This document shows, one piece after another, positions 1 through 64,000 of a stretch of 64,000 bases of DNA. A program made the position numbers and the translations under genes. The DNA comes from Bacillota bacterium (GTDB lineage Bacteria; Bacillota; Ch66; Ch109). The number at the start of each line of letters is the position of its first letter. Positions within the stretch are counted from its first letter, which is position 1. The notes beneath the pieces were generated by a model that was not told the origin of the DNA, searched no databases, and was given only the letters and a program-made list of their open reading frames with translations. The stretch covers positions 81,056 to 145,055 of the forward strand of contig JBMNLH010000001.1 of the NCBI GenBank assembly GCA_050952625.1, in the 5' to 3' direction.

Positions 1-207
1 CTTAATGAACTAGTAAGATTGCTTACATCCAGGGTTGGCCCGGTTTCAGAAGCCTGTAAGTCCGTCTTAAGTGAATTGCTTTTAACTTATGGACCGGTTC
101 GGGTAACGGCCAGAATTTTAGAAGGCTTAGCTGAATTTGATCAGGGCTTTTGGTTGGCACGTCAAGCCAAAGACTATTTGGACGGAGAATTTAATCGACT
201 GAATTAG
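1..207 (+). CDS. C-terminal fragment of a hypothetical protein running in from upstream of the window
   Basis: The frame is open from base 1 and reads LNELVRLLTSRVGPV...NRLN*; the track only shows it from a TTG at 19. I recognise no family. Confidence 0.3.
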   Translation, partial: LNELVRLLTSRVGPVSEACKSVLSELLLTYGPVRVTARILEGLAEFDQGFWLARQAKDYLDGEFNRLN

Positions 208-218
208 ACTGAATTAAC

Positions 219-290
219 TAAGAAAAAGTTAATTAATCCGGTAATAACAAGAAGGCTTAAAGCCCTAACTGGGTCTGTTAAGCCTTCTTA
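219..290. terminator. Putative bidirectional terminator hairpin between convergent genes
   Basis: Inverted repeat aagaaggcttaa...ttaagccttctt between the + ORF ending at 207 and the - ORF ending at 335. Confidence 0.4.
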
Positions 291-334
291 ATCTGAGTTC
301 AAAAGCCCTTTACTTCGTAAGTGAGGGTTACCTA

Positions 335-952
335 CTAATCTAAAGGCACTAACTCAGCTTTGATCGGGGGCTGTTCGCTTTGATAAGATGTCCACCAGGG
401 GTGGCCTTTTTCCCAGACACAGCTTCTTCCTTTTTCTTGATTTAGAATTACTGAATTTGGCTGAGTTAACCGGTGACCAGATAATTGTTTCTGACTGGAA
501 CTGATATCAAAAAATTCAAGACTATACAAGGAACATTCCCAAAACTCATTTAGAGCAATATCCGGTTGATTATCAGCGTTAAAAGTACTGCCCCCGATTA
601 TTTGTAAATCATCTGAGTAATTAACGGTTAATTTTTGGATACCCGGAAAGAGTTCGCAACCGTTGCGGTCATAGACTTCCAGGTGCCAGAGGTTATCCCC
701 CAAAATTTGGTGAGTCAGGGTCATCTCCAGCTCATTGACGAGCAGCCAAGGCGGGTCATTATGCTTTATGTGGTCTGCCCGTTGATAGACCTTAACCTGC
801 CACTTATCGCCATCATCCCAGTCTGGTTTGGGTGAAATCAACCAGTTAAAGCCAAGGTACAGAACACCAAGCATCACGACTAAGCCTAAACCATACCCAA
901 TCCATTTTCTTGGTAATTTTAAGTTAATTGTTTTGAAAAGTTCCATTCTCAT
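335..952 (-). CDS. Hypothetical N-terminally membrane-anchored protein, translationally coupled to the upstream repeat protein
   Basis: 205 aa ORF with a single N-terminal hydrophobic segment (GYGLGLVVMLGVLYLGF). Its start abuts the stop of the 954..2105 ORF. Confidence 0.5.
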   Translation of the reverse strand: MRMELFKTINLKLPRKWIGYGLGLVVMLGVLYLGFNWLISPKPDWDDGDKWQVKVYQRADHIKHNDPPWLLVNELEMTLTHQILGDNLWHLEVYDRNGCELFPGIQKLTVNYSDDLQIIGGSTFNADNQPDIALNEFWECSLYSLEFFDISSSQKQLSGHRLTQPNSVILNQEKGRSCVWEKGHPWWTSYQSEQPPIKAELVPLD

Positions 953-953
953 C

Positions 954-2105
954 TTACCCCCTTCCGCTAATTATTTGGTCAATCAGTCTTCGACTTAGGA
1001 CCTGGTGCTGGGTAGCTGAAGCCGGATACCAGAGAAAATCAGGATGATCCCGGCGACTGTCACCCACGGTATTCCATCCGCCATCAATGGACCTTTCCCA
1101 GCCGCCGGCTGTTGGACGACGCTGATCGCCAGTGATCCAGTAATAGTAAACCTTCATTGAGGATCTAGTGCCCTGGTAATCTGGATGGGCCGTATAAGCA
1201 AACCAGACTCGGCAACGGACATGGGTGCGGTCCGGCTGGTTTCGGTCCGGCTGGTACTCCATTTGGTAACGGTAAGCCGGGTAGTTCCAGATTTGCGGAC
1301 TGTTGGTTTCTTGCGTCCCGCCTCGGATATCCATAATTATGGGTCGGCGTTTCTCACCAATAAAGTCAATCAGCACGCGGTGAAACTGGTGGGGGTAGAT
1401 ATCGTCAATATCATCCCCGGGGCCGTCATAGCGGCTCCCATAAAACGCGACCGCCGGGTCCCACCAGTGCCATTCCGCCAAAAGCCCTTTCATATCGCTC
1501 GGGTTAAATTGAATTCCGGCCAGGGTCCGTGCGCTTTGGGGTTCGGGTTCCAAGACGGAGGCGGCGGCCCAGCCATTGCAATGACCAAACCATTCTTCAC
1601 CTGGTCCATCAGCGTAATGATGCTGCCTTTCCCAGGCGCGGCTTTCTGGATTAGGCAATCCCTGGGCGACAGCGAGAGCATCATATTTGTCCATGGGCCC
1701 TCGGGGATCATAAAGGTGATAAGGCAAACTAACGTGGAATGGCCACCACCAACCAGACCAAGGTAAGTTTTGCACTTCTCCTTGATAGATAAGGTTTCCG
1801 GGATCGGTTTGAGTTGTAATGAGCTCTGGATTTAAGGGATCGGTCTGAGTCGTAAGCAGTTCAGGGTTTAAGGGATCGGTTTGAGTCGTAAGGAGTTCAG
1901 GGTTTAAGGGATCGGTCTGAGCGGACGGCACAACTTCTGGCGGTGGGTCAAAGTTAAGGACATTACCGTACCAAAGTGCCAGGCAAATCAGGCAAATGCC
2001 CGTGATGCTCAATATGGCAACCTTGGCTATCGCTGGAATACTCTTTAAAGCAGGTAGGAAAGAAGGTTTTTTTCGTTCCATTAGCTCACGCCTCCATAAA
2101 ATCAT
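954..2105 (-). CDS. Membrane-anchored secreted protein with three 12-aa tandem repeats (TTQTDPLNPELL) and a C-terminal Cys/His-containing globular domain, possibly peptidase or transglutaminase-like
   Basis: 383 aa ORF with an N-terminal TM helix, TTQTDPLNPELL repeated three times, and a GHCNGWAAAS motif. The family assignment is a weak guess. Confidence 0.5.
   Translation of the reverse strand: MILWRRELMERKKPSFLPALKSIPAIAKVAILSITGICLICLALWYGNVLNFDPPPEVVPSAQTDPLNPELLTTQTDPLNPELLTTQTDPLNPELITTQTDPGNLIYQGEVQNLPWSGWWWPFHVSLPYHLYDPRGPMDKYDALAVAQGLPNPESRAWERQHHYADGPGEEWFGHCNGWAAASVLEPEPQSARTLAGIQFNPSDMKGLLAEWHWWDPAVAFYGSRYDGPGDDIDDIYPHQFHRVLIDFIGEKRRPIIMDIRGGTQETNSPQIWNYPAYRYQMEYQPDRNQPDRTHVRCRVWFAYTAHPDYQGTRSSMKVYYYWITGDQRRPTAGGWERSIDGGWNTVGDSRRDHPDFLWYPASATQHQVLSRRLIDQIISGRG
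1797..1925. repeat. 36-bp tandem DNA repeat (~3.3 copies) encoding the TTQTDPLNPELL protein repeats
   Basis: The unit gggatcggt(c/t)tgagtcgtaag(c/g)agttcagggtttaa is visible in the sequence around 1800-1920. Confidence 0.7.
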
Positions 2106-2156
2106 CCTTTCTTAGAATTTATTACGCTAACTTAAAACTTAGAATAAATTATTAAA

Positions 2157-3512
2157 CTAGTTAGTGTCCGACTGGACAACTGGCTTCATCTTTTCCAATG
2201 GAACGAGTAAGAGGTACCCCCAGGTTAGGATAATGCTCAAGGTAGCACTGGCGACAATTGCCCACCAGATGCCGGCTGCTCCCATTCCGAGCACATTTGC
2301 CAGATAATGGGCCCCCGGAACCCGGATAATCCAGAGAGTGATAATGGAGATGATCGTTGGAGGCATGACCGCCCCGGCTCCTCGTAAGATACCGCTTAAG
2401 GCAAAGGTCCAGCCTAAAGGAAAGTAAGATAGGCTTATTATGCGTAAATACCGAACACCTTCCGCGATAACCTCCGGTTCACTGACAAACATGGCGATCA
2501 GGTAGCGGGCAAAAACATAAAACAGAACCGAAACACTTAGGGCCAAGACGCCGACAATCAGACTGGAAGCCCGAATGATGTGCTTGATTCGGTCACCTTT
2601 TTGAGCCCCGATATGCTGGCCGGTAACTGTACTGGTGGCCATGGAAATCGCCTGAAACGGAGTCATGATCAAAGCGTCTATTCGGGTACCGGCCGCGAAA
2701 GCCGCCATAACGGTTGTACCCAAGCTGTTGACCACGGAGCTAACCACTAGCATGCCGACTGAGACGGCAAATTGTTGAATACCAAAGGGGAGTCCCAGCC
2801 TAATAACGGTTCCGGTAAGCTGACGATCATAGGTAAAAGAAAAGACTGAGAGCGAGCTACTTTGTTTTTTTAAGTAATTGGCTCCCAGGAAGAATAACAA
2901 GGCCTGAGAACACAATGTTGCGACAGCAGCCCCGCTGACTCCCCATTTAAACACAATGATAAAAAGAGGGGTGAGCAGGGCATTTAGGAACAAAGAATAA
3001 ACTAAAAAATATAAGGGGGTCTTGGTGTCGCCGAATCCCCGCAGTAATCCCACGACCAAGTTATAGCTTAAAATAAAGTAGAAGCCTAGAAAAAAGATAT
3101 TCAAGTAGTTTTTGGCCAGGGGAAAAACTTCAGCCGGGGTTTGGACCAGCCTCAATAGCGGCCCGCTGACGAGAATGCCCAGAATCGTTAAAACTACTGC
3201 ACTTACTGTCACCAAGGTATTTGAATTATCCATCAACTTTTTCAGGTCATCAAAGCGACGAGCCCCCACATACTGCGAGACCAGGATACTAACGGCCATG
3301 GAAAAGCCAATAACGACTGAGATGATAATAAAAATGATAAAAATACTGCCTGAAACAGCGGCCAGTGCTTCTGAGCCCACGAAGCGACCTAACCAAATGC
3401 TGTTGATGACATTGTTTAGATTCTGCAGCAAACTGCCAAGCAGTAGGGGCAGGGAGAAGTTGATTATATTTTTTAATAAATTGCCTTCGGTTAGGTCCCA
3501 GTGTTTTTCCAT
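2157..3512 (-). CDS. MATE family multidrug/sodium efflux transporter
   Basis: 451 aa with about 12 TM segments and a MATE-type N-terminus (NFSLPLLLGSLLQNLNNVINSIWLGRFVGSEALAAVS) and internal duplication. Confidence 0.85.
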   Translation of the reverse strand: MEKHWDLTEGNLLKNIINFSLPLLLGSLLQNLNNVINSIWLGRFVGSEALAAVSGSIFIIFIIISVVIGFSMAVSILVSQYVGARRFDDLKKLMDNSNTLVTVSAVVLTILGILVSGPLLRLVQTPAEVFPLAKNYLNIFFLGFYFILSYNLVVGLLRGFGDTKTPLYFLVYSLFLNALLTPLFIIVFKWGVSGAAVATLCSQALLFFLGANYLKKQSSSLSVFSFTYDRQLTGTVIRLGLPFGIQQFAVSVGMLVVSSVVNSLGTTVMAAFAAGTRIDALIMTPFQAISMATSTVTGQHIGAQKGDRIKHIIRASSLIVGVLALSVSVLFYVFARYLIAMFVSEPEVIAEGVRYLRIISLSYFPLGWTFALSGILRGAGAVMPPTIISIITLWIIRVPGAHYLANVLGMGAAGIWWAIVASATLSIILTWGYLLLVPLEKMKPVVQSDTN

Positions 3513-3704
3513 CAGTTTAGCCTTTCTCTCCGACCGAGTTCCTTGCTAAATTATACCCGTTGTCGAGTGATCTGTATATGCTCCAATAAATTCGAGGCAG
3601 ATCCTATTCCGTTAAGCAGTATCAAGGCAGTATCTTATTTATTTCTGTTTCTAGAACATGTGTTAAAATAAATAGTATCAACGACTTGGAGGCAGGCGAG
3701 ATTA

Positions 3705-4253
3705 ATGTGGGACAAAATAAGTAGATTTTATCCGCCCTGGTTAGAGATTTTTCCCCTGGCATTGGTGGTTTTTGCTCTGCTTTATACCAACGCCTGGTAT
3801 GATGCTTTACCATCAACTGTCCCCACCCATTTTGGGGCCGACGGTCAGCCGGATGGCTGGAGCAGTAAAAGCTTTGTCAGTGTTTATTTACTTCCGCTGA
3901 CCAACTTATTTATTTATCTAATGATGGTCTTTATTAACCTCTTTTTAATTATCCGGCCAGATGACCCGAGACGAGTGGTCAATTTAATGGAGAAAGAGAA
4001 AGATGCTTTGGGTCCGGAACGTCTGGAAGCCATTCGGACCTTTACGGCGCGGGGACTTTGGCTAATTAATACTTTAACGATTGGTTGCCTGGCTTATCTG
4101 ACTTACGGCAGCATCAATGTCGGCCTAGGCCGGCAGGAAGGCTTGGGCTGGGTGATGTGGGTATTTTTTGGGGCCTTTATCATCGTCAGCCTGGGGATGA
4201 CCATTAAGGTTTTGGCTTTATCTAGCCCGCCTACCTCGAAAAAAGGCACTTAG
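3705..4253 (+). CDS. DUF1648-like integral membrane protein
   Basis: 182 aa with four predicted TM segments and a PTHFGADGQPDGWSSK motif typical of DUF1648/SdpI-like N-terminal domains. Confidence 0.55.
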   Translation: MWDKISRFYPPWLEIFPLALVVFALLYTNAWYDALPSTVPTHFGADGQPDGWSSKSFVSVYLLPLTNLFIYLMMVFINLFLIIRPDDPRRVVNLMEKEKDALGPERLEAIRTFTARGLWLINTLTIGCLAYLTYGSINVGLGRQEGLGWVMWVFFGAFIIVSLGMTIKVLALSSPPTSKKGT

Positions 4254-4497
4254 AGATCGGCTTGTGTTTTATTCGGTCCAAAAAAATAACCCGGCAAAGT
4301 GGGGGCGATTGGTTGGTCCTCTATTCGAGAGGCGACCCCTGCCTCTAGACTATTGTGTTGAACATAGTCAGGAGGCAGCCTACAAACGCTTGACTCAATT
4401 GGTTTGGGAAAATTTGAGACTGGAACTAATCTATTAATGGAACTTTGCTGTTAAGACCAATTAATGAAACGAAATAGTGGCCTACCGCCGGCTATCG

Positions 4498-4617
4498 CTA
4501 CTTGAGGATGAAATTAAGCAGCGGGTAGCCAATAGACAATAACACGATCACCAGAATTAGGGCCCCAAACGTGAAAGCAATAAATTGGGATGATCGATCG
4601 TACCGTTTATTCAGCAA
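4498..4617 (-). CDS. Candidate small hydrophobic peptide (39 aa, single TM), below the ORF-track threshold
   Basis: A TTG start lies 7 nt after a GGAGGTGG Shine-Dalgarno. It encodes MLNKRYDRSSQFIAFTFGALILVIVLLSIGYPLLNFILK, with a charged N-terminus followed by one TM helix. Confidence 0.3.
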   Translation of the reverse strand: MLNKRYDRSSQFIAFTFGALILVIVLLSIGYPLLNFILK

Positions 4618-4765
4618 TTAACATCCACCTCCAGGAAAAAGTTGTTCAGAAAGAAGTTTTTCAGTTAATCATTAATCAGTTCTATTTCTTTATAGACGGG
4701 TTAGATTCCTGCTTTGTGAGGCATTTCTCTTAGGGATGCTTGTGTTTTAACTCGGTCATACCATA

Positions 4766-4800
4766 AGAAAAGCTGTTAACGTTTAAACGTTAACAGCTTT
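4766..4800. terminator. Perfect palindromic hairpin, a likely bidirectional terminator
   Basis: aaaagctgttaacgtttaaacgttaacagctttt is a 14-bp perfect stem flanked by A and T runs, downstream of the - gene ending at 4946. Confidence 0.55.
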
Positions 4801-4945
4801 TCTAGCTAAGCATAGGAAACCTGTACCCCTTGGCAACAAAAGTTATTTCAATAAACCCGTTCGGTATAACCGATCAGGTTCGGTTTAAATACTTGGTTGA
4901 TTAACCTAGGGAATTAACCTTGTCTTATGCCAGATCCTGCTTGGA

Positions 4946-5284
4946 TTAATAACTGGAAGCACTCCTAAAGCAGTTCCAGCAATAAACCGGACGGTCACCT
5001 CGCGGTTTAAAGGGTACCTGAGTTTCACAACCACAACTGCTGCAAATTACATCGAACATTTCTCTTTCGGAATTAAACGACCGGTTGGCTTGACCTCTGC
5101 GATTTCGTCGGCACTCAGGGCACCGTGCTGGCAGATTTTGAAATCCCTTTTCCGCATAAAACTCTTGCTCGCCTACTGTGAATACAAAATCGTTGCCACA
5201 GTCTCTGCATTGTAACACCTTGTCTTCGAATTCCACTGGATGATCCCCTTTCCAAATAAAGCTCCTCCTGAATATAACCACCAC
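4946..5284 (-). CDS. Zinc-ribbon domain protein (zf-trcl-like) with two CxxC pairs
   Basis: CRDCGNDFVFTVGEQEFYAEKGFQNLPARCPECRR plus a second CSSCGC...CWNC cluster. The pattern matches the probable zinc-ribbon family seen in Clostridia. Confidence 0.55.
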   Translation of the reverse strand: MVVIFRRSFIWKGDHPVEFEDKVLQCRDCGNDFVFTVGEQEFYAEKGFQNLPARCPECRRNRRGQANRSFNSEREMFDVICSSCGCETQVPFKPRGDRPVYCWNCFRSASSY

Positions 5285-5507
5285 GTTCAGCTTTACCTAA
5301 AAAGGGGTAAGAGTGAACTAGATGATTTGGAAGGCCAATATTAATATTATCACCTTAATCTAAAATTGTAAAACCCAAAATACCTCGATTTTTCGACAGT
5401 CAGCCTATGCTTGTTCGGGAAAAATCTTCTCGGAAAAGGCTAAGAATAGTGTATACTATATTAAACTATTTAAGAAATAAAGCGACGCTTGTGTTATACT
5501 GGCAGAC

Positions 5508-6919
5508 TTGACTGGGATCGACAATAATTATAGATTTTCCAGTGATCAACGAAACTTTAACGAACCTTTTGAGGATGGTAGATTGACAATGAAAGAAATC
5601 CCCCACAATGCTTCCAATCCCCCGGCAACTGGCCCTGGTCGTGTTCGCTACCTTCTCTCTGCGGTCTTGTTAATTACCATAACCATTCATTATTTGCAAC
5701 GGGTAAACATTAGTATCCTGCTGGCGGATCCTCAGTTTCTAGCCGACCTGGGGTTAACCGGGGAAACAGCCAAACAGGGATTGCTGATGACTTTTTTTTT
5801 ATTGCTCTATGCGCTCACTAATTTTATTGCCGGTCCGCTAGGGGATCGGTTTGGCCCCCGGCGGATTATGGCCCTCGGCGTGTTCGTATCAGCGGGATAG
5901 CCATGGTCGTGGGCGGGGTAGCTTCCGCTTTTGGGATCATGCTTTTTGCGCGGATCCTGCTAGGAATAGGGAATGGGATCCATTATCCAGCCCAAGGCGT
6001 GTTTGTCCGACGCTGGTTTCCGCCCTGGGAAAGAGGAAAAGCGAATGCCATCAATAGTATCGGCAGTAATCTAGGGCCGATTTTGGCGATGCCGTTGTTT
6101 GTTTTAATTGCCAATAATTGGGGATGGGAGGCTTGCTTTTTTTCAGTCGCCTTATTGGGCTTGCTAGTGGCTTTGCCCGGAGTCTGGTTTCTAACCAGTG
6201 ACTTGCCAGAAAAAAGTCCGTTTATTGGCGCAGCCGAAAAGGATTACCTGCATAAAAATGTGGGAGGGAGTTTGCCCGGCGGCCAGGTGGCTAGAACACC
6301 ATTTAGAGTGCAAGTGGGAAAAGTCTTGGAAATTCCTTGGCTAGGCATGTATATTGTTACCTATGCCTCTTTTCTTTCAATCTGGTTTGGGCTGCTGACC
6401 TGGCTGCCGCAGTATTTTACCATGGCTAGAGGCATTTCTTTTAAAACCATGGGTTTTGTATCATCTCTTCCCTACATTTTAGGGATCATTGGGTTGACTT
6501 TTGCTGGCGTTGTTTCGGATCGAATTGGCCGGCGCGCCCCCTTCGTGGTTGTCGCTTTGGCGGGCTCTGCCAGCCTGTTGTACTGGGCCGCCGCCACCTC
6601 ACAGATCTATCCCTGTATTATCTTAGTATCCTTGGCGACCGGTGTGCTCTCTCTTTTTATGGGGGTATTTTGGGCGATGGTCCAGACCCTCCTGCCGATT
6701 AATCTAGTCGGTTTAGGGGTGGGGATGATTTCTGGAGTTGGCAACTTTATTTCTGCGCTAACCCCCCTAATTATCGGCGGTTTAATTCAGCTGACCGGCA
6801 GCTATTTAGCCGGGATCCTGTACTTGGTGGTCTTTGGTTTGGTGGGCGCAGTTTGCAGTTGGGTTTTAGTTCGGGAAGAAAAAAAGACCTTTCAGGTCAA
6901 GACAGTCGGGGTAAACTAA
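5508..6919 (+). pseudogene. MFS transporter (ACS/hexuronate-like) interrupted by a frameshift at about 5894-5900
   Basis: The N-terminal 130 aa in frame 0 end ...MALGVFVSAG*. The protein continues in frame 2 (IAMVVGGVASAFGIMLFARILLGIGNG...), giving 12 TM helices in total. Adding one G to the GGG run at 5894-5896 fuses the two frames. Confidence 0.65.
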
Positions 6920-6922
6920 GAA

Positions 6923-7381
6923 TCATCGAGGCATTCGGCCGGTTACCTCAAGGTATTTGCGATGCAGCCAGTGAATCGATCTGACCGGTTCAGCAAACAT
7001 TAGAATACACCAGCCATAAACCAGCACCAAGTTGTTCTGTAATCCGACTTGGACCGCCTCCTCAGACACAGCTCCTGGCTGCAGCCAGATTGCTTCAATA
7101 CCCTGTGTGATCAGATCCTGGATTAGGGTCCGATTCTCGCTGGCTGGGGTGACGACGACGGCTGCTTTGGGTGCTTGCGGAATACTGGAAACTGAGCCGT
7201 AGTAGGTTAAACCGTTATAAGTTCCAGGAAAACGGTTAACCGGGAAAGCCGAGTAGCCGCCCTTTTTGAGATGATTATAGGTCTGCCAGCCGAATCCTTT
7301 TTGGTTTCGGGAGACGCCAATAACTGCATACTCAGGGTAACTCATGAATTGATTGATACTATCCAGGCTAGAAGCAGACAA
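6923..7381 (-). CDS. CoA-binding domain protein (YccU/YneT-like)
   Basis: 152 aa with AVIGVSRNQKGFGWQTYNHLKKGGYSAFPVN, typical of the CoA_binding_2 family. Confidence 0.65.
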   Translation of the reverse strand: MSASSLDSINQFMSYPEYAVIGVSRNQKGFGWQTYNHLKKGGYSAFPVNRFPGTYNGLTYYGSVSSIPQAPKAAVVVTPASENRTLIQDLITQGIEAIWLQPGAVSEEAVQVGLQNNLVLVYGWCILMFAEPVRSIHWLHRKYLEVTGRMPR

Positions 7382-7482
7382 ACTATTCCCTCCTAATCAT
7401 AATTTTATTAACAATTTAAATTAAATGTATTAATCAAAAAGCCGTAACAATTCGATTTGCTACGACTTTTTTACCTATTTAT

Positions 7483-7841
7483 GATGAGTAAACCTGTAAG
7501 CGGAGTTCTGTCCCTCTAACGAGGTGATGATCATCTATCTGGGATGCCAGTTGCCTGACACCTCAAGCGACCTACCCGGAAGCGGAGCGGGCAACTCCAT
7601 CGCTTCTCTATTCGGTCTTGCTCCGGGTGGGGTTTACCGAGCCAGCCAGTCGCCTGACTGCTGGTGAGCTCTTACCTCACCTTTCCACCCTTACCGGTGT
7701 AAACCGGCGGTTTGTTTCTGTGGCACTTGCCTTAAGGTCACCCTCACTGGGCGTTACCCAGCACCCTGCCCTGTGGAGCTCCGACTTTCCTCGAACACAG
7801 CCTTTCGGCTTTTGTGCCCGCAATCATCCAGTTTACTCACC
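7483..7841 (-). ncRNA. rnpB: RNase P RNA (rnpB), bacterial type A
   Basis: The reverse complement contains GAGGAAAGUCGGAGCUCCACAGGGCAGGGUGCUGGGUAACGCC, GGUAAGGGUGGAAAGGUGAGGUAAGAGCUCACCAG, GGUAAACCCCACCCGGAGCAAG and ACAGAACUCCGCUUACAGG. The P1 helix pairs GGUGAGUAAAC with GUUUACUCAUC. It is not in the ORF track. Confidence 0.85.
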
Positions 7842-8135
7842 TGATTCAGTGATTTAACGCCAATATAGATTAGCATATGGAAAAGATGTTGTCAAGGAGA
7901 CTTTCATTACTATTTGTGCCGCCAGCGGTCGCGGCGGAATGGAGGTTACTATGAAATGATATCCTTGGTTAAAAAAGGATAGTTTTCTTAAAGGCGAGGG
8001 TATTGCTAGCTGATGAGAAGTGAAAAAATCCTGATGGCAATCAAAAACGAGAAGGAATGGTCCAAACGACGTCGAATTATATACATTCTAGAAAGCAATT
8101 ATTGTCACAATTTGTAGCAGGTTGGGGGACGGAAG

Positions 8136-8492
8136 ATGATTAATGAAAAACAAAAAGATCCAACTAATCAGTCGGTTAGTGATTTGACCAGATTTGGCCG
8201 TCGGCACATTAAGGTTATTGGCGAGTCAACCTTGGCCAACTTGGAGATAAAATTAAAAGATTGGTTGCAAGAAGGACACATTGTGCGACATCTTCAAATT
8301 GATCATTTGCCCGAACAACCGTCCTGCGAAAAGTGGCAAGCCATTGTGACTTACTATATAAACAATGGGGCGGATCGGCCGCCCAAGCGCAAGTGTTACC
8401 GGTGCCTTGACCGGGATGGATGTCCGCGCTATCAGGCATATCTGCAACGCAAAGAGGAGTATAACCACTTTACAAATTCTTCATGTAATTAA
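8136..8492 (+). CDS. Hypothetical protein with a Cys-rich C-terminus
   Basis: 118 aa ORF with no family I recognise. The C-terminus carries CYRCLDRDGCPRY. Confidence 0.3.
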   Translation: MINEKQKDPTNQSVSDLTRFGRRHIKVIGESTLANLEIKLKDWLQEGHIVRHLQIDHLPEQPSCEKWQAIVTYYINNGADRPPKRKCYRCLDRDGCPRYQAYLQRKEEYNHFTNSSCN

Positions 8493-8762
8493 TTAAATAA
8501 TAGCCGAGGATAGCGGCAATTGGAATGGTAATAATATGAATAATCCACCAGCGTCCAGCAGATATTGTCAACCATTTTATGTATTGACTCAATCAAGACA
8601 CCCCTTGGTATTTTGTTTTCGCAGTATTAATGATGAATTGATTGCGCGCCGTTTTTAATGAAGGTCAGTGATTGGCGGTTTGCCTAAAGAGTAGAATTCT
8701 GGTAAGTTGTTTAGCTTTTAGGAGTCCTTCCATCATGGGAGGACTCCTATGGGTTAACCTAT

Positions 8763-9263
8763 TTAGTGAGTATTAACGCTATTGGCCCCGTATTTACGGA
8801 GAACCGAGGCGGCTTCGTTTACTTTGCTTGGGTCAGAATGAACCGAGACCATTATTTTACCGGAACGAATGTCTTGTTCCAGTTGGCGGCTTTCAGCTTC
8901 GGGAATTCCCCAATCAATTAAACTACCAGCAATACCACCGGTCGCCGCTCCGCCCAAAAGACCAGCAATTGGCCCAGCAGCAAAAAGAGGACCCAATCCC
9001 GGGATAGCCAGAGCACCTACCCCGGCCGCTAATCCAGCCAGACCGCCAAGTACTCCTCCAGTAGTGGCACCGTCAGATACAGAATCATTGCCAAATTCCA
9101 TATCGCGGCGGCCTTGGGCACCTGCTCGATTGGCATTGCCCCGAGCGACTTCATCTTTAGCGACAATAGAAATCTCGTTATCGAAGCCTTTCTGGCGCAG
9201 TTCATTAACCGCCTGTTCGGCTTTGCTACGGGTATCGAAAGTACTAACTACTAAGTTTGGCAA
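8763..9263 (-). CDS. YflT-like general stress protein with a glycine-zipper C-terminal region
   Basis: The N-terminus FDTRSKAEQAVNELRQKGFDNEISIVAKDE resembles the YflT/general stress protein 17M domain. The Gly/Ala-rich zipper is followed by WGIPEAESRQLEQDIRSGKIMVSVH. A hairpin terminator lies at about 8720-8750. Confidence 0.5.
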   Translation of the reverse strand: MPNLVVSTFDTRSKAEQAVNELRQKGFDNEISIVAKDEVARGNANRAGAQGRRDMEFGNDSVSDGATTGGVLGGLAGLAAGVGALAIPGLGPLFAAGPIAGLLGGAATGGIAGSLIDWGIPEAESRQLEQDIRSGKIMVSVHSDPSKVNEAASVLRKYGANSVNTH

Positions 9264-9661
9264 AAAGCATTTACCTCCTTTTCAATAAATAGTAACTTGC
9301 ACTTTTCGCGTAACCGAACTTAGTATTCCCCGGTGTTAGAGATATATTCGGTTTAAACCTTTTTTTAATCCAAAATTTATCCGACGTTCCTATATCAGGT
9401 TTCATCCCCAGTAATTTGCTTAGCGGTTTAATTGCTCTTTTGTTTGAATTTTTGTGCTAAACTCATTACGTTATTTGAAGCTCTTATGGGAGTCTTCATA
9501 AGTTATTTTGCATAAACGATCCTTAGATTTTTAGATAAAAACAGGAAATATAATGATACATGTCGAATTTTTATCTCTAGCGAAATAAATATATTATTTC
9601 AGGAGATTTTAATGATACAAGAGTAAAAGATTACCCGAAAAAGAGGTGATTTTACCCCGTT

Positions 9662-10480
9662 ATGCATTCGCGGACGATCAACCGATCGGTTAAACGATAT
9701 TACCGACAAGGACGAGTCGAGGAGTTTCTGGACTGCCTGGTTCGGGAGTTTCCCGTCACTCTCTACTTCAATGACCACGAACTAGTTACATTGTTGTGTA
9801 CACCGGAGTATTTAGAAGATCTGGCGGTTGGTTTTTTAGTCTCCGAAGGGCTGATGCGGAGCCGAGAAGAATTGGAGTCAGTGGTAGCTGATTATGATAA
9901 AGGTCAGGTTTGGGTCAAGAGTTCGGCTGCCCACTTTATCGCAGAAAAGACATTTTTAAAGCGCTACCTGACTACCGGCTGTGGGAAAGGCACCAGTTTT
10001 TACAACCTAAACGATGTCCAAAGCTGTCGTCCAATAACCTCAGGGTTGCACGTGGACTTGGGACAGGTACTAGATCGAATAAAAGACCTGCAAACCAATT
10101 CCCAATTATTTCAAATCACAGGGGGAGTCCATAGTGCCGCTTTGGCCACGGCCGAAGAAGTTATTTTGTATCGAGAGGACATTGGCCGACATAATGCCGT
10201 TGATAAAATATTGGGATACTGCTTAAGACAAGGACAGGAACTAGCTGAAAGGATAATGCTGACCAGTGGACGTTTATCTTCTGAGATGCTGTTAAAGGTA
10301 GCCAAGGCCGGCATTCCCATGGTTGTTTCGCGTTCCGCCCCCACTGATCTGGCCGTCGAATTAGCCGACCAACTAGGCATTACCTTAGCGGGATTTGCCC
10401 GGGGACCGCGTTTTAACGTGTACAGCCATCCAGAGCGGATAGTTGGGTTGAGGGATGGAGGCATAGGGACGGAGACATAG
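9662..10480 (+). CDS. fdhD: Formate dehydrogenase accessory sulfurtransferase FdhD
   Basis: 272 aa with GGVHSAALA...GRHNAVDKILGYCL...MVVSRSAPTDLAVELADQLGITLAGFARG, the typical FdhD/NarQ pattern. Confidence 0.8.
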   Translation: MHSRTINRSVKRYYRQGRVEEFLDCLVREFPVTLYFNDHELVTLLCTPEYLEDLAVGFLVSEGLMRSREELESVVADYDKGQVWVKSSAAHFIAEKTFLKRYLTTGCGKGTSFYNLNDVQSCRPITSGLHVDLGQVLDRIKDLQTNSQLFQITGGVHSAALATAEEVILYREDIGRHNAVDKILGYCLRQGQELAERIMLTSGRLSSEMLLKVAKAGIPMVVSRSAPTDLAVELADQLGITLAGFARGPRFNVYSHPERIVGLRDGGIGTET

Positions 10481-10612
10481 GATGAGATATTGGGATATGA
10501 GAGGTTAAGTAAAAACTTATGCTTAAGGGTAAGGCGGCTGGGCGTTAGAGATAAAGCAACTGAAGAAATAAATATTATTTATTATTAATAAAGTAACGAG
10601 AAGGAAGAGATC

Positions 10613-11134
10613 ATGGGACAGCGATCAGTAGTGGAATCGGCAGGAGGGAGAGTCCCTCTTTTTTCTGTAGTAGGGGCTTCCAACTCCGGAAAAAGCACAC
10701 TTTTGATTAAACTTGTTCAAGCCCTAAAGAACAGGGGCTATCGGGTAGCGGTTATTAAACATTCGCGAAATTTTGAAGTAGATCAGCCCGGCAAGGACAG
10801 CTGGCGTTATCGGGCTGTTGGAGCTGGACCGGTAATTTTGGCGGGTCCGGAGCAGATGGTCCTCTTTCGGGCCTGGGAAAAAGAATGGGAACCCGAGGAG
10901 ATTGCTCAGAGCTTGACAGATGTAGATCTGGTGATTACAGAAGGCTATAAAAAGGGAAAGCGGCCCAAAATTGAGGTCTTCCGTGAAGATAACTCCCGCG
11001 AGTTGATCTGTCCGCCCGAGGATCTGATCGCCGTGGTCAGCGATGTTAATAAGGATTGGGGAGTGCCGGTTTTTGACCTGGAGCAAATTAAAGAATTGGC
11101 AGATTTTGTAGAAGCCCGATTTCTAAAACGGTAG
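10613..11134 (+). CDS. mobB: Molybdopterin-guanine dinucleotide biosynthesis adapter MobB
   Basis: P-loop FSVVGASNSGKSTLLIKL followed by YRVAVIKHS, at a MobB-like size of 173 aa. Confidence 0.75.
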   Translation: MGQRSVVESAGGRVPLFSVVGASNSGKSTLLIKLVQALKNRGYRVAVIKHSRNFEVDQPGKDSWRYRAVGAGPVILAGPEQMVLFRAWEKEWEPEEIAQSLTDVDLVITEGYKKGKRPKIEVFREDNSRELICPPEDLIAVVSDVNKDWGVPVFDLEQIKELADFVEARFLKR

Positions 11135-11146
11135 AAGGGTGGGTCC

Positions 11147-13084
11147 GTGCTGGCGTTAATGAATAAAATCAAGGTTACTTTGTTGCCAGAAGACAGAGAA
11201 ATATGGGTTCCTCAGGGAGAAATGCTTAGTGAGGCTTTACTGATGGCCGGGTTTGCCCTGGAAACGCCTTGTGCCGGGCACGGGGTTTGTGGCAAATGCA
11301 AGGTTCAAGTCATGGGTGCTCTGGCTGCTTCTACTTCCGCCAGTGGCGAATCTGCCGGTCACCTCGAACTCTACGCGGCTGAGTGGCAGCACCTAAGCTT
11401 GGAAGAGATACAGCAGGGCTACCGCTTAGCCTGTCAAGTGGTTTTACAAGAGGATGTCCAGGTGAGAATATCCTCTGAGTTTCGGGAAGTATTACGGAAA
11501 ACAATTGATATAACGAGTACTGGAAATGGCAGTAAATTCCCATTGTGTCCACTAGTCCGCAAAGCGTTTTTGGTGCTGCCGGAGCCGACGCTGGAAGACC
11601 GTCTGGGTGACTGGGAACGAATGGAACGTGGCCTGGTGGAAAAAGGCTTTTTGCCTCGACCGGATCAGATGGAACGGGGACTGCAATTAGATGGAGCGGT
11701 TTTACAGGAACTCCCCCGGGTATTAAGGGTCAATAATTATCAGGTTACAGCGGTTCTTTATGACAGTAAGCTGATTGCAGTTGAAGCCGGCGATACCACT
11801 GCCAGCAGCTATGGGATAGCCTTAGACATCGGCACCACGACGATGGTTGGAGGTTTAATTGATCTAGCAACCGGGGAACAATTGGCCGTAACCAGCCGCA
11901 CCAATCCTCAGCGTTCTTTTGGGGCTGACGTTATTTCTCGCATTTCTTTTGGCAGCCAAGGGAAATCGCAGCTTGAAGAATTGCAGAGCCGACTGCTAGA
12001 AGCGGTGAACCAGATGATTGATGAGTTAATAGAAACAGCTCAGGTTGACCGAAAGCACATCTATGAAGCTGTCGTGGTGGGAAATACGGCTATCCACCAC
12101 CTGTTTTTAGGACTTGACCCCACCTACTTGGGACAGGGGCCTTATGTACCAGTAGTTACCCGGCCGCTGCGGGTGAAAGCGCGCCAATTGGGAATTCACC
12201 TGCGTGATTCGAGCTACCTTTATTTGCTCCCGAACATCGCTGGCTTTGTGGGCGGGGATGCCGTTGGGGTAATCTTGTCGACCGGTTTATATCAGAGTTC
12301 GGATATTAGACTGGCGGTGGACATTGGTACTAACGGCGAAATCGTTCTCGGCAGTGCTCAGCAATTATTGGCCTGTTCGACCGCCGCCGGACCGGCTTTC
12401 GAAGGAGCGCGAATTAAGCATGGCATGCGGGCAGCTGAGGGAGCGATTGAAAAGGTGATAATGGAAGAAGACGTAAAAGTCGCCGTCATCGGGTCCGTTC
12501 TCCCAGTGGGGGTATCCGGCTCCGGGCTGATTGATGCGGTAGCAGAAATGCTGCGGTTAGGCATTATTGATCATACCGGGCGGATTCTAAGTCAGGCTGA
12601 ACTCCCCGCTGAACTGCCGGAGTCGATTCGCCGTCGGGTGGTGAAGGATAACAACGGTCGGGAATTTATCCTGGTATGGGGCGAGGAATCGGGCAGCAGT
12701 CGGCCGATTACGATTAACCAGGAGGATATTCGTGAGCTGCAGTTAGCCAAAGGCGCGATTACCGCGGGAATTAAGGTCTTACAAAAAGAACTGGCCATCA
12801 AAAAAGACCAAATTGCCGAGGTTTACCTAGCCGGGGCTTTTGGCAGCTGTATTAATCCGGTAAGTGCCATGGCGATTGGCTTGATTCCGGCCATGCCTCC
12901 GGGTCGGGTCAAGGCTGTCGGTAATGCCGCCGGGGCCGGGGCCAAACTGGCCTTGTTATCACGTTCAGCCCGGAAGCAGGCCGCAGGAATTGCCAGGGAA
13001 GTCAGGTATATTGAACTTTCCGGCCGGCCTGATTTTCAAGAAGCTTTTTTAAATGCCATGTATTTTCCAAATTTACGCCGGTGA
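11147..13084 (+). CDS. RACo-like corrinoid activation/regeneration protein (N-terminal 2Fe-2S ferredoxin plus ASKHA/DUF4445 ATPase)
   Basis: The N-terminus carries the plant-type ferredoxin motif CAGHGVCGKCKV. A large ASKHA-fold domain follows (DIGTTTMVG, DIGTNGEIVLG). The architecture matches RACo/AcsV-like reductive activators. Confidence 0.7.
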   Translation: MLALMNKIKVTLLPEDREIWVPQGEMLSEALLMAGFALETPCAGHGVCGKCKVQVMGALAASTSASGESAGHLELYAAEWQHLSLEEIQQGYRLACQVVLQEDVQVRISSEFREVLRKTIDITSTGNGSKFPLCPLVRKAFLVLPEPTLEDRLGDWERMERGLVEKGFLPRPDQMERGLQLDGAVLQELPRVLRVNNYQVTAVLYDSKLIAVEAGDTTASSYGIALDIGTTTMVGGLIDLATGEQLAVTSRTNPQRSFGADVISRISFGSQGKSQLEELQSRLLEAVNQMIDELIETAQVDRKHIYEAVVVGNTAIHHLFLGLDPTYLGQGPYVPVVTRPLRVKARQLGIHLRDSSYLYLLPNIAGFVGGDAVGVILSTGLYQSSDIRLAVDIGTNGEIVLGSAQQLLACSTAAGPAFEGARIKHGMRAAEGAIEKVIMEEDVKVAVIGSVLPVGVSGSGLIDAVAEMLRLGIIDHTGRILSQAELPAELPESIRRRVVKDNNGREFILVWGEESGSSRPITINQEDIRELQLAKGAITAGIKVLQKELAIKKDQIAEVYLAGAFGSCINPVSAMAIGLIPAMPPGRVKAVGNAAGAGAKLALLSRSARKQAAGIAREVRYIELSGRPDFQEAFLNAMYFPNLRR

Positions 13085-13316
13085 AGATTCCTCTAGCGGG
13101 GATGGGCATACCATAAAAATTCGAGGTTGTCCGAAATATGTAGCGAAAACGTTGGTATAAGTAAACCATCTAGCTATGAGTCAAAGAAACAGGAATTTCC
13201 AAGTAAGGTAGGAATATTATTCTACAAAGAAAGGAACGGGAACAATAATAAATCAAAATGAAACTGGTTTTGGAAAAAACCCGGTTGTTCCGTCCAAAGC
13301 CAAGGCAGATGTCCCA

Positions 13317-14540
13317 TTGTCGCTCCAACGAGCCAGGGTGCTGACTGCCTGTTCCCACCGCCAACCCGATCAGGTGCCCAAAGGGGAATTCGGGATTGAG
13401 CCGGGTTTGCGGCAGCGGCTGCTTGGGTTGTTGCGCAAGGAACAAAGAATAATAAGCCATCCGGATAAAAACGTACCTGCTCCTGCGGGTAGTTGGCAAA
13501 ATCAAGGGAGCGACCAGGCCAACAAATTATTGACCAAGAGCAAGTCAAGCGAGTCAGAGGAAATAGAACCACCAAAAAGCAGTTTTATCCACGCGGAATC
13601 GCCAAAGGACCAGACTGATCGAGAAATGGCCGAACTGATCTCGGTGTTGGCCGGGTTGGACATGGATCTTACCGCTGCGAACCCATATTTCGCGCCCCGT
13701 CAGGATTTAGGGCCTGACCCCCGCGGCCGGCGGCGGTGGCTGGATTTCTGGGGAAATGAAGTAATTGAGGTTGGGGCGTCCACCGGCGTAGTTAGACCGG
13801 CCTGTTCTGGAATCAAGGAACTGCTGAACTACGCTTTCCCCCAGTTGGAGACAGTGGATTTTGCCATGATTAAGCGGTGGTCGCAGGAGACCCCGTTTTT
13901 TATTTTCAGCCAGGTGCCAGGACCGTTTAGCCTGCTGGCCGGGTTAACCTCGTTTCTGGATTTTTTACGGTTTACGGAAACTAACCAGTTGGAATTAAAG
14001 CAATTAGCCGCAGCAGCCGGCCAATGGCTGGGGGACTTGCTGCAAGCGTGCATTACCGCTGGAGCCCAGGGAATAGTGATTACCGAGGACCTGGCTTATA
14101 ATCGAAGCCCCTGGATACACATAAAGGTATTGCGTCAAGTATTTTGGCCTGCTTTAGCGGAGATGGTCGAGTTAGCGAAAAAGGCCGGGGTGCCGGTTTT
14201 ACTGCATTGTGATGGAGATGTCCGTTCCCTGCTGCCCGAGGTGGCGGACCTGGGTTTCAACGGAATTCACTCCCTGCAGCCTTCAGCCGGAGTTAATCTT
14301 GAGGTAGTTAAGGCTGAGTATGGTTCCCGACTTTGCCTGATGGGCAATCTCGATTGTGATTACCTCCTGCCGCAGGGAACTGTAGCAGAAGTTGAGGCAG
14401 CCACTCGGGAGACCTTGCGGGTGGGCAGCCCCGGCGGCGGATTTATCCTGAGCAGCAGTGCTGGCATCCTTTCCTCAGACTGGCCAGCGGAAAACGTGCT
14501 GGCCATGTACCGAACGGCTGCTTCAGGCAAGTTTTTCTAA
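13317..14540 (+). CDS. Uroporphyrinogen decarboxylase (URO-D) family protein, MtaA/CmuA-like methylcobamide methyltransferase, with a low-complexity N-terminal extension
   Basis: The C-terminal 300 aa read VLLHCDGDVRSLLPEVADLGFNGIHSLQP...LMGNLD, the URO-D/MtaA fold signature. The first ~100 aa are low complexity, so the true start may be the internal Met near 13623. Confidence 0.6.
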   Translation: MSLQRARVLTACSHRQPDQVPKGEFGIEPGLRQRLLGLLRKEQRIISHPDKNVPAPAGSWQNQGSDQANKLLTKSKSSESEEIEPPKSSFIHAESPKDQTDREMAELISVLAGLDMDLTAANPYFAPRQDLGPDPRGRRRWLDFWGNEVIEVGASTGVVRPACSGIKELLNYAFPQLETVDFAMIKRWSQETPFFIFSQVPGPFSLLAGLTSFLDFLRFTETNQLELKQLAAAAGQWLGDLLQACITAGAQGIVITEDLAYNRSPWIHIKVLRQVFWPALAEMVELAKKAGVPVLLHCDGDVRSLLPEVADLGFNGIHSLQPSAGVNLEVVKAEYGSRLCLMGNLDCDYLLPQGTVAEVEAATRETLRVGSPGGGFILSSSAGILSSDWPAENVLAMYRTAASGKFF

Positions 14541-14787
14541 GGAATTGTTATGTTAATGGGAATTGTTATGTTAACGCTCAGGTTGACCTAGAGCCAGTTA
14601 TTGTCATTGATGGTTGTGTCCTTGGGGCATGGATGGTTAACAAGCCTTGGATTAAAAAGACAAGAGTATACTAGGAACTATGACATACGGCAGCAGAAAA
14701 AAGATCTGGGCGGGCTAGAAAAGATAGCAGGGAATCCGGAAGTAATTCCAGATTCCCTGTCTTATGGATTGGCACATTATTTATGAA

Positions 14788-15651
14788 CTAGCCGCGGATG
14801 AACATCTGAGTCCAGTAATGCTTGTACGATCCGCCAGCAGCGTAACCAATGCCGATCTGGTTATAGTTGGCGTTCAGGATGTTTTGCCGGTGACCCGGGC
14901 TGTTCATCCAGCCTTGAACCACCTGTTGAGGGGTGGTTTGCCCAGCCGCAATATTTTCCCCGGCAGCGGTAAACTTAATCCCGAAACTCCGCATCATATC
15001 AAACGGAGAACCATAGGTCGGTGAGTTGTGATCAAAATAGTTTTTATCCCGCATATCTTGAGACTTGATCCGAGCAACTCGAGACAGTTCCGTGTTTAAC
15101 TTCAGGGGAGCTAGACCAGCTTTCGCTCTTTCGGCATTAGTTAAATCCAGCACCTGTTGTTCAAAGGAACTGATGTTAGACTGTTCACCAGGCGTTGGTT
15201 CACTGGGTGCCGGTTCGCTAGGAGTCGGCTCGTTCGGAGTCGGTTCACTGGGAGTCGGCTCACTAGGCGTCGGTTGACTTGGAGCCGGTTTATTCGGAAC
15301 CCATTTATCCGTAGGTTGACTTGGCTTTGCTTTACCATTTGTCCATTGATTATTCGGAGTTAAACGGTATTTGAAGTTAAATTGACAGTTGGCCGAATCG
15401 TTTCCCGGCAGGCAGATAATTTGTCCGGCGCAAAGTTGGTCTGCGTTCTTCAGTTGCGGATTGGCTTTTATTAGATCACTAATTTGCAGATTGCATTGAT
15501 TGGCGATTTTCCACAGCGTATCACCCTGAGCTACTTGGCAGTTGTTTGCTCCAAAGGCTAATGATCCCGGTAAGATCAATGCCAGACTGAGGAGCAGGGC
15601 AACTACGATTCTGGGAGGTCTTCTTTTTGGGAACAGGTGCTTTGGCGACAA
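14788..15651 (-). CDS. Secreted LysM plus CAP (SCP/YkwD-like) domain protein with a Pro/Thr/Ser-rich linker
   Basis: Signal peptide, a LysM motif (VAQGDTLWKIANQCNLQISDLIKANPQL) and a (PT/PS)EP repeat linker. The C-terminal CAP domain reads GHRQNILNANYNQIGIGY. The start is TTG with a GGAGG RBS. Confidence 0.75.
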   Translation of the reverse strand: MSPKHLFPKRRPPRIVVALLLSLALILPGSLAFGANNCQVAQGDTLWKIANQCNLQISDLIKANPQLKNADQLCAGQIICLPGNDSANCQFNFKYRLTPNNQWTNGKAKPSQPTDKWVPNKPAPSQPTPSEPTPSEPTPNEPTPSEPAPSEPTPGEQSNISSFEQQVLDLTNAERAKAGLAPLKLNTELSRVARIKSQDMRDKNYFDHNSPTYGSPFDMMRSFGIKFTAAGENIAAGQTTPQQVVQGWMNSPGHRQNILNANYNQIGIGYAAGGSYKHYWTQMFIRG

Positions 15652-16062
15652 GAGAACCCCTCCTCTAAAAAAATATGTTGATAGGCAAAGTCGCTTGTTT
15701 CTGACTGCTGCCTACCTGGAAGTTATTCTAAGGTTGTCGGTAAAAAACGTCAATCGGATAAATATTGGTAATAGGGTAGGAATAAACTTGAATGCTTGTC
15801 TTTTAACGGTTGATAGGCTAGCAGGTAAATAGTGGCAGGGGCATGGAGCTAACCCGAAGGTTAGCCAAAGATGGGGAATTCATTAAGCAAGAGCCAACAA
15901 TTGTTGGTGATTATCTTTAACTTACGCTTGTGTTTTAATTCGGTCAGCAGACTAAGCTGGGAACGAACCGAGACCGCTTCGAGCAGGCATCAAATCCGCC
16001 CAGCGAGCTTAGACATTGATGCCTGCTAATCCTCAGCCGTCTCCGTTCAGAGCTTATGACAT

Positions 16063-17388
16063 TTATTTTCCCAGCGGGTTGATCACCAGGCCGGTAATCA
16101 GCTTGGGATAAAAATAGGTTGATTTTTGCGGCATCTTATCCCCGGCTGCGGCGACCGCGGTAACCTCCTCCACTTGGGTAGGGTTTAGGAAAAAGGCTAA
16201 CTGATCAACTCCTGAATTAACCAGATTTAAGGCCTCTTCCTCGCTTCGGGTATAGGTCAGGTGGTCCTGGTTTTTCCGCTGTTCACTGCCGATTCCGAGC
16301 ATTTGGTCAAGGATTAAGTTGTCTAAAATTGCTACATCCAAGTTCCGCCAAGCTGCTGAGCGTTTAGGATCAAGCAGGTCTTGAGGGGAGCATTCTGGTC
16401 GCATGGTCAGCAGATACAATACCCGGTCCCGTGAATACATCCCAAAAGCGTGGCCGGACTTTCCTTTTTCTTCAAGCAGCTTAAAGAAGTCAGTGATGAT
16501 TTGTTGATTTTCTTCCTTGCCGGCTGGTATCGGAAAGGCTTTTAAATCAAAATAGGCATTAAGCTGTTCCTTGAGTCGGGGAAAATCTAGATTGCGGATG
16601 TTTTTCACCAGGCGGTGAGTGGGTAGGATCAACATACCGGGATCATATAGGTTTACTAAGGTCATTAAAACAGTGTCATAACCGGTTAAACCTTGGGACT
16701 GCATTTCCTCGGCGTAGCTCAGAGCCGTTTCGTAACGATGGTGGCCATCCGCGATATAGACCGGCTTATTGGCCATATAATTGACTACTGTAGTTAGTGC
16801 CGTGGGATCGGTAATCACCCAGAGTCGATGGGTCTCTCCAGCCTCATCGGTGAATTCCACATCAGCTGGCCTGTTTTGTCGCGCTTCGCTTAAGGTTTGA
16901 TTAATTAAATTTTCAGCGTCTGCATACAGACCAAAGACTGGGCTGAAGTTTGCTTGACAGGCCCGCATTAGCTGTAATCGATCAGCCTTGGGTTTGGAGA
17001 GAGTTTCTTCATGCGGTAAAATATTTCCTTTGGAATAAGGTTCCAGATGAATTCCACAAATAAAACCGGTGCGAACCTTTTTTTCCCCACGCAGGTCAAA
17101 TTCTTGTTCGTACAAGTATAAGGCCGGTTTTTCTTCTCGAACCAGGATTTCTTCTTCTTGCCAGCGGGTAAAATAGCTGGCAGCTCTAGTGTAACGGTTA
17201 TTTTTTTCATCATCCTGCGCAAAAATTTGCCCTAATTCAAGGCGGATAATGTTACTGGGATCGTTAGCATAATAGCGAGCTTGAGCAACACTGTCGATAA
17301 TATCATACGGCGGGGTAACTACCTGAGAAAGGTCTCCAACCTTGGCTCGGTTGTAGCGGATTCCCCGAATGGGAATGACAGTAGCCAT
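16063..17388 (-). CDS. DUF1015 family protein
   Basis: 441 aa. The N-terminus MATVIPIRGIRYN and overall size fit DUF1015. Assigned from memory. Confidence 0.55.
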   Translation of the reverse strand: MATVIPIRGIRYNRAKVGDLSQVVTPPYDIIDSVAQARYYANDPSNIIRLELGQIFAQDDEKNNRYTRAASYFTRWQEEEILVREEKPALYLYEQEFDLRGEKKVRTGFICGIHLEPYSKGNILPHEETLSKPKADRLQLMRACQANFSPVFGLYADAENLINQTLSEARQNRPADVEFTDEAGETHRLWVITDPTALTTVVNYMANKPVYIADGHHRYETALSYAEEMQSQGLTGYDTVLMTLVNLYDPGMLILPTHRLVKNIRNLDFPRLKEQLNAYFDLKAFPIPAGKEENQQIITDFFKLLEEKGKSGHAFGMYSRDRVLYLLTMRPECSPQDLLDPKRSAAWRNLDVAILDNLILDQMLGIGSEQRKNQDHLTYTRSEEEALNLVNSGVDQLAFFLNPTQVEEVTAVAAAGDKMPQKSTYFYPKLITGLVINPLGK

Positions 17389-17527
17389 AATATCCTCCTT
17401 ATCCCTTGTCAGTACAAAGCCTAACCTATTTTAGTATAAGTTTAGCTGTAATTCAATGGGTTCGAAAATTAGCAAAACGAAAAGATTTTTGGTAAAATGC
17501 AAGAAGACTAAGTGGAATAAGGGTGGA

Positions 17528-18268
17528 ATGGGACAGGTGTTAGTTGATTACCATATTCATGGGATCGGCCATCGGACCAATAAACATACAGCTCCGGAAC
17601 TAGCTAAGTATATTGAGCAGGGGATAGCCCAAAACTTGACCGAAATTGGTTTTGCCGATCATGATGAATATCTGCTCGAACTAGATTTTTCAAGTTTTCT
17701 TTACCTGCAAAAGCGTTATTCGCAAATCAGGCTTCGCCTTGGCTTGGAAGTTGATTATCGACCGGGACAGGAAATACTGTTGAACCAGCGGCTAGCACCC
17801 TATCAATTCGACTACCTGATCGGGTCGATCCATTTTATCGGTGATTGGCCTTTCGATCATCCAGCTTATACCGCCGGGTATGCTGCCTGGGACATTGATG
17901 AATTGTACAAGACATATTTTTCATTAGTCACCCAGATGGTGAGATCCGGGCAGTTTGATATTGTGGGACACCTGGATCTGATCAAAGTTTTTGGCTACCG
18001 ACCACGACGTTCGGTCCTCGACTTGGCCGGTTCGACCCTGTCAGCTATCCAAGAAAGCGGAATGACGGTAGAAATTAATACGGCTGGTTGGTACAAGCCG
18101 GTGGGTGAGGTCTACCCGACCCGGGAACTCCTGGAGGAATGCTTCCGTTTAGGAATTCCAATTACTTTGAGCTCGGACGCGCATGCGGCCCAAGATGTCG
18201 GACGAGATATTGCGTGGGGCCCGCGAAATGGCCTGGGCCGTCGGCTACCGGCAGGTCGCGGTATTTGA
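17528..18268 (+). CDS. PHP-family histidinol-phosphatase (HisJ/HisK-like)
   Basis: VDYHIHGIGH metal-binding N-terminus with downstream His/Asp motifs (GHLDLIK, SSDAHAAQDVG). The start is taken at the internal Met after an AAGGGTGG RBS; the ORF is open from 17456. Confidence 0.6.
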   Translation: MGQVLVDYHIHGIGHRTNKHTAPELAKYIEQGIAQNLTEIGFADHDEYLLELDFSSFLYLQKRYSQIRLRLGLEVDYRPGQEILLNQRLAPYQFDYLIGSIHFIGDWPFDHPAYTAGYAAWDIDELYKTYFSLVTQMVRSGQFDIVGHLDLIKVFGYRPRRSVLDLAGSTLSAIQESGMTVEINTAGWYKPVGEVYPTRELLEECFRLGIPITLSSDAHAAQDVGRDIAWGPRNGLGRRLPAGRGI

Positions 18269-18553
18269 AAAGCGACAGAGGAGTCTGCTGCCTTTGTGAG
18301 TAGACTCTCATATCACTAAGCAGCCACCAGAACAGGCAAAATTAATCGCGCCGTGTTTTAACGCGGATCAGCGATTGATGGTCTGCATCAGCGAACAGCG
18401 GCGGAGGAGGATCTGCCGGCATCACTGGAGCCTGAAGGGCGAGCTTGATGCTGGCTCTAAGCGATAGGTCCGATCACAACCTGGTCTGCTGACCGAGTGA
18501 TAACACAAGAATTTCGAATACATAAAAATTACTATGAAAGGAGTAGACTGATT

Positions 18554-18907
18554 ATGTTGGCTTATGATACAGCTCATCGTTTAGCCCGGGAACTAACTGA
18601 AACCGAGGAGTATCAGGCACTGATTCAGGCTCGGGATAAGGTTTATGAGTCAGAGGCCAATAAGACGATGCTGGAAGACTTTCAGAAAAAACAAACCGAA
18701 TTAAACAAGGCGCACCTAGCTGGGGAACAAATCCCGCCGGAAAAGGTTGAGCAATTGCAAAAATTAATGGAAGTGATGATGATGAATCCGGTGATCAGGG
18801 ATTATCGAATCGCCGAACTAAAAATAGTCCGGCTGATGGGAGACATTGAAAAAATCCTCTGGGATGCGGTCAGGCCGGGTTTGATCTTCACCGAGGGAAT
18901 GGAGTAG
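18554..18907 (+). CDS. YlbF/YmcA family regulatory protein (UPF0342)
   Basis: MLAYDTAHRLARELTETEEYQALIQARDKVYESEANKTMLEDFQ is the typical YlbF helix pattern. An AAAGGAG RBS sits before this Met; the ORF is open from 18497. Confidence 0.65.
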   Translation: MLAYDTAHRLARELTETEEYQALIQARDKVYESEANKTMLEDFQKKQTELNKAHLAGEQIPPEKVEQLQKLMEVMMMNPVIRDYRIAELKIVRLMGDIEKILWDAVRPGLIFTEGME

Positions 18908-19205
18908 TCACGCTTTAGTAACCTCAGTTTCCTTAATTAGCCACCCACGTTCCAAGGACACAACTATCTATGAAAATAGCGGACATATGTCATCCTGAGC
19001 GTTAGCGAGGGTCTTCCTTCTCAGCGTGACAGGATTCTTGTTTCACCAGAATAACACGATATTAAAACTATTTATCAAAACCATTTTCTTTTTAAAACCA
19101 CTTAACCTGGAGGCATACAATATATCTCCGGGTTTTTTGTTTACGAATCGAAGAAAATCTTTATAATTATTGTTGTTTAAAGTCGCGAATAAGGGGGACA
19201 GAGGA

Positions 19206-20066
19206 TTGTATCAAATTGTCGGAAAAAAAGTACTGGCTCCAGGGATCAAACGTTTTGAGGTGGCAGCCCCGTTAGTAGCCCGGAATGCCCAGGCCGGTCA
19301 GTTTATTATGCTGCGGTTAGACGAGTATGGGGAGAGGATTCCCTTAACCATTGCTGATTTGGACCCGGATCAAGGGACCGTTACGATAATTGTTCAAGAG
19401 ATCGGAAAAAGCACTGAATTGCTCGGCCGACTGGAGGCGGGCGACTTTATCCTTGACTTTGTCGGACCGCTGGGTAAACCCTCACATATTAAAAAATTTG
19501 GGCGAGTAGTCATGATTGGCGGAGGGGTAGGTATTGCGCCGATCCATCCCATCGCTCGGGAAATGAAACGAGCCGGCAACGAGGTGATATCGGTTCTAGG
19601 GACGCGCAGCCGTGAGTTACTGATTATGGAAGAGGAAATGAAGCTGGCCAGCACAGAAGTGCTCATTACCACCGATGATGGGTCATATGGCCGTCAGGGT
19701 TTTGTCACTGATGTGCTCAAAGATCTGATTGCCAATCGAGGACCGCTAGACTTAGTAGTTGCGATTGGCCCAATGGTCATGATGGAAGCGGTCTGTCGGG
19801 TAACCCGGGGGCCGGGAATTCCGACCGTTGTTAGTCTTAACCCGATTATGGTGGACGGGACCGGGATGTGCGGGGCGTGTCGGGTTCAGGTCGGGTCGGA
19901 CACGAAGTTTGCCTGCGTTGACGGACCAGAATTTGACGGACACCTGGTCGATTGGGAACTGGCCAAACGTCGGGCCCGCCTGTTCATCCAAGAGGAAAAA
20001 CGAGCCGTCGCCGAACACGCGGCCAAACGGGAGAGGGGGAGATGTGGATGCGGCTGCCATCAGTAG
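19206..20066 (+). CDS. nfnA: NfnA/SudB-like FAD/NAD(P)-binding ferredoxin-NADP+ reductase small subunit
   Basis: PyrK/GltD-small-like sequence: RFEVAAPLVARNAQAGQFIMLR, GGGVGIAPIHPI, and a C-terminal Cys cluster CGACRVQVGSDTKFACVDGPEF. It is paired with the downstream nfnB. Confidence 0.8.
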   Translation: MYQIVGKKVLAPGIKRFEVAAPLVARNAQAGQFIMLRLDEYGERIPLTIADLDPDQGTVTIIVQEIGKSTELLGRLEAGDFILDFVGPLGKPSHIKKFGRVVMIGGGVGIAPIHPIAREMKRAGNEVISVLGTRSRELLIMEEEMKLASTEVLITTDDGSYGRQGFVTDVLKDLIANRGPLDLVVAIGPMVMMEAVCRVTRGPGIPTVVSLNPIMVDGTGMCGACRVQVGSDTKFACVDGPEFDGHLVDWELAKRRARLFIQEEKRAVAEHAAKRERGRCGCGCHQ

Positions 20067-21487
20067 ATGAATTAAAGAAAGCGGCGAAAAGCACCACCAA
20101 ACGGCCTATGCCCAGCCAGGACCCCCAATTGCGGGTGAAAAATTTTCGGGAGGTTGCCCTGGGGTATACTGAGGAGGATGCCCTCCTGGAAGCCAGCCGA
20201 TGTCTCAATTGTAAAAAAGAATACTGCCGGGAGGGTTGTCCGGTTGAAATTGATATTCCGGCTTTTATTAAACGAATAAAAGAACAGGACTATTTGGGAG
20301 CGGCCCGGACAATTAAAGAAAAGAGCAGCCTGCCGGCAATCTGCGGTCGGGTTTGTCCCCAGGAAAGCCAGTGTGAAAAGTATTGCGTCCGCGGCCAAAA
20401 AGGTGAGCCAGTAGCCATTGGCCGGTTGGAACGGTTTGTGGCTGATTACGAGTTAGCTCACGGCAGTTCAGCGGCCGGCAGTCTGGAAAAGCCGGTCAGC
20501 AACGGGCACCGGGTGGCCGTGGTGGGTTCGGGTCCAGCGGGTTTAACGGTTGCCGGTGATCTGGCCCGCAAAGGTTATGCCGTAACCATATTTGAAGCCT
20601 TGCACGTGGCTGGCGGGGTGCTAATGTATGGGATTCCTGAGTTTCGACTTCCCAAAACAATCGTGCAGCGGGAGATTGAAGGGATCCGGCAGTTGGGAGT
20701 AGATATTCAAACCAATGTGGTCGTCGGCCGAACCATTACCGTGGAACAGCTTTTAAGCGAAGGGTATGAGGCAGTCTTTGTGGGTACCGGGGCTGGCTTA
20801 CCGTATTTTATGGGGATTCCGGGAGAGAACCTGAATGGCGTCTATTCGGCCAATGAGTTTTTAACCCGGGTCAACTTAATGAAGGGCTATCTTTTCCCGC
20901 AGTACCTGACCCCGGTCAAAGTCGGCCGCCGGGTCGCGGTCCTGGGAGCCGGCAATGTGGCGATGGACGCAGCCCGCACTGCCTTACGGTTGGGGGCGGA
21001 AGAGGTTTATATTGTCTATCGCCGGTCCGAAGCGGAGATGCCGGCCCGGCACGAAGAGATCGAATGTGCCAAAGAAGAAGGGGTGCAATTCAGGCTGTTA
21101 ACCAACCCAGTCGCCATCAATGGCGATCAGGAAGGTTGGGTTAAAAAACTGGTTTGCCTCCGTTATGAACTGGGCGAACCAGATGAATCCGGCCGACGTT
21201 CCCCCATCCCCATCCCTGGCTCCGAGCACAGTCTGGAAGTGGAGACCGTGGTGGTAGCGATCGGCCAGGGGCCAAACCCATTAGTTGCTTCGACTACCGA
21301 AGGGCTGGCGGTTAACAAGCGGGGTAATATTGTGGCCGATGAAAATGGTCAGACTTCACGGCCAAGGGTGTTTGCCGGGGGGGACATCGTGACCGGCTCG
21401 GCAACCGTTATTCTAGCCATGGGTGCCGGGAAAAAAGCAGCCGTCGCCATTGACCGGGCCTTACGCGAGGGGAGAGGAGAGTACTAA
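20042..21487 (+). CDS. nfnB: NfnB/SudA/GltA-like NADPH-dependent glutamate-synthase-type oxidoreductase large subunit
   Basis: Two 4Fe-4S Cys clusters (CLNCKKEYCREGCP, CGRVCPQESQCEKYC) and FAD/NAD Rossmann motifs (VAVVGSGPAGL, VAVLGAGNVAMD). The start is the in-frame ATG overlapping the end of nfnA; the ORF-track start at 19952 lies inside nfnA. Confidence 0.85.
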   Translation: MWMRLPSVDELKKAAKSTTKRPMPSQDPQLRVKNFREVALGYTEEDALLEASRCLNCKKEYCREGCPVEIDIPAFIKRIKEQDYLGAARTIKEKSSLPAICGRVCPQESQCEKYCVRGQKGEPVAIGRLERFVADYELAHGSSAAGSLEKPVSNGHRVAVVGSGPAGLTVAGDLARKGYAVTIFEALHVAGGVLMYGIPEFRLPKTIVQREIEGIRQLGVDIQTNVVVGRTITVEQLLSEGYEAVFVGTGAGLPYFMGIPGENLNGVYSANEFLTRVNLMKGYLFPQYLTPVKVGRRVAVLGAGNVAMDAARTALRLGAEEVYIVYRRSEAEMPARHEEIECAKEEGVQFRLLTNPVAINGDQEGWVKKLVCLRYELGEPDESGRRSPIPIPGSEHSLEVETVVVAIGQGPNPLVASTTEGLAVNKRGNIVADENGQTSRPRVFAGGDIVTGSATVILAMGAGKKAAVAIDRALREGRGEY

Positions 21488-21603
21488 ATCCTGAATATAT
21501 CATTTCGCAAGTAGCGTGAGAATTGAATTCCTTGCTAAATGGGCCTGAGACGGGAGTTAACCGGCTTCAGGCTCATTTTTTTGTTTATCATATAACCTGA
21601 AGT

Positions 21604-22959
21604 GTGGGTAAGATGGTAAACTATAACGAATGGTTATGTATCAGTTCACCTCAAACCAACACTTGTTTTCCGAAAAAGCGTATAATCAAGGGTAAACTAT
21701 TTTATAATGGCTTAGCATTTTTCAAGAAGTGGGAGTCTTTTGATTCAGATCAAAACAGTTTCGAAATTCAGCCAGTTGGTAAATCATTGACTGGGGGTAT
21801 TAGTTTGATCTATTTAGATAATGCGGCTACCTCCTGGCCCAAGCCAGAGGTTGTCTATCAGGCGGCCGATCAGTGCCTGAGGGAATATGGAGCTAACCCC
21901 GGTCGGGGCGGTCATCGGTTATCCCTGCAGGCGGGACGGATGATTTTAGAGACCAGAGAACTGCTGGCGACTCTTTTTAATATTCCAGATTCATCCCGGA
22001 TCATCTTTACCGGTAACGTTACCGAAGCCCTGAACTTAGCCATTAAAGGGTGGCTGCGGCCGGGTGATCATCTGGTCATGACCTCCATGGAACATAATGC
22101 TGTGGCTCGGCCGGTTTTCGGCCTTCAAGAACTGGGGGTTAGTCATTCTGTGGTTCAGTGTTCACCGGAAGGTCGGTTAGCTGTGCGCGATCTGGAAAAA
22201 AGCCTGCGCCCAAACACCCGGTTAATCTGCATTAATCATGCTTCCAATGTAACGGGGACTATTCAGCCGCTTGAAGAAATTGGCGATCTGGCGGCGCGGA
22301 AAGGGATACCGTTGCTGGTAGATTGCGCTCAGACCGCCGGCGTGCTGCCGATAGATGTTGAAAAGTGTCAGATAAGTTTGTTGGCTTTTACTGGTCACAA
22401 AGGTTTGTTCGGCCCTCCGGGGACCGGCGGGTTGTATATTGCCGAGGGAATCAACCTGAGACCGCTTAAAGAAGGTGGGACCGGCAGCAAATCGGAACTG
22501 TTGTCACAGCCTGAAGACCTGCCCGAACGGTTTGAAAGCGGTACCCCTAATACCTCTGGTCTGGCCGGACTAGGAGCTGGAGTTAAGTTTATTCTCGATC
22601 AAGGAATAGACACAATCCGACGGCATGAACAGGAATTAACCCGACAGCTTCTGGATGGGCTGCAGCGGCTAGAGGGAGTAACCATTTACGGGCCGAGAGA
22701 TTATACAGAACAGACCGCGGTTATTTCTTTGAATATCGAGGGTCGGGATGCGGCGGAATTCAGTTTTTTATTAGACCATTTATTTGATATTGCAACGAGA
22801 GCTGGTTTGCACTGCGCCCCCTTAGCCCATCAAACCCTGGGTACCCTGGAAACCGGCACCCTGCGGCTCAGTCCGGGTTACTTTAATACCGCAGAAGAAA
22901 TGAATGTTCTGCTAGAGGCCCTGCATTCAATTGTCAAGGATCAGTCGCCGGGGCGATAA
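21604..22959 (+). CDS. Class V aminotransferase / cysteine desulfurase family protein (PLP-dependent)
   Basis: NHASNVTGTIQPLEEI, the lysine region FTGHKGLFGPPGTGGLY, and the C-terminal active-site region HCAPLAHQTLGT. The ~60 aa N-terminal extension looks atypical. Confidence 0.7.
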   Translation: MGKMVNYNEWLCISSPQTNTCFPKKRIIKGKLFYNGLAFFKKWESFDSDQNSFEIQPVGKSLTGGISLIYLDNAATSWPKPEVVYQAADQCLREYGANPGRGGHRLSLQAGRMILETRELLATLFNIPDSSRIIFTGNVTEALNLAIKGWLRPGDHLVMTSMEHNAVARPVFGLQELGVSHSVVQCSPEGRLAVRDLEKSLRPNTRLICINHASNVTGTIQPLEEIGDLAARKGIPLLVDCAQTAGVLPIDVEKCQISLLAFTGHKGLFGPPGTGGLYIAEGINLRPLKEGGTGSKSELLSQPEDLPERFESGTPNTSGLAGLGAGVKFILDQGIDTIRRHEQELTRQLLDGLQRLEGVTIYGPRDYTEQTAVISLNIEGRDAAEFSFLLDHLFDIATRAGLHCAPLAHQTLGTLETGTLRLSPGYFNTAEEMNVLLEALHSIVKDQSPGR

Positions 22960-23043
22960 CCCGAGGCAACTAGATCCGGGGATAAGGATAAATCAAACGG
23001 TTCTCTTTTACCGTCTTACTCTTAAATAAACAGGTGATAAGAT

Positions 23044-23304
23044 ATGGCTAACGAAAACCTGGCTTATACAGTATTTACTTTCGTCTCCACCCACCATGCC
23101 TTGAAAGCCGAGCAGGTTCTGAAACAGGAACGCCTTCAAGGGACGATTATGCCAGTGCCCCGCGAATTATCTTCCTTATGTGGACTAGCTATTCGTGTTG
23201 AGCCGGGCCTGCGCGAGCAAGTGGAATCCGTCTTACGCAACAAAGGGGTCGGAATAGATGAAATAGTCGAGTTGAAACCGCGCTTTAGACCGAAACATCA
23301 ATGA
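23044..23304 (+). CDS. DUF3343 family small protein (putative S/Se carrier)
   Basis: 86 aa with VFTFVSTHHALKAEQVLKQERLQGTIMPVPRELSSLCGLAIRVEP, matching the DUF3343 pattern commonly found beside cysteine desulfurases. Confidence 0.6.
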   Translation: MANENLAYTVFTFVSTHHALKAEQVLKQERLQGTIMPVPRELSSLCGLAIRVEPGLREQVESVLRNKGVGIDEIVELKPRFRPKHQ

Positions 23305-23446
23305 ACTCGTCAAGCTTCACGGAAAAGCTTTATTCACTGAAATTCTTGGATAGTGCCGAACATCGATCCGGTTTTCAACTCAGATAATCAATAACCTTGA
23401 GCTAGCCCGCGGATTATAGACTTATTCAGAGATTTGTGCTACTCTA

Positions 23447-23525
23447 AAAAGTGAACTATTCAGCTTCGCTGAACACCGAGGCTTCAGATGGAGACTTTAC
23501 TTCACCTGAAGCTGTAACCAAAGCA
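23447..23525 (+). repeat. Dispersed intergenic repeat family, copy A (palindromic core gttcagcttcgctgaac)
   Basis: agtgaactattcagcttcgctgaacaccgaggcttcagatggagactttacttcacctgaagct has close copies at 33571 (+), 25416 (-) and 28676 (-). Confidence 0.6.
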
Positions 23526-23684
23526 ACCCACTTACAGAAGCGGGAGTCTTGTGATTCCGATGAATTATATAATTATTCGGCATGAATCGTTGAAACAGGA
23601 ATATCTTTGAGGTATTCTTTCATAAGGAAAGGAACGAGGAAAGGAACGGTCGATAATGCGTAATGGAAAGGAGACCGTGAGAAA

Positions 23685-24440
23685 ATGCTTGAATTACGCT
23701 CTGTTAGCCTGACTTTAGGCAACGGAAATGGCGGCAGCAAAGAGGTTTTGAGCCAAATAGACCTCACTTTGGAAGACGGCAAATTTTACGCGGTCACCGG
23801 GCCTAATGGCGGAGGGAAAACCTCTTTGGCTAAGGTCATTATGGGTATTTATCAACCGACAGCTGGTCGGATTTACTATAAAGGGGAAGATATTACGGAT
23901 CTTAGTATTACGGAACGATCCCAGCGGGGGATCGCCTACGCTTTTCAACAGCCGCCTCGCTTTAAGGGAGTACGGGTTAGAGATTTATTGAGCATTGCCG
24001 CTAATAATTCGTTAAACGAGAAAGAATATCACTGTCTGATGCACGAAGTCGGTCTCTGTCCGGAAGACTACTTGAATCGAGAGATTGATTCGAGCCTGTC
24101 CGGTGGCGAAATGAAACGAATTGAGATTGCTTCCTTGTTGGCCCGTCCGGCAGAGGTCTGTATTTTTGATGAACCGGAGGCCGGGGTCGACTTGTGGACC
24201 CTCCGGCAGCTAGTCATGATGATTATTGAACGGCACCATCTGCGCAATATTACGACCCTAACGATTACCCATAATGAACGTTTCTTGTCAATGGCTGATG
24301 AAGTCCTGCTGCTGGCTGAAGGACAGATTAAAGAACGAGGCAAGAGAGATAAGGTTTGGCCGCTGATCAAGGACGATATCGCCTGTCAATGGAGACAGAA
24401 GTGTGGAGGCGAGGCTAGTGACCCTGACTGCTATCGATAA
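23685..24440 (+). CDS. sufC: SufC-like Fe-S cluster assembly ABC ATPase
   Basis: Walker A GPNGGGKTSLAKVIMG, ABC signature LSGGEMKRIEIASLL and Walker B IFDEPEAGVD, at 251 aa. Confidence 0.8.
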   Translation: MLELRSVSLTLGNGNGGSKEVLSQIDLTLEDGKFYAVTGPNGGGKTSLAKVIMGIYQPTAGRIYYKGEDITDLSITERSQRGIAYAFQQPPRFKGVRVRDLLSIAANNSLNEKEYHCLMHEVGLCPEDYLNREIDSSLSGGEMKRIEIASLLARPAEVCIFDEPEAGVDLWTLRQLVMMIIERHHLRNITTLTITHNERFLSMADEVLLLAEGQIKERGKRDKVWPLIKDDIACQWRQKCGGEASDPDCYR

Positions 24441-25347
24441 ACAATTACTTGCATCTGTGGCGGATCTGCATGAGATTCCAACTGGTGCCTATAATATTCG
24501 GAAGGATGGCGAAGGGGTGGCCCGTCAGTCCACGGCGAATATTGAGATTTTACCGAAGACAGATCCTAAGCAGCCGGGGATTGATATTATCGTCAAACCG
24601 GGGACCAAAAACGAGTCGGTCCATATTCCGGTGATTATGACTCGAACCGGAATGCATGATCTGGTCTATAATACTTTTGACATCGGGGAAAACGCTGATG
24701 TTTTGGTCGTGGCCGGCTGCGGAATTCACAACGCTGGGTGTGACTCATCCCAGCATGATGGAATCCACGAAATCTTGGTGCGCCGGGGTGCGCGGCTGCG
24801 TTATGTGGAGAAGCATTATGGCGAAGGACCAGGGGAAGGGCAGCGAATTCTTAATCCGCAGACGATTATCAAGATTGAAGAAGGAGCCGTTGCGGAACTG
24901 GAACTGGTGCAAATCAAAGGGGTGGATAGTACCCGCCGGATAACGCGGGCTGAAATACACAACCGGGGCAGCCTGCGCATGGTCGAGAAGCTGCTCACCC
25001 ATGGTCAGCAAACAGCCGAGTCAGAGATGGAAATTTTCCTGATCGGTAAAGAGGCTAATGCCCAAATCATTGCCCGCTCCGTGGCCCAGGATGATTCCCG
25101 TCAGGATTTTCGGGCTAGTTTAATTGGACAAAACTACTGCCGCGGGCATGTGGAATGTGATTCGATCATTATGGATCAGGCCAAGATTGCGGCTTCGCCG
25201 CAGCTTCGAGCAGAACACATCGAGGCCGAATTAACCCATGAAGCGGCAATTGGCAAAATTGCCGGTGATCAATTGATTAAACTGATGACCCTAGGCCTGA
25301 CGGAAAAGGAAGCAATTGACACCATTTTGAACGGTTTCCTTAGTTAG
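24403..25347 (+). CDS. sufD: SufB/SufD family Fe-S assembly protein
   Basis: 314 aa with a beta-helix-type sequence and the SufBD C-terminus (AELTHEAAIGKIAGDQLIKLMTLGLTEKEAIDTILNGF). The start overlaps sufC. Confidence 0.7.
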   Translation: MEARLVTLTAIDKQLLASVADLHEIPTGAYNIRKDGEGVARQSTANIEILPKTDPKQPGIDIIVKPGTKNESVHIPVIMTRTGMHDLVYNTFDIGENADVLVVAGCGIHNAGCDSSQHDGIHEILVRRGARLRYVEKHYGEGPGEGQRILNPQTIIKIEEGAVAELELVQIKGVDSTRRITRAEIHNRGSLRMVEKLLTHGQQTAESEMEIFLIGKEANAQIIARSVAQDDSRQDFRASLIGQNYCRGHVECDSIIMDQAKIAASPQLRAEHIEAELTHEAAIGKIAGDQLIKLMTLGLTEKEAIDTILNGFLS

Positions 25348-25415
25348 GACAGGTCTAGCAACTAAACCCTGTCCCGAAGGTTTAGCTGAATCAAAAGACG
25401 TCGACTTTTATATAA

Positions 25416-25530
25416 GTGGGCGTTAAGTGGGGATACCTTGTTTAGACTTCAGGTAAAGTAGTGTTTCTAGGAGTAGTGTTTCTATCTGAAGCCTTGATGT
25501 TCAGCGAAGCTGAGCGAGATCACTCCAAGC
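25416..25530 (-). repeat. Dispersed intergenic repeat family, copy B (reverse orientation)
   Basis: accttgtttagacttcaggt...tctgaagccttgatgttcagcgaagctga is the reverse complement of the copy A/D core, with a ~30-nt internal insertion. Confidence 0.55.
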
Positions 25531-25576
25531 AGCGGTTTACGCCGCTGCTTTCGCGTAGTTAAAGGGGGCAACACCA

Positions 25577-26476
25577 GTGAATCTTAATCTATTCATCACC
25601 TTTGTTCGGGTTATCGAAAAAAAGAGTTTGTCTGGGGCCGCCCGAGATCTTTTTTTAACGCAGCCAGCGGTAAGCAAGCAGATTCAGACACTGGAGGAAC
25701 TGTATGGGGTTCAATTAATGGAGCGGGTCGGCCGGCGAATTCGCCTGACAGAAGCTGGTGAGATTTTTTACCAGCATGCCCTGGAAATCCTGGGTATTTT
25801 GGAAGAACTAAACGATGACTTAATCCGAACAACGGCAGGTGTGCGGGGCCGTCTGCTGATCGGAGCCAGTACTGTTCCCGGGCATTATATCCTCCCTTCA
25901 TTTATTGGACGGTATAAACGCCAGTACCCGGAGGTTAAAGTGAGCCTGGAAATCGGCGATACCGGCAGTGTCGTTAATTCTTTGTTAGAACAGCGGGTTG
26001 ACTTGGCCGTCGTCGGAGCAACAGTGAAGAACCATAAATTAGTAAGTACCTTATTTGCGGATGATCGGTTACGGTTGATTGTACCAGCGGCTCACCCGCT
26101 GGCCACCCGGACCTCAATCCAGATTGAGGAAATAGTTCAAGAAAACCTGATCTGGCGCGAGAAAGGTTCCGGAACACGGCGCGTGCTGGAAGATCGGCTC
26201 GCTGATCAGGGAGTAAACCTGGATAAATTGAATATCTTACTCGAGTTAGGGAGTACCGAAGCAGTAATTACAGCTGTGGAAGAAGGTTTGGGGATTGCCC
26301 TGGTATCTCAGTGGGCGATCGGCAAAAGTACCGCCTTAGGCCGGATCGCTAGTCCCGAATTGGAGGGGATTGATCTTAAACGGAATCTTTACCTGATTTA
26401 CCGGCGTCAAAAGATTTATAGCCGGGCGATGCAGGCATTTCTAGATCTAAGCAAACTTGATCTAAGCAAAAATTGA
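25577..26476 (+). CDS. LysR family transcriptional regulator
   Basis: N-terminal HTH (LNLFITFVRVIEKKSLSGAARDLFLTQPAVSKQIQTLEE) followed by a LysR substrate-binding domain. Confidence 0.85.
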   Translation: MNLNLFITFVRVIEKKSLSGAARDLFLTQPAVSKQIQTLEELYGVQLMERVGRRIRLTEAGEIFYQHALEILGILEELNDDLIRTTAGVRGRLLIGASTVPGHYILPSFIGRYKRQYPEVKVSLEIGDTGSVVNSLLEQRVDLAVVGATVKNHKLVSTLFADDRLRLIVPAAHPLATRTSIQIEEIVQENLIWREKGSGTRRVLEDRLADQGVNLDKLNILLELGSTEAVITAVEEGLGIALVSQWAIGKSTALGRIASPELEGIDLKRNLYLIYRRQKIYSRAMQAFLDLSKLDLSKN

Positions 26477-26564
26477 GCCAGTCCTGGCCGGTTAATTTAG
26501 ACCGAGCTCGGAGACAATAAGGCCAAGAAGCAGACTTTTTGAGTGATTAGAGGGGGTTAAAGCT

Positions 26565-26840
26565 GTGGCAAAGCAAAATTGGCCGGTAGTCTCCAAAAGG
26601 GATTTTTTGGGACAAGGTGACTGGTCGCGAGAGTATTACGAAGGATTGCTGGTAGTTAACCACGGTGAGCAAGGCTACGATTTAGGAGTAGAATTAGAGG
26701 GTGAGCAGGTTTTAAAGGTGGATAGAGCCTCAGCCGATGAGATTAAGGACCGGGTTCAGTATTGGGGAGCCCGCTTGGAGGATATTCGAAAAGAGTACGG
26801 GGTACGGGATAACCGCACCGCTGAGTTCTACAGGGGTTAA
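26565..26840 (+). CDS. Hypothetical small protein
   Basis: 91 aa ORF with a GTG start after a GAGGGGG RBS. I recognise no family. Confidence 0.3.
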   Translation: MAKQNWPVVSKRDFLGQGDWSREYYEGLLVVNHGEQGYDLGVELEGEQVLKVDRASADEIKDRVQYWGARLEDIRKEYGVRDNRTAEFYRG

Positions 26841-27138
26841 CAACTGCTACGATTTTATAGATTAATATAATCAACAGCTCTACAATATCTATATGAAACT
26901 AAGCGAATTTTTCGTGCTTCATCTGCTTAAATATACGAATCTTGGGTTATGACTCAGTCATCAAACTAGTTTGGGAACGAAAATTAAGGGAATGTAAACT
27001 TTTAAACGCTGACCTTTGATGGCGTCTCACCTTAGCTGGTTGGGACTGCCATTTTTTTGTTTAGTGCTTGACCGAACTTCAGGTCTACGTTACATTATGA
27101 TTAGATTACTGCAGAATGATAGATGGAGGTGTCGTTGT

Positions 27139-27423
27139 TTGCCTTTATCCGAAGGTTCAACCCTATCGACTATCTTGTGGTTTTTCGTTGTCCCGTTTGC
27201 CCTTTTAATCGGGATAATTGTATTGCCGCAACGAAATCGCCAAAAGAAACAAAAAGAGTTTATCGAAAGTTTAAAGGTGAAGGATAAAGTCGTCACCTAT
27301 AGTGGCATTATTGGAGTCATTGAAAAGATCGGTCAAAGAACAGTTATTCTTCGGGTCGATGAGAAAACACGGATGGAGTTCCTCAAAGAAGCAATTACCA
27401 AATTGGCTAAGGATTTGGATTAG
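27139..27423 (+). CDS. yajC: Preprotein translocase subunit YajC
   Basis: One TM helix followed by PQRNRQKKQKEF...LKVKDKVVTYSGIIGVIEKIGQRTVILRVDEKTRMEF, the YajC signature. The TTG start with a GATGGAGGTG RBS is proposed; the ORF-track Met at 27016 would add a non-YajC extension. Confidence 0.65.
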   Translation: MPLSEGSTLSTILWFFVVPFALLIGIIVLPQRNRQKKQKEFIESLKVKDKVVTYSGIIGVIEKIGQRTVILRVDEKTRMEFLKEAITKLAKDLD

Positions 27424-27691
27424 ACTTGAATTAGATTTAAATTGGCATTAAGCGATAATTATCGGATAAAATGTTTATGTTTGGTTTATTATTCTCACTG
27501 CGGGCCGAAAGCCCGCTTTTCATTGTTTAACCTCGTGCGGCAAGAAGTCTCCAGCTTGACAAACGGGTTAGTTTGGTATTACCATCTATTTTGTTGCTTT
27601 ATGAAGAATACTCGGTTAGAATATGCTCATAAACATTATTGCTATTATTTAGGCTCTTAATAAATTGAATAATGGGGGATTATAATCAGGT

Positions 27692-28642
27692 ATGAAACTG
27701 CCAGAATTGCAGATTGGCAATCTGATAGCCCGGCTCCCAATTATCCAGGGAGGGATGGCTGTTCGCATCTCTACTTCTCGCTTGGCGGCAGCCGTGGCTA
27801 ATGAAGGTGGCATAGGGATTATCGCTATAACCGGGATGAGTGTTGAGGAACTAAAGGCTGAGATTCGGAAAGCGCGAGAATTGACCAAGGGAATTATCGG
27901 GATAAACTGCCTTTTCGCCGTGCGTGATTTTGCTACCTTAGTAAAAGCAGCGATTCAGGAAGGAATAGATTTGGTCGTCTCCGGAGCCGGATTCTCCCGA
28001 GACATGTTTCAGTGGGGGAAGGAATCAAACACACCCATTGTCCCGATTGTTTCTTCAGCGCGACTAGCCAAAATCGCCGAGAAGTTAGGCGCAGCCGCGG
28101 TCGTAGTTGAAGGTAAAGAGGCCGGGGGACACCTGGGAACTACTGAACCAATGAAAAAAATCCTGCCCGAGGTCAGGGCCGCGGTCAGCATTCCGGTTAT
28201 TGCGGCCGGTGGAATTATTGATGGAAGGGATATTGTTGAGGCCTTCAAACTGGGAGCCAATGGGGTTCAAATGGGCACCCGCTTTGCGGCCAGTGAAGAA
28301 TCTGGAGCTTCACGTGAGTTCAAGGAGCTTTATTTGCGCGCTGCCTTAGAAGATGTTGTTTTAGTCAAAAGCCCGGTCGGTCTCCCTGGGAGAGCCTTGA
28401 AAAACCGGTTCTGGGAAAGAATTAATCAGGGTGAAGATCTAAGTCCGGAAACTTGTCGCGCCTGCTTAAAACACTGTTCTGGTGATTATTGTATTATGGA
28501 AGCTTTAGAGAAAGCCCAACAGGGAGACATGGAGAACGGCCTCGTCTTTTCCGGGGAGCTAGTTCAAAGAATCAAAGAGATATTGCCAGTCAAGAAAATA
28601 TTTCAAAACTTGCTGCAGGAGATTGAGACTTCTCCGGGATAA
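27692..28642 (+). CDS. Nitronate monooxygenase / FabK-like enoyl-ACP reductase (NPD family, FMN TIM barrel)
   Basis: IQGGMAVRISTSRLAAAVANEGGIGII, GINCLFAV, AGGIIDGRD and GANGVQMGTRF. Confidence 0.75.
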   Translation: MKLPELQIGNLIARLPIIQGGMAVRISTSRLAAAVANEGGIGIIAITGMSVEELKAEIRKARELTKGIIGINCLFAVRDFATLVKAAIQEGIDLVVSGAGFSRDMFQWGKESNTPIVPIVSSARLAKIAEKLGAAAVVVEGKEAGGHLGTTEPMKKILPEVRAAVSIPVIAAGGIIDGRDIVEAFKLGANGVQMGTRFAASEESGASREFKELYLRAALEDVVLVKSPVGLPGRALKNRFWERINQGEDLSPETCRACLKHCSGDYCIMEALEKAQQGDMENGLVFSGELVQRIKEILPVKKIFQNLLQEIETSPG

Positions 28643-28675
28643 GTTTATCTGCATCAAAAGACTTATCCTTCTATA

Positions 28676-28760
28676 AGCAGGGTTACCTTGTTTAAATTTC
28701 AGGGTGAGGCAGAGTCTCGTCCGAAGCCTCGCTGCTCAGCGAAGCTGAACGAGTTCACTA
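28676..28760 (-). repeat. Dispersed intergenic repeat family, copy C (reverse orientation)
   Basis: ggttaccttgtttaaatttcagggtgaggcagagtctcgtccgaagcctcgctgctcagcgaagctgaacgagttcac. Confidence 0.55.
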
Positions 28761-29013
28761 AAATACGAAGAATTACAAGTTGAGCAATCTGTTATTGGGA
28801 ACCAATAGTTCCCATTTTTGTTTTTGTTGATTGTTTATTTATGTGTGCAATTTAGCACAATTTTGTTGCCAAGAGAGTTTTTTTCTAGAAGGATAAAGCT
28901 CATTAATGTCGAAGTATTAATTTAGAAACTTGTTAGGATTAGAATCAATTTTCAAATTAGTCAAAAAATTATAACCCTTAAAAACTAAGCTTACATAAGG
29001 AGTGGGTAAAAAG

Positions 29014-30012
29014 TTGCAGCAAGACATTACTCAAATTAGAAATGGGATGTATCAGGCAGGGTATATCTGTGATGACAAAACTGCGACAACCTTATTTTTA
29101 GCAGAAGCCCTGCATAAGCCGATCTTGGTGGAGGGTCCGGCCGGGGTCGGGAAAACCGCGATCGCCCAAGCTTTTAGCCGCATGAAAGGTCTGCCCTTGA
29201 TTAGACTTCAGTGTTACGAAGGAATTGATGAATCCAAAGCTCTATACGAATGGGATTACAAACGACAATTACTCCATATTCAGGCGGTAGCCAATCAAAC
29301 AATTGATGTAAAAGAAGTCGAAAAGGATATTTTCTCAGACCATTTTCTACTGCGTCGGCCTTTGCTGACCGCCATCAGTTGTCCCACTCCCACCGTTCTG
29401 TTGATTGATGAGATTGATAAGGTGGATTTTGAGTTCGAAGCAATGTTGCTAGAACTCCTCTCGGAATTTCAGGTAACCATCCCGGAATTTGGCACTGTTA
29501 AGGCGGAACACCTACCTTTTGTTTTTCTGACATCCAACGCCACCCGCGAGTTATCTGAAGCTCTTAAACGACGCTGTCTGTATTTGTATTTAGATTTCCC
29601 GGTCCAAGAACTGGAGGAACAGATCCTGCTGTTGAAAATCCCGGAAATCCCGCAACAGTTAGCCGGGCAGATTGCCTCTGTTGTCCGCAAGATCCGGCAG
29701 GTTCAGCTGAAAAAATTGCCGAGTATCGCTGAAAGCATTGACTGGGGACGTTCGCTGATTAGCCTGGGTAAAGATGACCTGGATGTGGAAACTACTTTAC
29801 GCACCTTGAATATACTAGCTAAATACAAAGATGATTTGCATAAATTAGACCAGATGGTACAAACCCAGAAAAACTTAAACTTTCAGCCCGTACTAGGATC
29901 TTCGCTGTCAACTGGTTCAACCCCGGTGCCGGAAGCCAAAAGTAGTGAGGCCCCAAGTAAACCTGCCCTGACAATGAAGACAATCGAAAAATACTACAAG
30001 AATAAAAAGTAA
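29014..30012 (+). CDS. MoxR-family AAA+ ATPase (CoxD-like)
   Basis: Walker A ILVEGPAGVGKTAIAQAFS and Walker B LLIDEIDKV, at 336 aa. The exact start is uncertain: GTG 29002, TTG 29014 or ATG 29047. Confidence 0.75.
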   Translation: MQQDITQIRNGMYQAGYICDDKTATTLFLAEALHKPILVEGPAGVGKTAIAQAFSRMKGLPLIRLQCYEGIDESKALYEWDYKRQLLHIQAVANQTIDVKEVEKDIFSDHFLLRRPLLTAISCPTPTVLLIDEIDKVDFEFEAMLLELLSEFQVTIPEFGTVKAEHLPFVFLTSNATRELSEALKRRCLYLYLDFPVQELEEQILLLKIPEIPQQLAGQIASVVRKIRQVQLKKLPSIAESIDWGRSLISLGKDDLDVETTLRTLNILAKYKDDLHKLDQMVQTQKNLNFQPVLGSSLSTGSTPVPEAKSSEAPSKPALTMKTIEKYYKNKK

Positions 30013-30029
30013 ATAGCGAGGTTTTGGGT

Positions 30030-31148
30030 ATGGCCTTTTTCCATGTGATGCAGCGGTTTTGTGAAGATTTACGTCGGGAGGGAATCCCAGTTACGCCCAG
30101 CCATTCTGAGGACTGTTTTCGGGCTCTCTCTTTAATTGACTGGTCCGTTGAGGATTTTTTCTATTCCTCTTTGTTTGCCACGCTGATTAAAGATTATAAC
30201 TATAAGCCTCTCTTTGACAATGTCTATAAACGTTATTTTAAATCTTGTATCAATCTGGAGAGTCTTAAGCAGCAGTTACTTAAAAAAGGCGAACTGTCAG
30301 ACCCAGAGAGAGAAGCACCGGAGGACAGCGTAGCACTAGAGGAAGTAAACGCTCAGGCGGCGGAAAATCAAGGGTCCTTTAAAAACAAGAGTACCACAAC
30401 TCCAGATGGCCGGAAGAATCCTTTGGCGCAGGATTTTCGTCTGGATAGCTTAGAGGATATCCGACGAATGGAGGCCCTCTTCCCCCTAATGGCCAAAAGA
30501 CTCGCTTCGAAAATGATCATCAAAAACAAGCGAAACGATCAGAACTTTATTAACTTCCGTCGGACCATGCGCAAGAGCATGTCTACCGGTGGGGTACCGG
30601 TGGATCTGATTACCCGGCGGAAGCAAAAAGAGAAACCGGTGTTGTTCTGTTTGTGCGACGTTTCCGTTTCAGTACTGCAGTTCAGTTGCTTTGCCTTGGC
30701 CTTGTTAGCTTCGTTGGAAAAGTTCTTTCAACATGTCCGCAGTTTTGGCTTTGTGGATGAGATTGACGAAATCACTCACATGTTAAAGCATGCTGATCCG
30801 AAAACCCTGCGGGCTAATGTGTTGAAGAATGCCAAAGTGATTGGGATTCGGGGGTACAGCAACTACGGCATATCCTTTAAGCACTTTTTCGAGCGGTATG
30901 GCGGGCAGTTGTCGCAAAAGACAACGGTGCTTATTTTTGGGGATGGCCGAAACAACTGGTATGATGATGAGGCCTGGGTCCTAAAAGAGATGCGGAGTCG
31001 ATCGAAAAAGATCTACTGGTTTAACCCGGAAGAAGAAGAAAACTGGTTTACCGGCGACAGCCGGATGAAGGAATACCTGAAGTACTGTGATCGCTCCTTT
31101 GAGGTAACCAATCTGCTGCAGATGGAAGATGCATTTTGTCAGTTGTAA
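30030..31148 (+). CDS. VWA domain-containing protein (CoxE-like partner of the MoxR ATPase)
   Basis: About 370 aa. The C-terminal VWA domain has a MIDAS-like CDVSVS (DxSxS) motif. Its size and position after MoxR fit the CoxD/CoxE pairing. Confidence 0.65.
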   Translation: MAFFHVMQRFCEDLRREGIPVTPSHSEDCFRALSLIDWSVEDFFYSSLFATLIKDYNYKPLFDNVYKRYFKSCINLESLKQQLLKKGELSDPEREAPEDSVALEEVNAQAAENQGSFKNKSTTTPDGRKNPLAQDFRLDSLEDIRRMEALFPLMAKRLASKMIIKNKRNDQNFINFRRTMRKSMSTGGVPVDLITRRKQKEKPVLFCLCDVSVSVLQFSCFALALLASLEKFFQHVRSFGFVDEIDEITHMLKHADPKTLRANVLKNAKVIGIRGYSNYGISFKHFFERYGGQLSQKTTVLIFGDGRNNWYDDEAWVLKEMRSRSKKIYWFNPEEEENWFTGDSRMKEYLKYCDRSFEVTNLLQMEDAFCQL

Positions 31149-31156
31149 CTGCCACG

Positions 31157-31335
31157 GGGACGGTTCTTGTGGCTGGTAAACGGGCGTGAGGGGTGAGAGG
31201 TGAAGAGAAAGACGCGGTCGCGGCGGGGTCGGTTCTTATGGCTGGAAACAGGCGTGAGAAGAAAGACGTAAGGCGTAAAATATAAGGCGTAAACGTAAAA
31301 CGTAAGACGCAAAGACATTAAACCTAGAAAACGCT
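31157..31335. repeat. Imperfect ~30-bp direct repeat followed by a GA-rich / periodic cgtaa low-complexity tract
   Basis: gacggttcttgtggctggtaaacgggcgtgag is repeated as gtcggttcttatggctggaaacaggcgtgag. A periodic (a/g)cgtaa tract of about 60 bp follows, upstream of the PNPOx-like gene. Confidence 0.4.
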
Positions 31336-31457
31336 ACGTAGCTATGAAACCGTAAGTCTTAAATAGTAAGCGACGGTTAAAGAACGTTTGTGCGAGATTA
31401 TTTTATAGAATGAGTTATGTTATTAGAACGACATATAGAAAGAACGGGAGTGATCGC

Positions 31458-31931
31458 GTGAGTCCAGTTGTGGGGGATCGGTTGCCGGCGAATATCTATG
31501 AGTATTTTCGGCCCAAGATCATGCGGACCGGCGTTGTTTCCACTGTTGATGAGGACGGCTACCCGCGGGGGGCCCCGATGTCTTTGTTTTATGCGCTGGA
31601 TGATCAGACCTTGCTCATGGGGGCGCAAAACCGTTCGCAAACTTTTAAAAATGTTGAGCGGACCGGGAAAATAGCCCTGACTTTCCTGGGTGGGGGAGAT
31701 GTCGCTTTCACGGTTCGGGGTAAGTGCCGGGTCTTCAAAACCACCATGGAAACCAGTAAATACCTGGGCGTCCTGGTGGTCGAGGTGGAAGCCGTGAAGA
31801 GTGATGTGGCGATAGACGTTGAGGTTACCGATGGAATTCAGTACACCTACCGGTCCCAGAAGTGGGAAGATTTTGTTAACCGGGTGTTGGACGAACTGCG
31901 GGGGTATACGTTGGCGGACGTTAAAGGCTAA
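31458..31931 (+). CDS. Pyridoxamine 5'-phosphate oxidase-like FMN-binding split-barrel protein
   Basis: About 157 aa with the general split-barrel flavin-binding fold pattern (GYPRGAPMSLFYALDDQTLLMG...). A GTG start is proposed; the ORF is open from 31410. Confidence 0.5.
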   Translation: MSPVVGDRLPANIYEYFRPKIMRTGVVSTVDEDGYPRGAPMSLFYALDDQTLLMGAQNRSQTFKNVERTGKIALTFLGGGDVAFTVRGKCRVFKTTMETSKYLGVLVVEVEAVKSDVAIDVEVTDGIQYTYRSQKWEDFVNRVLDELRGYTLADVKG

Positions 31932-31979
31932 AACTGGCTAAAACGTCAATTATTGACCTTCTTAAAAAACACTATGATC

Positions 31980-32370
31980 GATTTCCAGGTACTTCAGATA
32001 CTGATAGTGCTGTTTTGCAATTTTCCTTGTAATGACAGTGCTGCTAGCCTCTGCGCTGAAGGGATACGGTTTCGTCCTTCTCTCGTTTTCCCTGTATTGA
32101 TAGTGCAGCTAGCGACAAAGGTCTAGTTGCATAGTAATAACCATGACTAGGTTGTTATGTCCATCAAAAGTTAAATCGTCTAGTTGCCTAGTAATAACTC
32201 GGCAGAAGAAACTTAGCCCAGCCTAAGCAGGGCGTTGTCCATGTTTGGCCGTAACCACACATCCTGCGCTGTAACCTACATAGATTGCTATATGTCGGTG
32301 GGCACGGTTAAAGCCATAATCATACGTCCTGCGCTATTTAACCAACAGCTGTAACCTATTAGAAGCAATC
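31980..32370. repeat. ORF-free intergenic region containing several internal imperfect direct repeats
   Basis: Repeated pairs include tgatagtgc(t/a)gctagc, ctagttgc(a/c)tagtaataac and gcc(g/a)taa(c/t)ca(c/t)ac(a/g)tcctgcgct. No ORF exceeds 60 aa. Confidence 0.4.
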
Positions 32371-32427
32371 AATTAGTCAGTCAAGAAGCTCCTTTTTCTT
32401 CCATTGTATACAGAGAGAGCGGGAAAA

Positions 32428-33529
32428 TTACAGAACCCTGGTCGTTGCCTGCCGGCTGTACCACCGGCCCAGCCTTTGCAATGCTTCCAGCTGCTCCCGT
32501 TGGCCGGCTTTGGTCCGTTTAAGGGCTTTTTGCAAAATGCGGGCAGAGTGTTCCATGTCCTCACGGTTTACTGGGTACGGGTGGCCGTCTTTCCCGCCGT
32601 GGGCAAAGGAGTAGCGCGCCGGGTCCCGGTAGCTGGGCTGAATCCCATAGGTCAGCTCTGCAACTAAGGCTAAAGCCCGCAGGGTACCGGCCCCGATCCC
32701 GGCAATGCCTAACAGGGCTTCAAAACTGCGGGGTCGTTGGTCGTGAGCAATGGACAAGGCCTTGTTTAAATAGGTCGAAGAGGGAATGGAGTGCCGGGCG
32801 GGCAGCGTCAGACTGGGAACTGTTTTCTTGAACAACTCCAATTCCCGGATCACACTGGCCGGGGGATAGGACACCAAATCAGTCGCGATCTGCCGGATAT
32901 CTTTGTTTTCTCCGGCGACCAGGTTTAAGGTCCGGGCAGTCGCATCACAGCAGATAGCTGAGTGCGGCTCGCACACAAAATCCTCCACCCCTCGGCTGAG
33001 CCAGTGGTAACGCCGGGCCTGCCGGTTATCCTCATTCATCCCTTGTTGAATTACGGTCCAATCGCCGCCCGGAGTAAAGACAAAAAAGTGATGATAGATT
33101 TGGTAGCCGTCCTGGACCGCTGAGCTGTCTACCTTAGCTGCCATGCGGCTGGCATACTGAAAATCCGCCACCTGGTTAGCGAAGCTAAACCGGTCACCTC
33201 AGCCGGGCAATCTCGTTTGGCGTGTTACGAGATACTCGGCCTTTGCCGCCGGCCAGGAAGATCCCCAGGTCAGCCTGCGCCTCTTTCAAACCTTCCTTAA
33301 GGGCCCCGCACACTGTCGTCGTTACTCCTGACGAATGCCAGTCAAAACCCAGCACACAGCCCAGGCTTTGAAACCAGTAAGGATCGGCTAGCCGTTTCAG
33401 AACCTCAAACGGACCGTACTCTTCTACGATAACCTCAATAATAGCTGCTCCCAAAGTCTTCATTTTAGTGAATAGCCAAGCCGGACATTTTCCGCCATGC
33501 AGCGGCAGGTTGGCAATCCCGGTTCGCAT
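32428..33529 (-). pseudogene. DUF763 family protein split by a frameshift between 33172 and 33200
   Basis: The N-terminal part (33194..33529; GIANLPLHGGKCPAWLF...WFQSLGCVLGFDWHSSGVTTTV) and the C-terminal part (32428..33171) are collinear but in different frames across a 22-nt gap. The family assignment is from memory. Confidence 0.5.
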
Positions 33530-33570
33530 ATCTTATCCCGTTCCTTTCTTTACAGGAAAATATGGTTTCA

Positions 33571-33660
33571 AGTGAACACGTTCAGCTTCGCTGAACATCA
33601 AGGCTTCAAATGGAGACTCTACTCCACCTGAAGTTTAAACAAGGTAACTCCCACTTACTC
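33571..33660 (+). repeat. Dispersed intergenic repeat family, copy D
   Basis: agtgaacacgttcagcttcgctgaacatcaaggcttcaaatggagactctactccacctgaagtttaaacaaggtaact. Confidence 0.6.
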
Positions 33661-33807
33661 AAGAACATATGCTTGACGTCACATATACAGTTTTCCGCCG
33701 CGCCTCTATGATTTCTTAATTGATTATAACACTATTTAATCCCGCGAACAAATGTTTGTTTGAGCAATTGGAAAAATTAAGTTAGAATTTGGAGTAACCA
33801 AGCATTA

Positions 33808-35280
33808 GTGAGAACAAAGACAAAACGGTCTTCAAGGCGAGGTATCCTATGGCGAGTCAGGATGGAGGTACAGGAAAGAAGATACCGAATCTGGCGGTGG
33901 ATTTTTCAGCAGCCAGACCACAGTACATCATATAAATGTTTAGCTGAACATTTTAAAGTCTCCGAGAAAACGGCGAAACTAGATTGTCTTGAACTGGTTA
34001 AAGAAGGCTATTTAAAACGTCATTGGGGCGGGGTAACCTTGACAGAAAAGGGACTTAAGGCCCTGTCCCAGGCAGGGTCGCTGGGACTTGATAGCACTAT
34101 AAAACGAAAACATCTACGCCAGTTAGTGATCTTACGGGTTTTAGCCAGGAGACGAGCTAGCCGAAAGAAAAGTGAACGCACCCTAACCCTAAAAGACATT
34201 TCGCGGTTAGCTGGGTGGGACATAGATTGCCCTGAAGAAAAAGCTTATCCCAGTTTAGATAGTTTGAGTAATGATCTGGCCGAGTTAACCTCAATTGGTC
34301 TGGTTGAACGAACCGAACAGGGCTGGCAGTTGGGCAGCAGTTTAATGCCGCCGCTTTATTTGAACGATGACCAAATGCTTCAGCTGCACCATTACTTAAA
34401 TACTTTGCCGGCGTTTCTGCCGCTGGATGCGGTCCAGATGACCAGAATTAAGGATAAATTGCAAACAATCTTGCTGACAAAAGAAAATATGCTCCCAATT
34501 GATCAACTTAAACTGGCGACTAGGGAAGTGGTCCATGGTTATTCTTCACCACCACCGGCTGATGCTAACATTGTCCGATTGGTCGAGGAAGCTGTCGCCA
34601 AAGGGTTGGTCCTGGAACTGCTCTATCAAGGCAGAAAGATCAAGATTAACCCAATCGGTTTAGTCTATCATTGGCGGCGGGGGTTCTGGTATATCATCTC
34701 CACCCCCAAAAAGCGGCAGCGAACCAACTTACAGATACTACGCCTGGATCGGGTGACTACCGCCTATAAAACTGAACAACAATTTACTCGTTTGCCGGCG
34801 CATAAAAGCAGGATATCGAACTTCCTGGCGGAATACTGGGGCGTTAGCAATGATCGAAGGTTCGAGGTGGAGATTCGTTTTTTTAATACCAAATGGAATG
34901 TTAACGCAGTCGAAAATATGTTGGGTGAAATTGCCCAACGGCAGTACTGGGCCAAAACCTGCCGGACCGTACCGCAGCCCGATGGCTCGGTTGTCTTAAA
35001 GGATACCATTACTGGGCTGTCTGAGTTTACAGCCTGGTTAAGAACCTACGGCGATGCAATCGAGATAATCTCCCCGGCTTGGCTGCGGGAAACACAAAAA
35101 GAAACCGCCCAAAAAATGCTAGCTGTCTATAAGAAGAAGACCGGCCAAATAAATAATCAGGCGGAAAAGCTATTTGACCAAGACATGATCAATAAAGCTG
35201 ATAGGCCTGAGCCAAGAGATACGACTGAGCAGAGGGGAGCCGAACAGAGAGACCGGAGCCGAGCAGAGAGATGGAGGTGA
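33808..35280 (+). CDS. WYL-domain transcriptional regulator (HTH-WYL-WCX), first of a tandem pair
   Basis: N-terminal DeoR-like HTH (YKCLAEHFKVSEKTAKLDCLELVKEGYL), a WYL core (GLVYHWRRGFWYIIS...LQILRLDRVTTA), and a C-terminal WCX-like extension. The true start may be the ATG at 33862. Confidence 0.7.
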   Translation: MRTKTKRSSRRGILWRVRMEVQERRYRIWRWIFQQPDHSTSYKCLAEHFKVSEKTAKLDCLELVKEGYLKRHWGGVTLTEKGLKALSQAGSLGLDSTIKRKHLRQLVILRVLARRRASRKKSERTLTLKDISRLAGWDIDCPEEKAYPSLDSLSNDLAELTSIGLVERTEQGWQLGSSLMPPLYLNDDQMLQLHHYLNTLPAFLPLDAVQMTRIKDKLQTILLTKENMLPIDQLKLATREVVHGYSSPPPADANIVRLVEEAVAKGLVLELLYQGRKIKINPIGLVYHWRRGFWYIISTPKKRQRTNLQILRLDRVTTAYKTEQQFTRLPAHKSRISNFLAEYWGVSNDRRFEVEIRFFNTKWNVNAVENMLGEIAQRQYWAKTCRTVPQPDGSVVLKDTITGLSEFTAWLRTYGDAIEIISPAWLRETQKETAQKMLAVYKKKTGQINNQAEKLFDQDMINKADRPEPRDTTEQRGAEQRDRSRAERWR

Positions 35281-35307
35281 GCCGAACGGCACCGAGCAGG
35301 AACGGAG

Positions 35308-36456
35308 TTGGCGAGACAGACAGATAAGGCACTAACCAGGTTGATTAGTTTGATCAAGATTCTCGAAAAACATCCAAAAGGCTTATCCGCTAATCAATTG
35401 GCCGACTTAACCGGATACCCGGCAGCGGTGATCCTGGATGACCTAAACTGGATCGTGCTGCAATCGGAATTTGCCGCGCACTACACTCTGTACGTTGATG
35501 ATTTCCCGGAAGAAGAATTAGACATAGAGACAGGAAGCGAAGCTTTACCTGAAGCCTTACATATTGAAACAGACAGTATCAAGGCAATCAATAACAGTGT
35601 AAAACATAGTGAGCTAATACAAGCTGAGACAGATAATAGCGACGAAGCAGATTATTCAGTGACTGACCCGGATCTTAAGTGGCTGCTTGTGCAAAGGCAG
35701 ACCTATACCCCCGGTTTAAATCTGTCTCTTGAGGAAGCGGTCCCTCTGTTATGGGCTTTAATGGAACACCCTCCAGGCCAAGAGCTGGCCTTATTCCAAA
35801 AAGAACTCAGGCGGCGAATTTTACCAGATCATATGGCTGAGCCAGCGGAAAACTGGATTCAGTTTATGGGAACCAAAGCGGGGATGGAAACACCCGACTG
35901 CCGTTACCTTGACCAATTGCGGGCGGCAATCTACCGGGAGCAGCTAATAGAGGTTAGATATTATGCTAAACAGTACCGGCAAACCAAACGGGCCCGCCTG
36001 CAACCGCTGGGGCTGGTGCTCTATAACGTAACCGGCACCTGGTACCTGGTCGCCCGAGAATACCCCGGGAAAGATATGACGGCCCGGGAAATAATCTTGC
36101 ATCTGGGGAGGCTTGAATCACTTCGGGTATTAGATCAAACGGCTAGCTACCCGGCTGATTTTTCGCTAACCGATTTTCTTAGAACTAGATGGGGAATGGA
36201 TATGTCAGATCCAGTCAAGGTCAAGGCCAGAATCTATCCGCAGGCCAATGTTCTGGAGAAGATCAACCGGGAAATGATAAAGCGCGGCCTGCCGGCCCCT
36301 GCGGAACAGGCTGACGGAACCTATCTATGGGAAGGCGAAGTGCGGGGAATTAATAATTTTACCCGGTGGATTCTTGGCTTTGGCTCAGCCGTTGAAATCT
36401 TAGCCCCGGCCAAGGTCCGGCGCGAAGTTATTTCGATAATCCGCAATATATGTTAA
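35308..36456 (+). CDS. WYL-domain transcriptional regulator (HTH-WYL-WCX), second of the pair
   Basis: HTH (GLSANQLADLTGYPAAVILDDLNWI), a WYL core (LQPLGLVLYNVTGTWYLVAREYPGKDMTAREIILHLGRLESLRVLD), and a WCX C-terminus (TRWILGFGSAVEILAPAKVRREV). Confidence 0.7.
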   Translation: MARQTDKALTRLISLIKILEKHPKGLSANQLADLTGYPAAVILDDLNWIVLQSEFAAHYTLYVDDFPEEELDIETGSEALPEALHIETDSIKAINNSVKHSELIQAETDNSDEADYSVTDPDLKWLLVQRQTYTPGLNLSLEEAVPLLWALMEHPPGQELALFQKELRRRILPDHMAEPAENWIQFMGTKAGMETPDCRYLDQLRAAIYREQLIEVRYYAKQYRQTKRARLQPLGLVLYNVTGTWYLVAREYPGKDMTAREIILHLGRLESLRVLDQTASYPADFSLTDFLRTRWGMDMSDPVKVKARIYPQANVLEKINREMIKRGLPAPAEQADGTYLWEGEVRGINNFTRWILGFGSAVEILAPAKVRREVISIIRNIC

Positions 36457-36645
36457 GTCAACCCCTACTTAATTGAAGTGGGGGTATTTAGTTTGAAAGG
36501 CAAACATCGCTTTGTCCTCCCCTTCACCGCCTCACGTCTCAAATCTGACATCTCACTCCTTACTCCTCACTTATCACTTCTTACACCTTATACATCACCC
36601 CTTGCCTCGCTCCTCGCACCTCATCCCTCACCCCGGTCGAATTTA

Positions 36646-36710
36646 GGAAACTTTTTTTCGGCTGAGTGAGTTTATAATCAGGTTTAAACTGCAAGCCTGA
36701 TTATATTAGG
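36646..36710 (+). promoter_or_regulatory. Conserved promoter-like element (…tttataat) overlapping a 9-bp perfect inverted repeat, a candidate operator
   Basis: ggaaactttttttcggctgagtgagtttataat has a second copy at 46280-46312. It is followed by ataatcagg-N13-cctgattat. Confidence 0.4.
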
Positions 36711-36739
36711 CTAGAGATTTTAGCGAGGTGAGGTTTTAA

Positions 36740-36922
36740 TTGGTGCGTAAAACTTGTCCTTATTGCGGCAAAGACTCTTTTAGTGCCTGCAGTACTGGCG
36801 AGTGGATCTGCCCGCATTGCTTTCGGGATATATCTAAGGTAGAACCCAAACCAATCAATTACCCGATCCTGCAGGTAGTTCAGAACAATCATTGCGACAA
36901 GGACCGCGAAGTAGTTGATTAA
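36740..36922 (+). CDS. Small CxxC…CxxC zinc-ribbon protein immediately upstream of cas10
   Basis: 60 aa, a GTG start after a GAGGTGAGG RBS, with CPYCGKD...CPHCF. Confidence 0.4.
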   Translation: MVRKTCPYCGKDSFSACSTGEWICPHCFRDISKVEPKPINYPILQVVQNNHCDKDREVVD

Positions 36923-37047
36923 AGCAGCGTAATTTGAAAAACAGAATTAACCATTAGTTAAAATAATTCGTTGATAGTTGGAAGGAAAATGGATGATCGT
37001 GTCGAAATTTCCATATAAATGCAGAACGGAGACGTTCAAATCCTAGT

Positions 37048-39462
37048 ATGTTAACCGTTAACCGTCAGGAGGTGAGAAAAATAGATTGGTTGTCTGACAA
37101 TAATGAAACTAATTTTAAAAACCTATTATACGGGGCCCTTTTTCATGATATCGGCAAGTTTTATCAGCGCACCCGTGATAAACAGGCGGAGAAGGAGATT
37201 TTCCAGGCTTATCAATGGTATGTAGAGAGCCTGGGTCGGGAATACCTCTCCCACGAACAATGGAGTGCCTACTTCATCCGCACTGTTTTAAAAATGGAAG
37301 CAGCCGCAACCCTGGCTTTAAAGCACCACCACCCGGAAACTGACCTGGAATACCTGATCGCAATTGCCGACAAGTTGTCCGCAATGGAACGGGATGAAGA
37401 AGGCCCGGCCAGTAACGGTAAAGCCAATGTGGCAGCGGAACCCCTGTGTTCTGTTTTATCTTCTATCCGGCACATTAGAGATGATAGCGAGCCGGCCATT
37501 AGTTTTAAACGCTTGAAATTCGAACCCTTGGTTGATCCTTACCCGGTTTCCGATAAAAATGCAGCCCTTAGCCCGGGGGACTATCAGGCCTGGTGGGAGT
37601 GTTTCGCAACGGAAACCAAGGAGACTGTGAAGCAGCCGGTCGGTGCTGGCAAACAGTTTCACCGTCTATATCAGTTGCTTTACCAGTACACCCAGACAGT
37701 GCCTTCAGCCGCCTATTATTCCAAACCAACTATCTCCTTGTTTGACCATTCCCGGACCACTGCAGCGATAGCCACGGCCCTTTACCGGCAGGGGCTTAGC
37801 CAGAATGACCTGGAAAGGTTGCACCGTCTTTTGGTGTATGGAGGCAAGAAGCGGGGAGCGGAAGAGCCGGTCCTGCTCTTGGTTGGCGGCGATATTTCGG
37901 GCATTCAGGACTTTGTGTTTGATGTGTCAGCCAAAGGAGCAGCCAAAGGCCTGCGGGGCCGGTCCTATTATCTGGCCACTCTTGGCGAGGCGATTGCTCA
38001 GTTTATCTTGACTCACGAGGGTCTTACCCCCTGTAACATTTTATATTCCGGGGGCGGCCATTTCTATTTGATTCTGCCGGTTCGGGCCATGTCACGCTTA
38101 GCCGATTACCAAAAACAGATCGACCAGATCCTGTTTGCGGCCCATCAAGGGAAGTTGTCGGTCATTCTAACCGGGATTCCCTTGACCCAGACTGATTTTT
38201 ACCCGGAGAATTTCGGCGAAAAGTGGCAGCAGATCGGTCTAGCAGCCCAAAAAGCCAAGCAGCAGAAATTCCTCGAATTGATCCGGCAAAACCCGGAACA
38301 AGTGCTGGGTCCGAGTTATGAAGGCCAGCAGGTTTGCGTCATTTGCGGCAGTTCAATGCCAGTGGGAGAAGAAAAATGCTCTTTCTGCGAAAGCTTTGAA
38401 CAGCTAGGCGATAACCTGGCGCGGGAGCGGACGTATCTTTTGGAGTACTACTTTAAGCCCCGTCCGGTAGACCAGATGTCCACAGTGGAAGATGTCTGGG
38501 CTGGTCTGGGATATCGGCTGGAGTTTTCCAACAAACCAGATGCCCAGGCCATTGTTTCGGTAATCAATCAACCAGCCTTGGCCGATAAAGCAGTTGATCG
38601 TGTGGTTTGGCTGGCGAATACTGCTCCGCATAACCCGGATGGCAGTCTGCTGACTTTTGAGGAGATCGCGGCGCAAAGTACCGGGGATCACATGTGGGGA
38701 GTCCTGCGCGGTGATGTGGATAATCTGGGCAGGGTTTTTCGGGAAGGCCTGGGCCAGGATCGCTCAATTTCCAAGATTGCCGCCCTCAGTCGAGAGATGT
38801 CCTTTTTCTTTAGCTTTATTTTTAATCAGGTCTGTCTGCGGTACCGGCAGTCGGTTTATGTCATTTATGCCGGGGGAGACGATTTCTTTTTGGTAGGTGC
38901 CTGGAGTGATTTGCCAACGATCGCGGCGGAAATCAACCGGGAATTTCACCGATACAGCTCCGGGAACCCTAACCTCACCCTATCTTGTGCGATCAGTATC
39001 GCATCGGGGATGACCTATCCTTTGTTTAAGGTGGCCCATACCGCCGGGGAACAACTGGACGAACAGGCCAAAACCACCCGAATGGTTAAAGGGGTTCTCC
39101 ATCATAAAGATAGTGTATGTTTTCTAGGCCAGCCCTTTACCTGGGGAGAATTGGAGGAAGTCAGACAAGTCAAGAACTTGATCAAAAAAGCAATCCAAAA
39201 TGAAGGGGTGGCTAAATCGCTCATCTTCTTGATTAATACAGCTTACGCTGAGCAGCGGCAATACCAGCAGGGCAGATACCCGATCAATCGAATTTGGCGG
39301 CTGGTCTACGCCCTGACCAGACTGGCTGCGCGACATGGGCAAGCCGCTAACACCCTGAAAGAATTGGAAAGCCGGCTGTTAACCAGCCAGACAATGCTGT
39401 ATGCCAACAGCCTTTACGCGGCCCGCTGGGCCGAAAAAGAATTGAGAACAAGGGGGGACTAA
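37048..39462 (+). CDS. cas10: Type III-A Cas10/Csm1 (HD nuclease plus cyclase/Palm domains)
   Basis: An N-terminal HD motif (LLYGALFHDIGKF) and a GGDD cyclase motif (VIYAGGDDFFLVGAW), at 804 aa, leading the csm2-5 operon. Confidence 0.9.
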   Translation: MLTVNRQEVRKIDWLSDNNETNFKNLLYGALFHDIGKFYQRTRDKQAEKEIFQAYQWYVESLGREYLSHEQWSAYFIRTVLKMEAAATLALKHHHPETDLEYLIAIADKLSAMERDEEGPASNGKANVAAEPLCSVLSSIRHIRDDSEPAISFKRLKFEPLVDPYPVSDKNAALSPGDYQAWWECFATETKETVKQPVGAGKQFHRLYQLLYQYTQTVPSAAYYSKPTISLFDHSRTTAAIATALYRQGLSQNDLERLHRLLVYGGKKRGAEEPVLLLVGGDISGIQDFVFDVSAKGAAKGLRGRSYYLATLGEAIAQFILTHEGLTPCNILYSGGGHFYLILPVRAMSRLADYQKQIDQILFAAHQGKLSVILTGIPLTQTDFYPENFGEKWQQIGLAAQKAKQQKFLELIRQNPEQVLGPSYEGQQVCVICGSSMPVGEEKCSFCESFEQLGDNLARERTYLLEYYFKPRPVDQMSTVEDVWAGLGYRLEFSNKPDAQAIVSVINQPALADKAVDRVVWLANTAPHNPDGSLLTFEEIAAQSTGDHMWGVLRGDVDNLGRVFREGLGQDRSISKIAALSREMSFFFSFIFNQVCLRYRQSVYVIYAGGDDFFLVGAWSDLPTIAAEINREFHRYSSGNPNLTLSCAISIASGMTYPLFKVAHTAGEQLDEQAKTTRMVKGVLHHKDSVCFLGQPFTWGELEEVRQVKNLIKKAIQNEGVAKSLIFLINTAYAEQRQYQQGRYPINRIWRLVYALTRLAARHGQAANTLKELESRLLTSQTMLYANSLYAARWAEKELRTRGD

Positions 39463-39463
39463 G

Positions 39464-39925
39464 GTGGGCATGAATCGACCACCCATTCCGGGGGGACCCG
39501 GGGGCAGACCAAGAAATACAAGCGGAGGTCGAAGTAACCTTGACAATTCCGCGGTCCGGGATGCCCTGCAAAACGTCAGGCAACTGCTGGATAAAGACCA
39601 GGACCCGTACGGAGAGTTATTAATCCAAACAGCCGAGGCAATGGGCCGGCACCTAGCCAATAACCGGATGACCACGGCCCAGATCCGGAAACTCTTCTCC
39701 GAAGTGCGGAAACTTAATTTTAAAGACGACGGGCCTTACAAGACCAATATGATGCGGGCCAAACTGGCCTATACTGCCGGCCGTCACCGCGAAGTTGGTG
39801 ACCTCCAGCAGGTATTAGACAAAGCCTTAATCGAAGTGGGGACCAGCGAAGAAAAATTTAACCGTTTTGAAAACTTTTTTGAAGCCATTGTGGCCTACCA
39901 TAAGAAATACGGCGGTAAAGATTAA
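39464..39925 (+). CDS. csm2: Csm2 small subunit
   Basis: A ~150 aa helical protein between cas10 and csm3, with a Gly/Pro-rich N-terminus followed by a helical core. Confidence 0.75.
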   Translation: MGMNRPPIPGGPGGRPRNTSGGRSNLDNSAVRDALQNVRQLLDKDQDPYGELLIQTAEAMGRHLANNRMTTAQIRKLFSEVRKLNFKDDGPYKTNMMRAKLAYTAGRHREVGDLQQVLDKALIEVGTSEEKFNRFENFFEAIVAYHKKYGGKD

Positions 39926-39970
39926 GAACGAAGAATTAGGGGTTAAGAAGACAGGGAGGAGGCTTAAGCG

Positions 39971-40804
39971 GTGACTGAACTAATAATGGAAGGCAAATTA
40001 GTCATGACTGGCCTGATTAAGGCCTGCACCGGACTGCATATCGGCGGGTCCCCGACTGGTTTAGATATTGGCGGCGTGGATAAGTCTGTCATTAAGGACC
40101 CAGGAGGTAAGCCCTATATCCCCGGCAGTTCGCTCAAGGGGAAAATGCGCAGTCTGCTGGAAAAAAGTGAAGGACTGGTTACTTCGTCCAGCCTGGTAGT
40201 TACTAAAAAAGGCGGGATCCACGACACCATTCGGATGCACATGTGCAATTCGCCAACTTGTGCTGTTTGCAATATTTTCGGCCGGACCAACGGGCGAAAA
40301 AAATTAGCTGACGAATCAGATCTAAATATTGAGAACGGGACCCTGCCGCGTTTGATAGTGCGGGATGCGTATCTGGTTGAGGACAGTATCCCGCGGGAGA
40401 TGAAAGAACACTTGGATTTGGAATGGACCGAGGTCAAGTTTGAAAACTCAATTGACCGTATTACATCTGCCGCTAACCCCCGACAGACTGAACGGGTGCC
40501 GCGGGGAGCAGAGTTTAGTTTTCAAATGGTCTATACGGTTTATACTCCGGCAGACCGAGATGACTTCAGCAAGGTGACCAAGGCCTTACGGCTGTTGGAG
40601 GATGACTACCTGGGCGGGGCCGGCAGCCGGGGTTACGGACAAATCCTTTTTCATAACCTGAAGCTATATTGGAATTCAGTCAATGACTATGAAACCGGGA
40701 ATATTAATCTAGCGACCAAAGAGCCCTGGCTAGCGGCGGATACCCTCAGCCAGTTGATGGAACAAATGGTTGAGGCCGGGGGCGTGGCCGGGCTTAAAGA
40801 ATAG
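39971..40804 (+). CDS. csm3: Csm3 (Cas7 backbone RAMP)
   Basis: GLHIGGS...KPYIPGSSLKGKMRSLLE G-loop motif plus the RAMP C-terminus GSRGYGQI. Confidence 0.9.
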   Translation: MTELIMEGKLVMTGLIKACTGLHIGGSPTGLDIGGVDKSVIKDPGGKPYIPGSSLKGKMRSLLEKSEGLVTSSSLVVTKKGGIHDTIRMHMCNSPTCAVCNIFGRTNGRKKLADESDLNIENGTLPRLIVRDAYLVEDSIPREMKEHLDLEWTEVKFENSIDRITSAANPRQTERVPRGAEFSFQMVYTVYTPADRDDFSKVTKALRLLEDDYLGGAGSRGYGQILFHNLKLYWNSVNDYETGNINLATKEPWLAADTLSQLMEQMVEAGGVAGLKE

Positions 40805-40816
40805 CGGGGCGATAGC

Positions 40817-41809
40817 ATGAAAGCACACATCGTGAAAATGCATTTTACAGCGCCCCTGCACTTAGGCAGCAAGGAAGCAATGCTGGAGAACACCCTGCAG
40901 CATATCCCATCCGATGTTGTTTTTTCCGCGCTGTGCAACGTGTATCGCCACCTCTACGGCAAACAAGCTTTAGAGTCGCTGCTGGCGGAACAAGCACAGT
41001 CGGCCGGCTTCCTATTGTCATCAGCCTTTCCTTATTACCGGGATGCCTATTTTTTGCCCCGGCCTTTAAACTTTGACTTAACCCGCTATGGCTTTGAACC
41101 GAAAAAGGCCAAACGGGTGAAATATCTGGAATATAACCTGATGCACCGGGTGTTGGCGGGTAAGTTTCAAGCCGCGGATTTGGAGAATTATGTCGCTGAG
41201 GCGGTGCAGGGCCTGCTTTTGCCCCGGGAGTATCAGGGTCTGAAAATCTGCCGCGAGGTTGAAATACCGCGGGTCGCCCTGGACAGCCTGACTGCTGCGT
41301 CAAATATCTATTACTTTAACCAGGTGACCTTTACCCGGGAGGCCGGTCTTTACTGTCTGGTCCGGTGTGCGCCGGAATTATGGGGCCGGCTCAGGACCTG
41401 TTTTCGTGTCTTGGGCGATGAAGGAATCGGCGGGGACCGGACTTCCGGCAAGGGAGGATTTACCGTCGAATTTCCAGGCGAACTGGCTTTTCCGCAACTG
41501 GGTCAGCCGGCCAGCCATGTCTTATTGTCCCTGTATTATCCCAGTTCTGATGAGGCGGGAAGCCTGGAGGCTGAGTATTCGTTAATCAAACGTTCTGGTT
41601 ATGTCTACTCTTCAGAGGAAACCGGCCTGAGAAGGAAAAGCGTCACCATGCTGGCCGAAGGGGCAGTAGTCTACGCTGATTCTCCTCCAGTTGGGAAGCT
41701 CGTGGACCTGACACCGCCCGGGTTTGACAAGCACAAAGTCTGGCGCAATGGCCTGGCCTTCACGGTGGCGTCAGCCCTGGGGAAAGGAGGAGGGGAAGAT
41801 GCCGGGTAA
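40817..41809 (+). CDS. csm4: Csm4 (Cas5-group RAMP)
   Basis: 330 aa between csm3 and csm5, with a C-terminal Gly-rich region (GDEGIGGDRTSGKGGF). Confidence 0.8.
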   Translation: MKAHIVKMHFTAPLHLGSKEAMLENTLQHIPSDVVFSALCNVYRHLYGKQALESLLAEQAQSAGFLLSSAFPYYRDAYFLPRPLNFDLTRYGFEPKKAKRVKYLEYNLMHRVLAGKFQAADLENYVAEAVQGLLLPREYQGLKICREVEIPRVALDSLTAASNIYYFNQVTFTREAGLYCLVRCAPELWGRLRTCFRVLGDEGIGGDRTSGKGGFTVEFPGELAFPQLGQPASHVLLSLYYPSSDEAGSLEAEYSLIKRSGYVYSSEETGLRRKSVTMLAEGAVVYADSPPVGKLVDLTPPGFDKHKVWRNGLAFTVASALGKGGGEDAG

Positions 41810-42950
41810 ACTCAAGTATCGCCTGGAGGTCTTGACCCCGGTGCATATTGGCAGCGGGCAAAAACTGCTGCCGGCGGATTATATTCTTGATCCCGAGACG
41901 CAGGAGGTTATTCGGGTCGACCTAAATGCCCTGTTTAGTGACCGCTCTTTTCCGGTCGGACGTTTTATCGCGGCGATTAAAGAGCCTGGCTTTAGTCTGC
42001 AGCGGAAATTTTATCAGTCAGGGCGCATGTATCCCCTGTACCGGCTGGCAGCAGCCGATACGCTAAACGAGCTTAACCAGCACATTGGCCGCCCGGCCGG
42101 GGCCATTCTCGAACACATAAAGGAGGCCGGCCAGCCCTATCTCCCGGGGAGTTCGCTGAAAGGAGCCTTGCGTAGTCTGGTCGTTCGCTGCTTGATTGCG
42201 CAAAACCCTGATTCTTACGAAGAAAGGCTCAGACAAAACATGCAAGGAGACAGGAGAAGCCGAAAGGAGTTTTTCTCCACTTCCGCTGAAGAACGCGTAG
42301 TCGGCAACCCCAATTTTAGTCTATTTAAGTCCCTGCAGGTTAGCGACAGCTCAACGTTAAACCCACAGCAGCTTCAATTGGGCTGTACGCGGGTCCTTTC
42401 CTTAACCCGACGTGGGTTCCGCTGGAAGGACCTGGGTCAGAACACGAACGTGGATCGTCCAGAGATGGCAACGCCGATTTTTTTTGAAGCCATTCCGGCT
42501 GGGACCACCCTAACCGGCACCTTAAAGGTAGATGAGACCTTGCTCAAAGGAGAAATGGCGCAATTGCTCAGGTACCCGCCGGCCAGCAGAACCGCCCTGC
42601 TGGAACTAACGCGGATCTGCCGGGAAGGCAGCCGGGAACTGTTGCGCAATGAAGAGGAGTTTTTCACGAAAATTTCCTTTGCCCCGGGTGTTCAGGCGGT
42701 CAAAGGTATACTGTCGATTGAGCAGGACTGCAACGCTAATCAGATGATTATCCCCTTGGCCTGGGGGACTGGTTATCTGGCCAAAGCGATGGGCTGGAAG
42801 ATTGATCCCGATTTGTTTCGGGAGGTGCGAGACCGATTCAGACTGGGCCGGCCGGGGTTTGAATTTCCAAAATCTCGAAAGATTATTTTCACGCAGGGTA
42901 AACCGTCTGGTTTAATGGGCTGGGTTAAGATCACCCTGGGAGAGGAATAA
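41799..42950 (+). CDS. csm5: Csm5 (Cas7-group RAMP)
   Basis: MPGKLKYRLEVLTPVHIGSG...PYLPGSSLKGALRSLV. The ATG at 41799 is preceded by GGAAAGGAGGAGG; the ORF-track start at 41724 lies inside csm4. Confidence 0.85.
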   Translation: MPGKLKYRLEVLTPVHIGSGQKLLPADYILDPETQEVIRVDLNALFSDRSFPVGRFIAAIKEPGFSLQRKFYQSGRMYPLYRLAAADTLNELNQHIGRPAGAILEHIKEAGQPYLPGSSLKGALRSLVVRCLIAQNPDSYEERLRQNMQGDRRSRKEFFSTSAEERVVGNPNFSLFKSLQVSDSSTLNPQQLQLGCTRVLSLTRRGFRWKDLGQNTNVDRPEMATPIFFEAIPAGTTLTGTLKVDETLLKGEMAQLLRYPPASRTALLELTRICREGSRELLRNEEEFFTKISFAPGVQAVKGILSIEQDCNANQMIIPLAWGTGYLAKAMGWKIDPDLFREVRDRFRLGRPGFEFPKSRKIIFTQGKPSGLMGWVKITLGEE

Positions 42951-42953
42951 CTG

Positions 42954-43882
42954 ATGCTCAAGGTAATTAAAGTTAATATCGAACTCAAACCCGTCGAACC
43001 TATTGAACTGCCAGTTTATAAAGGTTCCACCTTTCGGGGGGATTGGGCCAGGTACTTAAAGAGATGGTCTGTATCCGGCGGGACCGGCAGTGCCGTCGGT
43101 GTTCCATAAGTAATAAATGCAGCTATACCTTCGTCTTTGAAACCGCAACTTATTATGCCGGGCAGCCTCGGGATTCCGGGGGTGTGCCGCAGCCGTTTGT
43201 CTTGGAACCACCTCTGGAGGAAGAAACCAGATACGAAGTTGGCCAAACAATCAATTTCAGTTTAGTTTTGATGGGGCGGGGGGTAGATTATCTGCCCTAC
43301 TTCCTGTCCGCCTTTGATTTTATGGGGGAGCGGGGAATCGGACGCCGGCGGGGTCGGTTTGAGTTGTTCCGCGTGACTGACAGCTATTCGGGAGAGGTAG
43401 TCTACGACCGGGAAAGCGGTGAGGTTAACTCGCTGTTGACCCCCCGAAACCTTTCAGACCTGCTTCTGAAAAGCGAGGCGTGCCAAAGCTGTTGCCTGAC
43501 TCTGCTCACCCCGCTTCGTTTAAAACAAGGGGGCAGCCTGACCGAACAATTCAACTTTGAATTACTCATTCGAGCTATTCTAAGGAGAATAACCTATCTC
43601 AACCAGTATTTCGGTGATCAAGAGATAGAACTGGATTATAAACAGCTTATCGATCAGGCCAAAGAGATCAAAACCAGGGCCAGAAATATAGCCTGGCGGG
43701 ACTGGGAAAGGTATTCAAGCCGGCAGGATACCCGGATGAAACTGGGCGGAATAGTTGGCGACATAGAGTTCGCCGGAGAAATTACCCCTTTTTGGCCTTT
43801 TCTGTTAATGGGGCAGGAAATCCACATTGGCAAGAATACTACCTTTGGCCTGGGAAAATATTTAGTGGAACGATCAGGCTGA
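42954..43882 (+). CDS. cas6: Cas6 (crRNA endoribonuclease) of the III-A module, with a frameshift in a G6 run at 43035-43040
   Basis: Frame 0 from the ATG at 42954 gives MLKVIKVNIELKPVEPIELPVYKGSTFRG, then hits a stop. The track ORF (43043..43882) continues ...GQVLKEMVCIRRDRQCRRC... and carries the Cas6 G-rich loop GEITPFWPFLLMGQEIHIGKNTTFGLGKY. Inserting one G yields GSTFRGGLGQVL. Confidence 0.8.
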
Positions 43883-44343
43883 GAGATTGAGAATGTTGAG
43901 TAGATGTTGGAAGGATAAGTAATATTTATGTCGAATTCTAATATTATCTATTTTATTTTACCAGTTTCATATTCGATAGGTTTTGCCTATCGTAATTGAT
44001 AGATAAGTAAGTGAGCCTTTTGGCCTGATTTTATAACGTTGCCCTGCACGAACGAATAGTAATCAAAATTGCAAATTCGACTCCATATAATATAAGCAAT
44101 TTATATTTATTGAAGTAATGCACTTATTATTATCGCTAACCTGTTTAAGGCTAAAAATCTCTGGGAGGTTAGCGATAATGAGTAATTCAAAGAAATATGC
44201 TGAAATAAAGAGCAAGGAGGCAATAATTTTATTTGGGATGAACTGGAAAAGAGGTGATTTTCAAGTCTTTGTAGCAGGTTTTTTTGCGGTTAGCGGAATG
44301 GCACCTCGCAGCCCAGTATTATCAAGGCCTCCGGACAGCCGCT
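43883..44343 (+). promoter_or_regulatory. CRISPR array 1 leader (AT-rich), with a conserved 12-bp stem hairpin at 44131-44177 and 58 bp next to the first repeat shared with the array 2 leader
   Basis: tatcgctaacct...aggttagcgata, and gcggttagcggaatggcacctcgcagcccagtattatcaaggcctccggacagccgct, both have homologs at 60825-60867 and 60978-61035. Confidence 0.6.
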
Positions 44344-46179
44344 GTGAGAATGATTGACCCGCTCAGAGGGGATTGCGACGATGTACTTCTCGAAATTATC
44401 ATCGGCTCGCTTGTGCCAGTGGTGAGAATGATTGACCCGCTCAGAGGGGATTGCGACGGCATTAACCTCCTCCTCCTCCTCTTCTAATTCAGTTAATCTG
44501 TGAGAATGATTGACCCGCTCAGAGGGGATTGCGACCTGTCCCCGTAAATACGAGGACTTCTCTCAGATACCTGAGGTGAGAATGATTGACCCGCTCAGAG
44601 GGGATTGCGACAATTCCTCCTTGTTTTTTTTCGGTTGGTTTAGAGATTTCGTGAGAATGATTGACCCGCTCAGAGGGGATTGCGACTGTCACCTTTGTCA
44701 GCGTCCCCGCCATCATTGCCGGAGCCGCGTGAGAATGATTGACCCGCTCAGAGGGGATTGCGACACCAGATGCGGCCAGCATGGATCCACCGCTTGCTAA
44801 AACGTGAGAATGATTGACCCGCTCAGAGGGGATTGCGACTTTTCCTGTAATTCTGGCAATGATAAGATGTATCCAACTGTGAGAATCATTGACCCGATCA
44901 GAGGGGATTGCGACAAATAGCAATTAGAATTATTACCATGAAATTTCGGATCTGGGTGAGAATCATTGACCCGATCAGAGGGGATTGCGACTTACTAGAA
45001 TAAACACTTCTCCGCGCGATTTTTTTCCTGGTGAGAATCATTGACCCGATCAGAGGGGATTGCGACACTGGAGAGGAAGAAATAATGCTCATAATGGCAT
45101 TGACTTGTGAGAATCATTGACCCGATCAGAGGGGATTGCGACCCACTGCCGACCGGCAGCAAGCAGATTTTCATCCCCGTGAGAATCATTGACCCGATCA
45201 GAGGGGATTGCGACAAGGATTAAAGAATATAGCTCCTACAACTTTGTTGTGTGTGAGAATCATTGACCCGATCAGAGGGGATTGCGACGATATTTTTACG
45301 ATTAGTCCTATCCCCTGCAGCATCGGTGAGAATCATTGACCCGATCAGAGGGGATTGCGACGACTGCCCGCCGACCGCACTCGATGGCCGAAACCATTTT
45401 GTGAGAATCATTGACCCGATCAGAGGGGATTGCGACTTCTCCTTCTTTTTTGGTTTCGTTTCGTTTTCGACGGCTGGGTGAGAATCATTGACCCGATCAG
45501 AGGGGATTGCGACCAAAAGCAAGCTTACGACGGGATATGTTTTAGCTAGTGTGAGAATCATTGACCCGATCAGAGGGGATTGCGACAACTGAAGGTTTAC
45601 GTTTTTCTTGTTATCCCAGCTAATTGTGAGAATCATTGACCCGATCAGAGGGGATTGCGACCTATTGTTGCAGCACCACCACAACGCTCACAAATAAAAA
45701 GTGAGAATCATTGACCCGATCAGAGGGGATTGCGACCTAATGCCATAACTTCTCAACTCATCAATTGATTTCGGTGAGAATCATTGACCCGATCAGAGGG
45801 GATTGCGACATATTTTTCCTCCCATGGCTGGAACGGGTCAGAACGGTGTGAGAATCATTGACCCGATCAGAGGGGATTGCGACACACAAACTCTGGAACC
45901 CTCTCCCCGTCCTGCCTCTTTGCGTGAGAATCATTGACCCGATCAGAGGGGATTGCGACCTTGAAACTCATCGCACATCGCTCACTTTCTCTTATTTGTG
46001 AGAATCATTGACCCGATCAGAGGGGATTGCGACTTTTAGAGCAGGTCGCTTAGCAGGATTTTTCTCCTTTTTTGTGAGAATCATTGACCCGATCAGAGGG
46101 GATTGCGACACTCACTGTTCCCTTTTTATGCCCCATGATGATATCCCAAGGGGAGAATCATTGACCAGATTCGCCGAAT
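44344..46179 (+). CRISPR. CRISPR array 1: 25 repeats of 36 bp plus one degenerate terminal repeat; spacers 36-42 bp
   Basis: Repeats 1-7 read gtgagaatgattgacccgctcagaggggattgcgac; repeats 8-25 read gtgagaatcattgacccgatcagaggggattgcgac; a degenerate copy lies at 46150. First repeat starts include 44344, 44422, 44500, 44576 and 44651. The leader is at the cas6 side, so the array is transcribed on the + strand. Confidence 0.95.
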
Positions 46180-46279
46180 TATTTACTTTACCCAAAACAA
46201 CTAGGTGGGTTAGATGGCAAGCTAATTCAGGTTAATGGCAGCCTCAGTTATTGGGGCTTTTTTTATTGCCCCCTATCTG

Positions 46280-46312
46280 GAAACTTTTTTTCGGCTAGTT
46301 GAATTTATAATT
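46280..46312 (+). promoter_or_regulatory. Second copy of the conserved promoter-like element upstream of the HNH-motif gene
   Basis: ggaaactttttttcggctagttgaatttataat matches 36646-36679 at about 30 of 34 positions and ends in TATAAT. Confidence 0.4.
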
Positions 46313-46368
46313 TATTAGGGTGATCGGTTAACTTGTCATTGCAACTTCTATCAAGGAGGTTAAAAGAA

Positions 46369-47229
46369 ATGGGTTTTCTAAAGGATTTAGGCAGTCTCAC
46401 CGGCAGCATTGCAGGGGTGGTTTTGTCTACTCCAGTGACTTTGGCTGGTGGTTTTTTTGATAGTGATACCTTAAAGGAGGCGGCTCGCGGGATACACTAT
46501 GTTACCGCCAGTACTGGTTCCTTAATCGGTCAAACCGTCAGTGGCGGTCTGGATGTGGTGGAAGGAGTTTTAACTAGGAATGACAGGATAAGTCAGCAGG
46601 GTCTTGATGAGGTTGGTGATTCTTTTAAAACTGTTATCAATGGGGTAATTGGTGGTACCGCTAGTCTCTTGGATAATAGTGGTAAAGTAATTACTGGGGT
46701 ATTTGAGGGTGATACGGCCACCGCAATGCAAGGAGCTAAAAATCTTGCTAAATTTGGCATAATTACGGCCATCGGAATTGGGCTGGCTGATGCGATTGGG
46801 ATTGTTGATGTAAATGGGAATGAGACGGTAGCCCACGCTCAAGTACCTAGTAGTTTTAGTTATGATCAAGATGATGCTGTTTTGGATTATTCAGATATTG
46901 GTGAACCGCATGGGCTAGTACCGGACGTTCCGGTTGATGACATTCCTGGAGTTGATAATGGTATGGCTCATCCATCCGCTACGGAGGTATTAATTGATCT
47001 GGGTTGCCAGGATGGAACGGAGCATGTCGTGGATCCGCCCCGGGATCCGGGGATGGTCCAGGCATTTTTAACGGAGCATGGATATACTGAGACTCCTGAT
47101 GGTTACGAGGTCCATCACATTATTCCTCTGTCCGAAGGTGGAGCCGACCATCCGGCTAACATGGTATTAGTTTTGGAAGAAGAACATGATCAGATTACGG
47201 CGGCCCACCAGAGGTTTTATCAATGGTAA
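46369..47229 (+). CDS. Hypothetical protein with a Gly-zipper-rich N-terminal region and a C-terminal HNH-type nuclease motif
   Basis: The ATG at 46369 follows an AAGGAGG RBS. The C-terminus EVHHIIPLSEGGADHPANMVLVLEEEHDQITAAH fits the HNH HH-N-H pattern. The N-terminus has GxxxG-like runs (ITAIGIGLADAIGI). Confidence 0.5.
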   Translation: MGFLKDLGSLTGSIAGVVLSTPVTLAGGFFDSDTLKEAARGIHYVTASTGSLIGQTVSGGLDVVEGVLTRNDRISQQGLDEVGDSFKTVINGVIGGTASLLDNSGKVITGVFEGDTATAMQGAKNLAKFGIITAIGIGLADAIGIVDVNGNETVAHAQVPSSFSYDQDDAVLDYSDIGEPHGLVPDVPVDDIPGVDNGMAHPSATEVLIDLGCQDGTEHVVDPPRDPGMVQAFLTEHGYTETPDGYEVHHIIPLSEGGADHPANMVLVLEEEHDQITAAHQRFYQW

Positions 47230-47438
47230 TTAAGGTTTAACTTGAGATGGTTTCTAGTTATATTTAAAGCATACTAGTTAAGTCGGTTTAAAAAGTTAAC
47301 CATTGATATTCTTTAAAAATTAGAAGGGAAATGGATGAATATGTCGAATTTCCAGTATACAGTATTGATATGGTCGAATAACTAGTAGGTATTGCGAAAC
47401 AACTTAATTATTGGGATTTAGCGTAGAACGGAGGCCTA

Positions 47439-49151
47439 ATGATAATGGAGAAAAAACCGTGGAAGCTAATTACCTTTATCGGGATGGGTTATTATCAGCC
47501 GACGAATTATAAGATTAAAGGAGTAGAATATCCTGACACCAAATATTTTCCCTTAGCTGCGGCTAAATGGTTGATTGAGCAAAGGGGAGATCAAGGAAAA
47601 ATTGTAGTACTGGTCACTAAAGAAGTTATTGAAGATACAAAAAACCAGAATTTACAGGGATTTAAGGAAGCCTTATTACTTGACCCACAATTTAAACATC
47701 TAAATGTGCAGCAAGAAATATTTCCTTGGAAAGAAGAAAGCGAGCTCTGGGAAATATTTAAGATAATCGTTAATTCGGTAGAGAATGGCGAAACCGTATA
47801 TTTTGATATTACTCATTCCTTTAGATTTATCCCGTCCATCGTTTTGTTGGCTTTGATTTATTTAAAAGAGGTTAAAAGGATAGACCTTCAGTCGGTGTTC
47901 TACGGAAACTTTGAGGCAACGAAATCAGGCTTTGACTATGCACCCGTATTTGATATTCTCCCTTTTGTCGATCTCGCGGAATGGCTGTTTGGGGCGCGAG
48001 TATTTAAAGAATTTGGGTTAGGCAGTATTTTAGGTGACAAAATTAAGACGGTGCAGGCTGAAATACGGAGAAAAAGCAAAGAAGGGCCGGAGAAGTTAAT
48101 TAAGCTGGGGACCCGCTTGAATAATCTTTCAAGTGCTTTAGCTGTGGGTAATGCCATAGGTGTGGGTGAAAACGCCCTGAAATTGACTAATTTTATAAAT
48201 CAAAATAAAGATAAAATAGAAACGGAAGTAAGGGAGTATGTCCCGCCATTGGTGCCGTTAATAGAGGGTATTGTGGATGAATATGCTCAATTTGGGCTTG
48301 AGGATATTCAGTTAAATATGAAGGAATTAGAGAGAGAAGAAAGTTTAATTCGCTGGTATCTAGAAAAAAAAGATATCGGAAAAGCCCTGCAACTGTTTAG
48401 GGAATTTATAGTAAATACTGTTTTATATATTAATGCTGGGTCGACTCGTGAGTGGCTAAAACTGGATAATAGATTGCCCGTAGAACGGCAATTACATAAT
48501 TTAAAGGTCGCTAATACAGAGGTTGGTCGCCTCTGGGATGAAATTGCATTCGAAAGAAATTCAATTGCCCATTGTGGTTTTAATAATCAAGACAAATTTA
48601 ATCCGAATAAAGAGTATCGAAATTTACAGTTGGTTACCAGGCCTGACCATAATCTTGAGGAATGGATTTCTAGAATTGCTTCAGAGGTACAAGCTTTAGC
48701 CTTCGATGAAGGATCGGTCCTGCTAACACCATTGGGGCTGTCGAAAGGGTTATTATTTACCTTATGGCAGAGATATCCTGATATTGAGCGGACCATAATT
48801 CTCACATCGGCAGAGACGGTCAACAGTATCGAAGAAGTGAAAAAGATAACCGGATACTCAGGGGAGATCAAGATCTGCCTAGTTCAAGATCCATTTACTG
48901 CTTTTGACCAGATTGAAAATAAGTGGAAGGAAATAAAAGATTTTCTTAAAAGTAATATTATTGTTAATATCACTGGCGGTACCACAGCACTTCAATATTT
49001 GGTGGAAAAAATACAACAAAGGCTTATTAACCAGGATGTGAGAATAACTACGGTTGCGGCTATTGATCGAAGGCCCGTGCAGGAACAAAAAGAAAACCCA
49101 TGGGTAGCCGGACAGATAATTAAATTAAAGGAAGACCATCAGGAAGATTAG
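47439..49151 (+). CDS. csx1: Csx1-family CARF-HEPN ribonuclease with an additional C-terminal Rossmann/CARF-like domain
   Basis: N-terminal CARF with the DxTH motif (VYFDITHSFRFIPS), a HEPN Rx4H motif (FERNSIAHCGF), and then ~190 more aa with VLLTPLGLSKGLLFT...TIILTSAE...VNITGGTTALQYL, which looks like a second CARF-type fold. Confidence 0.75.
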   Translation: MIMEKKPWKLITFIGMGYYQPTNYKIKGVEYPDTKYFPLAAAKWLIEQRGDQGKIVVLVTKEVIEDTKNQNLQGFKEALLLDPQFKHLNVQQEIFPWKEESELWEIFKIIVNSVENGETVYFDITHSFRFIPSIVLLALIYLKEVKRIDLQSVFYGNFEATKSGFDYAPVFDILPFVDLAEWLFGARVFKEFGLGSILGDKIKTVQAEIRRKSKEGPEKLIKLGTRLNNLSSALAVGNAIGVGENALKLTNFINQNKDKIETEVREYVPPLVPLIEGIVDEYAQFGLEDIQLNMKELEREESLIRWYLEKKDIGKALQLFREFIVNTVLYINAGSTREWLKLDNRLPVERQLHNLKVANTEVGRLWDEIAFERNSIAHCGFNNQDKFNPNKEYRNLQLVTRPDHNLEEWISRIASEVQALAFDEGSVLLTPLGLSKGLLFTLWQRYPDIERTIILTSAETVNSIEEVKKITGYSGEIKICLVQDPFTAFDQIENKWKEIKDFLKSNIIVNITGGTTALQYLVEKIQQRLINQDVRITTVAAIDRRPVQEQKENPWVAGQIIKLKEDHQED

Positions 49152-49205
49152 GTGACCTGAAATTCTAAAAGTGATCAAAGCAGGCAAAATTTTTTTGTCT
49201 AGATT

Positions 49206-50492
49206 ATGAGGTGGAATGTGGCTAGAGTTCTCATTTCAGGCATAGGTACTGGCCAGCTTAATGGTCAGGATGATTATGGGCTTGAACACCGAAGAAAATA
49301 CCGAACAGCAACTTATCTTATTGATCAGAAAAAATATGAAACAGAGTTTATAGCCAGTGCATTAATAGAACATTACCAAATTGAAAAGGTGTTTCTTGTT
49401 GGTACCGTAAAATCAATGTGGGAAAATGTATATGAGTATTTTGCTGGTGCTAACCTGGATGAAGAATATTATTTCCATTTGGTTGAAGCAATTGAAAAAT
49501 CAAATTATTTAGATCAATGCTTTGACATGGACTATCTTGGCAACGTGAACGAAGCAATGAACTGTTTTCTTAAGTCGAGTGACTCACGTTGTTTTTTAAT
49601 TAAGTACGGCTTGAATGAAGAGGAAATTATCTATAATTTCGGGATATTTCAGGATATCGCGGAGTTGTTGGAAAGTGGAGACGAGGTGTTTCTGGACATA
49701 ACTCATTCTTTTCGGTCATTGGCTCTATTTCAATACACAATGGTCAATTACATAGACAATTTGTCACACAAAAACATTGAGGTTAAGGGCGTGTTTTACG
49801 GCATGCTCGAAACTGCTCGGGAGATGCAGGGCATTACACCGGTGGTTAATCTTAAAACAGTGTATGAATTAAGCAATTGGGTAAAAGCCATTCATGAGTT
49901 AAAGAGTTACGGAAATGGTTATATAGTATCGGATTTATTAAGAGATTATGATAAACGACTAGCTAACAAGATCAAAATGTTTTCGGACCTGGTTAATTTA
50001 AACTACCTGGCTGGGGTAAAAAACCAAGTGGACAATCTGTCGAGATTAAACTTTGAACACATAAATGGGCCGGGCAGTATGGTGGCAGAGTATCTAAATC
50101 GTTATGTTAACCGGTTCGCGTCAATCAGAAATGAGTGGGAGTTCCAGTTTGAAATGGCAAAGTGGTATTTTGAAAATAAACGGTATGCTACGGGTTATAT
50201 TGCTTTGATAGAATCGATATTAACTCGAATTTGCGAATTGTTAGCTTTAGATCCTAAAATTAAAAACAATAGAGATGAAGCGAAAAATATTCTCTATAAT
50301 AACCGATCAGGTGCTAATTTGAGAGAGGTCAGGTATAAGTTCGATGCGATTAATAGAATCCGTAAGAATGTGGCGCATGTCCTTGATGATCGGGACGAAA
50401 GGAATTATTTGACGGATGTGCGGCAGTCAGCTTATTACATCCGGAGTTTAGAAGGATTATTAAAGCGTCTGTCGGCTGATGATTTAAGGTGA
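49206..50492 (+). CDS. csx1: Csx1-family CARF-HEPN ribonuclease (paralog 2)
   Basis: CARF with VFLDITHSFRSLALF and a HEPN Rx4H motif (INRIRKNVAHVLD), at 428 aa. The start may instead be the GTG at 49221. Confidence 0.75.
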   Translation: MRWNVARVLISGIGTGQLNGQDDYGLEHRRKYRTATYLIDQKKYETEFIASALIEHYQIEKVFLVGTVKSMWENVYEYFAGANLDEEYYFHLVEAIEKSNYLDQCFDMDYLGNVNEAMNCFLKSSDSRCFLIKYGLNEEEIIYNFGIFQDIAELLESGDEVFLDITHSFRSLALFQYTMVNYIDNLSHKNIEVKGVFYGMLETAREMQGITPVVNLKTVYELSNWVKAIHELKSYGNGYIVSDLLRDYDKRLANKIKMFSDLVNLNYLAGVKNQVDNLSRLNFEHINGPGSMVAEYLNRYVNRFASIRNEWEFQFEMAKWYFENKRYATGYIALIESILTRICELLALDPKIKNNRDEAKNILYNNRSGANLREVRYKFDAINRIRKNVAHVLDDRDERNYLTDVRQSAYYIRSLEGLLKRLSADDLR

Positions 50493-50927
50493 GCCTTTAT
50501 GATCTGATTCAAGCTAGATCCAAAACAGGTGGCTTTTCTGACCTTACCCGGTAAGGTTGTATTGCATGGCAACCTAACGGGGTTATTTTTTGAAAAAGGA
50601 GTGGCTTAAATTTTTTCATTCATTGAAGCTTTCCTTTTGCCCGTTTGTAGACTTTTCTGCTAGTTGAACTATATCTACTTGTTTGCTCTTTATAAATGTT
50701 AATAAATCTTGACGAATGATGTCGAATTGTTTTTTTGAAATAGAATCTGCTATAAATTAAATCCTAGTAATATAGTCTACTTTAAATTAGCGAGATATTG
50801 ATTATGTTAATAGACTATTAAAAGAGGAAAATCAATAAATAATGTCGAAATACCATAATGTAGTATGCAATTCTGCGGTATTACGTAATTTTTTTTTCTC
50901 GGTAAAGGAGTACAAAGGGGTGTTGGC

Positions 50928-51917
50928 ATGCCGGATCTTAACCAATTAATAGAGGCATCGGCGATTCAGTGTAAAACATTTAATTGTACTGTGCTAACTC
51001 CGCTGTTCCTGCATGGTTGGCAGGAGACAGTGGTGACTGGCCACGGGAGACCAGTAAATAGGCCGGTCAGCGCAGAGTTCCGAATCCCCTCAATGAAAGG
51101 GGTATTGCGTTACTGGTGGCGGACCTTACAACCACTTAAACTTCAAGCTTTGCAGCAAAAGGAACAAGAATTGTTTGGCGGAACTAGCGGTGATAAAGGA
51201 CAAAGATCCCCTTTATTGCTGAAAGTCAGCATATTGGATAGAGGTCCAAGCTCAGAAAATATGAACACATCATCCCTGTGTCCGCATAAAGGTGGCATGC
51301 CATCACTGGCCCTGCCTGCGGACCGAGAGTTTGCTTTTGAGCTTGCAGTGCATCAGCGCAATGCCGCGAGATTATCTGAATACGAAGCAATATGTCAATT
51401 CATGTTTCTCTTGGCTGGTTTCGGACAAAGGTCTCGTCGGGGAGCGGGGTCGCTTCAGGTTGAAGGGCTATGTTGGCAAAACATTAAGGAGTATCAAAAC
51501 TCTTTGCGGGAAACTTTGCAATCCCTAAATTGCGCGAATGATTTTGAGTTTCCAAATGGTAATACGGGCGGATGTTTGCTACAACGCAAACGACGGGAGT
51601 CAACGGAGGCGAGGGGGGCTTTTCACCCGATTTTGCAGCGGGTCTGGGTTGGATCCGATTCTCGGACTGCAGAAGAGGCTAGACGCCAAATCAGTAATGC
51701 CGGCCATCTAGCTAATCCTAGTGGAAAAGCCCAGTATTTAGGCAATGTAGGGGGCAAAGGGATTGCTCGTTTAGCTTCGCCTCTTTTGTGTACGGTTAGA
51801 AAAATCGGAGAAGCCTACTGCCCCATTGTGAGTGAAGTCAGCAGCCCGCATCTAGGGAAAAACGTATACATACAACGACGAAACGAGTTTTTAGAGGCTC
51901 TGGGGGTGAAGGTGTGA
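50928..51917 (+). CDS. cmr1: Cmr1 (Cas7-group RAMP) of the III-B module
   Basis: TVLTPLFLHGW...IPSMKGVLRYWWRTL and a G-rich loop GFGQRSRRGAGSL, as the first gene of the cmr operon. Confidence 0.7.
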   Translation: MPDLNQLIEASAIQCKTFNCTVLTPLFLHGWQETVVTGHGRPVNRPVSAEFRIPSMKGVLRYWWRTLQPLKLQALQQKEQELFGGTSGDKGQRSPLLLKVSILDRGPSSENMNTSSLCPHKGGMPSLALPADREFAFELAVHQRNAARLSEYEAICQFMFLLAGFGQRSRRGAGSLQVEGLCWQNIKEYQNSLRETLQSLNCANDFEFPNGNTGGCLLQRKRRESTEARGAFHPILQRVWVGSDSRTAEEARRQISNAGHLANPSGKAQYLGNVGGKGIARLASPLLCTVRKIGEAYCPIVSEVSSPHLGKNVYIQRRNEFLEALGVKV

Positions 51918-53659
51918 GTGAGGTCGGCAATTTGCTGGTTTTTAGCGTAGGCCCAGTTCAGAGTTTTATTGCCTCGGCCAGGAAGATTGAGGATTTATGG
52001 AGCGGGAGTTACATTCTTTCCCATCTAGCTGAACAAGCCATGAGCGTTATCTTGGAACAGGCGGAAGCTAAACAAGTTAAGGCAGAAATGATTTATCCTC
52101 CGATGAAATCATCAACCGGTCCGCAGCATCAGCAAGCTGGAAACCGGGTAGCTCATATTGAAGTAGCGTCACAGCCTAACCGGTTTATTTGTTGGTTGGA
52201 AGCAGACAGTCAAACGGTATCAGTAATAGCTCGACAGGCAGAAAAAAAGGTCCGGGACAGTCTGGTTGACCTGGGCGAATACGCCTTGCGCCGCGTTTTC
52301 CCTAAAGATGCTAATCGGGATTATATGTTGGACCTGCACCGGCAGCAGGTGGATAACCTGCTGGAAGTTTACTGGGCCACGGAGCCGTTTGCTCTGACTG
52401 ATGACTATAATCAAGCTCGAAACCAGGTGGAAAAGCGGTTGGCGGCGGTAAAAAACGCCCGTCCCTATCATCCCTATCGGCAGCAGGGATTGGTGTGTAC
52501 CCTCTGCGGGGAACAGCAGGCCTTAATTTCCCGATGTTTGCCTGATCAAGAATGGATTACGTACGCTCTCATGAAAGAAACATTGGCCGGTACTTGGAAT
52601 AAACGGCATGATCAGTTTAAAGCCCCGCTGGAGTTAGATGCGGATGACCAGAAGGTGGGGCGGATAAAAGACAACGAGGGTTTGTGCGGCATTTGTCTGA
52701 GCAAACGGCTAGCTCGGGATTACTTTAAAGATAAGTACCAGGCCCCCAATGCCTTTGCGCCTTTCCCTTCGACCCAGGATATCACCGGTGGCAGCAAGTA
52801 TTACGCCATTTTAATGATGGACGGGGACGACATGGGTAAGTGGGTTTCCGGGCAAAAGAAAAACCCGCCAGTAAAAGTAGATATGCAGTATCAGCAGGAT
52901 TTGAGCAAAAAATTGGAGGAGTTTGCCCTCACCTCAGTTCCTAAATTGGTGAATGAGTTTGAAGGTAAACTCATTTATGCCGGGGGAGACGATGTCTTGG
53001 CTTTTGTCCCGGTCCGACACGCCCTGAACTTAGCCCGTTCACTGCGCCTGGCTTTCAGCGATCCCCAAAAAGGGTTAGACCCGGAGGCCACTGCTTCGAT
53101 CGGGGTGGTGGTGGTTCACGCCAAAGCTCCGCTGGCAATGGCCTTGGAGTATGCCCGGCAAATGGAAAGCAAGGCCAAAGCCTATCGGCACGCTAATGGT
53201 CGGGCCAAAGACGCACTGGGATTAGCGGTGATCACCCATAGCGGCGAGATTCGGGAAGCTATATTACCTTGGGCAATGGATGGCCAGCGATATACTGGGG
53301 AAAAAGCCCAATGTTCAATTGGTTATTTGCTGGCTTTGTTTCAGTTGGTAGAGACTGATCTCTCGGTCAGCTTCATTGAGCATTTTGCCCAGGCTTTTTT
53401 ACCGCTGCTCGGGGCGGATTTGAAAGGCCAGCGCAAGTTTAAAGTCTTAGACGAACCAGAGTTAAACCAAAAACTGCTGTGTAGTGAGATGCACCGGGTA
53501 TTGGAGCGGTCAAAAAAAGAAGACTCACGGCGGCAGGATTTGGCTAAGCAGGCGCAAATCATGATTCAACTCCATGAGCTAATGCCTTCTGGCCTGCAAT
53601 TCATCCATCTGTTAGAAATGGCGCGGTTCTTTAAGCGTACCGGAGGTGATAAGTCATGA
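51914..53659 (+). CDS. cmr2: Cmr2/Cas10, a minimal HD-less form with a Zn finger and GGDD cyclase palm
   Basis: 581 aa with no HD motif. A treble-clef CxxC…CxxC (VCTLCGEQQ…GLCGICLSKR), YYAILMMDGDDMGKW, and the GGDD motif (LIYAGGDDVLAFVPV). Confidence 0.8.
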   Translation: MSEVGNLLVFSVGPVQSFIASARKIEDLWSGSYILSHLAEQAMSVILEQAEAKQVKAEMIYPPMKSSTGPQHQQAGNRVAHIEVASQPNRFICWLEADSQTVSVIARQAEKKVRDSLVDLGEYALRRVFPKDANRDYMLDLHRQQVDNLLEVYWATEPFALTDDYNQARNQVEKRLAAVKNARPYHPYRQQGLVCTLCGEQQALISRCLPDQEWITYALMKETLAGTWNKRHDQFKAPLELDADDQKVGRIKDNEGLCGICLSKRLARDYFKDKYQAPNAFAPFPSTQDITGGSKYYAILMMDGDDMGKWVSGQKKNPPVKVDMQYQQDLSKKLEEFALTSVPKLVNEFEGKLIYAGGDDVLAFVPVRHALNLARSLRLAFSDPQKGLDPEATASIGVVVVHAKAPLAMALEYARQMESKAKAYRHANGRAKDALGLAVITHSGEIREAILPWAMDGQRYTGEKAQCSIGYLLALFQLVETDLSVSFIEHFAQAFLPLLGADLKGQRKFKVLDEPELNQKLLCSEMHRVLERSKKEDSRRQDLAKQAQIMIQLHELMPSGLQFIHLLEMARFFKRTGGDKS

Positions 53660-54795
53660 AACAGCTTTTTATGCAACCAGTAGATACCTTCTTTTTCCGT
53701 AATCAAAAGGATTTTACCCCCGGGGTGAATTCGATGGCTGCTTCAGTTTTTCCGCCCCGCCCGGGAACGGTCTACGGAGCTTTGCGCAGTGCTTATATCA
53801 ACCAATACAGCACTTTCGAGCAGTTTCGTACCGGGTGTGAGGGCCAGGTTAAAGAGTGGATGGGAACCCCGGTCGAACCGGGTCGGTTTCGGCTGCGCGG
53901 GTGTTTTCTTCACGATCAACAGCAGCCGATCTTACCGTTGCCTCTGGATTACCAAGTTGTCGAAACTGAGCATACGGGCGAAGCAGCCGAAATAGCCTAT
54001 CCGCTGAAACTGACCTTAGACGTTGTTCCCGCTTCTGATGGACGTCAGTACCGACTCTACGGGGTTCGGGATGAAAAAAGCGGCTCCAGCGCAGGAGCTT
54101 ATCTCCCGTTGTCAGACTGGAAAAAAGCATTGCTTGAGCCGTCAAGCGTACATATTTATCGAAGCAGCCACTGGATGATCCAAGAGGACAAGCTCGGAAT
54201 CGCCCGGGATTGGGCCACCCGAACCGCTAGAGAGGGCATGCTCTATCAAATTAAAACAAACCGTTTTATTGAAGCGAAAGAACCGGCCCGAAGCCCGGGC
54301 TTGTTAGCGGTCTGTACGGATGCTCCGGATTTTTCCGAGATTTCCTTGGTCCGGCTGGGGGGACGGAATCGTCCCTGGGCACTTAAATCCATACCGGACG
54401 AGTTTGGGATGTTTAAAGCCAAAGAGGAACGGTTAATTGAAGAACGGATTGCCAGCAGCCAAATTGCCCGTTTGATACTGTTGACCCCAGCCATTTGGCG
54501 GGAAGATTCGTCGTTCTATCAACAGCAAGCTGGAGTTTTTCAACTGCGGCCGGGCCTCTCCTTCCCTGTTTTGGCCGAAGCAATCGGCCGGCCAGTATTG
54601 GTCGGGGGATGGGACATTGTCCGGAATGCGCCGAAACCAAGGATTCAGGCGGTCCCAGCCGGCACGGTTCTCTATCTGCGAGTATCGAAAGAACAGGCCT
54701 CAGCTTTGGTCCAAGGCTTGAAAGAAACGATGGTTAGTGATGAGTTGGCTTACGAAGGTTATGGCTGGGCAGTTTGCGGACCAGTCAAATTATAA
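53656..54795 (+). CDS. cmr3: Cmr3 (Cas5-group RAMP)
   Basis: The N-terminus LFMQPVDTFFFRNQKDFTPG...PRPGTVYGALRSAY is the Cmr3 hallmark. Confidence 0.75.
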   Translation: MKQLFMQPVDTFFFRNQKDFTPGVNSMAASVFPPRPGTVYGALRSAYINQYSTFEQFRTGCEGQVKEWMGTPVEPGRFRLRGCFLHDQQQPILPLPLDYQVVETEHTGEAAEIAYPLKLTLDVVPASDGRQYRLYGVRDEKSGSSAGAYLPLSDWKKALLEPSSVHIYRSSHWMIQEDKLGIARDWATRTAREGMLYQIKTNRFIEAKEPARSPGLLAVCTDAPDFSEISLVRLGGRNRPWALKSIPDEFGMFKAKEERLIEERIASSQIARLILLTPAIWREDSSFYQQQAGVFQLRPGLSFPVLAEAIGRPVLVGGWDIVRNAPKPRIQAVPAGTVLYLRVSKEQASALVQGLKETMVSDELAYEGYGWAVCGPVKL

Positions 54796-54807
54796 GGGGG
54801 TAGGAAT

Positions 54808-55710
54808 ATGTTTAACCTTAAGAAAATGCTATTTTTGCACGCTATTACTTCAGTTCATGCCGGCAGCGGAAGTGAACTGGGTTTAGTGGATTTGCCGATC
54901 CAGCGGGAAAAACACACCGGTTATCCGAAAATTGAAAGCTCTTCCCTGAAAGGGGCGGTCAGAGCCACGGTTAGTGCGGTTGTCAACAGCGATGTTAAAT
55001 CCCCTGAGGATAAAGAGATGATTGAGGTGGTCTTTGGTAAAGAGGGCGATGAGAAGAAGAACAATGCGCAGGCCGGAGCAATTTCCCTGTCGGATGCGCG
55101 GCTTCTGCTTTTCCCCGTGCGTTCGCTACGCGGCGTGTTTGCCTGGGTTACTTGTCCGCTGGTGCTTAAACGGTACAATCAAGAACTAAAACTATACTGC
55201 CCTGACCAACCGCTGTTGCCGATTCCAGAAACAAAAACCGCGGCCGGAGAGGCGATTATCGTTAATCCTCGAGAAACTCAGAAACAGGTGGTGCTTGAGG
55301 AATACACGTATGAAGTAAAGGTGGATGACGCCTGCCGGAAATTGGCAGAATACTTACAAGAAAAGGTTTTTCCTGGATTAGATAATGGAATTAGGGAACG
55401 GCTGTTAGTCCTGCCAGATGATGATTTTACGGATTTTGTGACCTTATCGACCGAGGTTAATGCCCGCATTCGGATAGACCCCGAGACCGGTACCGTTAAA
55501 GATGGGGCCCTCTGGTATGAGGAGAATGTTCCCCCAGAGAGCGTTTTTTACAGCTTCTGTTTTATTGGCCAGGGCCGCTTAACCGGCCAGGAGAAAAAAG
55601 CAGAAGAAATCTGGCAGTACCTCAAGCGGGATGATATATTTCCAGAGGTCTTCCAACTGGGAGGCAACAGCACCCTGGGCAAAGGCATTTTGCGTCGAAT
55701 CTGGCGTTAA
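54808..55710 (+). CDS. cmr4: Cmr4 (Cas7 backbone RAMP)
   Basis: AGSGSELGLVDLPIQREKHTGYPKIESSSLKGAVRA and a C-terminal G-rich loop GGNSTLGKGILRRIW. Confidence 0.85.
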   Translation: MFNLKKMLFLHAITSVHAGSGSELGLVDLPIQREKHTGYPKIESSSLKGAVRATVSAVVNSDVKSPEDKEMIEVVFGKEGDEKKNNAQAGAISLSDARLLLFPVRSLRGVFAWVTCPLVLKRYNQELKLYCPDQPLLPIPETKTAAGEAIIVNPRETQKQVVLEEYTYEVKVDDACRKLAEYLQEKVFPGLDNGIRERLLVLPDDDFTDFVTLSTEVNARIRIDPETGTVKDGALWYEENVPPESVFYSFCFIGQGRLTGQEKKAEEIWQYLKRDDIFPEVFQLGGNSTLGKGILRRIWR

Positions 55711-55734
55711 TTTACGGAATTAGGGGGGCGGACA

Positions 55735-56196
55735 ATGAGCAAGGAAAAAGCAAAGGCAAAAGCAAAAGAAAAAGCTGCCGCTACGCGGGTGGGCATTGAA
55801 AACGGCCGGGCTGCTTATGCCTTTCAAAAGATTAACGATTACGTGCAGGATAATATTAATAATGAAAAGGGGCTGAAGGAGTACCGTTCCTATCTGAAAA
55901 AACTTCCGGCCATGATCCAGGTAAATGGGTTAGGCCAAACCCTGGCCTTCTGTTTTGCCAAAGGAGGACAATATCAAGTTATTTACGGTCAGCTTGAGGA
56001 GTGGATTCGGCAGCAGCAATCGACCTTGATCAAGCAGTATGATAATAAACCAGCCAAGAAGTTTGTGGAACTAGTCGTGATGATGGATAGCCGCGATTAC
56101 CGAATCATAACCAATGAGGTTATTGCGGTGCTTGATTGGATGCGGCGTTTCGCTGACGGGCTGATTCGCCCGCTGGTTAACGAGCAGGAGGGTTAA
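55735..56196 (+). CDS. cmr5: Cmr5 small subunit
   Basis: A 153 aa helical protein between cmr4 and cmr6 (YRSYLKKLPAMIQVNGLGQTLAFCFAKGG). Confidence 0.7.
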   Translation: MSKEKAKAKAKEKAAATRVGIENGRAAYAFQKINDYVQDNINNEKGLKEYRSYLKKLPAMIQVNGLGQTLAFCFAKGGQYQVIYGQLEEWIRQQQSTLIKQYDNKPAKKFVELVVMMDSRDYRIITNEVIAVLDWMRRFADGLIRPLVNEQEG

Positions 56197-56211
56197 GGGG
56201 GTGGAGGATTC

Positions 56212-57438
56212 GTGTACTATCATCCCAAAGATACGCAAGACATCTTTGAAAAGAAAATTAGTAATTTGAACGAGAGCGTAGATAATTTATGGTACCGAGT
56301 GCATTATTTTCAACAGAACTCGTTGCATGATAAAAGTCAAAATAGATTGGTTAAACTGCCGAAGAATTTGCGTTTAAATCGGCCCACCCAGTCGTTTCTT
56401 AACCAGCGATTGCAGCAACGGGCCCAGTTGTTAAGCCATCTGCAGGCCAGTTGTGAGTTGGCCGGGCTGAAGGGATTTTTACAAGGAAGACTAATCCACG
56501 GACTGGGCGGGGCGCATGTCCGGGAAACCTCGCTGACGCTGCATCCCCTCTACGGTCTGCCTTATATCCCGGGTTCGAGTCTGAAGGGAGCGGTCCGCAA
56601 CTGGGTTTTACAGGCTTTTTTTCAGGGTGACGAAGATTCCTTGAAGAAGGAAACTCATTTAGATCAAACGAAGGCTGAAATACGGACAATCTTTTTTGAC
56701 TTGTTTGGAAGCGAGGAACAAGCCGGATTGGTTGAGTTTTTTGATGCCTTTGTTGAGTCTGATTTTTCTCTGCAACCGGATATTTTGACTGTTCATTTTC
56801 CTAAGTATTACAGTGGCGAGAAATCGCCGACCGATGATCAGAATCCCAATCCGGTCGATTTCTATACCATAAATTGTTCTTATCTACAGTTTTTCTTGGC
56901 GGTTAAGAAGGGGCGATCAACCCGGTCCAGCTTAAATAGTGCTCAATTGATGGAATTAGCCGTAGCTTGGACGCAAAAAGCTTTGAGCGAGTTGGGGATT
57001 GGCTCCAAGACTTCAGCGGGCTATGGCTATTTTTCCAAGTTTGAGCAAATTAAGGTTAATAACCTTCGCTCAATTACTGCTGTCAATCAGTCTAGTCGAA
57101 AAAACACTGACAACAAGTCAGCGGATAGTTCAGTAAAAGGCCCGGCCCCGGCCAAGGACAAAAATAGTCCGGTTGGTCAAGTGGAAAGTCAACCAATGGA
57201 TCTAGGACCCGGGCTAATATTGGTCCGGCTAATTAACCAGTTGGCTGAGAAAAGTGAGCAGGACCGCAACCGCAGCAAGGGAGAAGTCTACCAACAGGTA
57301 CTGGCTTTGGCTGAGCAAGGGGAACTGGAACCAGCCCGATCGCTTAAAGCGTATTGGGAAAGGTCCGGTGATTGGAAAAAACCGAATAAAAAGCAGCAGC
57401 AGAAGATAGATGCGATAAGAAAGATATTAGGAGAATAA
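56212..57438 (+). CDS. cmr6: Cmr6 (Cas7-group RAMP)
   Basis: GLPYIPGSSLKGAVRNW G-loop and a C-terminal GIGSKTSAGYGYF. Confidence 0.8.
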   Translation: MYYHPKDTQDIFEKKISNLNESVDNLWYRVHYFQQNSLHDKSQNRLVKLPKNLRLNRPTQSFLNQRLQQRAQLLSHLQASCELAGLKGFLQGRLIHGLGGAHVRETSLTLHPLYGLPYIPGSSLKGAVRNWVLQAFFQGDEDSLKKETHLDQTKAEIRTIFFDLFGSEEQAGLVEFFDAFVESDFSLQPDILTVHFPKYYSGEKSPTDDQNPNPVDFYTINCSYLQFFLAVKKGRSTRSSLNSAQLMELAVAWTQKALSELGIGSKTSAGYGYFSKFEQIKVNNLRSITAVNQSSRKNTDNKSADSSVKGPAPAKDKNSPVGQVESQPMDLGPGLILVRLINQLAEKSEQDRNRSKGEVYQQVLALAEQGELEPARSLKAYWERSGDWKKPNKKQQQKIDAIRKILGE

Positions 57439-58409
57439 TGATAACAACAAAGCCTTATTCTATTACCTATTCCCGTTTTCGCTTCACCCTTCGGGCAGAA
57501 GAAGATGCTCGCTTACCGGCTTATTTGGGCTCAACCTTGAGGGGAGCTATGGGCCGGGCTTTCAGGCGAGGGAGTTGTCTAAGTTTGCGCAGCCACTGTT
57601 CAGACTGTATGTTCTCCTCACGCTGCGCCTACGCCTATATTTTTGAAACCTCACAGGCTTCAACGATAAACAAAGGAGCCGGGGTTGAGCATTTTTATAT
57701 TCCTCACCCCTTTGTTATCGAGCCGCCCCTGGACGGAAAGACCATTTTCAAAGCAGGAGAGGAACTGACATTCGATCTGCTGCTGATCGGCAGCGGATTA
57801 CACTTTTTCCCTTTTTTCATTGCCGCCTTTGCCCAGGCAGCGGCGGAGGGTCTGGGGGCAGGACGTCATCGTTTCCGCTTGGAAAACGTGGCCCAATGGT
57901 TGGATGATGAGTTGGTTTTACTTTGGAATGGGGGTAATAGGCTGCTTGGAAATCCAGTCGCTCAGGTCTTAACCAATGATCTTGAGGCTGGAATTGACTG
58001 TAGGGAAATTACCCTGCACCTGCAAACCCCGCTGCGGATAAAAGAACGCGGTCACCTGGTGAATGAAATAAGCTTTCCTTTGTTAATCCGCAGTATTTTT
58101 CGCCGCCTGGATTTATTGGGTCGCGTTCATGGCGATGGTCCGCTAATTCTGCCGTATACCGATTATCTTCAACAGGCGGCGGCAGTTAGTGCGGTGCCAG
58201 AAGCTAATTCATTATACTGGACAGAATGGCGGCGTTATTCCAATCGCCAAAAGGTTCACATGAATATGGGAGGATACTGTGGCAGTATCCGGTATCAGGG
58301 TGATCTCGGCCCTTTTCTTCCTTACCTTAAAATGGCAGCCGTCCTGCACCTGGGCAAAGGAACAGTGTATGGCCTGGGCAAAATCGCCATTGAGGTTACC
58401 GAGAGGTGA
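57438..58409 (+). CDS. cas6: Cas6 (second copy, associated with the Cmr module)
   Basis: GSTLRGAMGRAF, a Cys cluster CLSLRSHCSDCMFSSRC, and the G-rich loop GGYCGSIRYQGDLGPFLPYLKMAAVLHLGKGTVYGLGKI. It is paralogous to the Cas6 at 42954. Confidence 0.8.
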   Translation: MITTKPYSITYSRFRFTLRAEEDARLPAYLGSTLRGAMGRAFRRGSCLSLRSHCSDCMFSSRCAYAYIFETSQASTINKGAGVEHFYIPHPFVIEPPLDGKTIFKAGEELTFDLLLIGSGLHFFPFFIAAFAQAAAEGLGAGRHRFRLENVAQWLDDELVLLWNGGNRLLGNPVAQVLTNDLEAGIDCREITLHLQTPLRIKERGHLVNEISFPLLIRSIFRRLDLLGRVHGDGPLILPYTDYLQQAAAVSAVPEANSLYWTEWRRYSNRQKVHMNMGGYCGSIRYQGDLGPFLPYLKMAAVLHLGKGTVYGLGKIAIEVTER

Positions 58410-58590
58410 TTTCAGCCAGATGAGGATAGTCTGCGAATGTATATTCTGTGTAAGTCGTGCCGAAAAGATATTACCACAGCCGGCAAAGAGAAACTTTATG
58501 AACTGGATGAACGATACTATATTGTGTGAAATTGTTAATTCATAACCTCTGGTTTGATCCAAAACAGATGGTGGTTATAAAAAGTGAGAA

Positions 58591-58926
58591 ATGGCTAATT
58601 TGAGGGGGATGTCTTGTCACGCGTCCATCACTTCTGTCCACGGCGGCCAACCGGGCAAAAATTTTGGGGTTCGGATTAAAGTGCTTATCCCAGAAGGATT
58701 AGTCAAGGAACCAAGTCGGTCCCCAACCCACCACCTTGGAAATTGTGCTGATGAATCAATTACCCCTTCCCATACCACTTTCCTAAATAAAAGCGATGGC
58801 AGCCAGAAAAACAGTTTTCCAGCGGCCAATAATATAAGGGGTTATGGGCAAGAACATTTGGATGATCTTGACTATGATGATAACGATGATGACGTGTTAT
58901 TTTCTGATTACATTAAGAATATCTAG
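58591..58926 (+). CDS. Hypothetical acidic low-complexity ORF; may not be coding
   Basis: 111 aa with an Asp-rich C-terminus and no recognisable family. Confidence 0.2.
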   Translation: MANLRGMSCHASITSVHGGQPGKNFGVRIKVLIPEGLVKEPSRSPTHHLGNCADESITPSHTTFLNKSDGSQKNSFPAANNIRGYGQEHLDDLDYDDNDDDVLFSDYIKNI

Positions 58927-59013
58927 CAAGGACCCAAGCAGGCCCTAAATGCTATAAAAACTAATTAAAAGCCAATTAAAATAGATTATCTTTGAATTAA
59001 GGAGATCGTTTAT

Positions 59014-59703
59014 ATGGTAGATCAAAACCTTTCACGGGTAGTTCAACAGCATTATCTTGCCCAGCGGTTGGCTCGACAAAGTACCGAGAAGATAGCACGT
59101 GTGCTTGATGATTTAATGGATAATTCCACCAGCGGTCAAAGTATGCTTAGCTGGGATTTTTTAGCAAAAGCCAAACAGCAGGTAGAGGACTGTTTACATA
59201 ACGGCCAACAGGCAGTAAAAATAGCAGTGCTGGTTCCAGTGGGTTTGTTTGGATTAACCCAGGGGTTTGATATGCCAGACCTGGACATATCTTTGCTCGG
59301 GATCGGAAACCACCGATTTTTTCTTTGTCATAGTGCTATCGGCTTGGCGGTTTTACGCTACTTCTATCGACGGTGGGTTGAATCGGAGGATGGGCGATTT
59401 TCTTCTCGCCTGGGACACAAGGTGGCCGGGGTAGCACTTGGCAGTTGTGCCTTGGGTGTAGGTTTGCATTTAGCGATTGATGTTTTTCAGCCGAAATCAG
59501 TCGTCTTCCCGTTTTTTGGCTCTTTAATCAATGGAACGTTAGTTGACGATAATATTTGGCTGTTAGGCAATTCTTTGTGGGCCTTTAAAATAAGTCATGA
59601 TGTTTTTGCCTTGTCCCTGGCGGATGAGTTAACTCAGGCCAGGGAATGGGTGCAGAATCATTTTGAAGGGTGGAATGTCCGTGCAGTTTTTAATCGGGAT
59701 TGA
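59014..59703 (+). CDS. Hypothetical membrane protein (3-4 TM helices with conserved His residues; possibly a YdjM-like membrane hydrolase)
   Basis: A ~70 aa soluble N-terminus, then TM helices (IAVLVPVGLFGLTQGF; GNHRFFLCHSAIGLAVL; VAGVALGSCALGVGLHLAIDVF). The end overlaps the start of the next ORF. Confidence 0.4.
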   Translation: MVDQNLSRVVQQHYLAQRLARQSTEKIARVLDDLMDNSTSGQSMLSWDFLAKAKQQVEDCLHNGQQAVKIAVLVPVGLFGLTQGFDMPDLDISLLGIGNHRFFLCHSAIGLAVLRYFYRRWVESEDGRFSSRLGHKVAGVALGSCALGVGLHLAIDVFQPKSVVFPFFGSLINGTLVDDNIWLLGNSLWAFKISHDVFALSLADELTQAREWVQNHFEGWNVRAVFNRD

Positions 59704-60634
59704 CCTGATGTCCCGCGAAGAAAAGATTGCCCTACTGGCCCAGTTAAAAGCAATTACTGGGTTTAATCTAATCAAGCAAGGGTCCAGCGAGTTCGTGTTG
59801 AAAGCAAAAAACGGACTGTTTTGGGCCGGAAAAAAATTGGCCGATCTGACCGGTCAAGTTGAAGCGGTTGAAAAACTGGAAAAATGGAATAGCCAAAGCA
59901 ATTGGAACCCAAATTTGCTCCAGAAGGAGATGGCCTGTCAGCAGAAAGAACTGGAATTATTAAGTGATCGGGGAGTCGAGGTCCGCCTCCGGCAAGAATT
60001 AGCCCGGTTGGCCGGAGTTGCTCCGGAGGCTGATCTAGAAACGATTGCCCAACATTTGGTGAAGCGTCTGGCTGAGCTGTATCAGTTGGACGAATGGCAC
60101 TTTCAAAATGATACGGCCCTGGAGGAAAAAGTCTATTCTGCCTGCCTGGAAGAACAAATAAATATTTTGAAACAGAAACTCAATTCGCTGGATCGGGAAG
60201 AAGAAATTCAGATGCAAGAAGCCCTTGAACAACAAATCAACCAATTGAGCCGGGCGGAACAGGAGGCGATAAAGCAGGCCATGGGATTGGATGAGCTTTC
60301 CGCGGCGTCAATGATGACTCTGTTGAAAACCACTTCGGGAGTGGCCTTAGCTCAAGTCATTTTATCCGGGACCGGGTTTGGCGTCTATCTTTTTCTAACG
60401 ACCATGATCAAAGCCCTATCGTTAATGTTGGGAGTTACTTTTTCTTTTGGCACTTATACGGCAGCCACGACCGCGATGGCCTTTTTATTGTCTTTTCCTT
60501 TTCTTCTCCTGGTGGTTGCCTTATCCGGCGGCTTTATCTGGCATAAAACGTCAGTTAAAATAGATGAGCAATTGACGAAAATCGTCTTTCTGGCGGGTCG
60601 GGCAAAAGTGGCTTATATTGAGACGGCAGGTTAA
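59663..60634 (+). CDS. Hypothetical protein with a ~230 aa predicted coiled-coil cytoplasmic domain plus two C-terminal TM helices
   Basis: The N-terminal region is rich in heptad-like E/Q/L/K stretches. The C-terminus reads VALAQVILSGTGFGVYLFLTTMIKALSLMLGVTF...AFLLSFPFLLLVVALSGGFIW. The start is ambiguous: TTG 59663, or ATG 59675 or 59708. Confidence 0.45.
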   Translation: MKGGMSVQFLIGIDLMSREEKIALLAQLKAITGFNLIKQGSSEFVLKAKNGLFWAGKKLADLTGQVEAVEKLEKWNSQSNWNPNLLQKEMACQQKELELLSDRGVEVRLRQELARLAGVAPEADLETIAQHLVKRLAELYQLDEWHFQNDTALEEKVYSACLEEQINILKQKLNSLDREEEIQMQEALEQQINQLSRAEQEAIKQAMGLDELSAASMMTLLKTTSGVALAQVILSGTGFGVYLFLTTMIKALSLMLGVTFSFGTYTAATTAMAFLLSFPFLLLVVALSGGFIWHKTSVKIDEQLTKIVFLAGRAKVAYIETAG

Positions 60635-60639
60635 TCATA

Positions 60640-61035
60640 TCTGGCGAATTAATATGTTTGAAGGTATTTAGGGATTAGGCTATAATTTTATTGTAAATTA
60701 TTTAATGCTCTAAAATTGAGACTGCAAGTATATCAAGAACATTTATATTATAGGATATTATACATATTATATATAGAGTAATAGTTGAGGTGTTTTGTAT
60801 AAGTGTGACTTGCATTTAAATCTACCGCTAACCTGTTTGGACTGTCAAAAACGCGGGAGGTTAGCGATATTGAGAAATAATGAGTATTTGGAAGAAAAAA
60901 GGGGGTATAAGCAGTTATTTTTGTTTTGAATAAAATGGTAATAGGTGTTTTTAAGTTTGATTTATGATGGTTTTTTGGAGGTTAGCGGAACGCTACCTCG
61001 CAGCCCAGAATTATCAAGGCCTCTGGACAGCCGCT
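60640..61035 (+). promoter_or_regulatory. CRISPR array 2 leader (AT-rich), homologous to the array 1 leader including the hairpin at 60825-60867
   Basis: cgctaacctgtttgg...gggaggttagcg, and ggaggttagcggaacgctacctcgcagcccagaattatcaaggcctctggacagccgct immediately before the first repeat. Confidence 0.6.
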
Positions 61036-62446
61036 GTGAGAATCATTGACCCGATTAGAGGGGATTGCGACCTGATGTACCAATCGACAGTCGTTCATGC
61101 GCATGTGAGAATCATTGACCCGATTAGAGGGGATTGCGACCTTAATACACAGGTGATTCAGTCCGCAATGTCATGTGAGAATCATTGACCCGATTAGAGG
61201 GGATTGCGACCATTTATGAGCGCCTTCAGGATCACTAATCTTCCTCAATGTGTGAGAATCATTGACCCGATTAGAGGGGATTGCGACCTTTAATAATCCT
61301 TATTTACTCACTATTTACTGTTTCAGTGAGAATCATTGACCCGATTAGAGGGGATTGCGACTTTCCTGACAGCAAGTACTCCCAATACATTATCAGTCGT
61401 GAGAATCATTGACCCGATTAGAGGGGATTGCGACTAATCCGCCTGTAAGGCCCTAAGTTATTCCCACGTGAGAATCATTGACCCGATTAGAGGGGATTGC
61501 GACTCTTCGATTCTTGTCCCTGCTTAATCCTTGTTGTACAGTGAGAATCATTGACCCGATTAGAGGGGATTGCGACATCTTATCCACCGCTTCGCATCGA
61601 GCATTCTACTGCGTGAGAATCATTGACCCGATTAGAGGGGATTGCGACACATTCTGTCACTGAGCAACCGAGTCCATTAATTACGTGAGAATCATTGACC
61701 CGATTAGAGGGGATTGCGACCTTTACTTTGATCTGACTCGCTCCGGCACTATCTTCGTGAGAATCATTGACCCGATTAGAGGGGATTGCGACCTGTCATC
61801 CAGCTCCGGCAATCGTACACTGAGTGAGAATCATTGACCCGATTAGAGGGGATTGCGACAAAACACGTCTTCCTCGTGATCTCAATCAGTGAGAATCATT
61901 GACCCGATTAGAGGGGATTGCGACTTAAGACATCTGTCTATAGATATACATTGCCTTATGTGAGAATCATTGACCCGATTAGAGGGGATTGCGACTTTCA
62001 GCTTTTGTTCAAGGTTTTGGATTGTATCTTTTAAGTGAGAATCATTGACCCGATTAGAGGGGATTGCGACCTTGGATAATAAAGGAGCCGTAATCCGTAA
62101 CTACTGTAAGTGAGAATCATTGACCCGATTAGAGGGGATTGCGACTTCCAGGCCCCGAGAGGGGCTATTTTTTGCGCGCTTTGTGAGAATCATTGACCCG
62201 ATTAGAGGGGATTGCGACTTCAGTAGTTTGTTTCCACGCTCCCTCATACCATTTTTGTAAGAATTATTGACCCGATCAGAGGGGATTGCGACGTCATTTG
62301 TTCGGTCTACCCCTTTCTATTTCATCCTCTAAGTGAGAATGATTGACCCGACCAGAGGGGATTGCGACTATCCTGTGCCGCCGATGATAGCAGCTTCTAC
62401 AGGCTTCTCCGTGAGAATTATTGACCCGACCAGAGGGGATTGCGAC
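61036..62446 (+). CRISPR. CRISPR array 2: 20 repeats of 36 bp; 19 spacers of 29-42 bp
   Basis: Repeats 1-17 read gtgagaatcattgacccgattagaggggattgcgac. The last three are variants (gtaagaattattgacccgatcag…, gtgagaatgattgacccgaccag…, gtgagaattattgacccgaccag…). Repeat starts include 61036, 61105, 61175 … 62411. Confidence 0.95.
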
Positions 62447-62721
62447 TAGGGAAGCTGAAAAGAAGGGGACAGGATGATGGCCAAAACGGAATGCTTCGGG
62501 AATCATTTGACGCTACAGCTGCCGCTTATGTCCAAGCTTTACCAATAGAGTTTGGTATTGAAGCGACATATCTGGTCATATCTTCCTGATCATGTTACAA
62601 TATTCATATGTTACAATATTTTTATAGTCGAATTGTAATATTTTTAAATGTTGTAAGATGCAGTGTATTATTTAGCGTATTACCCGGGTTAATTTCTAAT
62701 CGAATTTCCAATCGGTCGGGA

Positions 62722-62755
62722 ATCAAGCGGAGCCCCAACAAGGTCCGCTTTTTTA
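62722..62755 (+). terminator. Putative rho-independent terminator downstream of array 2
   Basis: agcggagccccaacaaggtccgcttttttagcc is a GC stem followed by a T6 run. Confidence 0.4.
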
Positions 62756-62833
62756 GCCGAGCCACATCATAGTTAAAGGGGGGAAGAATAAATAGGAGTA
62801 AATAACCGGCTGCAGAAAGGGAGGTTGTTTTTG

Positions 62834-64000
62834 GTGAGGAAACTCAGATTAGGTCTTGTATTAGCGTTGGTCATTAGTCTAGTATGTTGTCTCCCGGCAT
62901 TGGCCGATGAGGGAATGAATCTGAAAATTAATGAACGGGATATTTTTGTACCAAATGCCTATGTAGACAATGGAACCACCATGATTCCGCTTGATATTCT
63001 TTCTAAGATTGCCGGCACCAGTGATCAATGGATTGACGACAATAAGGTTGCCATAACCGGCAATAACAAAACAATTACATTGACTATTGGGAGTACACAA
63101 GCAGTTAGTGGAGATGAGACTCTAACTATTACCCAGGCTCCGGTCAAGACGGACACTGATGTCTTTGTTCCCTTGCGTTTCTTAGCTAGTGAATTCGGTT
63201 TTACTGTCAACTGGGATCAAGAGAATCAAAAGGCCTTGCTAGACCGCGTGCAAACCCGCGATGGCATGACTGCGATGGAGTTATTGATCAAGTCCAATCA
63301 AGCGAGTCAAGCTGTTAACACCTTTGCCATGGACGGGACAATGCAAATTAGTCTCAAGGCAGTAGCAGATGGAGAATCAATGCTAGATCCATCGATGAAT
63401 ATGACAACTTACTTAGAGGGTTCGGTACAAAATGAGCCGCTGCAGGCTTACATTAAACAAAAAGTGGCTATTAGCGGCCAGCAACCAATTGAAGATATGG
63501 AAGATATGGTCGTGGAAACCTATATGACCGAGGATAAGATGTACATGAAAGCCCCCGGACAGGGATGGATGGCAATGGATCTGCCTTTCCCCAGCGACTA
63601 TATTAAAGAACAGCAGGAGCTTCAATCTAATCCGCTAATAGCAGCAGAACAGATGCAAGAGATGGGGCTGGTCTTTAGTTTTGGCGATGACGTAAGTATT
63701 GATGGAAAAGATTATTATGTGGTCAACACCATAATTGATCAGGAAAAGTTTCAGGATGTCTATCAGCAAACCTTAACAGAAGTTCTGGGCACGATGGAAC
63801 CGGAATCAGTTGAAGATGCGGCCGTTTTTGAGCAAATGAATAAGATATTTGACGGGGCGGATATCAATTATTTCTACACAGTTTATATTGATAAAACAAA
63901 CCTTATCAGTAGTATAGTTGATTTTGATTGCCAACTAAACCTGAACATCAACCCAAAGGAATTTGCAACGGATGAGGAAGCAGCCAGTGAGGATATTCCA
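62834..64000 (+). CDS. Secreted copper-amine-oxidase N-terminal-domain (stalk-like) protein; partial, running off the window end
   Basis: A GTG/TTG start after an AGGGAGG RBS, a signal peptide (LGLVLALVISLVCCLPALA), and the cell-wall-binding repeat signature DVFVPLRFLASEFGFTVNWD. I checked the frame codon by codon and it stays open to base 64000. It is absent from the ORF track because no stop falls inside the window. Confidence 0.6.
   Translation, partial: MRKLRLGLVLALVISLVCCLPALADEGMNLKINERDIFVPNAYVDNGTTMIPLDILSKIAGTSDQWIDDNKVAITGNNKTITLTIGSTQAVSGDETLTITQAPVKTDTDVFVPLRFLASEFGFTVNWDQENQKALLDRVQTRDGMTAMELLIKSNQASQAVNTFAMDGTMQISLKAVADGESMLDPSMNMTTYLEGSVQNEPLQAYIKQKVAISGQQPIEDMEDMVVETYMTEDKMYMKAPGQGWMAMDLPFPSDYIKEQQELQSNPLIAAEQMQEMGLVFSFGDDVSIDGKDYYVVNTIIDQEKFQDVYQQTLTEVLGTMEPESVEDAAVFEQMNKIFDGADINYFYTVYIDKTNLISSIVDFDCQLNLNINPKEFATDEEAASEDIP

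Follow-up and report, generated by a model that had tools for sequence, protein, structure and literature searches.

A bipartite motif shared by two type III CRISPR-Cas modules, a CRISPR array and three unrelated genes is probably a sigma-H promoter

What switches on the two type III CRISPR-Cas modules encoded in the window (the whole 64-kb stretch of DNA that was analysed), and when? To our knowledge, how and when CRISPR-Cas is turned on has been worked out for few systems and is largely unknown for type III systems in Firmicutes. A recurring word offers a point of entry. All six copies of ATGTCGAA in the window lie on the + strand (9560, 28906, 43928, 47341, 50719 and 50842), and the copy near cas10, at 37000, reads GTGTCGAA, a variant of it. 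The initial annotation had described these seven copies as intergenic and in + orientation, and all seven do fall between genes, upstream of + strand genes or of CRISPR array 1. It had also considered the bare word little more frequent than expected, in agreement with our counts: ATGTCGAA averages 1.56 copies in the shuffled window, with 1 of 100 shuffles reaching six, and for TGTCGAA, where 6.05 copies are expected, 10 are present, other copies of it being found in coding sequence (48739 and 53958) and on the minus strand (5392). The word by itself is thus only weakly above chance.

The extended context of the copies had been judged to exceed chance, and it does so far more strongly than was proposed; an AGGA-type box upstream of the word in six of the seven listed copies had been overlooked. 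This box, AGG[AG]WAW (AGGRWAW), stands 11-12 nt 5' of GTCGAA, the copy at 50720 being the exception that lacks it. The combined pattern AGGRWAW-N11-12-GTCGAA is observed six times, whereas 300 dinucleotide shuffles give 0.017 on average, a figure biased upward because the pattern was drawn up after the sites had been inspected. A matrix built from seven window sites was scanned on both strands (128 kb). The earlier list was correct for its own entries and incomplete, as an eighth site, 8051-8077, had been missed. The seven matrix sites score 28-32 bits, and the next-best match in the window scores 15.7. All of them lie within the non-coding 19% of the window, on the strand of the downstream gene, with a start codon 58-93 nt downstream at six of the seven. 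The upstream (-35) box reads AGGA in six sites and AGGG in one (csx1), with GAAGGR in five of the seven, and the downstream (-10) box reads G-TC-GAA throughout, followed by T in four sites, A in two and G in one. The distance from AGGA to GAAT is 17 nt at five sites and 18 nt at two.

The sites, all on the + strand, are spread over the csm operon, the array 1 leader, the csx1 pair, the cmr operon and three unrelated genes. The site at 36981-37007 (-35 GAAGGAAAA, spacer 11 nt, -10 GTCGAAA; 30.4 bits) marks the head of the type III-A operon cas10-csm2-csm3-csm4-csm5-cas6 (about 37072-43882) and is preceded by a terminator-like hairpin at 36461-36485. The next, 43910-43936 (GAAGGATAA, 11 nt, GTCGAAT; 31.0 bits), begins 28 nt past the cas6 stop; because CRISPR array 1 (44344-46109) starts at 44344 rather than at about 44879, where it had been placed, this 'leader' copy ends 407 nt 5' of the first repeat. 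At 47323-47349 (GAAGGGAAA, 11 nt, GTCGAAT; 31.3 bits) the motif lies 89 nt 5' of two CARF/Csx1-family genes (47439-49151 and 49206-50492), and at 50823-50850 (AGAGGAAAA, 12 nt, GTCGAAA; 29.3 bits) it lies 77 nt 5' of cmr1, heading the type III-B operon cmr1-cmr6-cas6 (50928-58409). Away from these units, the site at 28888-28914 (GAAGGATAA, 11 nt, GTCGAAG; 31.7 bits) is found 87 nt 5' of the genes for a MoxR/MadB-like AAA ATPase (29002-30012) and a VWA protein (30024-31148), just 3' of a terminator-like hairpin at 28796-28814, and the site at 9541-9568 (ACAGGAAAT, 12 nt, GTCGAAT; 29.2 bits) has fdhD (9662-10480) 93 nt downstream, followed by mobB. The weakest of the seven, 8051-8077 (GAAGGAATG, 11 nt, GTCGAAT; 28.2 bits), which has CGTCGAA instead of TGTCGAA, precedes by 58 nt a 118-aa ORF of unknown function (8136-8492). 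The initial annotation had suggested a promoter or transcription-factor site common to both type III modules. The bipartite form, the fixed spacing and the orientation toward the downstream gene back a promoter, but not a CRISPR-specific one, since fdhD, the MoxR/VWA pair and the small ORF carry it too; in form the motif corresponds to the promoters that a global alternative sigma factor reads.

Which sigma factor would read it? Spo0H/SigH is the transition-state and early-sporulation sigma factor of Firmicutes, and its -35 consensus is RNAGGAWWW (PMC12456013; reportedly also Britton 2002). We consider it likely that RNA polymerase bearing a sigma factor of this family uses the motif as a promoter. 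The upstream block R-N-AGGA-W-W-W would then be the -35 element, and (A/G)T-GTCGAA-T, with its core GAAT and the annotated word inside it, would be the -10 element; transcription would start a few bases 3' of GAAT, yielding predicted leaders of about 50-85 nt. Mapping of transcription start sites in Sporomusa sphaeroides KIAC has defined a SigH motif of -35 AGGA and -10 GAAT, 17-18 nt apart, which resembles the SigH promoters of B. subtilis and C. difficile (PMC12456013). The window sites fit this -35 AGGA, the -10 RNNGAAT (GAAT in full at four of the seven sites and one base off at three) and the 17-18 nt gap. As a positive control, we used the window matrix to search the 350 nt preceding spo0A at 63 distinct Bacillaceae loci, spo0A Ps being a documented sigma-H promoter (10.1101/2025.01.21.634141). 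At about 60 of the 63 loci the matrix picks RRAGGAWWT-N11-TTGTCGAAW, 65-120 nt from the spo0A start codon, and scores of at least 12 bits are reached in 75% of the upstream regions compared to 1.6% on the opposite strand and 7% of random segments. The -10 of the Bacillaceae Ps likewise reads TGTCGAA and itself holds a Spo0A (0A) box, so the control is not fully independent of a Spo0A reading.

Conservation provides a further line of evidence. Of eight related type III loci, five have their locus-wide best matrix match just 5' of an operon head: GAAGGGAAA-N11-GTAGAAT in L003/L004 (Cas10 63% identical), GGAGGAAAT-N11-GTAGAAT in L005 (56%), GAAGGATTT-N11-GGCGAAT in L089 (49%), a match at the head of the operon running into cas10 in L006 (51%), and GGAGGATTT-N12-GGCGAAT in L100, at a card1-csx1-cmr operon. 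Those in L003, L005 and L089 are orthologous counterparts of the cas10 site. Across the relatives the -35 box, the GAAT core and the spacing are kept while the two bases before GAAT vary, as the SigH consensus RNNGAAT predicts. No clear motif was found at the type III-B operon head in Desulfosporosinus (L094/L095), the metagenomic relative L096 or Geobacillus L098, and upstream of cas10 there was none in L087 and L090 and only a weak one in L088.

The motif might instead be an operator through which a regulator encoded in the locus, such as the two WYL/WCX HTH proteins (33808-36456) or a CARF protein, coordinates the CRISPR modules. Two WYL-type regulators do lie directly upstream of cas10. 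The spacer word TGGATGA is common to the cas10 and csx1 copies, as are the inverted GGAAAT/ATTTCC arms, and these shared bases could form an operator laid over a promoter. The arms, present as annotated, are however restricted to these two of the seven sites, and the common motif is asymmetric and directional. It also precedes fdhD, moxR and orf8136, 8-29 kb off, recurs at Bacillaceae spo0A, and is found at type III operons that have no annotated WYL gene in the locus stretch examined. We regard such an operator as very improbable.

More serious, though still unlikely, is that another alternative sigma factor of SigH-like specificity recognises the sites, such as a SigH paralogue, a ComX-like competence sigma or a defence-dedicated ECF-like factor comparable to DdvS of Myxococcus. 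The SigH consensus in general allows more variation than the strict GTCGAA that all seven sites show, and a dedicated ECF sigma controlling a type III-B system is a documented precedent (PMC6061681). In L003 a gene for a small Sigma70_r4 protein precedes cas10 by about 1.5 kb, but the protein comprises region 4 only and its gene adjoins a serine recombinase. The motif, moreover, equals the Bacillaceae spo0A Ps base for base, with AGGA in place of the ECF-type AAC, the putative regulon takes in housekeeping genes such as fdhD, and no sigma/anti-sigma gene is found among the window ORFs scanned. An ECF promoter of the DdvS type (-35 AAC, -10 CGT, adjacent sigma/anti-sigma) was rejected on the same two grounds, the AGGA -35 and the lack of such domains in the scanned ORFs.

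The housekeeping sigma-A promoter (TTGACA-16-18-TATAAT) was rejected as well, as matches to it on the + strand all lie clear of the seven sites. Sigma-70-like matches are lacking at five of the seven, that is upstream of orf8136, fdhD, moxR, cas10 and cmr1; none occurs within 7840-9700, and none on the + strand upstream of cas10 or in 50493-50927. The csx1 region and leader 1 contain one weak match each. Array 2, where the matrix scan of the window found no bipartite motif, has a sigma-A-like promoter, TTGAAG-17-TATAAT.

The conserved 7-mer is also the core of the Spo0A box, so a transcription-factor layer may be superimposed on the promoters. A perfect 0A core, TGTCGAA, is present in six of the seven promoter sites and in the 50720 copy. 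In this core, which is the same for clostridial Spo0A, the protein contacts G2, C4 and G5, and in C. difficile the start codon follows functional 0A boxes at a distance of 67-78 nt (PMC3485338). It could be argued that the box, bound by Spo0A~P as the main regulator, is the functional unit and that the AGGA block is incidental or belongs elsewhere. TGTCGAA is exactly the 0A-box core (PMC3485338), and the heptamer is perfect at six of seven sites although SigH requires just R-N-N-GAAT. The 50720 copy, which has no AGGA, forms a head-to-tail tandem with a second box-like heptamer 3 bp away (TGACGAA-TGA-TGTCGAA, 50710-50726, + strand), about 120 bp 5' of the cmr promoter. One such pair is observed and at least one appears in 7 of 500 shuffles. 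Without an AGGA box 17-18 nt upstream, the pair does not qualify as a sigma-H promoter. In phage Nf, a site footprinted with Spo0A consists of two 0A boxes separated by 3 bp (PMC2731898), and from its sequence we consider the pair near cmr1 a candidate Spo0A dimer site.

A Spo0A box leaves unexplained, however, why AGGA lies at a fixed 17-18 nt in all seven promoter-like sites. Orthologous cas10 promoters read TGTAGAAT, retaining the SigH architecture despite a C4-to-A change that lowers Spo0A affinity about 10-fold in vitro (PMC3485338). The box itself is not conserved at orthologues: L003, L005 and L088 have TGTAGAA, in which C4 is lost, and L089 and L100 have TGGCGAA and AGGCGAA. Outside the seven sites, TGTCGAA occurs in 4 copies compared to about 6 expected window-wide, and is thus not enriched. 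Promoters regulated by Spo0A have their boxes in tandem or clustered. The six promoters other than that of cmr1 have no cluster of extra 0A-like boxes around them; one-mismatch neighbours occur at csx1 (+29), leader 1 (+42) and cas10 (-108), and the box is otherwise single at these six sites. The negligible effect reported for the B. subtilis 0A4 box over the spo0A Ps -10 (10.1101/2025.01.21.634141) also counts against Spo0A as the main regulator, which we consider improbable. Sigma-H recognition, in turn, does not account for everything. The invariant T and C of G-TC-GAA in seven non-orthologous promoters go beyond the SigH consensus and need another cause, for which a lineage-specific sigma preference and Spo0A are candidates. 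Given the six perfect 0A boxes among the seven -10 elements and the tandem pair near cmr1, Spo0A~P may modulate these promoters. Such co-regulation on top of sigma-H is a possibility that we advance as a secondary and weaker claim.

If sigma-H reads the sites, the four promoters in the CRISPR region would divide it into the csm operon, array 1, the csx1 pair and the cmr operon, and active sigma-H would switch these units on together. Judging from other Firmicutes, this would happen as cells enter stationary phase, starve or begin to sporulate. The same sigma factor would drive fdhD, the MoxR/VWA pair and the small ORF, which fits the 'expanded' SigH regulon as mapped in Sporomusa. Neither sigH nor spo0A lies within the 64-kb window. 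The host genome, a MAG, belongs to the Syntrophomonadaceae, some of which do not sporulate, and sigma-H is also found in non-sporulating Firmicutes; that this host has sigma-H, that the sites fire and when they fire, we infer.

More tentatively, type III immunity in a clade of clostridial Firmicutes might be wired into the sigma-H/Spo0A circuit, with sigma-H turning it on and Spo0A~P then tuning or shutting it. Both effector complexes, the cOA-sensing Csx1 and crRNA production would come on as exponential growth ends, and upon commitment to sporulation Spo0A~P would act through the perfect 0A boxes embedded in each such -10 and through the tandem pair near cmr1. Phages such as phi29 carry 0A boxes and sense the same Spo0A signal, and such wiring, if true, would be the host counterpart. 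If transcription from these promoters follows the prediction, a single regulon tied to a transition-state/sporulation sigma factor would unite a CRISPR array with two type III modules and the signalling effectors of these modules, a link kept in several diverged type III loci. Type III immunity of an abortive-infection-like kind would then be deployed during slow growth or starvation, where phage infection meets entry into dormancy. The promoter class is a textbook one, so the advance lies in the targets and not in the mechanism: an ordinary class with apparently unreported targets in type III CRISPR-Cas. This would extend the recent idea of an 'expanded' SigH regulon in anaerobic Firmicutes. 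The analysis also supplies a simple search pattern, AGGA-17/18-GAAT 5' of cas10 or cmr heads, that can be tested in thousands of genomes.

Among known systems, the B. subtilis spo0A Ps has the same composition, an AGGA-type -35, an 11-nt spacer and a -10, TGTCGAAT, with a perfect 0A box inside the SigH element, the overlap of 0A4 with this -10 being documented (10.1101/2025.01.21.634141). Here, in contrast, the composite precedes CRISPR-Cas, fdhD and MoxR genes rather than a sporulation regulator, no equivalents of the upstream activating boxes 0A1-3 are seen except at cmr1, and the host is a clostridial syntroph and not a Bacillus. The SigH regulon of Sporomusa sphaeroides KIAC is defined by the same motif (AGGA, 17-18 nt, GAAT), and its promoters front non-sporulation genes, including formate dehydrogenase (fdh) and the defence COG category, thereby providing a regulon precedent for sigma-H at the window sites; the motif is also reported in Moorella, Carboxydothermus and Thermacetogenium (PMC12456013). 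Start sites were mapped experimentally in Sporomusa, whereas the window promoters are predicted from sequence, and the main text and parts of the supplements of that study contain no CRISPR-Cas target of SigH that we could find. In C. difficile, also a Firmicute, cas operons and arrays are likewise under a stress-related alternative sigma factor, but the CRISPR type is I-B, the factor is SigB, its motif is GTTT-N12-GGGWWW, and a mutant and qRT-PCR support the assignment (PMC5961336). The type III-B locus of Myxococcus xanthus is likewise organised by multiple copies of one alternative-sigma promoter, its array being expressed from a cas-linked promoter and not from a sigma-A promoter in the leader (PMC6061681). 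DdvS, however, is a dedicated ECF sigma with a small regulon, encoded together with its anti-sigma, whereas a global sigma factor with no sigma gene nearby is implicated here, and, unlike in M. xanthus, array 1 owns a copy of the promoter.

The word ATGTCGAA occurs six times in the whole window, on the + strand only (at 9560, 28906, 43928, 47341, 50719 and 50842), a number reached in 1 of 100 shuffled sequences (mean 1.56). The shorter TGTCGAA, with 10 copies in the window against 6.05 expected, exceeds chance just marginally, as the initial annotation had stated; outside ATGTCGAA it is found at cas10 (37000), twice in coding sequence and once on the minus strand. All seven copies listed in that annotation lie, as claimed, in intergenic DNA 5' of + strand genes or of array 1, and its gene names agree with the assignments downstream: FdhD (by family) follows copy 9560, a MoxR/MadB-like AAA ATPase and its VWA partner follow 28906, Cas10/Csm1 follows 37000, two TM1812/Csx1-family CARF proteins follow 47341, and Cmr1 and Cmr2 follow the cmr1 copies, all on the + strand. 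Alignment of the copies on GTCGAA shows a second box, AGG[AG]WAW, exactly 11–12 nt upstream in six of the seven; the extended context described for the cas10 and csx1 copies is indeed shared, but this box had been overlooked. The two-box pattern was observed six times, whereas 300 dinucleotide-preserving shuffles averaged 0.017 occurrences; this ratio is inflated, the AGG[AG]WAW pattern having been written after the sites were seen. A looser search for AGG-N15–16-GTCGAA returned seven occurrences against 0.79 in shuffles and exposed an additional site at 8051–8077, 5' of a 118-aa ORF (orf8136) without a family match, which the seven-copy list had missed; the copy at 50720, which the list included, has no upstream box.

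The seven two-box sites, beginning at 8051, 9541, 28888, 36981, 43910, 47323 and 50823, score 28–32 bits with a position matrix derived from these same sites, and the runner-up on both strands of the window scores 15.7, indicating that they form a discrete class. Coding sequence and arrays take up all but 19% of the window, and all seven sites fall in that remainder, each on the same strand as the gene downstream of it; the distance from site end to start codon is 58–93 nt for six of them, and the seventh ends 407 nt before array 1 begins with its first repeat. An origin by chance or by simple duplication was rejected, since no extended similarity was found outside the boxes across the seven sites, except between cas10 and csx1. 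There is no common palindrome around the sites, the inverted repeats varying from one to the next.

The architecture comprises a −35 element RNAGGAWWW and a −10 element RNNGAAT with an AGGA-GAAT gap of 17–18 nt (AGGN to GAA, 17 nt in five sites and 18 nt in two). Start-site mapping in Sporomusa sphaeroides yielded AGGA and GAAT, 17–18 nt apart, resembling SigH promoters of B. subtilis and C. difficile (PMC12456013). Judging from sequence, the seven sites are probably promoters of the sigma-H family (SigH/Spo0H of Firmicutes), and the fixed spacing, orientation and SigH-type architecture agree with a shared promoter, one of the two readings (promoter or transcription-factor site) proposed initially for both type III modules. 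No sigma-70-like match was found alongside the motif 5' of orf8136, fdhD, moxR, cas10 and cmr1, and terminator-like hairpins stand 5' of the moxR and cas10 sites, so that the motif is the sole promoter-like element in position there. As a positive control, we ran the matrix on the 350 nt upstream of spo0A in 80 metagenomic loci with close relatives of B. subtilis Spo0A. The best match, RRAGGAWWT-N11-TTGTCGAAW, fell 65–120 nt before the spo0A start codon in about 60 of 63 distinct loci, and 75% of the upstream regions reached at least 12 bits, compared with 1.6% for the opposite strand and 7% for random segments of the same loci. Because these matches fall at Ps, the sigma-H-dependent promoter of spo0A located at that position (10.1101/2025.01.21.634141), a matrix built solely from the window recognizes a textbook SigH promoter, including TGTCGAA in its −10, although the Spo0A box is a partial confounder of this control, as the Ps −10 itself bears TGTCGAA.

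To follow the motif in related type III loci, Cas10 homologues of 49–63% identity were placed on their contigs and the matrix was run on the whole locus, both strands. In four Cas10-related loci the top match of the whole locus lies directly 5' of the csm operon head: GAAGGGAAA-N11-GTAGAAT about 35 nt before cas10 (L003/L004), GGAGGAAAT-N11-GTAGAAT (L005), GAAGGATTT-N11-GGCGAAT (L089) and GCAGGAAAG-N12-GAAGAAA at the head of an operon running into cas10 (L006). A fifth locus, found via a Csx1-like protein (L100), has its best match, GGAGGATTT-N12-GGCGAAT, some 35 nt 5' of a card1-csx1-cmr operon. In the kept sites the −35 box, GAAT core and spacing are constant and the two bases before GAAT differ (TC, TA, GC), the pattern expected for sigma-H recognition. 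No acceptable site was found 5' of cas10 in L087 and L090, and L088 has a weak candidate only. A genome scan with Cas10 matched only the source MAG fragment (Syntrophomonadaceae, 100% identity) and one distant locus, from Thermodesulfovibrionales, which lacks the motif and has a sigma-70-like TATAAT upstream. The closest type III-B orthologues (Desulfosporosinus, the metagenomic L096 and Geobacillus) have no convincing site, with none at the operon head in L096. We did not count as support an imperfect AGGA-17-GAAT (CAAGAAT) about 150 nt 5' of the head in Desulfosporosinus (L094/L095), or the Geobacillus loci (L098/L099), where the sequence instead has TTGCTT-17-TAAAAT. In L006 (6675–9928), three genes precede cas10 in one operon, two of them encoding BrxC/BrxD-like ATPases, with the sigma-H-like site at the operon head.

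The heptamer TGTCGAA doubles as the Spo0A-box core, which Spo0A contacts at G2, C4 and G5 and which the clostridial protein recognizes as well (PMC3485338). A composite of TGTCGAA with a −10 element has precedent, as box 0A4 overlaps the Ps −10 of B. subtilis spo0A, although its effect was reported to be negligible (10.1101/2025.01.21.634141). Co-regulation by Spo0A is a secondary and rather doubtful hypothesis. In favour of a Spo0A component, all seven non-orthologous sites have T and C before GAA, a constancy beyond what SigH by itself requires, but the box is lost at orthologous promoters (TGTAGAAT). The 50720 copy is half of a head-to-tail TGACGAA-TGA-TGTCGAA (50710–50726), a pair present in only 7 of 500 shuffles, and a footprinted Spo0A site has the same 3-bp-spaced arrangement (PMC2731898); however, away from the seven sites TGTCGAA shows no enrichment, and other promoters have no additional perfect boxes, only three one-mismatch neighbours.

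Under predicted sigma-H control, the holoenzyme would start transcription just 3' of each GAAT box, and four CRISPR units would be co-regulated: the csm operon from cas10 to cas6 (about 37072–43882, +), array 1 (44344–46109) with its own site upstream, the two csx1 genes (47439–50492, +) and the cmr operon (50928–58409, +). The longest Cas10 ORF, 804 aa, has no exact database entry, and a 99%-identical protein (P0001) has 796 aa; we therefore place a GTG start at about 37072. Since the next promoter begins just 28 nt past the stop codon of cas6, array 1 can also be reached by read-through from the csm operon. Array 2 would remain outside the sigma-H scheme: the matrix scan found no motif in its leader, which has TTGAAG-17-TATAAT. 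By analogy with the role of sigma-H in Bacillus and Clostridioides, expression might be timed to the transition to stationary phase, starvation or the onset of sporulation. An Rfam scan found no known RNA element in the predicted leaders; its sole match was a bacterial class A RNase P RNA (7481–7839, −; 318 bits), flanked by a gene for a CoA-binding protein and by the promoter region of orf8136. ORFs 8136–8492 and 58591–60634 had no Pfam/NCBIfam match and therefore show no CalpS/T/L-like or sigma module. The latter region holds three ORFs (111, 229 and 323 aa) between the cmr-linked cas6 and array 2, the last two seemingly membrane-associated or coiled-coil, which may be uncharacterized type III accessory genes.

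Several further features of the arrays and their surroundings were observed. The 24 repeats of array 1 fall into two variants, with AATGATTGACCCGCTCAG in the 7 nearest the leader and AATCATTGACCCGATCAG in the remaining 17; the divergent variant occupies the leader end, the usual place of new-spacer addition; array 2 (61036 to about 62500) has a third variant containing GATTAGAG and degenerate repeats at its end. The leaders are common over the proximal ~210 bp, and a perfect 14-nt inverted repeat in leader 1 (ATTATCGCTAACCT / AGGTTAGCGATAAT, 44129–44179) is kept in sequence in leader 2 (60826–60874). From 44179 in leader 1, a small ORF that has a strong ribosome-binding site extends into the first repeat. 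The cas10 (36985–37012) and csx1 (47326–47354) promoters share the spacer TGGATGA, GGAAAT/ATTTCC inverted arms and, further upstream, TTAACCATT; these extra bases could be the operator of a second regulator or stem from a duplicated promoter. An exact 11-mer, AAATCCTAGTA, lies 31–32 nt 3' of TGTCGAA at the cas10 promoter (37038–37048) and the distal cmr1 copy (50759–50769). With mismatches allowed it is not enriched in the window (16 found, 18.3 expected), and the distal copy may be a decayed duplicate of a cas10-like promoter, with AAATCCTAGTA as a duplication remnant. An exact 18-nt GGAAACTTTTTTTCGGCT occurs 5' of cas10 (36646–36663) and again at 46279–46296, 5' of an HNH-domain gene (46333–47229) between array 1 and csx1.

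Directly 5' of the type III-A operon are two neighbouring HTH regulators with WCX or WYL-WCX domains (33808–35280 and 35308–36456). They are candidates for ligand-responsive control of the locus, and a terminator-like hairpin (36461–36485) comes after them. A sequence of ~80 bp, which could be a small repeat element, occurs twice in opposite orientation with 89–95% identity in two blocks, 5' of the moxR promoter (28682–28759) and 5' of the first WYL-type regulator gene (33571–33648). The DUF763 gene (33194–33529 and 32428–33171, −) and an MFS transporter gene (5508–5900 and 5903–6919, +) are each split into two ORFs, which may reflect frameshifts or assembly errors.

The promoter class itself is already known. 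Full-text searching of one library turned up no CRISPR-Cas system reported to be under SigH or Spo0A control, an absence there that is not proof; a literature search gave no Syntrophomonas paper dealing with sigH or spo0A, and no CRISPR target was found in supplementary material of the Sporomusa SigH study. In Sporomusa, formate dehydrogenase genes belong to the expanded SigH regulon, in which the defence category is over-represented (PMC12456013), and by analogy the predicted membership of fdhD fits such a regulon. Control of CRISPR-Cas by an alternative sigma factor has two known cases, the type I-B system of C. difficile under SigB (PMC5961336) and the type III-B system of Myxococcus under the ECF sigma factor DdvS (PMC6061681).

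Follow-up and report, generated by a model that had tools for sequence, protein, structure and literature searches.

The DNA analysed is a stretch of 64 kb, here called the window, in which two genes for WYL-domain regulators are followed by an intergenic region with an inverted repeat, by a small gene for a protein with two CxxC motifs, and by cas10 (Table 1). The csm operon downstream of the small ORF is a complete type III-A operon. The window also holds csx1 genes and a second type III operon. The small ORF had been placed directly before cas10, which needs correction: 125-150 nt lie between the ORF stop and the cas10 start, the cas10 ORF being open from 37048 and the gene being called with an equal start in the sibling contigs L028 and L033. 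Three sibling contigs carry this cas10 (L028, L033 and L034) and represent two distinct sequences, L033 and L034 being 99.98% identical. When the genome collection was scanned with Cas10, the only matches were an identical fragment and one relative at 40%, whose upstream region is filled with repeats.

Table 1. Positions in the window of the genes and sequence features discussed in the text
Feature	Position	Strand	Evidence or remarks
WYL1	33808..35280	+	490-aa HTH(DeoR-like)-WYL-WCX regulator; Pfam, PADLOC and PDB matches
WYL2	35308..36456	+	382-aa HTH-WYL-WCX regulator, paralogue of WYL1; Pfam and PADLOC matches
Intrinsic-terminator-like hairpin and T-rich tail closing the WYL unit	36461..36495	+	Terminator scan, RNA fold
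C-rich, G-poor tract with loose 21-nt repeats (family D1)	36500..36640	+	63 C and 12 G in 141 nt
Invariant 25-nt block GGAAACTTTTTTTCGGCTGAGTGAG	36646..36670	+	Identical in window, L028 and L033; sequence 5' of it diverges
Candidate -10 hexamer TATAAT	36673..36678	+	Direct reading; invariant in three strains
Perfect 10-bp inverted repeat, 13-nt spacer	36673-36705	.	Candidate operator or RNA hairpin
Shine-Dalgarno GAGGTGAGG of small ORF	36725..36733	+	Direct reading; invariant in siblings
Small zinc-ribbon gene	36743..36922	+	59 aa from GTG 36743, or 60 aa from TTG 36740
Conserved 44-nt block between small ORF and cas10	36971..37014	+	95% identical in L028, present in L033
cas10/csm1	37072..39462	+	796 aa from GTG 37072; Pfam HD, Csm1_B, Cas10 palm2
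csm2, csm3, csm4, csm5, cas6	39464..43882	+	Pfam Csm2_III-A, RAMPs, Csm4_C, RAMPs, CRISPR_Cas6
Type III-A CRISPR array	44345..46109	+	36-nt repeat GTGAGAAT[G/C]ATTGACCCG[C/A]TCAGAGGGGATTGCGAC

WYL regulators and the promoter region

The original prediction of two tandem, paralogous WYL regulators upstream was borne out, and both are of the Cas-associated kind, with matches to PADLOC model PDLC01652 and to Pfam HTH, WYL and WCX models. WYL1 matched Pfam HTH_DeoR (3.9e-07) and WCX (3.8e-11), and its WYL part was matched by the Cas-associated WYL model PDLC01652 (6.8e-22) and by PDB WYL proteins (about 3e-05). WYL2 matched Pfam WYL (3.7e-08), WCX (5.6e-13) and PDLC01652 (2.4e-26), and its N-terminus (residues 8-40) matched HTH_IclR at 0.0013, which is below the cut-off. 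The two proteins are 28% identical over the WYL-WCX part. In the sibling L034 they form a single in-frame fusion of 920 aa, joined by an (AEQRDR)n linker. In the sibling L028 the palindrome and the small ORF are kept, and a dispersed repeat element, not WYL2, is immediately upstream. Nothing was found when the metagenomes were scanned with WYL2, and an exact look-up of the WYL2 protein gave no record of it.

The WYL unit is closed by a terminator-like hairpin with a 10-pair stem (ACCCCTACTT/AAGTGGGGGT) followed by ATTTAGTTTG (RNA fold -15.7 kcal/mol), of which the 3' half is kept in L028 and L033. With a terminator behind WYL2, the downstream unit would need a new promoter. Further, as WYL2 is not immediately upstream in L028, transcription of the small ORF there cannot come from read-through of the WYL unit. 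The C-rich tract that follows the hairpin is the window's most extreme C+T and lowest-G stretch, and the siblings retain its composition, not its sequence or length. An ORF on the + strand of this segment (36478-36669) was rejected as being of low complexity, starting within the terminator and lacking an RBS.

A promoter-like element had also been proposed upstream of the small ORF, and the part of that proposal which stands is the TATAAT hexamer, the region's only consensus TATAAT, which forms the 5' end of the left arm of the palindrome. The remainder of a promoter was lacking. Only the -10 hexamer is present, and a sigma-70 scan of the + strand from 36400 to 37300 called no promoter because there is no -35 hexamer at 16-18 nt; the hexamer at 17-nt spacing is ACTTTT, versus the -35 consensus TTGACA. 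If TATAAT is the -10, the invariant 25-nt block covers about -40 to -16. No obvious repeat symmetry was seen in this block. The palindrome and about 100 nt before the small ORF are conserved in the siblings and sequence further upstream diverges, conservation in L028 and L033 beginning sharply at about 36643, i.e., about -43 from the predicted start; L028 is 92% identical across an aligned block of 317 nt. The boundaries of the conserved block fit a putative promoter plus 5'UTR or operator.

As regards possible co-transcription of the small ORF with the csm genes, the terminator scan found no terminator between it and cas10 in the window, but in L028 about 225 nt, including a strong hairpin, are inserted there. 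The conserved 44-nt block in this gap is kept in L028 despite flanking insertions. It gave no sigma-70 match, and may possibly be a cas10-proximal control element.

The inverted repeat

The perfect 9-bp repeat of the original prediction is present where it had been placed and is in fact one base pair longer, with left arm TATAATCAGG (36673-36682) and right arm CCTGATTATA (36696-36705) separated by N13. If T:G pairs are allowed, the arms stretch to 13 nt at 92% complementarity with a loop of 7 nt, and the possible RNA hairpin form covers 36669-36712. The palindrome was considered as an intrinsic terminator and rejected, since the stem is AU-rich, it is followed by AGAGATTTTAG with no T-run, and the terminator scan made no call.

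At a threshold of 10 bp or more and a loop of 3-20 nt, 4 places in the 64-kb window have a perfect inverted repeat, and a first-order Markov simulation gave a mean of 1.27 matches per window, overlapping matches being scored separately. About one such repeat per 64 kb is expected by chance, and therefore one somewhere in the window is unremarkable. The expectation within the specific 280-nt intergenic region is about 0.006, and the core ATCAGG-N(3-25)-CCTGAT occurs once in the window versus 0.05 expected. The palindrome has no further copy in front of the WYL genes or at any other point of the CRISPR loci in the window. Likewise, WYL1, the array leader, the csx1 genes and the second type III operon are not preceded by any related inverted repeat, and there is thus no sign of autoregulation or of a regulon. 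At about 33721, before WYL1, TGATTATAA looks like a half-site, but it matches directly and not in inverted form, lies among promoter-like hexamers, and was not counted as an operator. A search for palindromes upstream of the other members of the zinc-ribbon family described below found none.

The 9-bp core (ATAATCAGG/CCTGATTAT) is unchanged in L028 and L033. The substitutions and indels of the siblings fall in the spacer and flanks, a distribution that, with three close sequences, is not beyond neutral expectation; a 2-nt indel and the flank changes spare the cores, and the stem in L028 becomes longer. In the siblings the arms are no better conserved than the 100 nt around them. At 5-8% divergence, invariance of the 18 arm positions has a chance probability of about 0.24 (our estimate from the 92.4% sibling identity), which is not significant.

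The small zinc-ribbon gene and its family

The predicted 60-aa CxxC…CxxC ORF with a good RBS was confirmed: the motifs are CPYC…CPHC, the product is 59 or 60 aa, and the strong Shine-Dalgarno lies 6-9 nt before the start. NCBI annotates the ORF as a hypothetical protein. Searches of Pfam, NCBIfam, PHROGs and PADLOC gave no family for it, and TIGR03655 (Lar) was not among the five families listed for the window protein at E<=1. An AF2 model has pLDDT values of 80-93 for residues 1-40 and a disordered tail, and a fold search with the model gave rubredoxin, LysW and L37ae ribbons as best matches, all at E>0.2, with none at E<0.001. In L028 the ORF has 1 synonymous versus 6 non-synonymous substitutions and a terminal frameshift, and L033 has two tail changes, I42M and Q46W (read by eye). 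Among these close siblings, the tail shows no local sign of purifying selection. An antisense ORF (36701-36892) was rejected, as its length varies among strains (87/63/43 aa) and it has no family. Given its relatives, the conserved non-cysteine positions, the RBS, the AF2 model and the lack of a credible antisense ORF, we conclude that the small ORF is a real gene, and that its product is a predicted 35-residue C4 zinc ribbon with a fast-evolving disordered tail.

In a word-indexed protein search the small ORF matched only itself. An exhaustive search of 1.84 billion proteins found 128 relatives at E<1e-3; they are proteins of 40-110 aa, and each has the motif at its N-terminus. The family signature is a 35-aa N-terminal zinc ribbon, KxCPxCxxxSYSAxxxGxWxCPxC, in which K3, C5, C8, W21, C23 and C26 are invariant in the alignment and the conserved non-cysteine positions are K3, S12, S14, W21, P24 and D29. 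As with the small ORF, a strong RBS precedes nearly all of the relatives. Fourteen members are on IMG/VR viral contigs, and on the five that are annotated, genes for primase-helicase, exonuclease, HNH, MazG-like, ADP-ribosylglycohydrolase or transcription-regulator proteins are nearby. The members at L009, L031 and L032 directly follow divergent HTH_3 (cI/Cro-like) pairs, and other members are in unrelated chromosomal contexts. No conserved partner gene was found in a search across the family loci. By sequence comparison, this is a family without a Pfam or NCBIfam model, spread through anaerobic Bacillota and their phages and prophages.

The small protein had been put forward as a candidate undescribed Cas-associated protein, and the distribution of the family does not uphold that label. 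Within about 5 kb of 20 other family loci, neither Cas nor WYL homologues were found; the set includes L030 even though, by eye from the translation, its CxxC spacing differs and it was judged a non-member. A metagenome scan with the small ORF recovered only L028 again and L030. When other genomes were searched near cas10, only the strain-level siblings were positive: the small ORF is kept near cas10, with RBS and ribbon intact, in the three contigs carrying this cas10, and the family profile found no member near four more distant Cas10 relatives (40-63% identity; L002-L006, five contigs). The family is common in phages and at unrelated chromosomal sites, so the small gene, judged by where its relatives lie, is a lineage-specific local passenger and not a type III-A component.

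Comparison with known systems

The WYL regulator BrxR is a repressor whose binding sites are inverted repeats of 11 bp with 5 bp between the arms, located just after the predicted -10, and Sll7009 represses a CRISPR locus (PMC9122601), that of Synechocystis CRISPR I-D. Like BrxR, CapW and Sll7009, WYL1 and WYL2 are HTH-WYL-WCX proteins whose genes lie just before a defence operon and point in the same direction, and as for BrxR there is an inverted repeat at or after the -10 box, the site here being a candidate operator. The present locus has two tandem paralogues, unlike BrxR and CapW, each of which is one homodimeric protein. The arms are 13 nt apart and the half-site centres 23 bp apart, compared to 16 bp for BrxR. 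Whereas BrxR has a site before its own gene, none is found upstream of the WYL genes here, and unlike the BrxR/CapW-type arrangement, a terminator lies between the regulators and the target. PafBC and DriD are also comparable: paired paralogous HTH-WYL-WCX proteins can occur fused, as our pair does in L034, and the candidate target promoter here has a -10 and no -35. The similarity to them is, however, modest (E about 1e-8 to 1e-5) and confined to WYL-WCX. Further, PafBC and DriD serve DNA-damage responses, whereas the target here is a CRISPR operon, and a palindrome over the -10 and start is typical of repression.

The small protein resembles the Lar, YnfU, ECs_2282 CxxC and L37ae ribbons in having two CxxC knuckles in about 35 residues and, in the AF2 model, a rubredoxin/zinc-ribbon fold, and some of its relatives, like Lar, are prophage-encoded. 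All of its matches fall far short of the curated cut-offs, for instance those to L37ae (16.7 bits versus a cut-off of 95.8) and to ECs_2282 (12.9 bits versus 37). The Lar model TIGR03655 matches 13 of 37 family members, with a best E of 5.5e-4, and phrog_6422 matches 5 of 37; these matches are below thresholds and reflect generic ribbon similarity. In contrast to the known small ribbons, the family has a signature of its own (S-Y-S-A, G-x-W-x-C-P) and no Pfam or NCBIfam model. In position, between HTH-WYL and cas10, the small gene is like type III accessory genes such as Csx1/Csm6, HTH-WYL and CorA; HTH-WYL is cluster 36 in the census of these genes (PMC6546367). Unlike them, it does not recur beside cas genes, and the census includes no zinc-ribbon family, the words "zinc" and "ribbon" each occurring 0 times in its text.

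Interpretation of the locus

The explanation we prefer, to which we assign a probability of roughly 0.4, is that a promoter and a candidate repressor operator, with WYL1/WYL2 as its best binder, head a unit that carries a passenger zinc-ribbon gene. The approximately 280 nt from the WYL2 terminator to cas10 would be the head of a small transcription unit, in which the invariant 25-nt block, TATAAT and the 5'UTR would make up a promoter whose -10 is good and whose -35 region is non-canonical. The 10-bp inverted repeat would cover about -12 to +20 of this promoter, and would most likely serve as operator for a dimeric helix-turn-helix protein that represses by blocking RNA polymerase. The best candidate for the repressor would be the adjacent WYL1/WYL2 pair. 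WYL1 and WYL2 probably act as a hetero-oligomer, since a sibling strain has them joined in a single protein, and ligand sensing by their WYL domains might detach them from the DNA. The unit would begin with the gene of the 59-aa zinc-ribbon passenger, whose relatives are found in phage early/replication modules or after cI/Cro-like pairs. The palindrome had originally been called a strong candidate WYL operator. Its location in a conserved promoter-like block agrees with that proposal, and the word strong has to go: there is no -35, no second copy and no covariation, and L028 lacks an adjacent WYL2, and therefore a WYL operator is plausible but unproven.

Other explanations of the palindrome were considered. 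Instead of being a DNA operator, it might form an RNA hairpin within the 5' leader of the transcript of the small ORF, and possibly of the csm genes, which we regard as rather unlikely. Transcription would then begin upstream of 36669, and the hairpin, with a stem of about 17 bp and a loop of 7 nt, might be a 5'-end stabiliser, a site for a double-strand-specific RNase, or a site of protein binding. The + strand folds at -14.7 kcal/mol (z -3.8) in the window and at -20.3 kcal/mol (z -5.6) in L028, and in both the - strand fold is 3 kcal/mol weaker because three stem pairs are U·G. The outer helix (GUU/GCC/GCU paired with the invariant AGGC) is maintained by U·G to C-G changes, the remaining sibling differences being only in the loop and a bulge, and the wider 36500-36760 fold has a z of -3.7, with C-rich motifs paired with the RBS. 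However, every palindrome can fold into a hairpin, there are no double-sided compensatory changes, and with three sequences the shuffles are uninformative. The segment 36400-37120 has no Rfam match at E<=1, and the stem, with no T-run after it, is not terminator-like. An RNA hairpin would also require that transcription start from a promoter within the C-rich tract, which is poorly conserved, or run through the WYL2 terminator, and in L028 there is no WYL gene immediately upstream. Unlikely, too, is that the palindrome has no function, being a chance repeat in an AT-rich intergenic stretch that is kept by close kinship, with the ORF and csm genes using other signals. This would agree with the chance expectation for a window of this size, with arms not significantly better conserved than neighbouring bases, and with the lack of another copy or of a palindrome before any other family member. 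It agrees poorly with the expectation of only about 0.006 for the specific 280-nt region, with the location of the repeat inside a sharply bounded conserved block beside a diverging tract, and with the indel and flank changes that leave the 9-bp cores intact and lengthen the L028 stem.

WYL1/WYL2 could also be a PafBC/DriD-like activator that binds the 25-nt block in place of a -35 and responds to a nucleic-acid ligand, the palindrome being incidental or otherwise bound; we think this decidedly unlikely. PafB and PafC are naturally fused in some actinobacteria, to which the fusion of the tandem paralogues in L034 may be compared, and the best PDB relatives of the WYL proteins include an 8tp8 chain, deposited as "DeoR-family transcriptional regulator", which we take to be DriD. 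DriD is described as a transcription activator in PMC9186387. A good -10 without a -35, and an invariant block exactly at the -35/activator position, would suit such an activator. Against it, the block lacks obvious repeat symmetry, L028 keeps the block without WYL2 immediately upstream, and the perfect palindrome over the -10 and start site is left unexplained; the sequence gives no distinction between activation and repression. As for the zinc-ribbon protein, we consider it very unlikely to be an accessory or modulator of this type III-A system, either a Csm regulator or a domesticated phage anti-defence protein. The ORF is co-oriented with cas10 with no intervening terminator in the window, RBS and ribbon are intact in all three sibling contigs, in L028 even without an adjacent WYL2, and relatives in phage early regions beside HTH regulators are in a typical anti-defence setting. 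But the family is not cas-associated at any of the 20 other loci, is absent at the Cas10 relatives of 40-63% identity, matches no PADLOC model and is missing from the type III accessory census. Moreover, the tail evolves freely and is frameshifted in L028, where the hairpin-bearing insertion separates the ORF from cas10. As a candidate anti-CRISPR or anti-defence gene, this copy would be a chromosomal one beside its would-be target. We give even less credence to the idea that the family consists of phage or mobile-element early genes that modulate host defence or nucleic-acid transactions, and that one copy, captured in this lineage to head the csm operon and controlled through a WYL operator, modulates type III-A. 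If that were so, the protein would be a built-in brake, sensor or adaptor of type III-A immunity.

Overall, the locus is an ordinary regulatory region plus a lineage-specific passenger from an uncharacterised, mobile-element-linked family. Current understanding of CRISPR systems is not changed, and the main value of the analysis is in dropping the label of a new Cas-associated protein. If the palindrome is the operator of WYL1/WYL2, the locus would be a clear natural case of a type III-A operon gated by a WYL regulator that is paired and sometimes fused, and the siblings with split, fused and absent regulators would already provide the controls. More than 100 members in anaerobic Bacillota and their phages make up the unnamed zinc-ribbon family that the small protein defines, and the position of family members after cI/Cro-like switches makes the family a reasonable target for phage-biology screens.

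Organization of the WYL-to-cas10 region

The original prediction described this region accurately: the palindrome, the small ORF with its ribosome-binding site, the pair of WYL genes and cas10 are all present as listed. The window belongs to a metagenome-assembled genome of Bacillota / Syntrophomonadaceae. By Pfam, the two genes 5' of the small ORF, WYL1 and WYL2, encode HTH-WYL-WCX proteins; both match the Cas-associated WYL profile, and they are ordinary members of the HTH-WYL-WCX class. The palindrome arms reach 13 nt if one T:G pair is admitted, and 125-150 nt separate the small ORF stop from the cas10 start.

Positions of features in the window and, for one repeat copy, in sibling contig L028
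Feature	Position	Remark
RNase P RNA, bacterial class A	7481-7839 (-)	318 bits
Dispersed repeat, window copies	23449-23535; 25424-25524 (-); 28682-28759 (-); 33575-33650	about 90 nt, intergenic
Dispersed repeat, L028 copy	80-160 of L028	in place of WYL genes
Extra exact TATAATCAGG half-site	27681-27690	1 nt before ATG of nitronate-monooxygenase-like gene (27692-28642)
DUF763 gene	32428-33171/33194-33529 (-)	two ORFs (111 aa, 247 aa)
WYL2 stop	36456	end of 382-aa gene
Terminator-like hairpin and T-rich tail	36461-36485	after WYL2
C-rich, G-poor tract	36500-36640	about 140 nt
GGAAACTTTTTTTCGGCTGAGTGAG		between C-rich tract and TATAAT
TATAAT	36673-36678	opens palindrome
Palindrome left arm, TATAATCAGG	36673-36682	
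Palindrome right arm, CCTGATTATA	36696-36705	perfect repeat, arms 13 nt apart
Shine-Dalgarno of small ORF, GAGGTGAGG	36725-36733	
Small ORF	TTG 36740 or GTG 36743 to 36922	product MRKTCPYCGKDSFSACSTGEWICPHCFRDISKVEPKPINYPILQVVQNNHCDKDREVVD
Block TTGATAGTTGGAAGGAAAATGGATGATCGTGTCGAAATTTCCAT	36971-37014	44 nt, just 5' of cas10
Cas10/Csm1, Csm2, Csm3, Csm4, Csm5, Cas6		downstream genes, in this order (Pfam)
Inverted repeat ATTATCGCTAACCT-N23-AGGTTAGCGATAAT	44129-44142/44166-44179	perfect, 14 bp; leader between cas6 and array
Type III-A CRISPR array	44345-46109	after Cas6
HNH-domain ORF	46333-47229	just after array
Two Csx1/Csm6 genes, second type III module		further on
Second array	61036 to about 62446	third repeat variant, …GATTAG…

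WYL1 and WYL2, separate genes in the window, form one 920-aa ORF (4605-7367) in L034, a contig of a sibling strain, with an in-frame expanded (AEQRDR)n tandem repeat at the junction (5990-6130; window 35227-35332). As Rosetta-stone evidence, this fusion suggests that the two proteins function jointly, like PafB and PafC. In sibling contig L033, whose overall identity to L034 is 99.98%, one gap divides the fused ORF into 776 + 122 aa; the cause is a genuine frameshift or an error of assembly.

The small ORF encodes a zinc-ribbon protein

The small-ORF protein is annotated 'hypothetical' by NCBI, and a word-indexed search matched only the protein itself. No Pfam, NCBIfam, PHROG or PADLOC model matched at threshold, sub-threshold similarity being to generic ribbons only (L37ae, YnfU, Lar, TFIIB-type). 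An exhaustive phmmer search of 1.84 billion representatives found 128 related proteins at E<1e-3, nearly all of them 40-110 aa long and matching at the extreme N-terminus. Alignments gave the signature K-x-C-P-x-C-x(3)-S-[YF]-S-A-x(3,4)-G-x-W-x-C-P-[YH]-C-x(2)-D-[IL], in which K3, C5, C8, W21, C23 and C26 are invariant and S12, S14, P24 and D29 nearly so; the tails could not be aligned. AlphaFold2, run with a 67-sequence alignment, modeled a confident ribbon over residues 1-40 (pLDDT 80-93) and a disordered tail. A Foldseek search of the PDB with this model returned only rubredoxin, LysW and L37ae-like ribbons, all non-significant. Family members are preceded by good ribosome-binding sites. 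In sum, the small ORF is a genuine gene whose family has not been named. An antisense ORF, the choice of one gene caller in L033, was rejected: it varies from 43 to 87 aa between strains and has no family. In two larger proteins the ribbon is found in tandem, with five copies in P0122 (255 aa) and two in P0138 (209 aa), in each case following an N-terminal hydrophobic segment; these tandem copies suggest that the module is reusable for binding.

The zinc-ribbon family is not Cas-associated

Chromosomal family members adjoin unrelated genes: NAD synthase and MazG at one locus (L007), an ABC transporter at another (L011), and the mraZ cell-division cluster at a third (L012). At three more (L009, L031, L032) the family member lies directly 3' of a divergent cI/Cro-like HTH_3 pair, and the relatives with tails closest to that of the small ORF are those on L031 and L032. 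A further 14 members are found on IMG/VR viral contigs; on the five that are annotated, nearby genes include those for a primase-helicase, an exonuclease, an HNH endonuclease, a MazG-like protein, an ADP-ribosylglycohydrolase and a transcription regulator. All-against-all clustering found no neighbor gene conserved between family loci, and tblastn queries with 20 of the window's Cas, WYL and accessory proteins gave 0 matches in 20 family loci. In the reverse test, five contigs carrying more distant Cas10 relatives (L002-L006; 63%, 56%, 51% and 40% identity) had neither a zinc-ribbon ORF nor WYL genes upstream of cas10, and the family HMM found no member in their six-frame translations. HTH-WYL proteins are listed in a published survey of the accessory genes of type III systems (PMC6546367), in which neither a zinc nor a ribbon family is mentioned.

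The proposal that the small ORF encodes a candidate Cas-associated protein thus failed in both directions, including the search for orthologs upstream of cas10 elsewhere. The family is uncharacterized and linked to mobile elements, and stand-alone zinc ribbons are common. Nothing was found to tie the small-ORF protein to CRISPR function; that it is a functional partner of the Cas proteins is very improbable, and capture of a phage-derived ribbon protein to modulate type III-A immunity is, if anything, a shade more so.

Conservation among sibling strains

Three contigs (L028, L033 and L034) share the 90%-identity cluster of the window Cas10. L028 shares 99.2% DNA identity with the window; L033 and L034 share 95-98% across the cas region and are fully syntenic with the window from AAA, VWA, PNPOx and DUF763 through WYL1, WYL2, terminator, C-rich tract, palindrome and ORF to the csm genes. 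L028 is a mosaic: over its positions 1-3891 (window 36468-39920), cas10 and csm2 are 99.2% identical and the palindrome-ORF segment 92.4%. Between ORF and cas10 it also carries about 225 nt of inserted sequence, containing a strong hairpin (GATTCGGGCGGAG…CTCCGCCCGAATC) and another C-rich tract. Together these differences suggest a recent recombination breakpoint near 37050. L028 lacks WYL2 immediately upstream, and a copy of the dispersed repeat directly precedes its terminator remnant.

Among the window, L028 and L033, the segment from about 36643 to mid-ORF is nearly invariant, and the 9-bp palindrome cores ATAATCAGG and CCTGATTAT are unchanged in all three. Differences nearby lie immediately 5' of the left arm (TT→CC or CT), in the spacer (A→T) and immediately 3' of the right arm (T→C or T→G), and 2 nt are deleted. 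The ribbon part of the L028 ORF differs only by I22V, I30L and one synonymous change. Tail changes in the sibling ORFs are I42V or I42M, V45I, Q46W, N48K, C51R and a terminal frameshift (I42M and Q46W from reading the L033 sequence by eye, the others in L028). By these comparisons the ribbon is kept and the tail drifts.

A candidate promoter and operator upstream of cas10

The onset of conservation is sharp and lies about 43 nt before the start that TATAAT predicts. This onset, the terminator after WYL2 and the absence in L028 of a WYL unit immediately upstream from which to read through argue that 36646-36742 would comprise a promoter, its -35 region non-canonical, and a 5'UTR. The promoter-like element of the original prediction held up as to its -10 hexamer; a sigma-70 scan of the + strand in this region, however, called nothing and found no -35 box, the hexamer in that position being ACTTTT. 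Were transcription to start after TATAAT, the palindrome would cover about -12 to +20, a classic repressor-operator position, and WYL1/WYL2 would be the proteins predicted to bind it. Other WYL regulators offer direct precedent: BrxR is a repressor that binds inverted repeats of 11 bp lying immediately 3' of a -10 box, and Sll7009 is the repressor of a CRISPR locus (PMC9122601). A palindromic operator before a defense operon is an expected arrangement. We put the probability of a promoter and operator, with the zinc-ribbon ORF as passenger gene, at about 0.4. Against an operator, arm conservation is statistically no better than background, and L028 retains the element though WYL2 is not immediately upstream. 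No second operator copy was found before WYL1, the array leader, the csx1 genes or the second type III operon.

The window has four places with perfect inverted repeats whose arms are 10 bp or longer and whose loops are 3-20 nt, and Markov simulation predicts about 1.3 counted matches per window, so that one somewhere is unremarkable. The expectation within the specific 280-nt spacer before cas10 is about 0.006, and the core ATCAGG…CCTGAT is single in the window (0.05 expected); a chance palindrome devoid of function seems rather unlikely. A role as an RNA hairpin is somewhat less so, though still unlikely. In its favor, folding of the + strand is 3 kcal/mol stronger than that of the - strand in both the window and L028, owing to three U·G pairs, and U·G to C-G changes leave the outer helix intact, the other changes falling in loop and bulge; double-sided covariation is absent, however, and the hairpin would require a promoter within non-conserved DNA. 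Decidedly unlikely is that a WYL protein would act as activator at the invariant block, by analogy with PafBC and DriD, which would account for the missing -35 but leave the palindrome unexplained.

Other features of the window

The extra half-site has a chance expectation of about 0.1 and, lacking an inverted partner, is probably a coincidence. The C-rich tract, in which 63 of 141 nt are C and 12 are G, is the window's most extreme pyrimidine stretch, with a loose 21-nt periodicity and many CTCAC/CCTCA motifs. These motifs complement the ribosome-binding sites (GAGGTGAG) before the small ORF and before cas10. Its counterparts (L033, about 7400-7610; L028, 270-350 and 720-770) are always preceded by a hairpin and keep the composition while varying in length and sequence; the tract resembles a rut-like site for Rho loading or a rapidly evolving repeat. 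The block just 5' of cas10 has GGAAAAT…ATTTCC symmetry, is present in all siblings despite flanking indels, gave no sigma-70 match, and could serve as a promoter or control site close to cas10.

The leader inverted repeat has no sequence relationship to the palindrome before cas10, and the right arm of the leader repeat overlaps the GGGAGG-ATG start of a possible short ORF. In the type III-A array, repeats of variant …GAATGATTGACCCGCTCAG… (44345 to about 44840) are followed by …GAATCATTGACCCGATCAG…, the tandem-repeat finder output representing the second part only. The L033-window alignment ends at the array, downstream of which L033 carries a reverse-transcriptase gene of at least 964 aa (16022-18391; RVT_1 + AEP-TOTE + Mu_Gam-Sipho_Gp157-TOTE). 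DUF763, intact in L033 and L034 as one 366-aa gene, is split in the window by a frameshift, as a pseudogene or by an assembly error. The dispersed repeat has the core AGTGAACTCGTTCAGCTTCGCTGAACA…GGCTTCAGATGGA…CCTGAAGTTTAAACAAGGTAACCC, with four copies in the window.

Follow-up and report, generated by a model that had tools for sequence, protein, structure and literature searches.

The cas6 gene of the type III-A (Csm) module in the window, the 64,000-nt stretch of DNA analysed here, is split into two reading frames at a run of six G, and the split very probably arose as an indel error of the assembly consensus on the MAG contig; by comparison with other assemblies, the strain would in reality carry seven G and an intact 309-aa cas6. 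This reading is drawn from the recovery of the exact repaired gene in an independent assembly, the absence of the split from every relative, the presence of other indels found only in the window, and the nature of four of these as merges of two alleles. The coordinates of the features are listed in Table 1.

In the deposited sequence, direct reading and translation showed that the ATG at 42954 opens MLKVIKVNIELKPVEPIELPVYKGSTFRG, followed by unrelated residues and a stop at 43107-43109; the ORF listing gives a 51-aa piece (42954..43109) starting from this ATG. The frame of 42953/42956, one base behind the ATG frame, reads GGLGQVLKEMVC... and stays open until the stop codon 43880-43882. In this second frame, the longest ORF (43043..43882) encodes 279 aa from a TTG start, and the deposited MAG annotation accordingly contains a 279-aa Cas6 starting at TTG 43043 (MGI6647589.1). 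When one G was added at the G6 run, a 309-aa Cas6 was obtained in a single frame. The sequence-only reading of this DNA had described a III-A cas6 split by one base in the G6 run, with the Gly-rich loop encoded in the second frame, and both points were confirmed by reading, translation, and the csm context, the loop being located within 43042..43882. Its claim that one additional G restores a normal Cas6 junction was borne out as well, the product being 100% identical to a protein from another assembly (P0125). The G run itself had been placed one base too early, at 43035-43040; base 43035 is a C, and the run occupies 43036-43041.

Table 1. Coordinates of the cas6 lesion, the CRISPR loci, and the other window-only indels (positions are those of the window).
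Feature	Position	Strand	Details
Window-only insertion, merge of two alleles	5398-5402 (insertion 5399)	+	window ACAGTCAG from ACATCAG and ACAGTAG
Extra base at MFS start, alters the start	5583..5587 (insertion 5586)	+	window GATTGACAATG is a merge of GATTGCAATG and GATGACAATG
2-base insertion (CG) splitting the MFS gene	5885..5886	+	window GTTCGTATCAGC merges GTTTATCAGC (allele A) with GTTCGTAAGC (allele B)
Extra G in the PHP/HisJ-family phosphatase gene (17528..~18300)	18216..18219	+	G4 vs. G3 in relatives (two)
Window-only insertion, merge of two alleles	23395-23398 (insertion 23397)		window AACCTTGAG from AACTTGAG and AACCTGAG
Extra base (CC vs. C) in the DUF763 gene (33529..32428)	33197..33198	-	one-base deletion restores the 366-aa protein of the relatives
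cas10/csm1	37048..39462	+	NCBIfam equivalog TIGR02578, 633 bits
csm2	39464..39925	+	TIGR01870, 63 bits
csm3	39971..40804	+	TIGR02582, 219 bits
csm4	40817..41809	+	TIGR01903, 257 bits
csm5	~41802..42950	+	TIGR01899, 99.5 bits; start inferred from 382-aa calls in relatives
cas6 codons 1-29 (MLKV...STFRG)	42954..43041	+	frame of ATG 42954; 29/29 identical to P0125
G6 run, junction of both cas6 frames	43036..43041	+	G7 in L011; GGGGAGG in ten relatives
cas6 remainder, residues 31-309 of the repaired protein	43042..43882	+	Cys cluster C40/C47/C50/C56; Gly-rich loop GKNTTFGLGK
CRISPR array 1	44344..46109	+	24 repeats of 36 nt
Second cas6 (323 aa)	57438..58409	+	PF10040; closes the Cmr (III-B) module; 36% identity with the repaired first cas6
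CRISPR array 2	61036..62446	+	20 repeats, same family as in array 1, from whose repeat they differ by 1-2 mismatches

The genes csm1 to csm5 are intact, all score above their NCBIfam cut-offs, and lie next to cas6 and an array, as in a type III-A system. Array 1 begins 462 bases downstream of cas6; two positions distinguish its first 7 repeats (GTGAGAATGATTGACCCGCTCAG..., 44344-44839) from the remaining 17 (GTGAGAATCATTGACCCGATCAG..., 44879-46109). Array 2 contains a third repeat variant (…GATTAG…) and three degenerate terminal repeats. The Cmr module that ends with the second cas6 is complete. Three ORFs on the forward strand between the second cas6 and array 2, the usual place of adaptation or accessory genes (58591..58926, 59014..59703, and 59663..60634), had no Pfam match, and the first two had no NCBIfam match either. 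Between the Csm and Cmr modules, two tandem CARF-type proteins of the TIGR02221 family with a DxTHG motif are encoded (47439..49151 and 49206..50492, forward strand), which are presumably cyclic-oligoadenylate-responsive accessory proteins. On the JGI contig Ga0534105_01207 (L002, 12088-16674), the sister locus carries a 964-aa RT/AEP-TOTE fusion, Cas1, and Cas2 as an adaptation module, placed between array 1 and the CARF genes. The corresponding part of the window (45062-47418) is without this module and contains instead more repeats and a 298-aa ORF (46333..47229) with a weak HNH match; neither cas1 nor cas2 was recognised within the 64-kb window.

The repaired 309-aa protein was evaluated as a Cas6 by family profile, conservation, and structure prediction. 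Its residues 182-303 matched Pfam PF10040 (CRISPR_Cas6) with 66.8 bits against a cut-off of 25, and its database relatives are precomputed as PF27225 + PF10040. The score for the NCBIfam equivalog TIGR01877 was 27.1 bits, below the cut-off of 58.65; by these profile scores, the protein is a member of a divergent Cas6 subfamily, for which NCBI uses the name 'CRISPR system precrRNA processing endoribonuclease RAMP protein Cas6'. The N-terminal 29 residues are identical to those of P0125 at every position and to those of P0001, the 309-aa match described below, at 26 of 29. In a 51-sequence family alignment, P20, G24, R28, and G29 before the shift are invariant, as are G32, which directly follows it, C40, C50, and C56; residues G293, K294, G299, and G301 of the C-terminal loop GKNTTFGLGK are likewise invariant in the 51 sequences. 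The paralogous Cas6 of the same window can be aligned across the junction (LPVYKGSTFRGGLGQ vs. LPAYLGSTLRGAMGR). From the identity to P0125 and P0001, the invariant columns, and the PF10040 score of the repaired protein, it follows that the N-terminal piece is genuinely coding rather than similar by coincidence.

In the AlphaFold2 model of the repaired Cas6 (pLDDT 92.9, pTM 0.91), residues 3-13 form strand beta1 and residues 24-39 helix alpha1, which places the frameshift within alpha1. A phmmer search of the repaired protein against PDB sequences gave no match, and fold comparison was used instead. The top PDB matches of the model found by Foldseek were all Cas6 proteins (6DD5, 7KFT, 4C9D, and 4ILL, with E-values from 1e-15 to 1e-11, and also 3ZFV and 6FJW), and the two ferredoxin-like (RRM) domains of Cas6 were recovered by the model and the Foldseek comparison. 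The nearest solved structures are the Cas6 domain of the Marinomonas mediterranea Cas6-RT-Cas1 protein (6DD5) and Thermus thermophilus TTHB231 (4C9D). The C-terminal Gly-rich loop and the place of the gene between csm5 and the array are those of PF10040 Cas6 proteins with an AF_1859-like N-terminal domain (PF27225). In contrast to the solved Cas6 proteins, with which it shares only ~15% sequence identity, the repaired protein has a conserved cluster of four Cys (C40, C47, C50, and C56; window ~43071-43121) just past helix alpha1. These four residues are invariant or nearly so in the 51 family members and may form an insertion that binds metal and is peculiar to this subfamily of Cas6.

The repaired Cas6 was used as a query in a protein search, in which the key matches were P0002 and P0001. 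The former is the 279-aa form, found only in NCBI ("MAG: ... Cas6 [Bacillota bacterium]"), and is the MAG protein MGI6647589.1, encoded on a contig of 1,733,502 bp; in the collection of ~15 billion proteins, this form is recorded once, from one contig. The latter has 309 aa and is 96% identical to the repaired Cas6. All six sequences of the P0001 cluster are 309 aa long, and one of them is P0125, the protein 100% identical to the repaired one. P0125 is encoded on a 1,582-bp contig (L011) of the Logan assembly of run SRR31128974, which matches window positions 42791-44371 at 1,581 of 1,582 positions, the sole difference being GGGGGGG in this contig vs. GGGGGG in the window. The lesion is therefore absent from an independent assembly of the same allele. 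In ten further contigs, which come from other runs and from JGI metagenomes, a sister allele of about 93-95% DNA identity is present, with GGGGAGG at this place and an intact 309-aa gene. Seven bases between identical flanks were thus present in all 11 independent contigs (10 GGGGAGG and 1 GGGGGGG), and only the window has six. The comparison with orthologous cas6 genes, which had been proposed as a check together with the first description of the split, hence found it conserved in 0 of 11 contigs. Since the sister allele reads GGGGAGG, the G7 tract was made in this lineage by a synonymous GGA-to-GGG change.

The dN/dS ratio between the repaired cas6 and the sister allele was 0.17, indicating that cas6 has been under purifying selection. 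No other decay was seen in cas6 or the Csm operon, as judged by dN/dS and the NCBIfam scores of the operon genes. A scan of the metagenome_contigs and genome_contigs collections with an exact pattern (flanks + N{5,8}), which works on the fetched loci, gave no match, from which it follows that these collections do not hold the samples in question. Exact-sequence look-up of the 279-aa MAG protein and of the window Csm4 found no contig on record, and a literature search on the run, sample, and protein accessions found no paper.

Indels found only in the window were also detected outside cas6. As a reference for the error rate, the 117-kb contig Ga0534105_01207 was used, which is 99.9% identical to window positions 1-31326, with only ~10 substitutions per 17 kb. 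Besides the cas6 lesion, at least six window-only indels were found; of the seven in total, six are insertions, and the one in cas6 is a deletion. Such indels break cas6 and three other genes, i.e., 4 of ~50-55, and all four are intact in every independent relative. The frameshifting indels of the MFS, PHP, and DUF763 genes are unique to the window and out of proportion to the substitutions, and four frameshifted genes in 64 kb at ~0.1% divergence do not correspond to the pattern of a natural population.

The MFS transporter gene is present as two pieces, 5508..5900 (MFS_1 profile positions 1-73) and 5903..6919 (positions 83-318), which the MAG annotation lists as MGI6647553.1 and MGI6647554.1; the relatives are single genes encoding 442-444 aa. 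The sequence-only reading had noted this gene as broken at the G run 5894-5896. The break itself was confirmed, but comparison with eight intact relatives placed it at the 2-base insertion 5885-5886 rather than at the GGG. In the PHP/HisJ phosphatase gene, the last 27 codons are shifted, giving 246 aa in the MAG (MGI6647564.1) vs. 256 aa in the relatives, and removal of one G at 18216-18219 restored the 256-aa protein. The DUF763 gene is divided into 33194..33529 (111 aa, profile positions 1-106) and 32428..33171 (247 aa, profile positions 117-319). Two observations on truncated relatives were made in other public assemblies: a Cas6 homologue from an NCBI MAG (P0006, 280 aa) is without the first ~38 residues, and on a 1,478-bp ENA contig (P0150 + P0151) the same MFS gene is split elsewhere, near GTGGGCGGGG. 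These truncations suggest similar artefacts in those assemblies.

The insertions at 5399, 5586, 5885-5886, and 23397 are each the exact merge of two alleles found in independent assemblies. Considering the alleles compared, these four merges are a mixed-strain consensus artefact and not a pattern of biological mutation. The PHP insertion at 18216 was also considered as a merge of two alleles, and no clean merge was obtained; it adjoins a T/C (Trp/Arg) difference between the alleles. The run SRR31128974, source of the G7 contig, also contains one of the MFS alleles (L028), which would fit with this run sampling the same community as the MAG. Among runs of at least 5 bases in window positions 1-31326, 200 of 200 had the same length as in the 99.9% identical relative, including a G7 run (21377-21383) and, among the A/T runs, one of 9 bases and sixteen of 7; within the region covered by L011, that contig has the same lengths for the G6 run at 43278 and for the C6 run at 43440. 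The general tendency to homopolymer error hinted at earlier was thus not found, and there is no general collapse of homopolymers in the assembly.

Several other candidates for broken genes were rejected. ORF pairs that a 1-base homopolymer change would fuse were looked for in a crude scan, which returned mostly ordinary gene junctions and was dropped in favour of comparison with relatives. The ORFs 19170..20066 and 19952..21487 encode distinct proteins, one NfnA-like and the other NfnB-like. At 33808..35280 and 35308..36456, two separate HTH-WYL-WCX regulators are encoded and not one broken gene; these tandem forward-strand genes lie just upstream of cas10, with an in-frame TGA inside a low-complexity repeat. 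The region is called differently in relatives (776 + 122 aa in L002 and at least 920 aa in L018), and its gene boundaries are uncertain. The window also contains a full-length bacterial RNase P RNA of class A (7481-7839, reverse strand, 318.5 bits).

According to the preferred explanation, the true strain sequence would be TTT CGG GGG GGA TTG (G7), with cas6 intact in the type III-A module. The contig, with a length of 1.73 Mb in a MAG, would be a long-read one without effective short-read polishing. A consensus caller working on mixed-strain reads could have modelled adjacent substitutions as insertions, thereby producing merged alleles, and the missing G of cas6 might have the same origin as these merges or be an under-call of the 7-base G run. 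The lean of the sequence-only reading towards sequencing error over inactivation is supported by the G7 of L011, the 0 of 11 relatives with a split, and the other window-only indels. Long-read consensus indels commonly frameshift MAG gene calls, especially in low-coverage bins without short-read polishing (PMC9262707). As in the long-read MAG errors described by Sereika et al. 2022 (PMC9262707), a conserved gene is interrupted where the length of a G run is off by one base, several genes are shorter than their closest relatives (IDEEL logic), and the 1.73-Mb contig is very long for a MAG. Unlike in those errors, no general homopolymer collapse occurs here, and the changes are mostly insertions at sites where two co-occurring strains differ rather than at homopolymers. 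Against the explanation by error, it should be considered that the errors are sporadic and mostly insertions and that the homopolymers are otherwise correct, while the cas6 lesion is a deletion. The lack of general homopolymer collapse and the deletion in cas6 leave a small probability to a real slip from G7 to G6.

Such a slip is unlikely, though the best placed of the alternatives. It would have arisen by slipped-strand mispairing at the lineage-specific G7, leaving a recent pseudogene that has become fixed or a subpopulation that varies in phase, and the second Cas6 would cut the pre-crRNA of both arrays. The G7 tract, new in the lineage where the relatives have GGGGAGG, is a plausible slippage site, and homopolymers elsewhere in the window, including another G7, are called correctly. 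The two lengths could also be two real variants of one strain, as SRR31128974 is a separate assembly and possibly from another sample than the MAG. The loss would be functional: the 279-aa product is without strand beta1, the start of helix alpha1, and four invariant residues, and to judge from the model, the lesion, if real, would probably inactivate Cas6. Buffering of such a loss would be provided by the paralogous cas6 (36% identity, same Pfam family) and the near-identical repeats of the arrays. The second cas6 at 57438, named earlier as a possible substitute, does exist; its taking over of crRNA processing would, from the sequence comparison, be plausible but is probably not needed. Set against a genuine G6 are the G7 of L011, the only other record of this allele, and the absence of the truncated form from every other assembly among ~15 billion proteins. 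Moreover, at least six further window-only indels lie on this contig, of which four are demonstrably consensus merges, the four frameshifted genes in 64 kb at ~0.1% divergence are unlike natural populations, and no secondary decay is seen in cas6 or the operon.

It is very improbable that the lineage-specific G7 is a real on/off switch, in which the G6 part of the population silences the Csm-linked Cas6. Slippage in poly-G tracts switches phase-variable contingency genes in Neisseria, Haemophilus, and Campylobacter. As in those genes, the G7/G6 difference lies within the coding region and toggles the frame; in contrast to them, the cas6 tract is short and not conserved in relatives, and the single G6 record belongs to an assembly in which further indel artefacts are proven. 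The records available are ten relatives with GGGGAGG and one G6 and one G7 record from different assemblies, which is not the variation of a phase-variable locus. Were the switch real, the Cmr-linked paralogue would mature crRNA for both type III modules, and cas6 would be a phase-variable CRISPR processing gene.

Production of a full-length Cas6 (...FRGGLGQ...) from the G6 sequence, whether through transcriptional slippage or through a ribosome slipping -1 on C GGG GGG A, can practically be set aside: a tRNA-Gly slip from GGG 43038-43040 to GGG 43037-43039 followed by GGA would give exactly the repaired protein, but the zero-frame codons CGG GGG GAT do not amount to a canonical heptamer (X XXY YYZ), the sister allele has an interrupted tract (GGGGAGG), and the shift is absent in relatives, 11 of 11 related contigs being single-frame.

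Under the preferred explanation of a consensus error, the main value of the result concerns the annotation quality of the deposited MAG. Most indel errors in the contig are allele merges at adjacent strain substitutions, which homopolymer-aware checks miss and comparison with close relatives catches. The truncated Cas6 (MGI6647589.1), the MFS transporter pieces (MGI6647553.1 and MGI6647554.1), and the phosphatase (MGI6647564.1) should not be taken as pseudogenes or as signs of a decaying CRISPR system.

Follow-up and report, generated by a model that had tools for sequence, protein, structure and literature searches.

The question raised by this locus is whether a Csx1 RNase of a type III CRISPR system can carry, at its own C-terminus, the means to destroy the cyclic oligoadenylate (cOA) that activates it. 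The window, by which we mean the whole 64,000-nucleotide stretch of Bacillota DNA that was analysed, places a csx1 gene encoding 570 amino acids between a type III-A and a type III-B module, in a locus whose genes all lie on the + strand:

33808-36456, + strand: two WYL-domain proteins
37048..43882, + strand: type III-A module, cas10/csm1 (HD and GGDD), csm2-5 and cas6 (NCBIfam; GGDD at residue 609)
44344..46109, + strand: CRISPR array 1, 24 copies of a 36-nt repeat (repeat search, 0 matches expected by chance)
46333-47229, + strand: HNH-domain protein
47439..49151, + strand: whole gene of the 570-aa Csx1, CARF-HEPN-CARF (ORF list; PADLOC PDLC01838; AlphaFold2 pLDDT 93.3, pTM 0.85)
49206..50492, + strand: second Csx1 paralog, 428 aa, CARF-HEPN only (PDLC01826, E 1.2e-126; TIGR02221, 163 bits)
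50928..58409, + strand: type III-B module, cmr1, cas10/cmr2 (GGDD, no HD), cmr3-6 and cas6 (NCBIfam, PADLOC; GGDD at residue 357)
61036..62446, + strand: CRISPR array 2, 20 copies of a repeat nearly the same as that of array 1 (repeat search)

Judging by their GGDD motifs, both Cas10 proteins look able to make cOA. No other ring nuclease was recognised by NCBIfam or PADLOC among the large ORFs of the locus. Small ORFs of 20 loci were also compared with PADLOC, 98 in a first scan and 79 in a second, and the 25 families matched most often were all Cas7, Cas5, Cmr5 or unrelated.

The 47439..49151 bounds are exactly those of the ORF, and a GGAGG sits 6 nt 5′ of its ATG. The 428-aa paralog, which lacks the tail and matches PDLC01826, a CARF2--CARF_HEPN profile, starts 55 bp downstream; the two proteins are 24% identical (BLASTP, E 2e-13). 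A preliminary description of this DNA had proposed that both share the DITHSFR motif of the CARF domain and an Rx4H motif of the HEPN domain, and so they do: DITHSFR occupies residues 123-129 of the 570-aa protein (nt 47805-47825) and 164-170 of the paralog, while the HEPN motif is RNSIAH at 373-378 (nt 48555-48572) in the former and RKNVAH at 386-391 in the latter. The "~190 aa" said to follow the HEPN motif are 192 residues by count after H378. About 145 of these form the extra domain, as the AlphaFold2 model assigns residues 380-422 to the last two HEPN helices and has the extra domain begin at about 424, not at the residue 380 first suggested. The CARF-like motif VNITGGTTALQYL is present in the tail at residues 509-521, although it does not end the protein as had been thought: 49 residues remain C-terminal of it. 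The domains and motifs of the gene are as follows:

47460..47954, + strand: N-terminal sensor CARF, residues 8-172, including the DxTHG-type DITHSFR (TIGR02221, TIGR02549; AlphaFold2 secondary structure)
47958..48308, + strand: all-helical middle domain, residues 174-290 (helices at 174-285 in the AlphaFold2 model; PF27248 in the close homolog P0001)
48318..48704, + strand: HEPN RNase domain, residues 294-422, with R321-E322 and RNSIAH (motif, conservation, Csx1 structural matches)
48708..49133, + strand: second, C-terminal CARF, residues 424-565
48729..48749, + strand: tail CARF motif I, PLGLSKG, residues 431-437, in the loop after strand 1 (conservation; position of the G-T-S motif)
48966..48995, + strand: tail CARF motif II, NITGGTTALQ, residues 510-519, in the loop after strand 4 (conservation; aligned with DITHSFR)
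49065..49112, + strand: family-specific block DRRPVQEQKENPWVAG, residues 543-558, after strand 5 (conservation; topology)

The homolog P0001, which is 99% identical to the 570-aa protein, has PF27248 (MJ1674_2nd) in its middle helical domain. Of two further copies, L086, on a sibling metagenome contig, differs by 10 indels against 3 mismatches across 4.8 kb; we read its frameshifts as sequencing-read error and not as the mark of a pseudogene, because the copy in L085 is intact.

The 570-aa protein has the features by which Csx1 is recognised: a CARF of the TM1812 family with a DxTHG motif (TIGR02221 cas_TM1812, 93.6 bits against a cutoff of 76.25; TIGR02549 DxTHG, 38.5 bits against 21), a HEPN domain with R-x4-6-H, and a type III locus with a GGDD Cas10. 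Its architecture had tentatively been read as CARF-HEPN-CARF, and the whole protein indeed fits the PADLOC-DB profile named CARF2--CARF_HEPN_CARF (PDLC01838; E 9.3e-106, residues 9-563 against positions 3-521 of 522), with PDLC01839 (E 2.3e-100) and PDLC01840 (E 2.5e-74) also matching it as a whole. These three profiles presumably go back to Makarova et al. 2020 and their classification of CARF domains. A fusion of two CARFs was already remarked in 2014 (PMC4012209). The architecture has thus been catalogued before, and what is new here is a divergent member. In the searchable literature we found no experimental work on a CARF-HEPN-CARF Csx1, only work on Csm6-2 (CARF-HEPN-CARF-HEPN), Can1 and unrelated effectors.

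What, then, is the tail? Taken alone it has no match above cutoff in curated NCBIfam or Pfam, and its sub-threshold matches there are to CARFs (Card1 CARF, Csa3, TIGR02710); in PADLOC it aligns with the last 140 positions of all three CARF_HEPN_CARF profiles at E 3e-38 to about 1e-32, the nearest profiles beyond its own family being CARF1, CasR/Csa3, CARF4 and CARF3. Modelled separately (AlphaFold2, residues 420-570, 12 sequences), it folds with a pLDDT of 90.1 into six strands alternating with helices, and the full-length model, built from 71 sequences, comprises four domains: CARF 8-172, helical 174-290, HEPN 294-422 and CARF 426-563. Among PDB entries the full-length model is closest in Foldseek to the Marinitoga Csx1-Crn2 protein 8y7g (E 7e-17, TM 0.56-0.58), followed by the S. 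islandicus Csx1 (SisCsx1, 6qzt). By these models and the fold search the tail is a CARF fold; a non-Rossmann fold, which would have counted against the preliminary description, was not what emerged, and the resemblance to CARF that it had noticed in a short motif is not a matter of chance. Profile-profile comparison aligns the tail with the N-terminal CARF of the same protein (probability 93%, E 3.5e-7, 11% identity), pairing NITGGTTALQ with DITHSFR and setting T516 opposite R129; at that identity and hhalign E-value, a recent duplication of the N-terminal CARF is rejected as the origin of the tail.

Several other identities were tried for the tail and set aside. It gave zero DUF1874 matches and its fold is that of a CARF, which excludes Crn2; Crn4/Unk01 has a novel beta fold and is not a CARF. 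Among the sister profiles in PADLOC are fusions of Csx1 to Csx3, to Csx16 and to Csx20, with the partner at this same end, and a fusion to an unknown domain. The Csx3, Csx16 and Csx20 fusion profiles matched the protein over the Csx1 portion only, and these three identities are rejected for the tail. The PADLOC matches of the tail and of three free-standing homologs included no CARF7 (Crn1) profile.

Conservation was assessed over 71-97 fused homologs. In the N-terminal CARF D123, T125 and R129 are 96-99% conserved (97 homologs), and in the HEPN domain E322, R373 and H378 are invariant, with R321 and N374 at 99% or more (71-97 homologs). Eleven columns are invariant across the full length, and eight of them belong to the tail: G433, G437, G513, G514, D543, R545, Q550 and P554. 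Motif I has S435 at 85% beside its invariant glycines, the middle Thr of G-T-S being replaced by Leu or Met; in motif II, N510, T512, T515, T516 and Q519 stand at 91-99% (N510, T512 and T515 at 96-99%, T516 being Thr in 94%); and in the block DRRPVQEQKENPWVAG R544 reaches 79% and G558 96%. As the pocket residues of the tail are as conserved as the HEPN catalytic site, the tail is under selection at least as strong as that on the latter. From the model we infer that these residues, which occupy the loops at the C-termini of strands 1, 4 and 5, form the CARF ligand face, and that sheet topology sets the 543-558 block beside motif II on it; the most conserved tail residues lie in ligand-face loops and not on surface helices.

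Whether such a pocket could cleave its ligand can be considered against CARFs of known activity. In the cA4-cleaving CARFs characterised so far, motif I is G-T-S after strand 1 (Sso2081, TtCsm6) and motif II is G-R-K in Sso2081 or T-x-G-x-K in TtCsm6 (PMC10018336, PMC10897365); motif I positions the 2′-OH and the scissile phosphate, and Can2 and Card1, which lack G-T-S and do not cleave, also keep the motif-II lysine (PMC10018336, PMC10897365). The tail has a partial motif I, G433-L434-S435, at the G-T-S position with its serine kept; in TtCsm6 neither T59A nor S60A abolishes activity by itself, and it takes both mutations together to do so (PMC10897365). The basic residue of motif II (K106 in Sso2081, K137 in TtCsm6), on which characterised CARF ring nucleases depend (PMC10018336, PMC10897365), is lacking, the tail having T516 in its motif II. 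We infer by position, matching T512-x-G514-x-T516 to T133-x-G135-x-K137, that T516 would stand where K137 does, and K137A abolishes cA4 binding in TtCsm6 (PMC10897365). TtCsm6 also holds the cyclic phosphate with R172, which lies outside motif II (PMC10897365), and by its spacing D543-R544-R545, after strand 5 of the tail, could be the equivalent of R172 and supply the lost positive charge.

The distribution of the domain bears on its function. A search of 1.84 billion representatives of 50%-identity clusters with a profile of the tail gave 513 proteins at E<=1e-3, 445 of them at E<=1e-10. Among the best 150 relatives, 96 are proteins of 500-650 aa with the domain C-terminal, that is, the same fusion; 18 are free-standing (<=175 aa), two are of about 1,000 aa and 31 are of intermediate length and probably fragments. 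Fusions of this kind had been called known but uncommon, and known they are, from the PADLOC profiles, whereas these counts make them uncommon only in a relative sense. In genomes chosen to represent species, a single peptide pattern picked out 77 loci, among them loci of Desulfotomaculum, Anoxybacillus/Anoxybacteroides, Syntrophomonas, Pelotomaculum, Chloroflexota, Riflebacteria, Obscuribacterales, Binatia, Planctomycetota and one Heimdallarchaeota MAG. The fusion, with both the Csx1 N-terminal part and the C-terminal CARF matched, is present in 44 of the 77, and about two thirds of these 44 have Cas10, Cmr or Csm genes inside the ±6 kb examined.

Elsewhere the fusion is split. Free-standing homologs of 140-160 aa are 35-46% identical to the tail and keep all of its motifs. 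In L001 and L006 a cmr1-6 operon closes with the gene of a 424-427-aa Csx1 and, directly 3′ of it, such a small CARF gene; in L005 the small gene comes after that of a 420-aa CARF protein, and only 2 nt separate it from the csm operon downstream. The Csx1 preceding the split small CARFs is an ortholog of the window's 428-aa paralog (tblastn E 1e-83 to 1e-103). The two proteins of about 1,000 aa, P0086 and P0123, have a CYTH-like N-terminus, a Cas_APE2256 CARF and an HD-CE domain, with a CARF of the tail type at the end. Because it occurs free-standing beside an effector, fused to Csx1, or fused to another effector, the tail domain behaves as an autonomous module. The same alternation between free-standing and fused forms is the pattern of Crn2, Crn3, Csx16, Csx20 and Crn4 (PMC8284326, PMC12409355, PMC12830947). 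Crn2, Csx16, Csx20 and Crn4 are found on phage or plasmids, whereas the tail CARF was not found in the phage and plasmid collections searched: tblastn gave zero matches there, IMG/VR one marginal match, and a fold search of BFVD no convincing match. In Abditibacteriaceae a divergent free-standing branch adjoins RtcB, and at least 13 such loci have no type III genes close by; these copies, at 29-32% identity, are the most divergent branch, and as they lack CRISPR neighbours, a tie between the domain and cOA turnover does not hold in every case.

We propose that the 570-aa protein is a self-limiting Csx1 RNase whose tail CARF degrades the activating cOA, by analogy with Csx1-Crn2; we give this reading a probability of roughly 0.55. 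Cas10 would make cOA, with cA4 the likeliest form by comparison with other Csx1 proteins, and its binding by the N-terminal CARF dimer would activate the HEPN RNase; the C-terminal CARF pair would bind the same messenger and cleave it without metal, as a ring nuclease. Such cleavage would set the threshold of activation and turn the enzyme off, and the tail would probably also silence the adjacent tail-less Csx1, which would draw on the same cOA pool. The proposal is favoured by fusion and fission with Csx1, by conservation of the pocket and by the Csx1-Crn2 parallel; it is weakened by the absent motif-II lysine, by G-L-S in place of G-T-S and by the lack of membership in Crn1 (CARF7), and further by the absence of copies from the phage and plasmid collections and by the RtcB-linked branch.

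The main rival reading is a tail that binds cOA without cleaving it, either buffering the messenger and thereby raising the threshold, or gating the HEPN domain through a second allosteric input (another ring size, or a linear product); we hold this to be possible, if somewhat doubtful. The top fold matches of the tail, Can2 and Card1, are non-cleaving sensors (PMC10018336), although fold similarity cannot tell cleaving from non-cleaving CARFs in this case; the lysine of motif II, catalytic or binding, is gone (PMC10897365); and a pocket still so highly conserved would suit a bound ligand. A purely allosteric domain, however, should not persist as a free-standing 140-aa protein beside Csx1, nor be portable onto an unrelated HD effector, and the other domains known at this place on Csx1 (Crn2, Csx3, Csx16, Csx20) are all enzymes (PMC12409355), with Csx3, Csx16 and Csx20 proven as ring nucleases (PMC12409355, PMC7371418). 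A ligand-free, degenerate CARF kept for dimerisation or oligomerisation would also be at ease with the loss of the lysine, and in Csx1-Crn2 the integrity of the HEPN domain does require higher-order assembly (PMC11317161); but conservation is highest at G433, S435, G437, N510-Q519, D543, R545 and Q550 instead of on surface helices, and free-standing copies keep identical motifs, so that we regard this as very improbable.

The RtcB-linked relatives raise the further idea that the ligand is not cOA but, for instance, the end of an RNA or oligoadenylate with a 2′,3′-cyclic phosphate, whereby RNase activity or recovery would be coupled to cleavage products. In Proteobacteria a CARF domain, that of RtcR, controls rtcBA, and the neighbourhood of an RNA ligase in the at least 13 Abditibacteriaceae loci, like the departure from the canonical motif II, is compatible with such a ligand. 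On the other hand these copies are the ones most remote from the tail, and some two thirds of the fused loci lie near Cas10, Cmr or Csm, where cOA is the obvious ligand; we consider this reading improbable. A broader formulation, which we offer tentatively and think unlikely as a whole, is that the tail and its free-standing relatives are a distinct lysine-less CARF clade (NxTGGTT plus D-R-R...Q...P) and not simply Crn1-like; it might respond to a second signal, such as another ring size, linear A2>P/A4>P or RNA ends with 2′,3′-cyclic phosphate, giving two-input control of Csx1, and work with RtcB in RNA repair outside CRISPR in Abditibacteriaceae.

How far does the 570-aa Csx1 differ from systems already described? 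The PADLOC CARF2 CARF_HEPN_CARF proteins share its domain order from end to end and its family of tail CARF; there is no architectural difference, and the protein is merely divergent, being at most 34% identical to any of the 96 cluster representatives. The Marinitoga Csx1-Crn2 (8Y7G/8Y6Z) is likewise a Csx1 with a cOA-binding domain after HEPN (PMC7293037, PMC11317161), and its self-limiting logic is the one proposed for the 570-aa Csx1. Its appendage is DUF1874/Crn2, which is of viral origin and not a CARF; and its ring-nuclease activity and self-limitation are proven (PMC7293037), whereas those of the 570-aa Csx1 are predicted. Besides lacking CARF7 membership, the tail differs from the Crn1 proteins (Sso2081, Sso1393, Sis0811, Sis0455) and the TtCsm6 CARF in having Thr-Thr for the motif-II Arg/Lys and in adding the conserved D-R-R...Q...P block after strand 5. 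Can1 and Csm6-2 also have more than one CARF per polypeptide (PMC6981274, PMC11229360), but in these proteins the two CARFs pair within the monomer into one pseudo-dimeric site; in the 570-aa Csx1 the two distantly related CARFs lie at opposite ends of HEPN and presumably make two separate homodimeric sites.

Ring nucleases decide between recovery and dormancy or death after a type III response. Should the tail be one, this locus would have a built-in off-switch for both of its Csx1 RNases and both of its type III complexes. The family would represent a sixth or seventh class of fusion between Csx1 and a ring nuclease, using a CARF without the canonical lysine, which would be no surprise in concept and would sharpen the sequence rules that separate cOA-degrading from non-degrading CARFs. 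As a family that is large and confidently modelled, the tail CARFs are an easy target for the biochemistry of this question.

The genes that surround the csx1 pair in the window, together with the two CRISPR arrays, lie as follows.

Features around the csx1 genes (window positions)
29002-31148, + strand, gene pair, MoxR-like AAA ATPase plus VWA-domain protein
33808-35280, + strand, WYL-domain protein 1 (PADLOC WYL, E 7e-22)
35308-36456, + strand, WYL-domain protein 2 (PADLOC WYL, E 2e-26)
44344-46109, CRISPR array 1
46333-47229, + strand, HNH protein of 298 aa, after CRISPR array 1 and before the csx1 pair
58591-60634, + strand, three ORFs (111, 229 and 323 aa), between the III-B cas6 and array 2
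61036-62446, CRISPR array 2

Array 1 is composite: repeats 1-7 carry two common substitutions (..AATGATT..CCGCTC..), and the remaining 17 match the consensus. The repeat of array 2 is a one-base variant, with the last three repeats degenerate. The III-A and III-B modules apparently have one repeat family in common but, despite this, each module has a separate cas6 gene.

The 298-aa protein is rich in Gly, Ala and Val over its N-terminal two thirds and ends in a region with an HNH nuclease motif (PF01844, 22.8 bits; cutoff 21.4); it had no match in PADLOC. The two WYL-domain genes adjoin each other a short way upstream of the III-A operon and may encode regulators of this locus that respond to a ligand. 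The three ORFs at 58591-60634, which had no match in NCBIfam and whose sole PADLOC match was a weak LeoBC-like one (E 9e-5), are candidate uncharacterised accessory genes. The MoxR-like/VWA pair, with MadB and MadC matches well under the curated cutoffs, is unrelated to the second CARF domain of Csx1.

In L086 (JGI 3300053716, contig Ga0534105_03018), a copy of the window locus at 99.7% identity, the fusion gene, at positions 1238-2945, is split by indels into three ORFs; in L085 it is intact. L086 differs from the window locus by 3 mismatches and 10 gap openings over 4.8 kb. With L085 intact, these breaks probably stem from indel errors in long reads and do not mark a pseudogene.

The search for relatives of the C-terminal CARF also returned two larger proteins, P0086 (1019 aa) and P0123 (1069 aa), composed of a CYTH-like N-terminus (motif ERKYLLD or EREDKYLLD), a Cas_APE2256-type CARF, an HD-CE domain and, at the C-terminus, the small CARF; the tail module thus occurs on an effector without HEPN as well.

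In Abditibacteriaceae (loci L004 and L056-L078/L082, L069 being Abditibacterium utsteinense), the small CARF is a free-standing gene, and a Clp_N-domain protein often comes next. Within 6 kb of these copies, no Cas10, Cmr or Csm genes were detectable. At least 13 of the loci carry an RtcB RNA ligase gene in the opposite orientation, at a distance of a few hundred bp to ~4.4 kb; in roughly half, the distance is below 600 bp. This setting beside RtcB is a conserved non-CRISPR context and is reminiscent of RtcR, a CARF-containing regulator.
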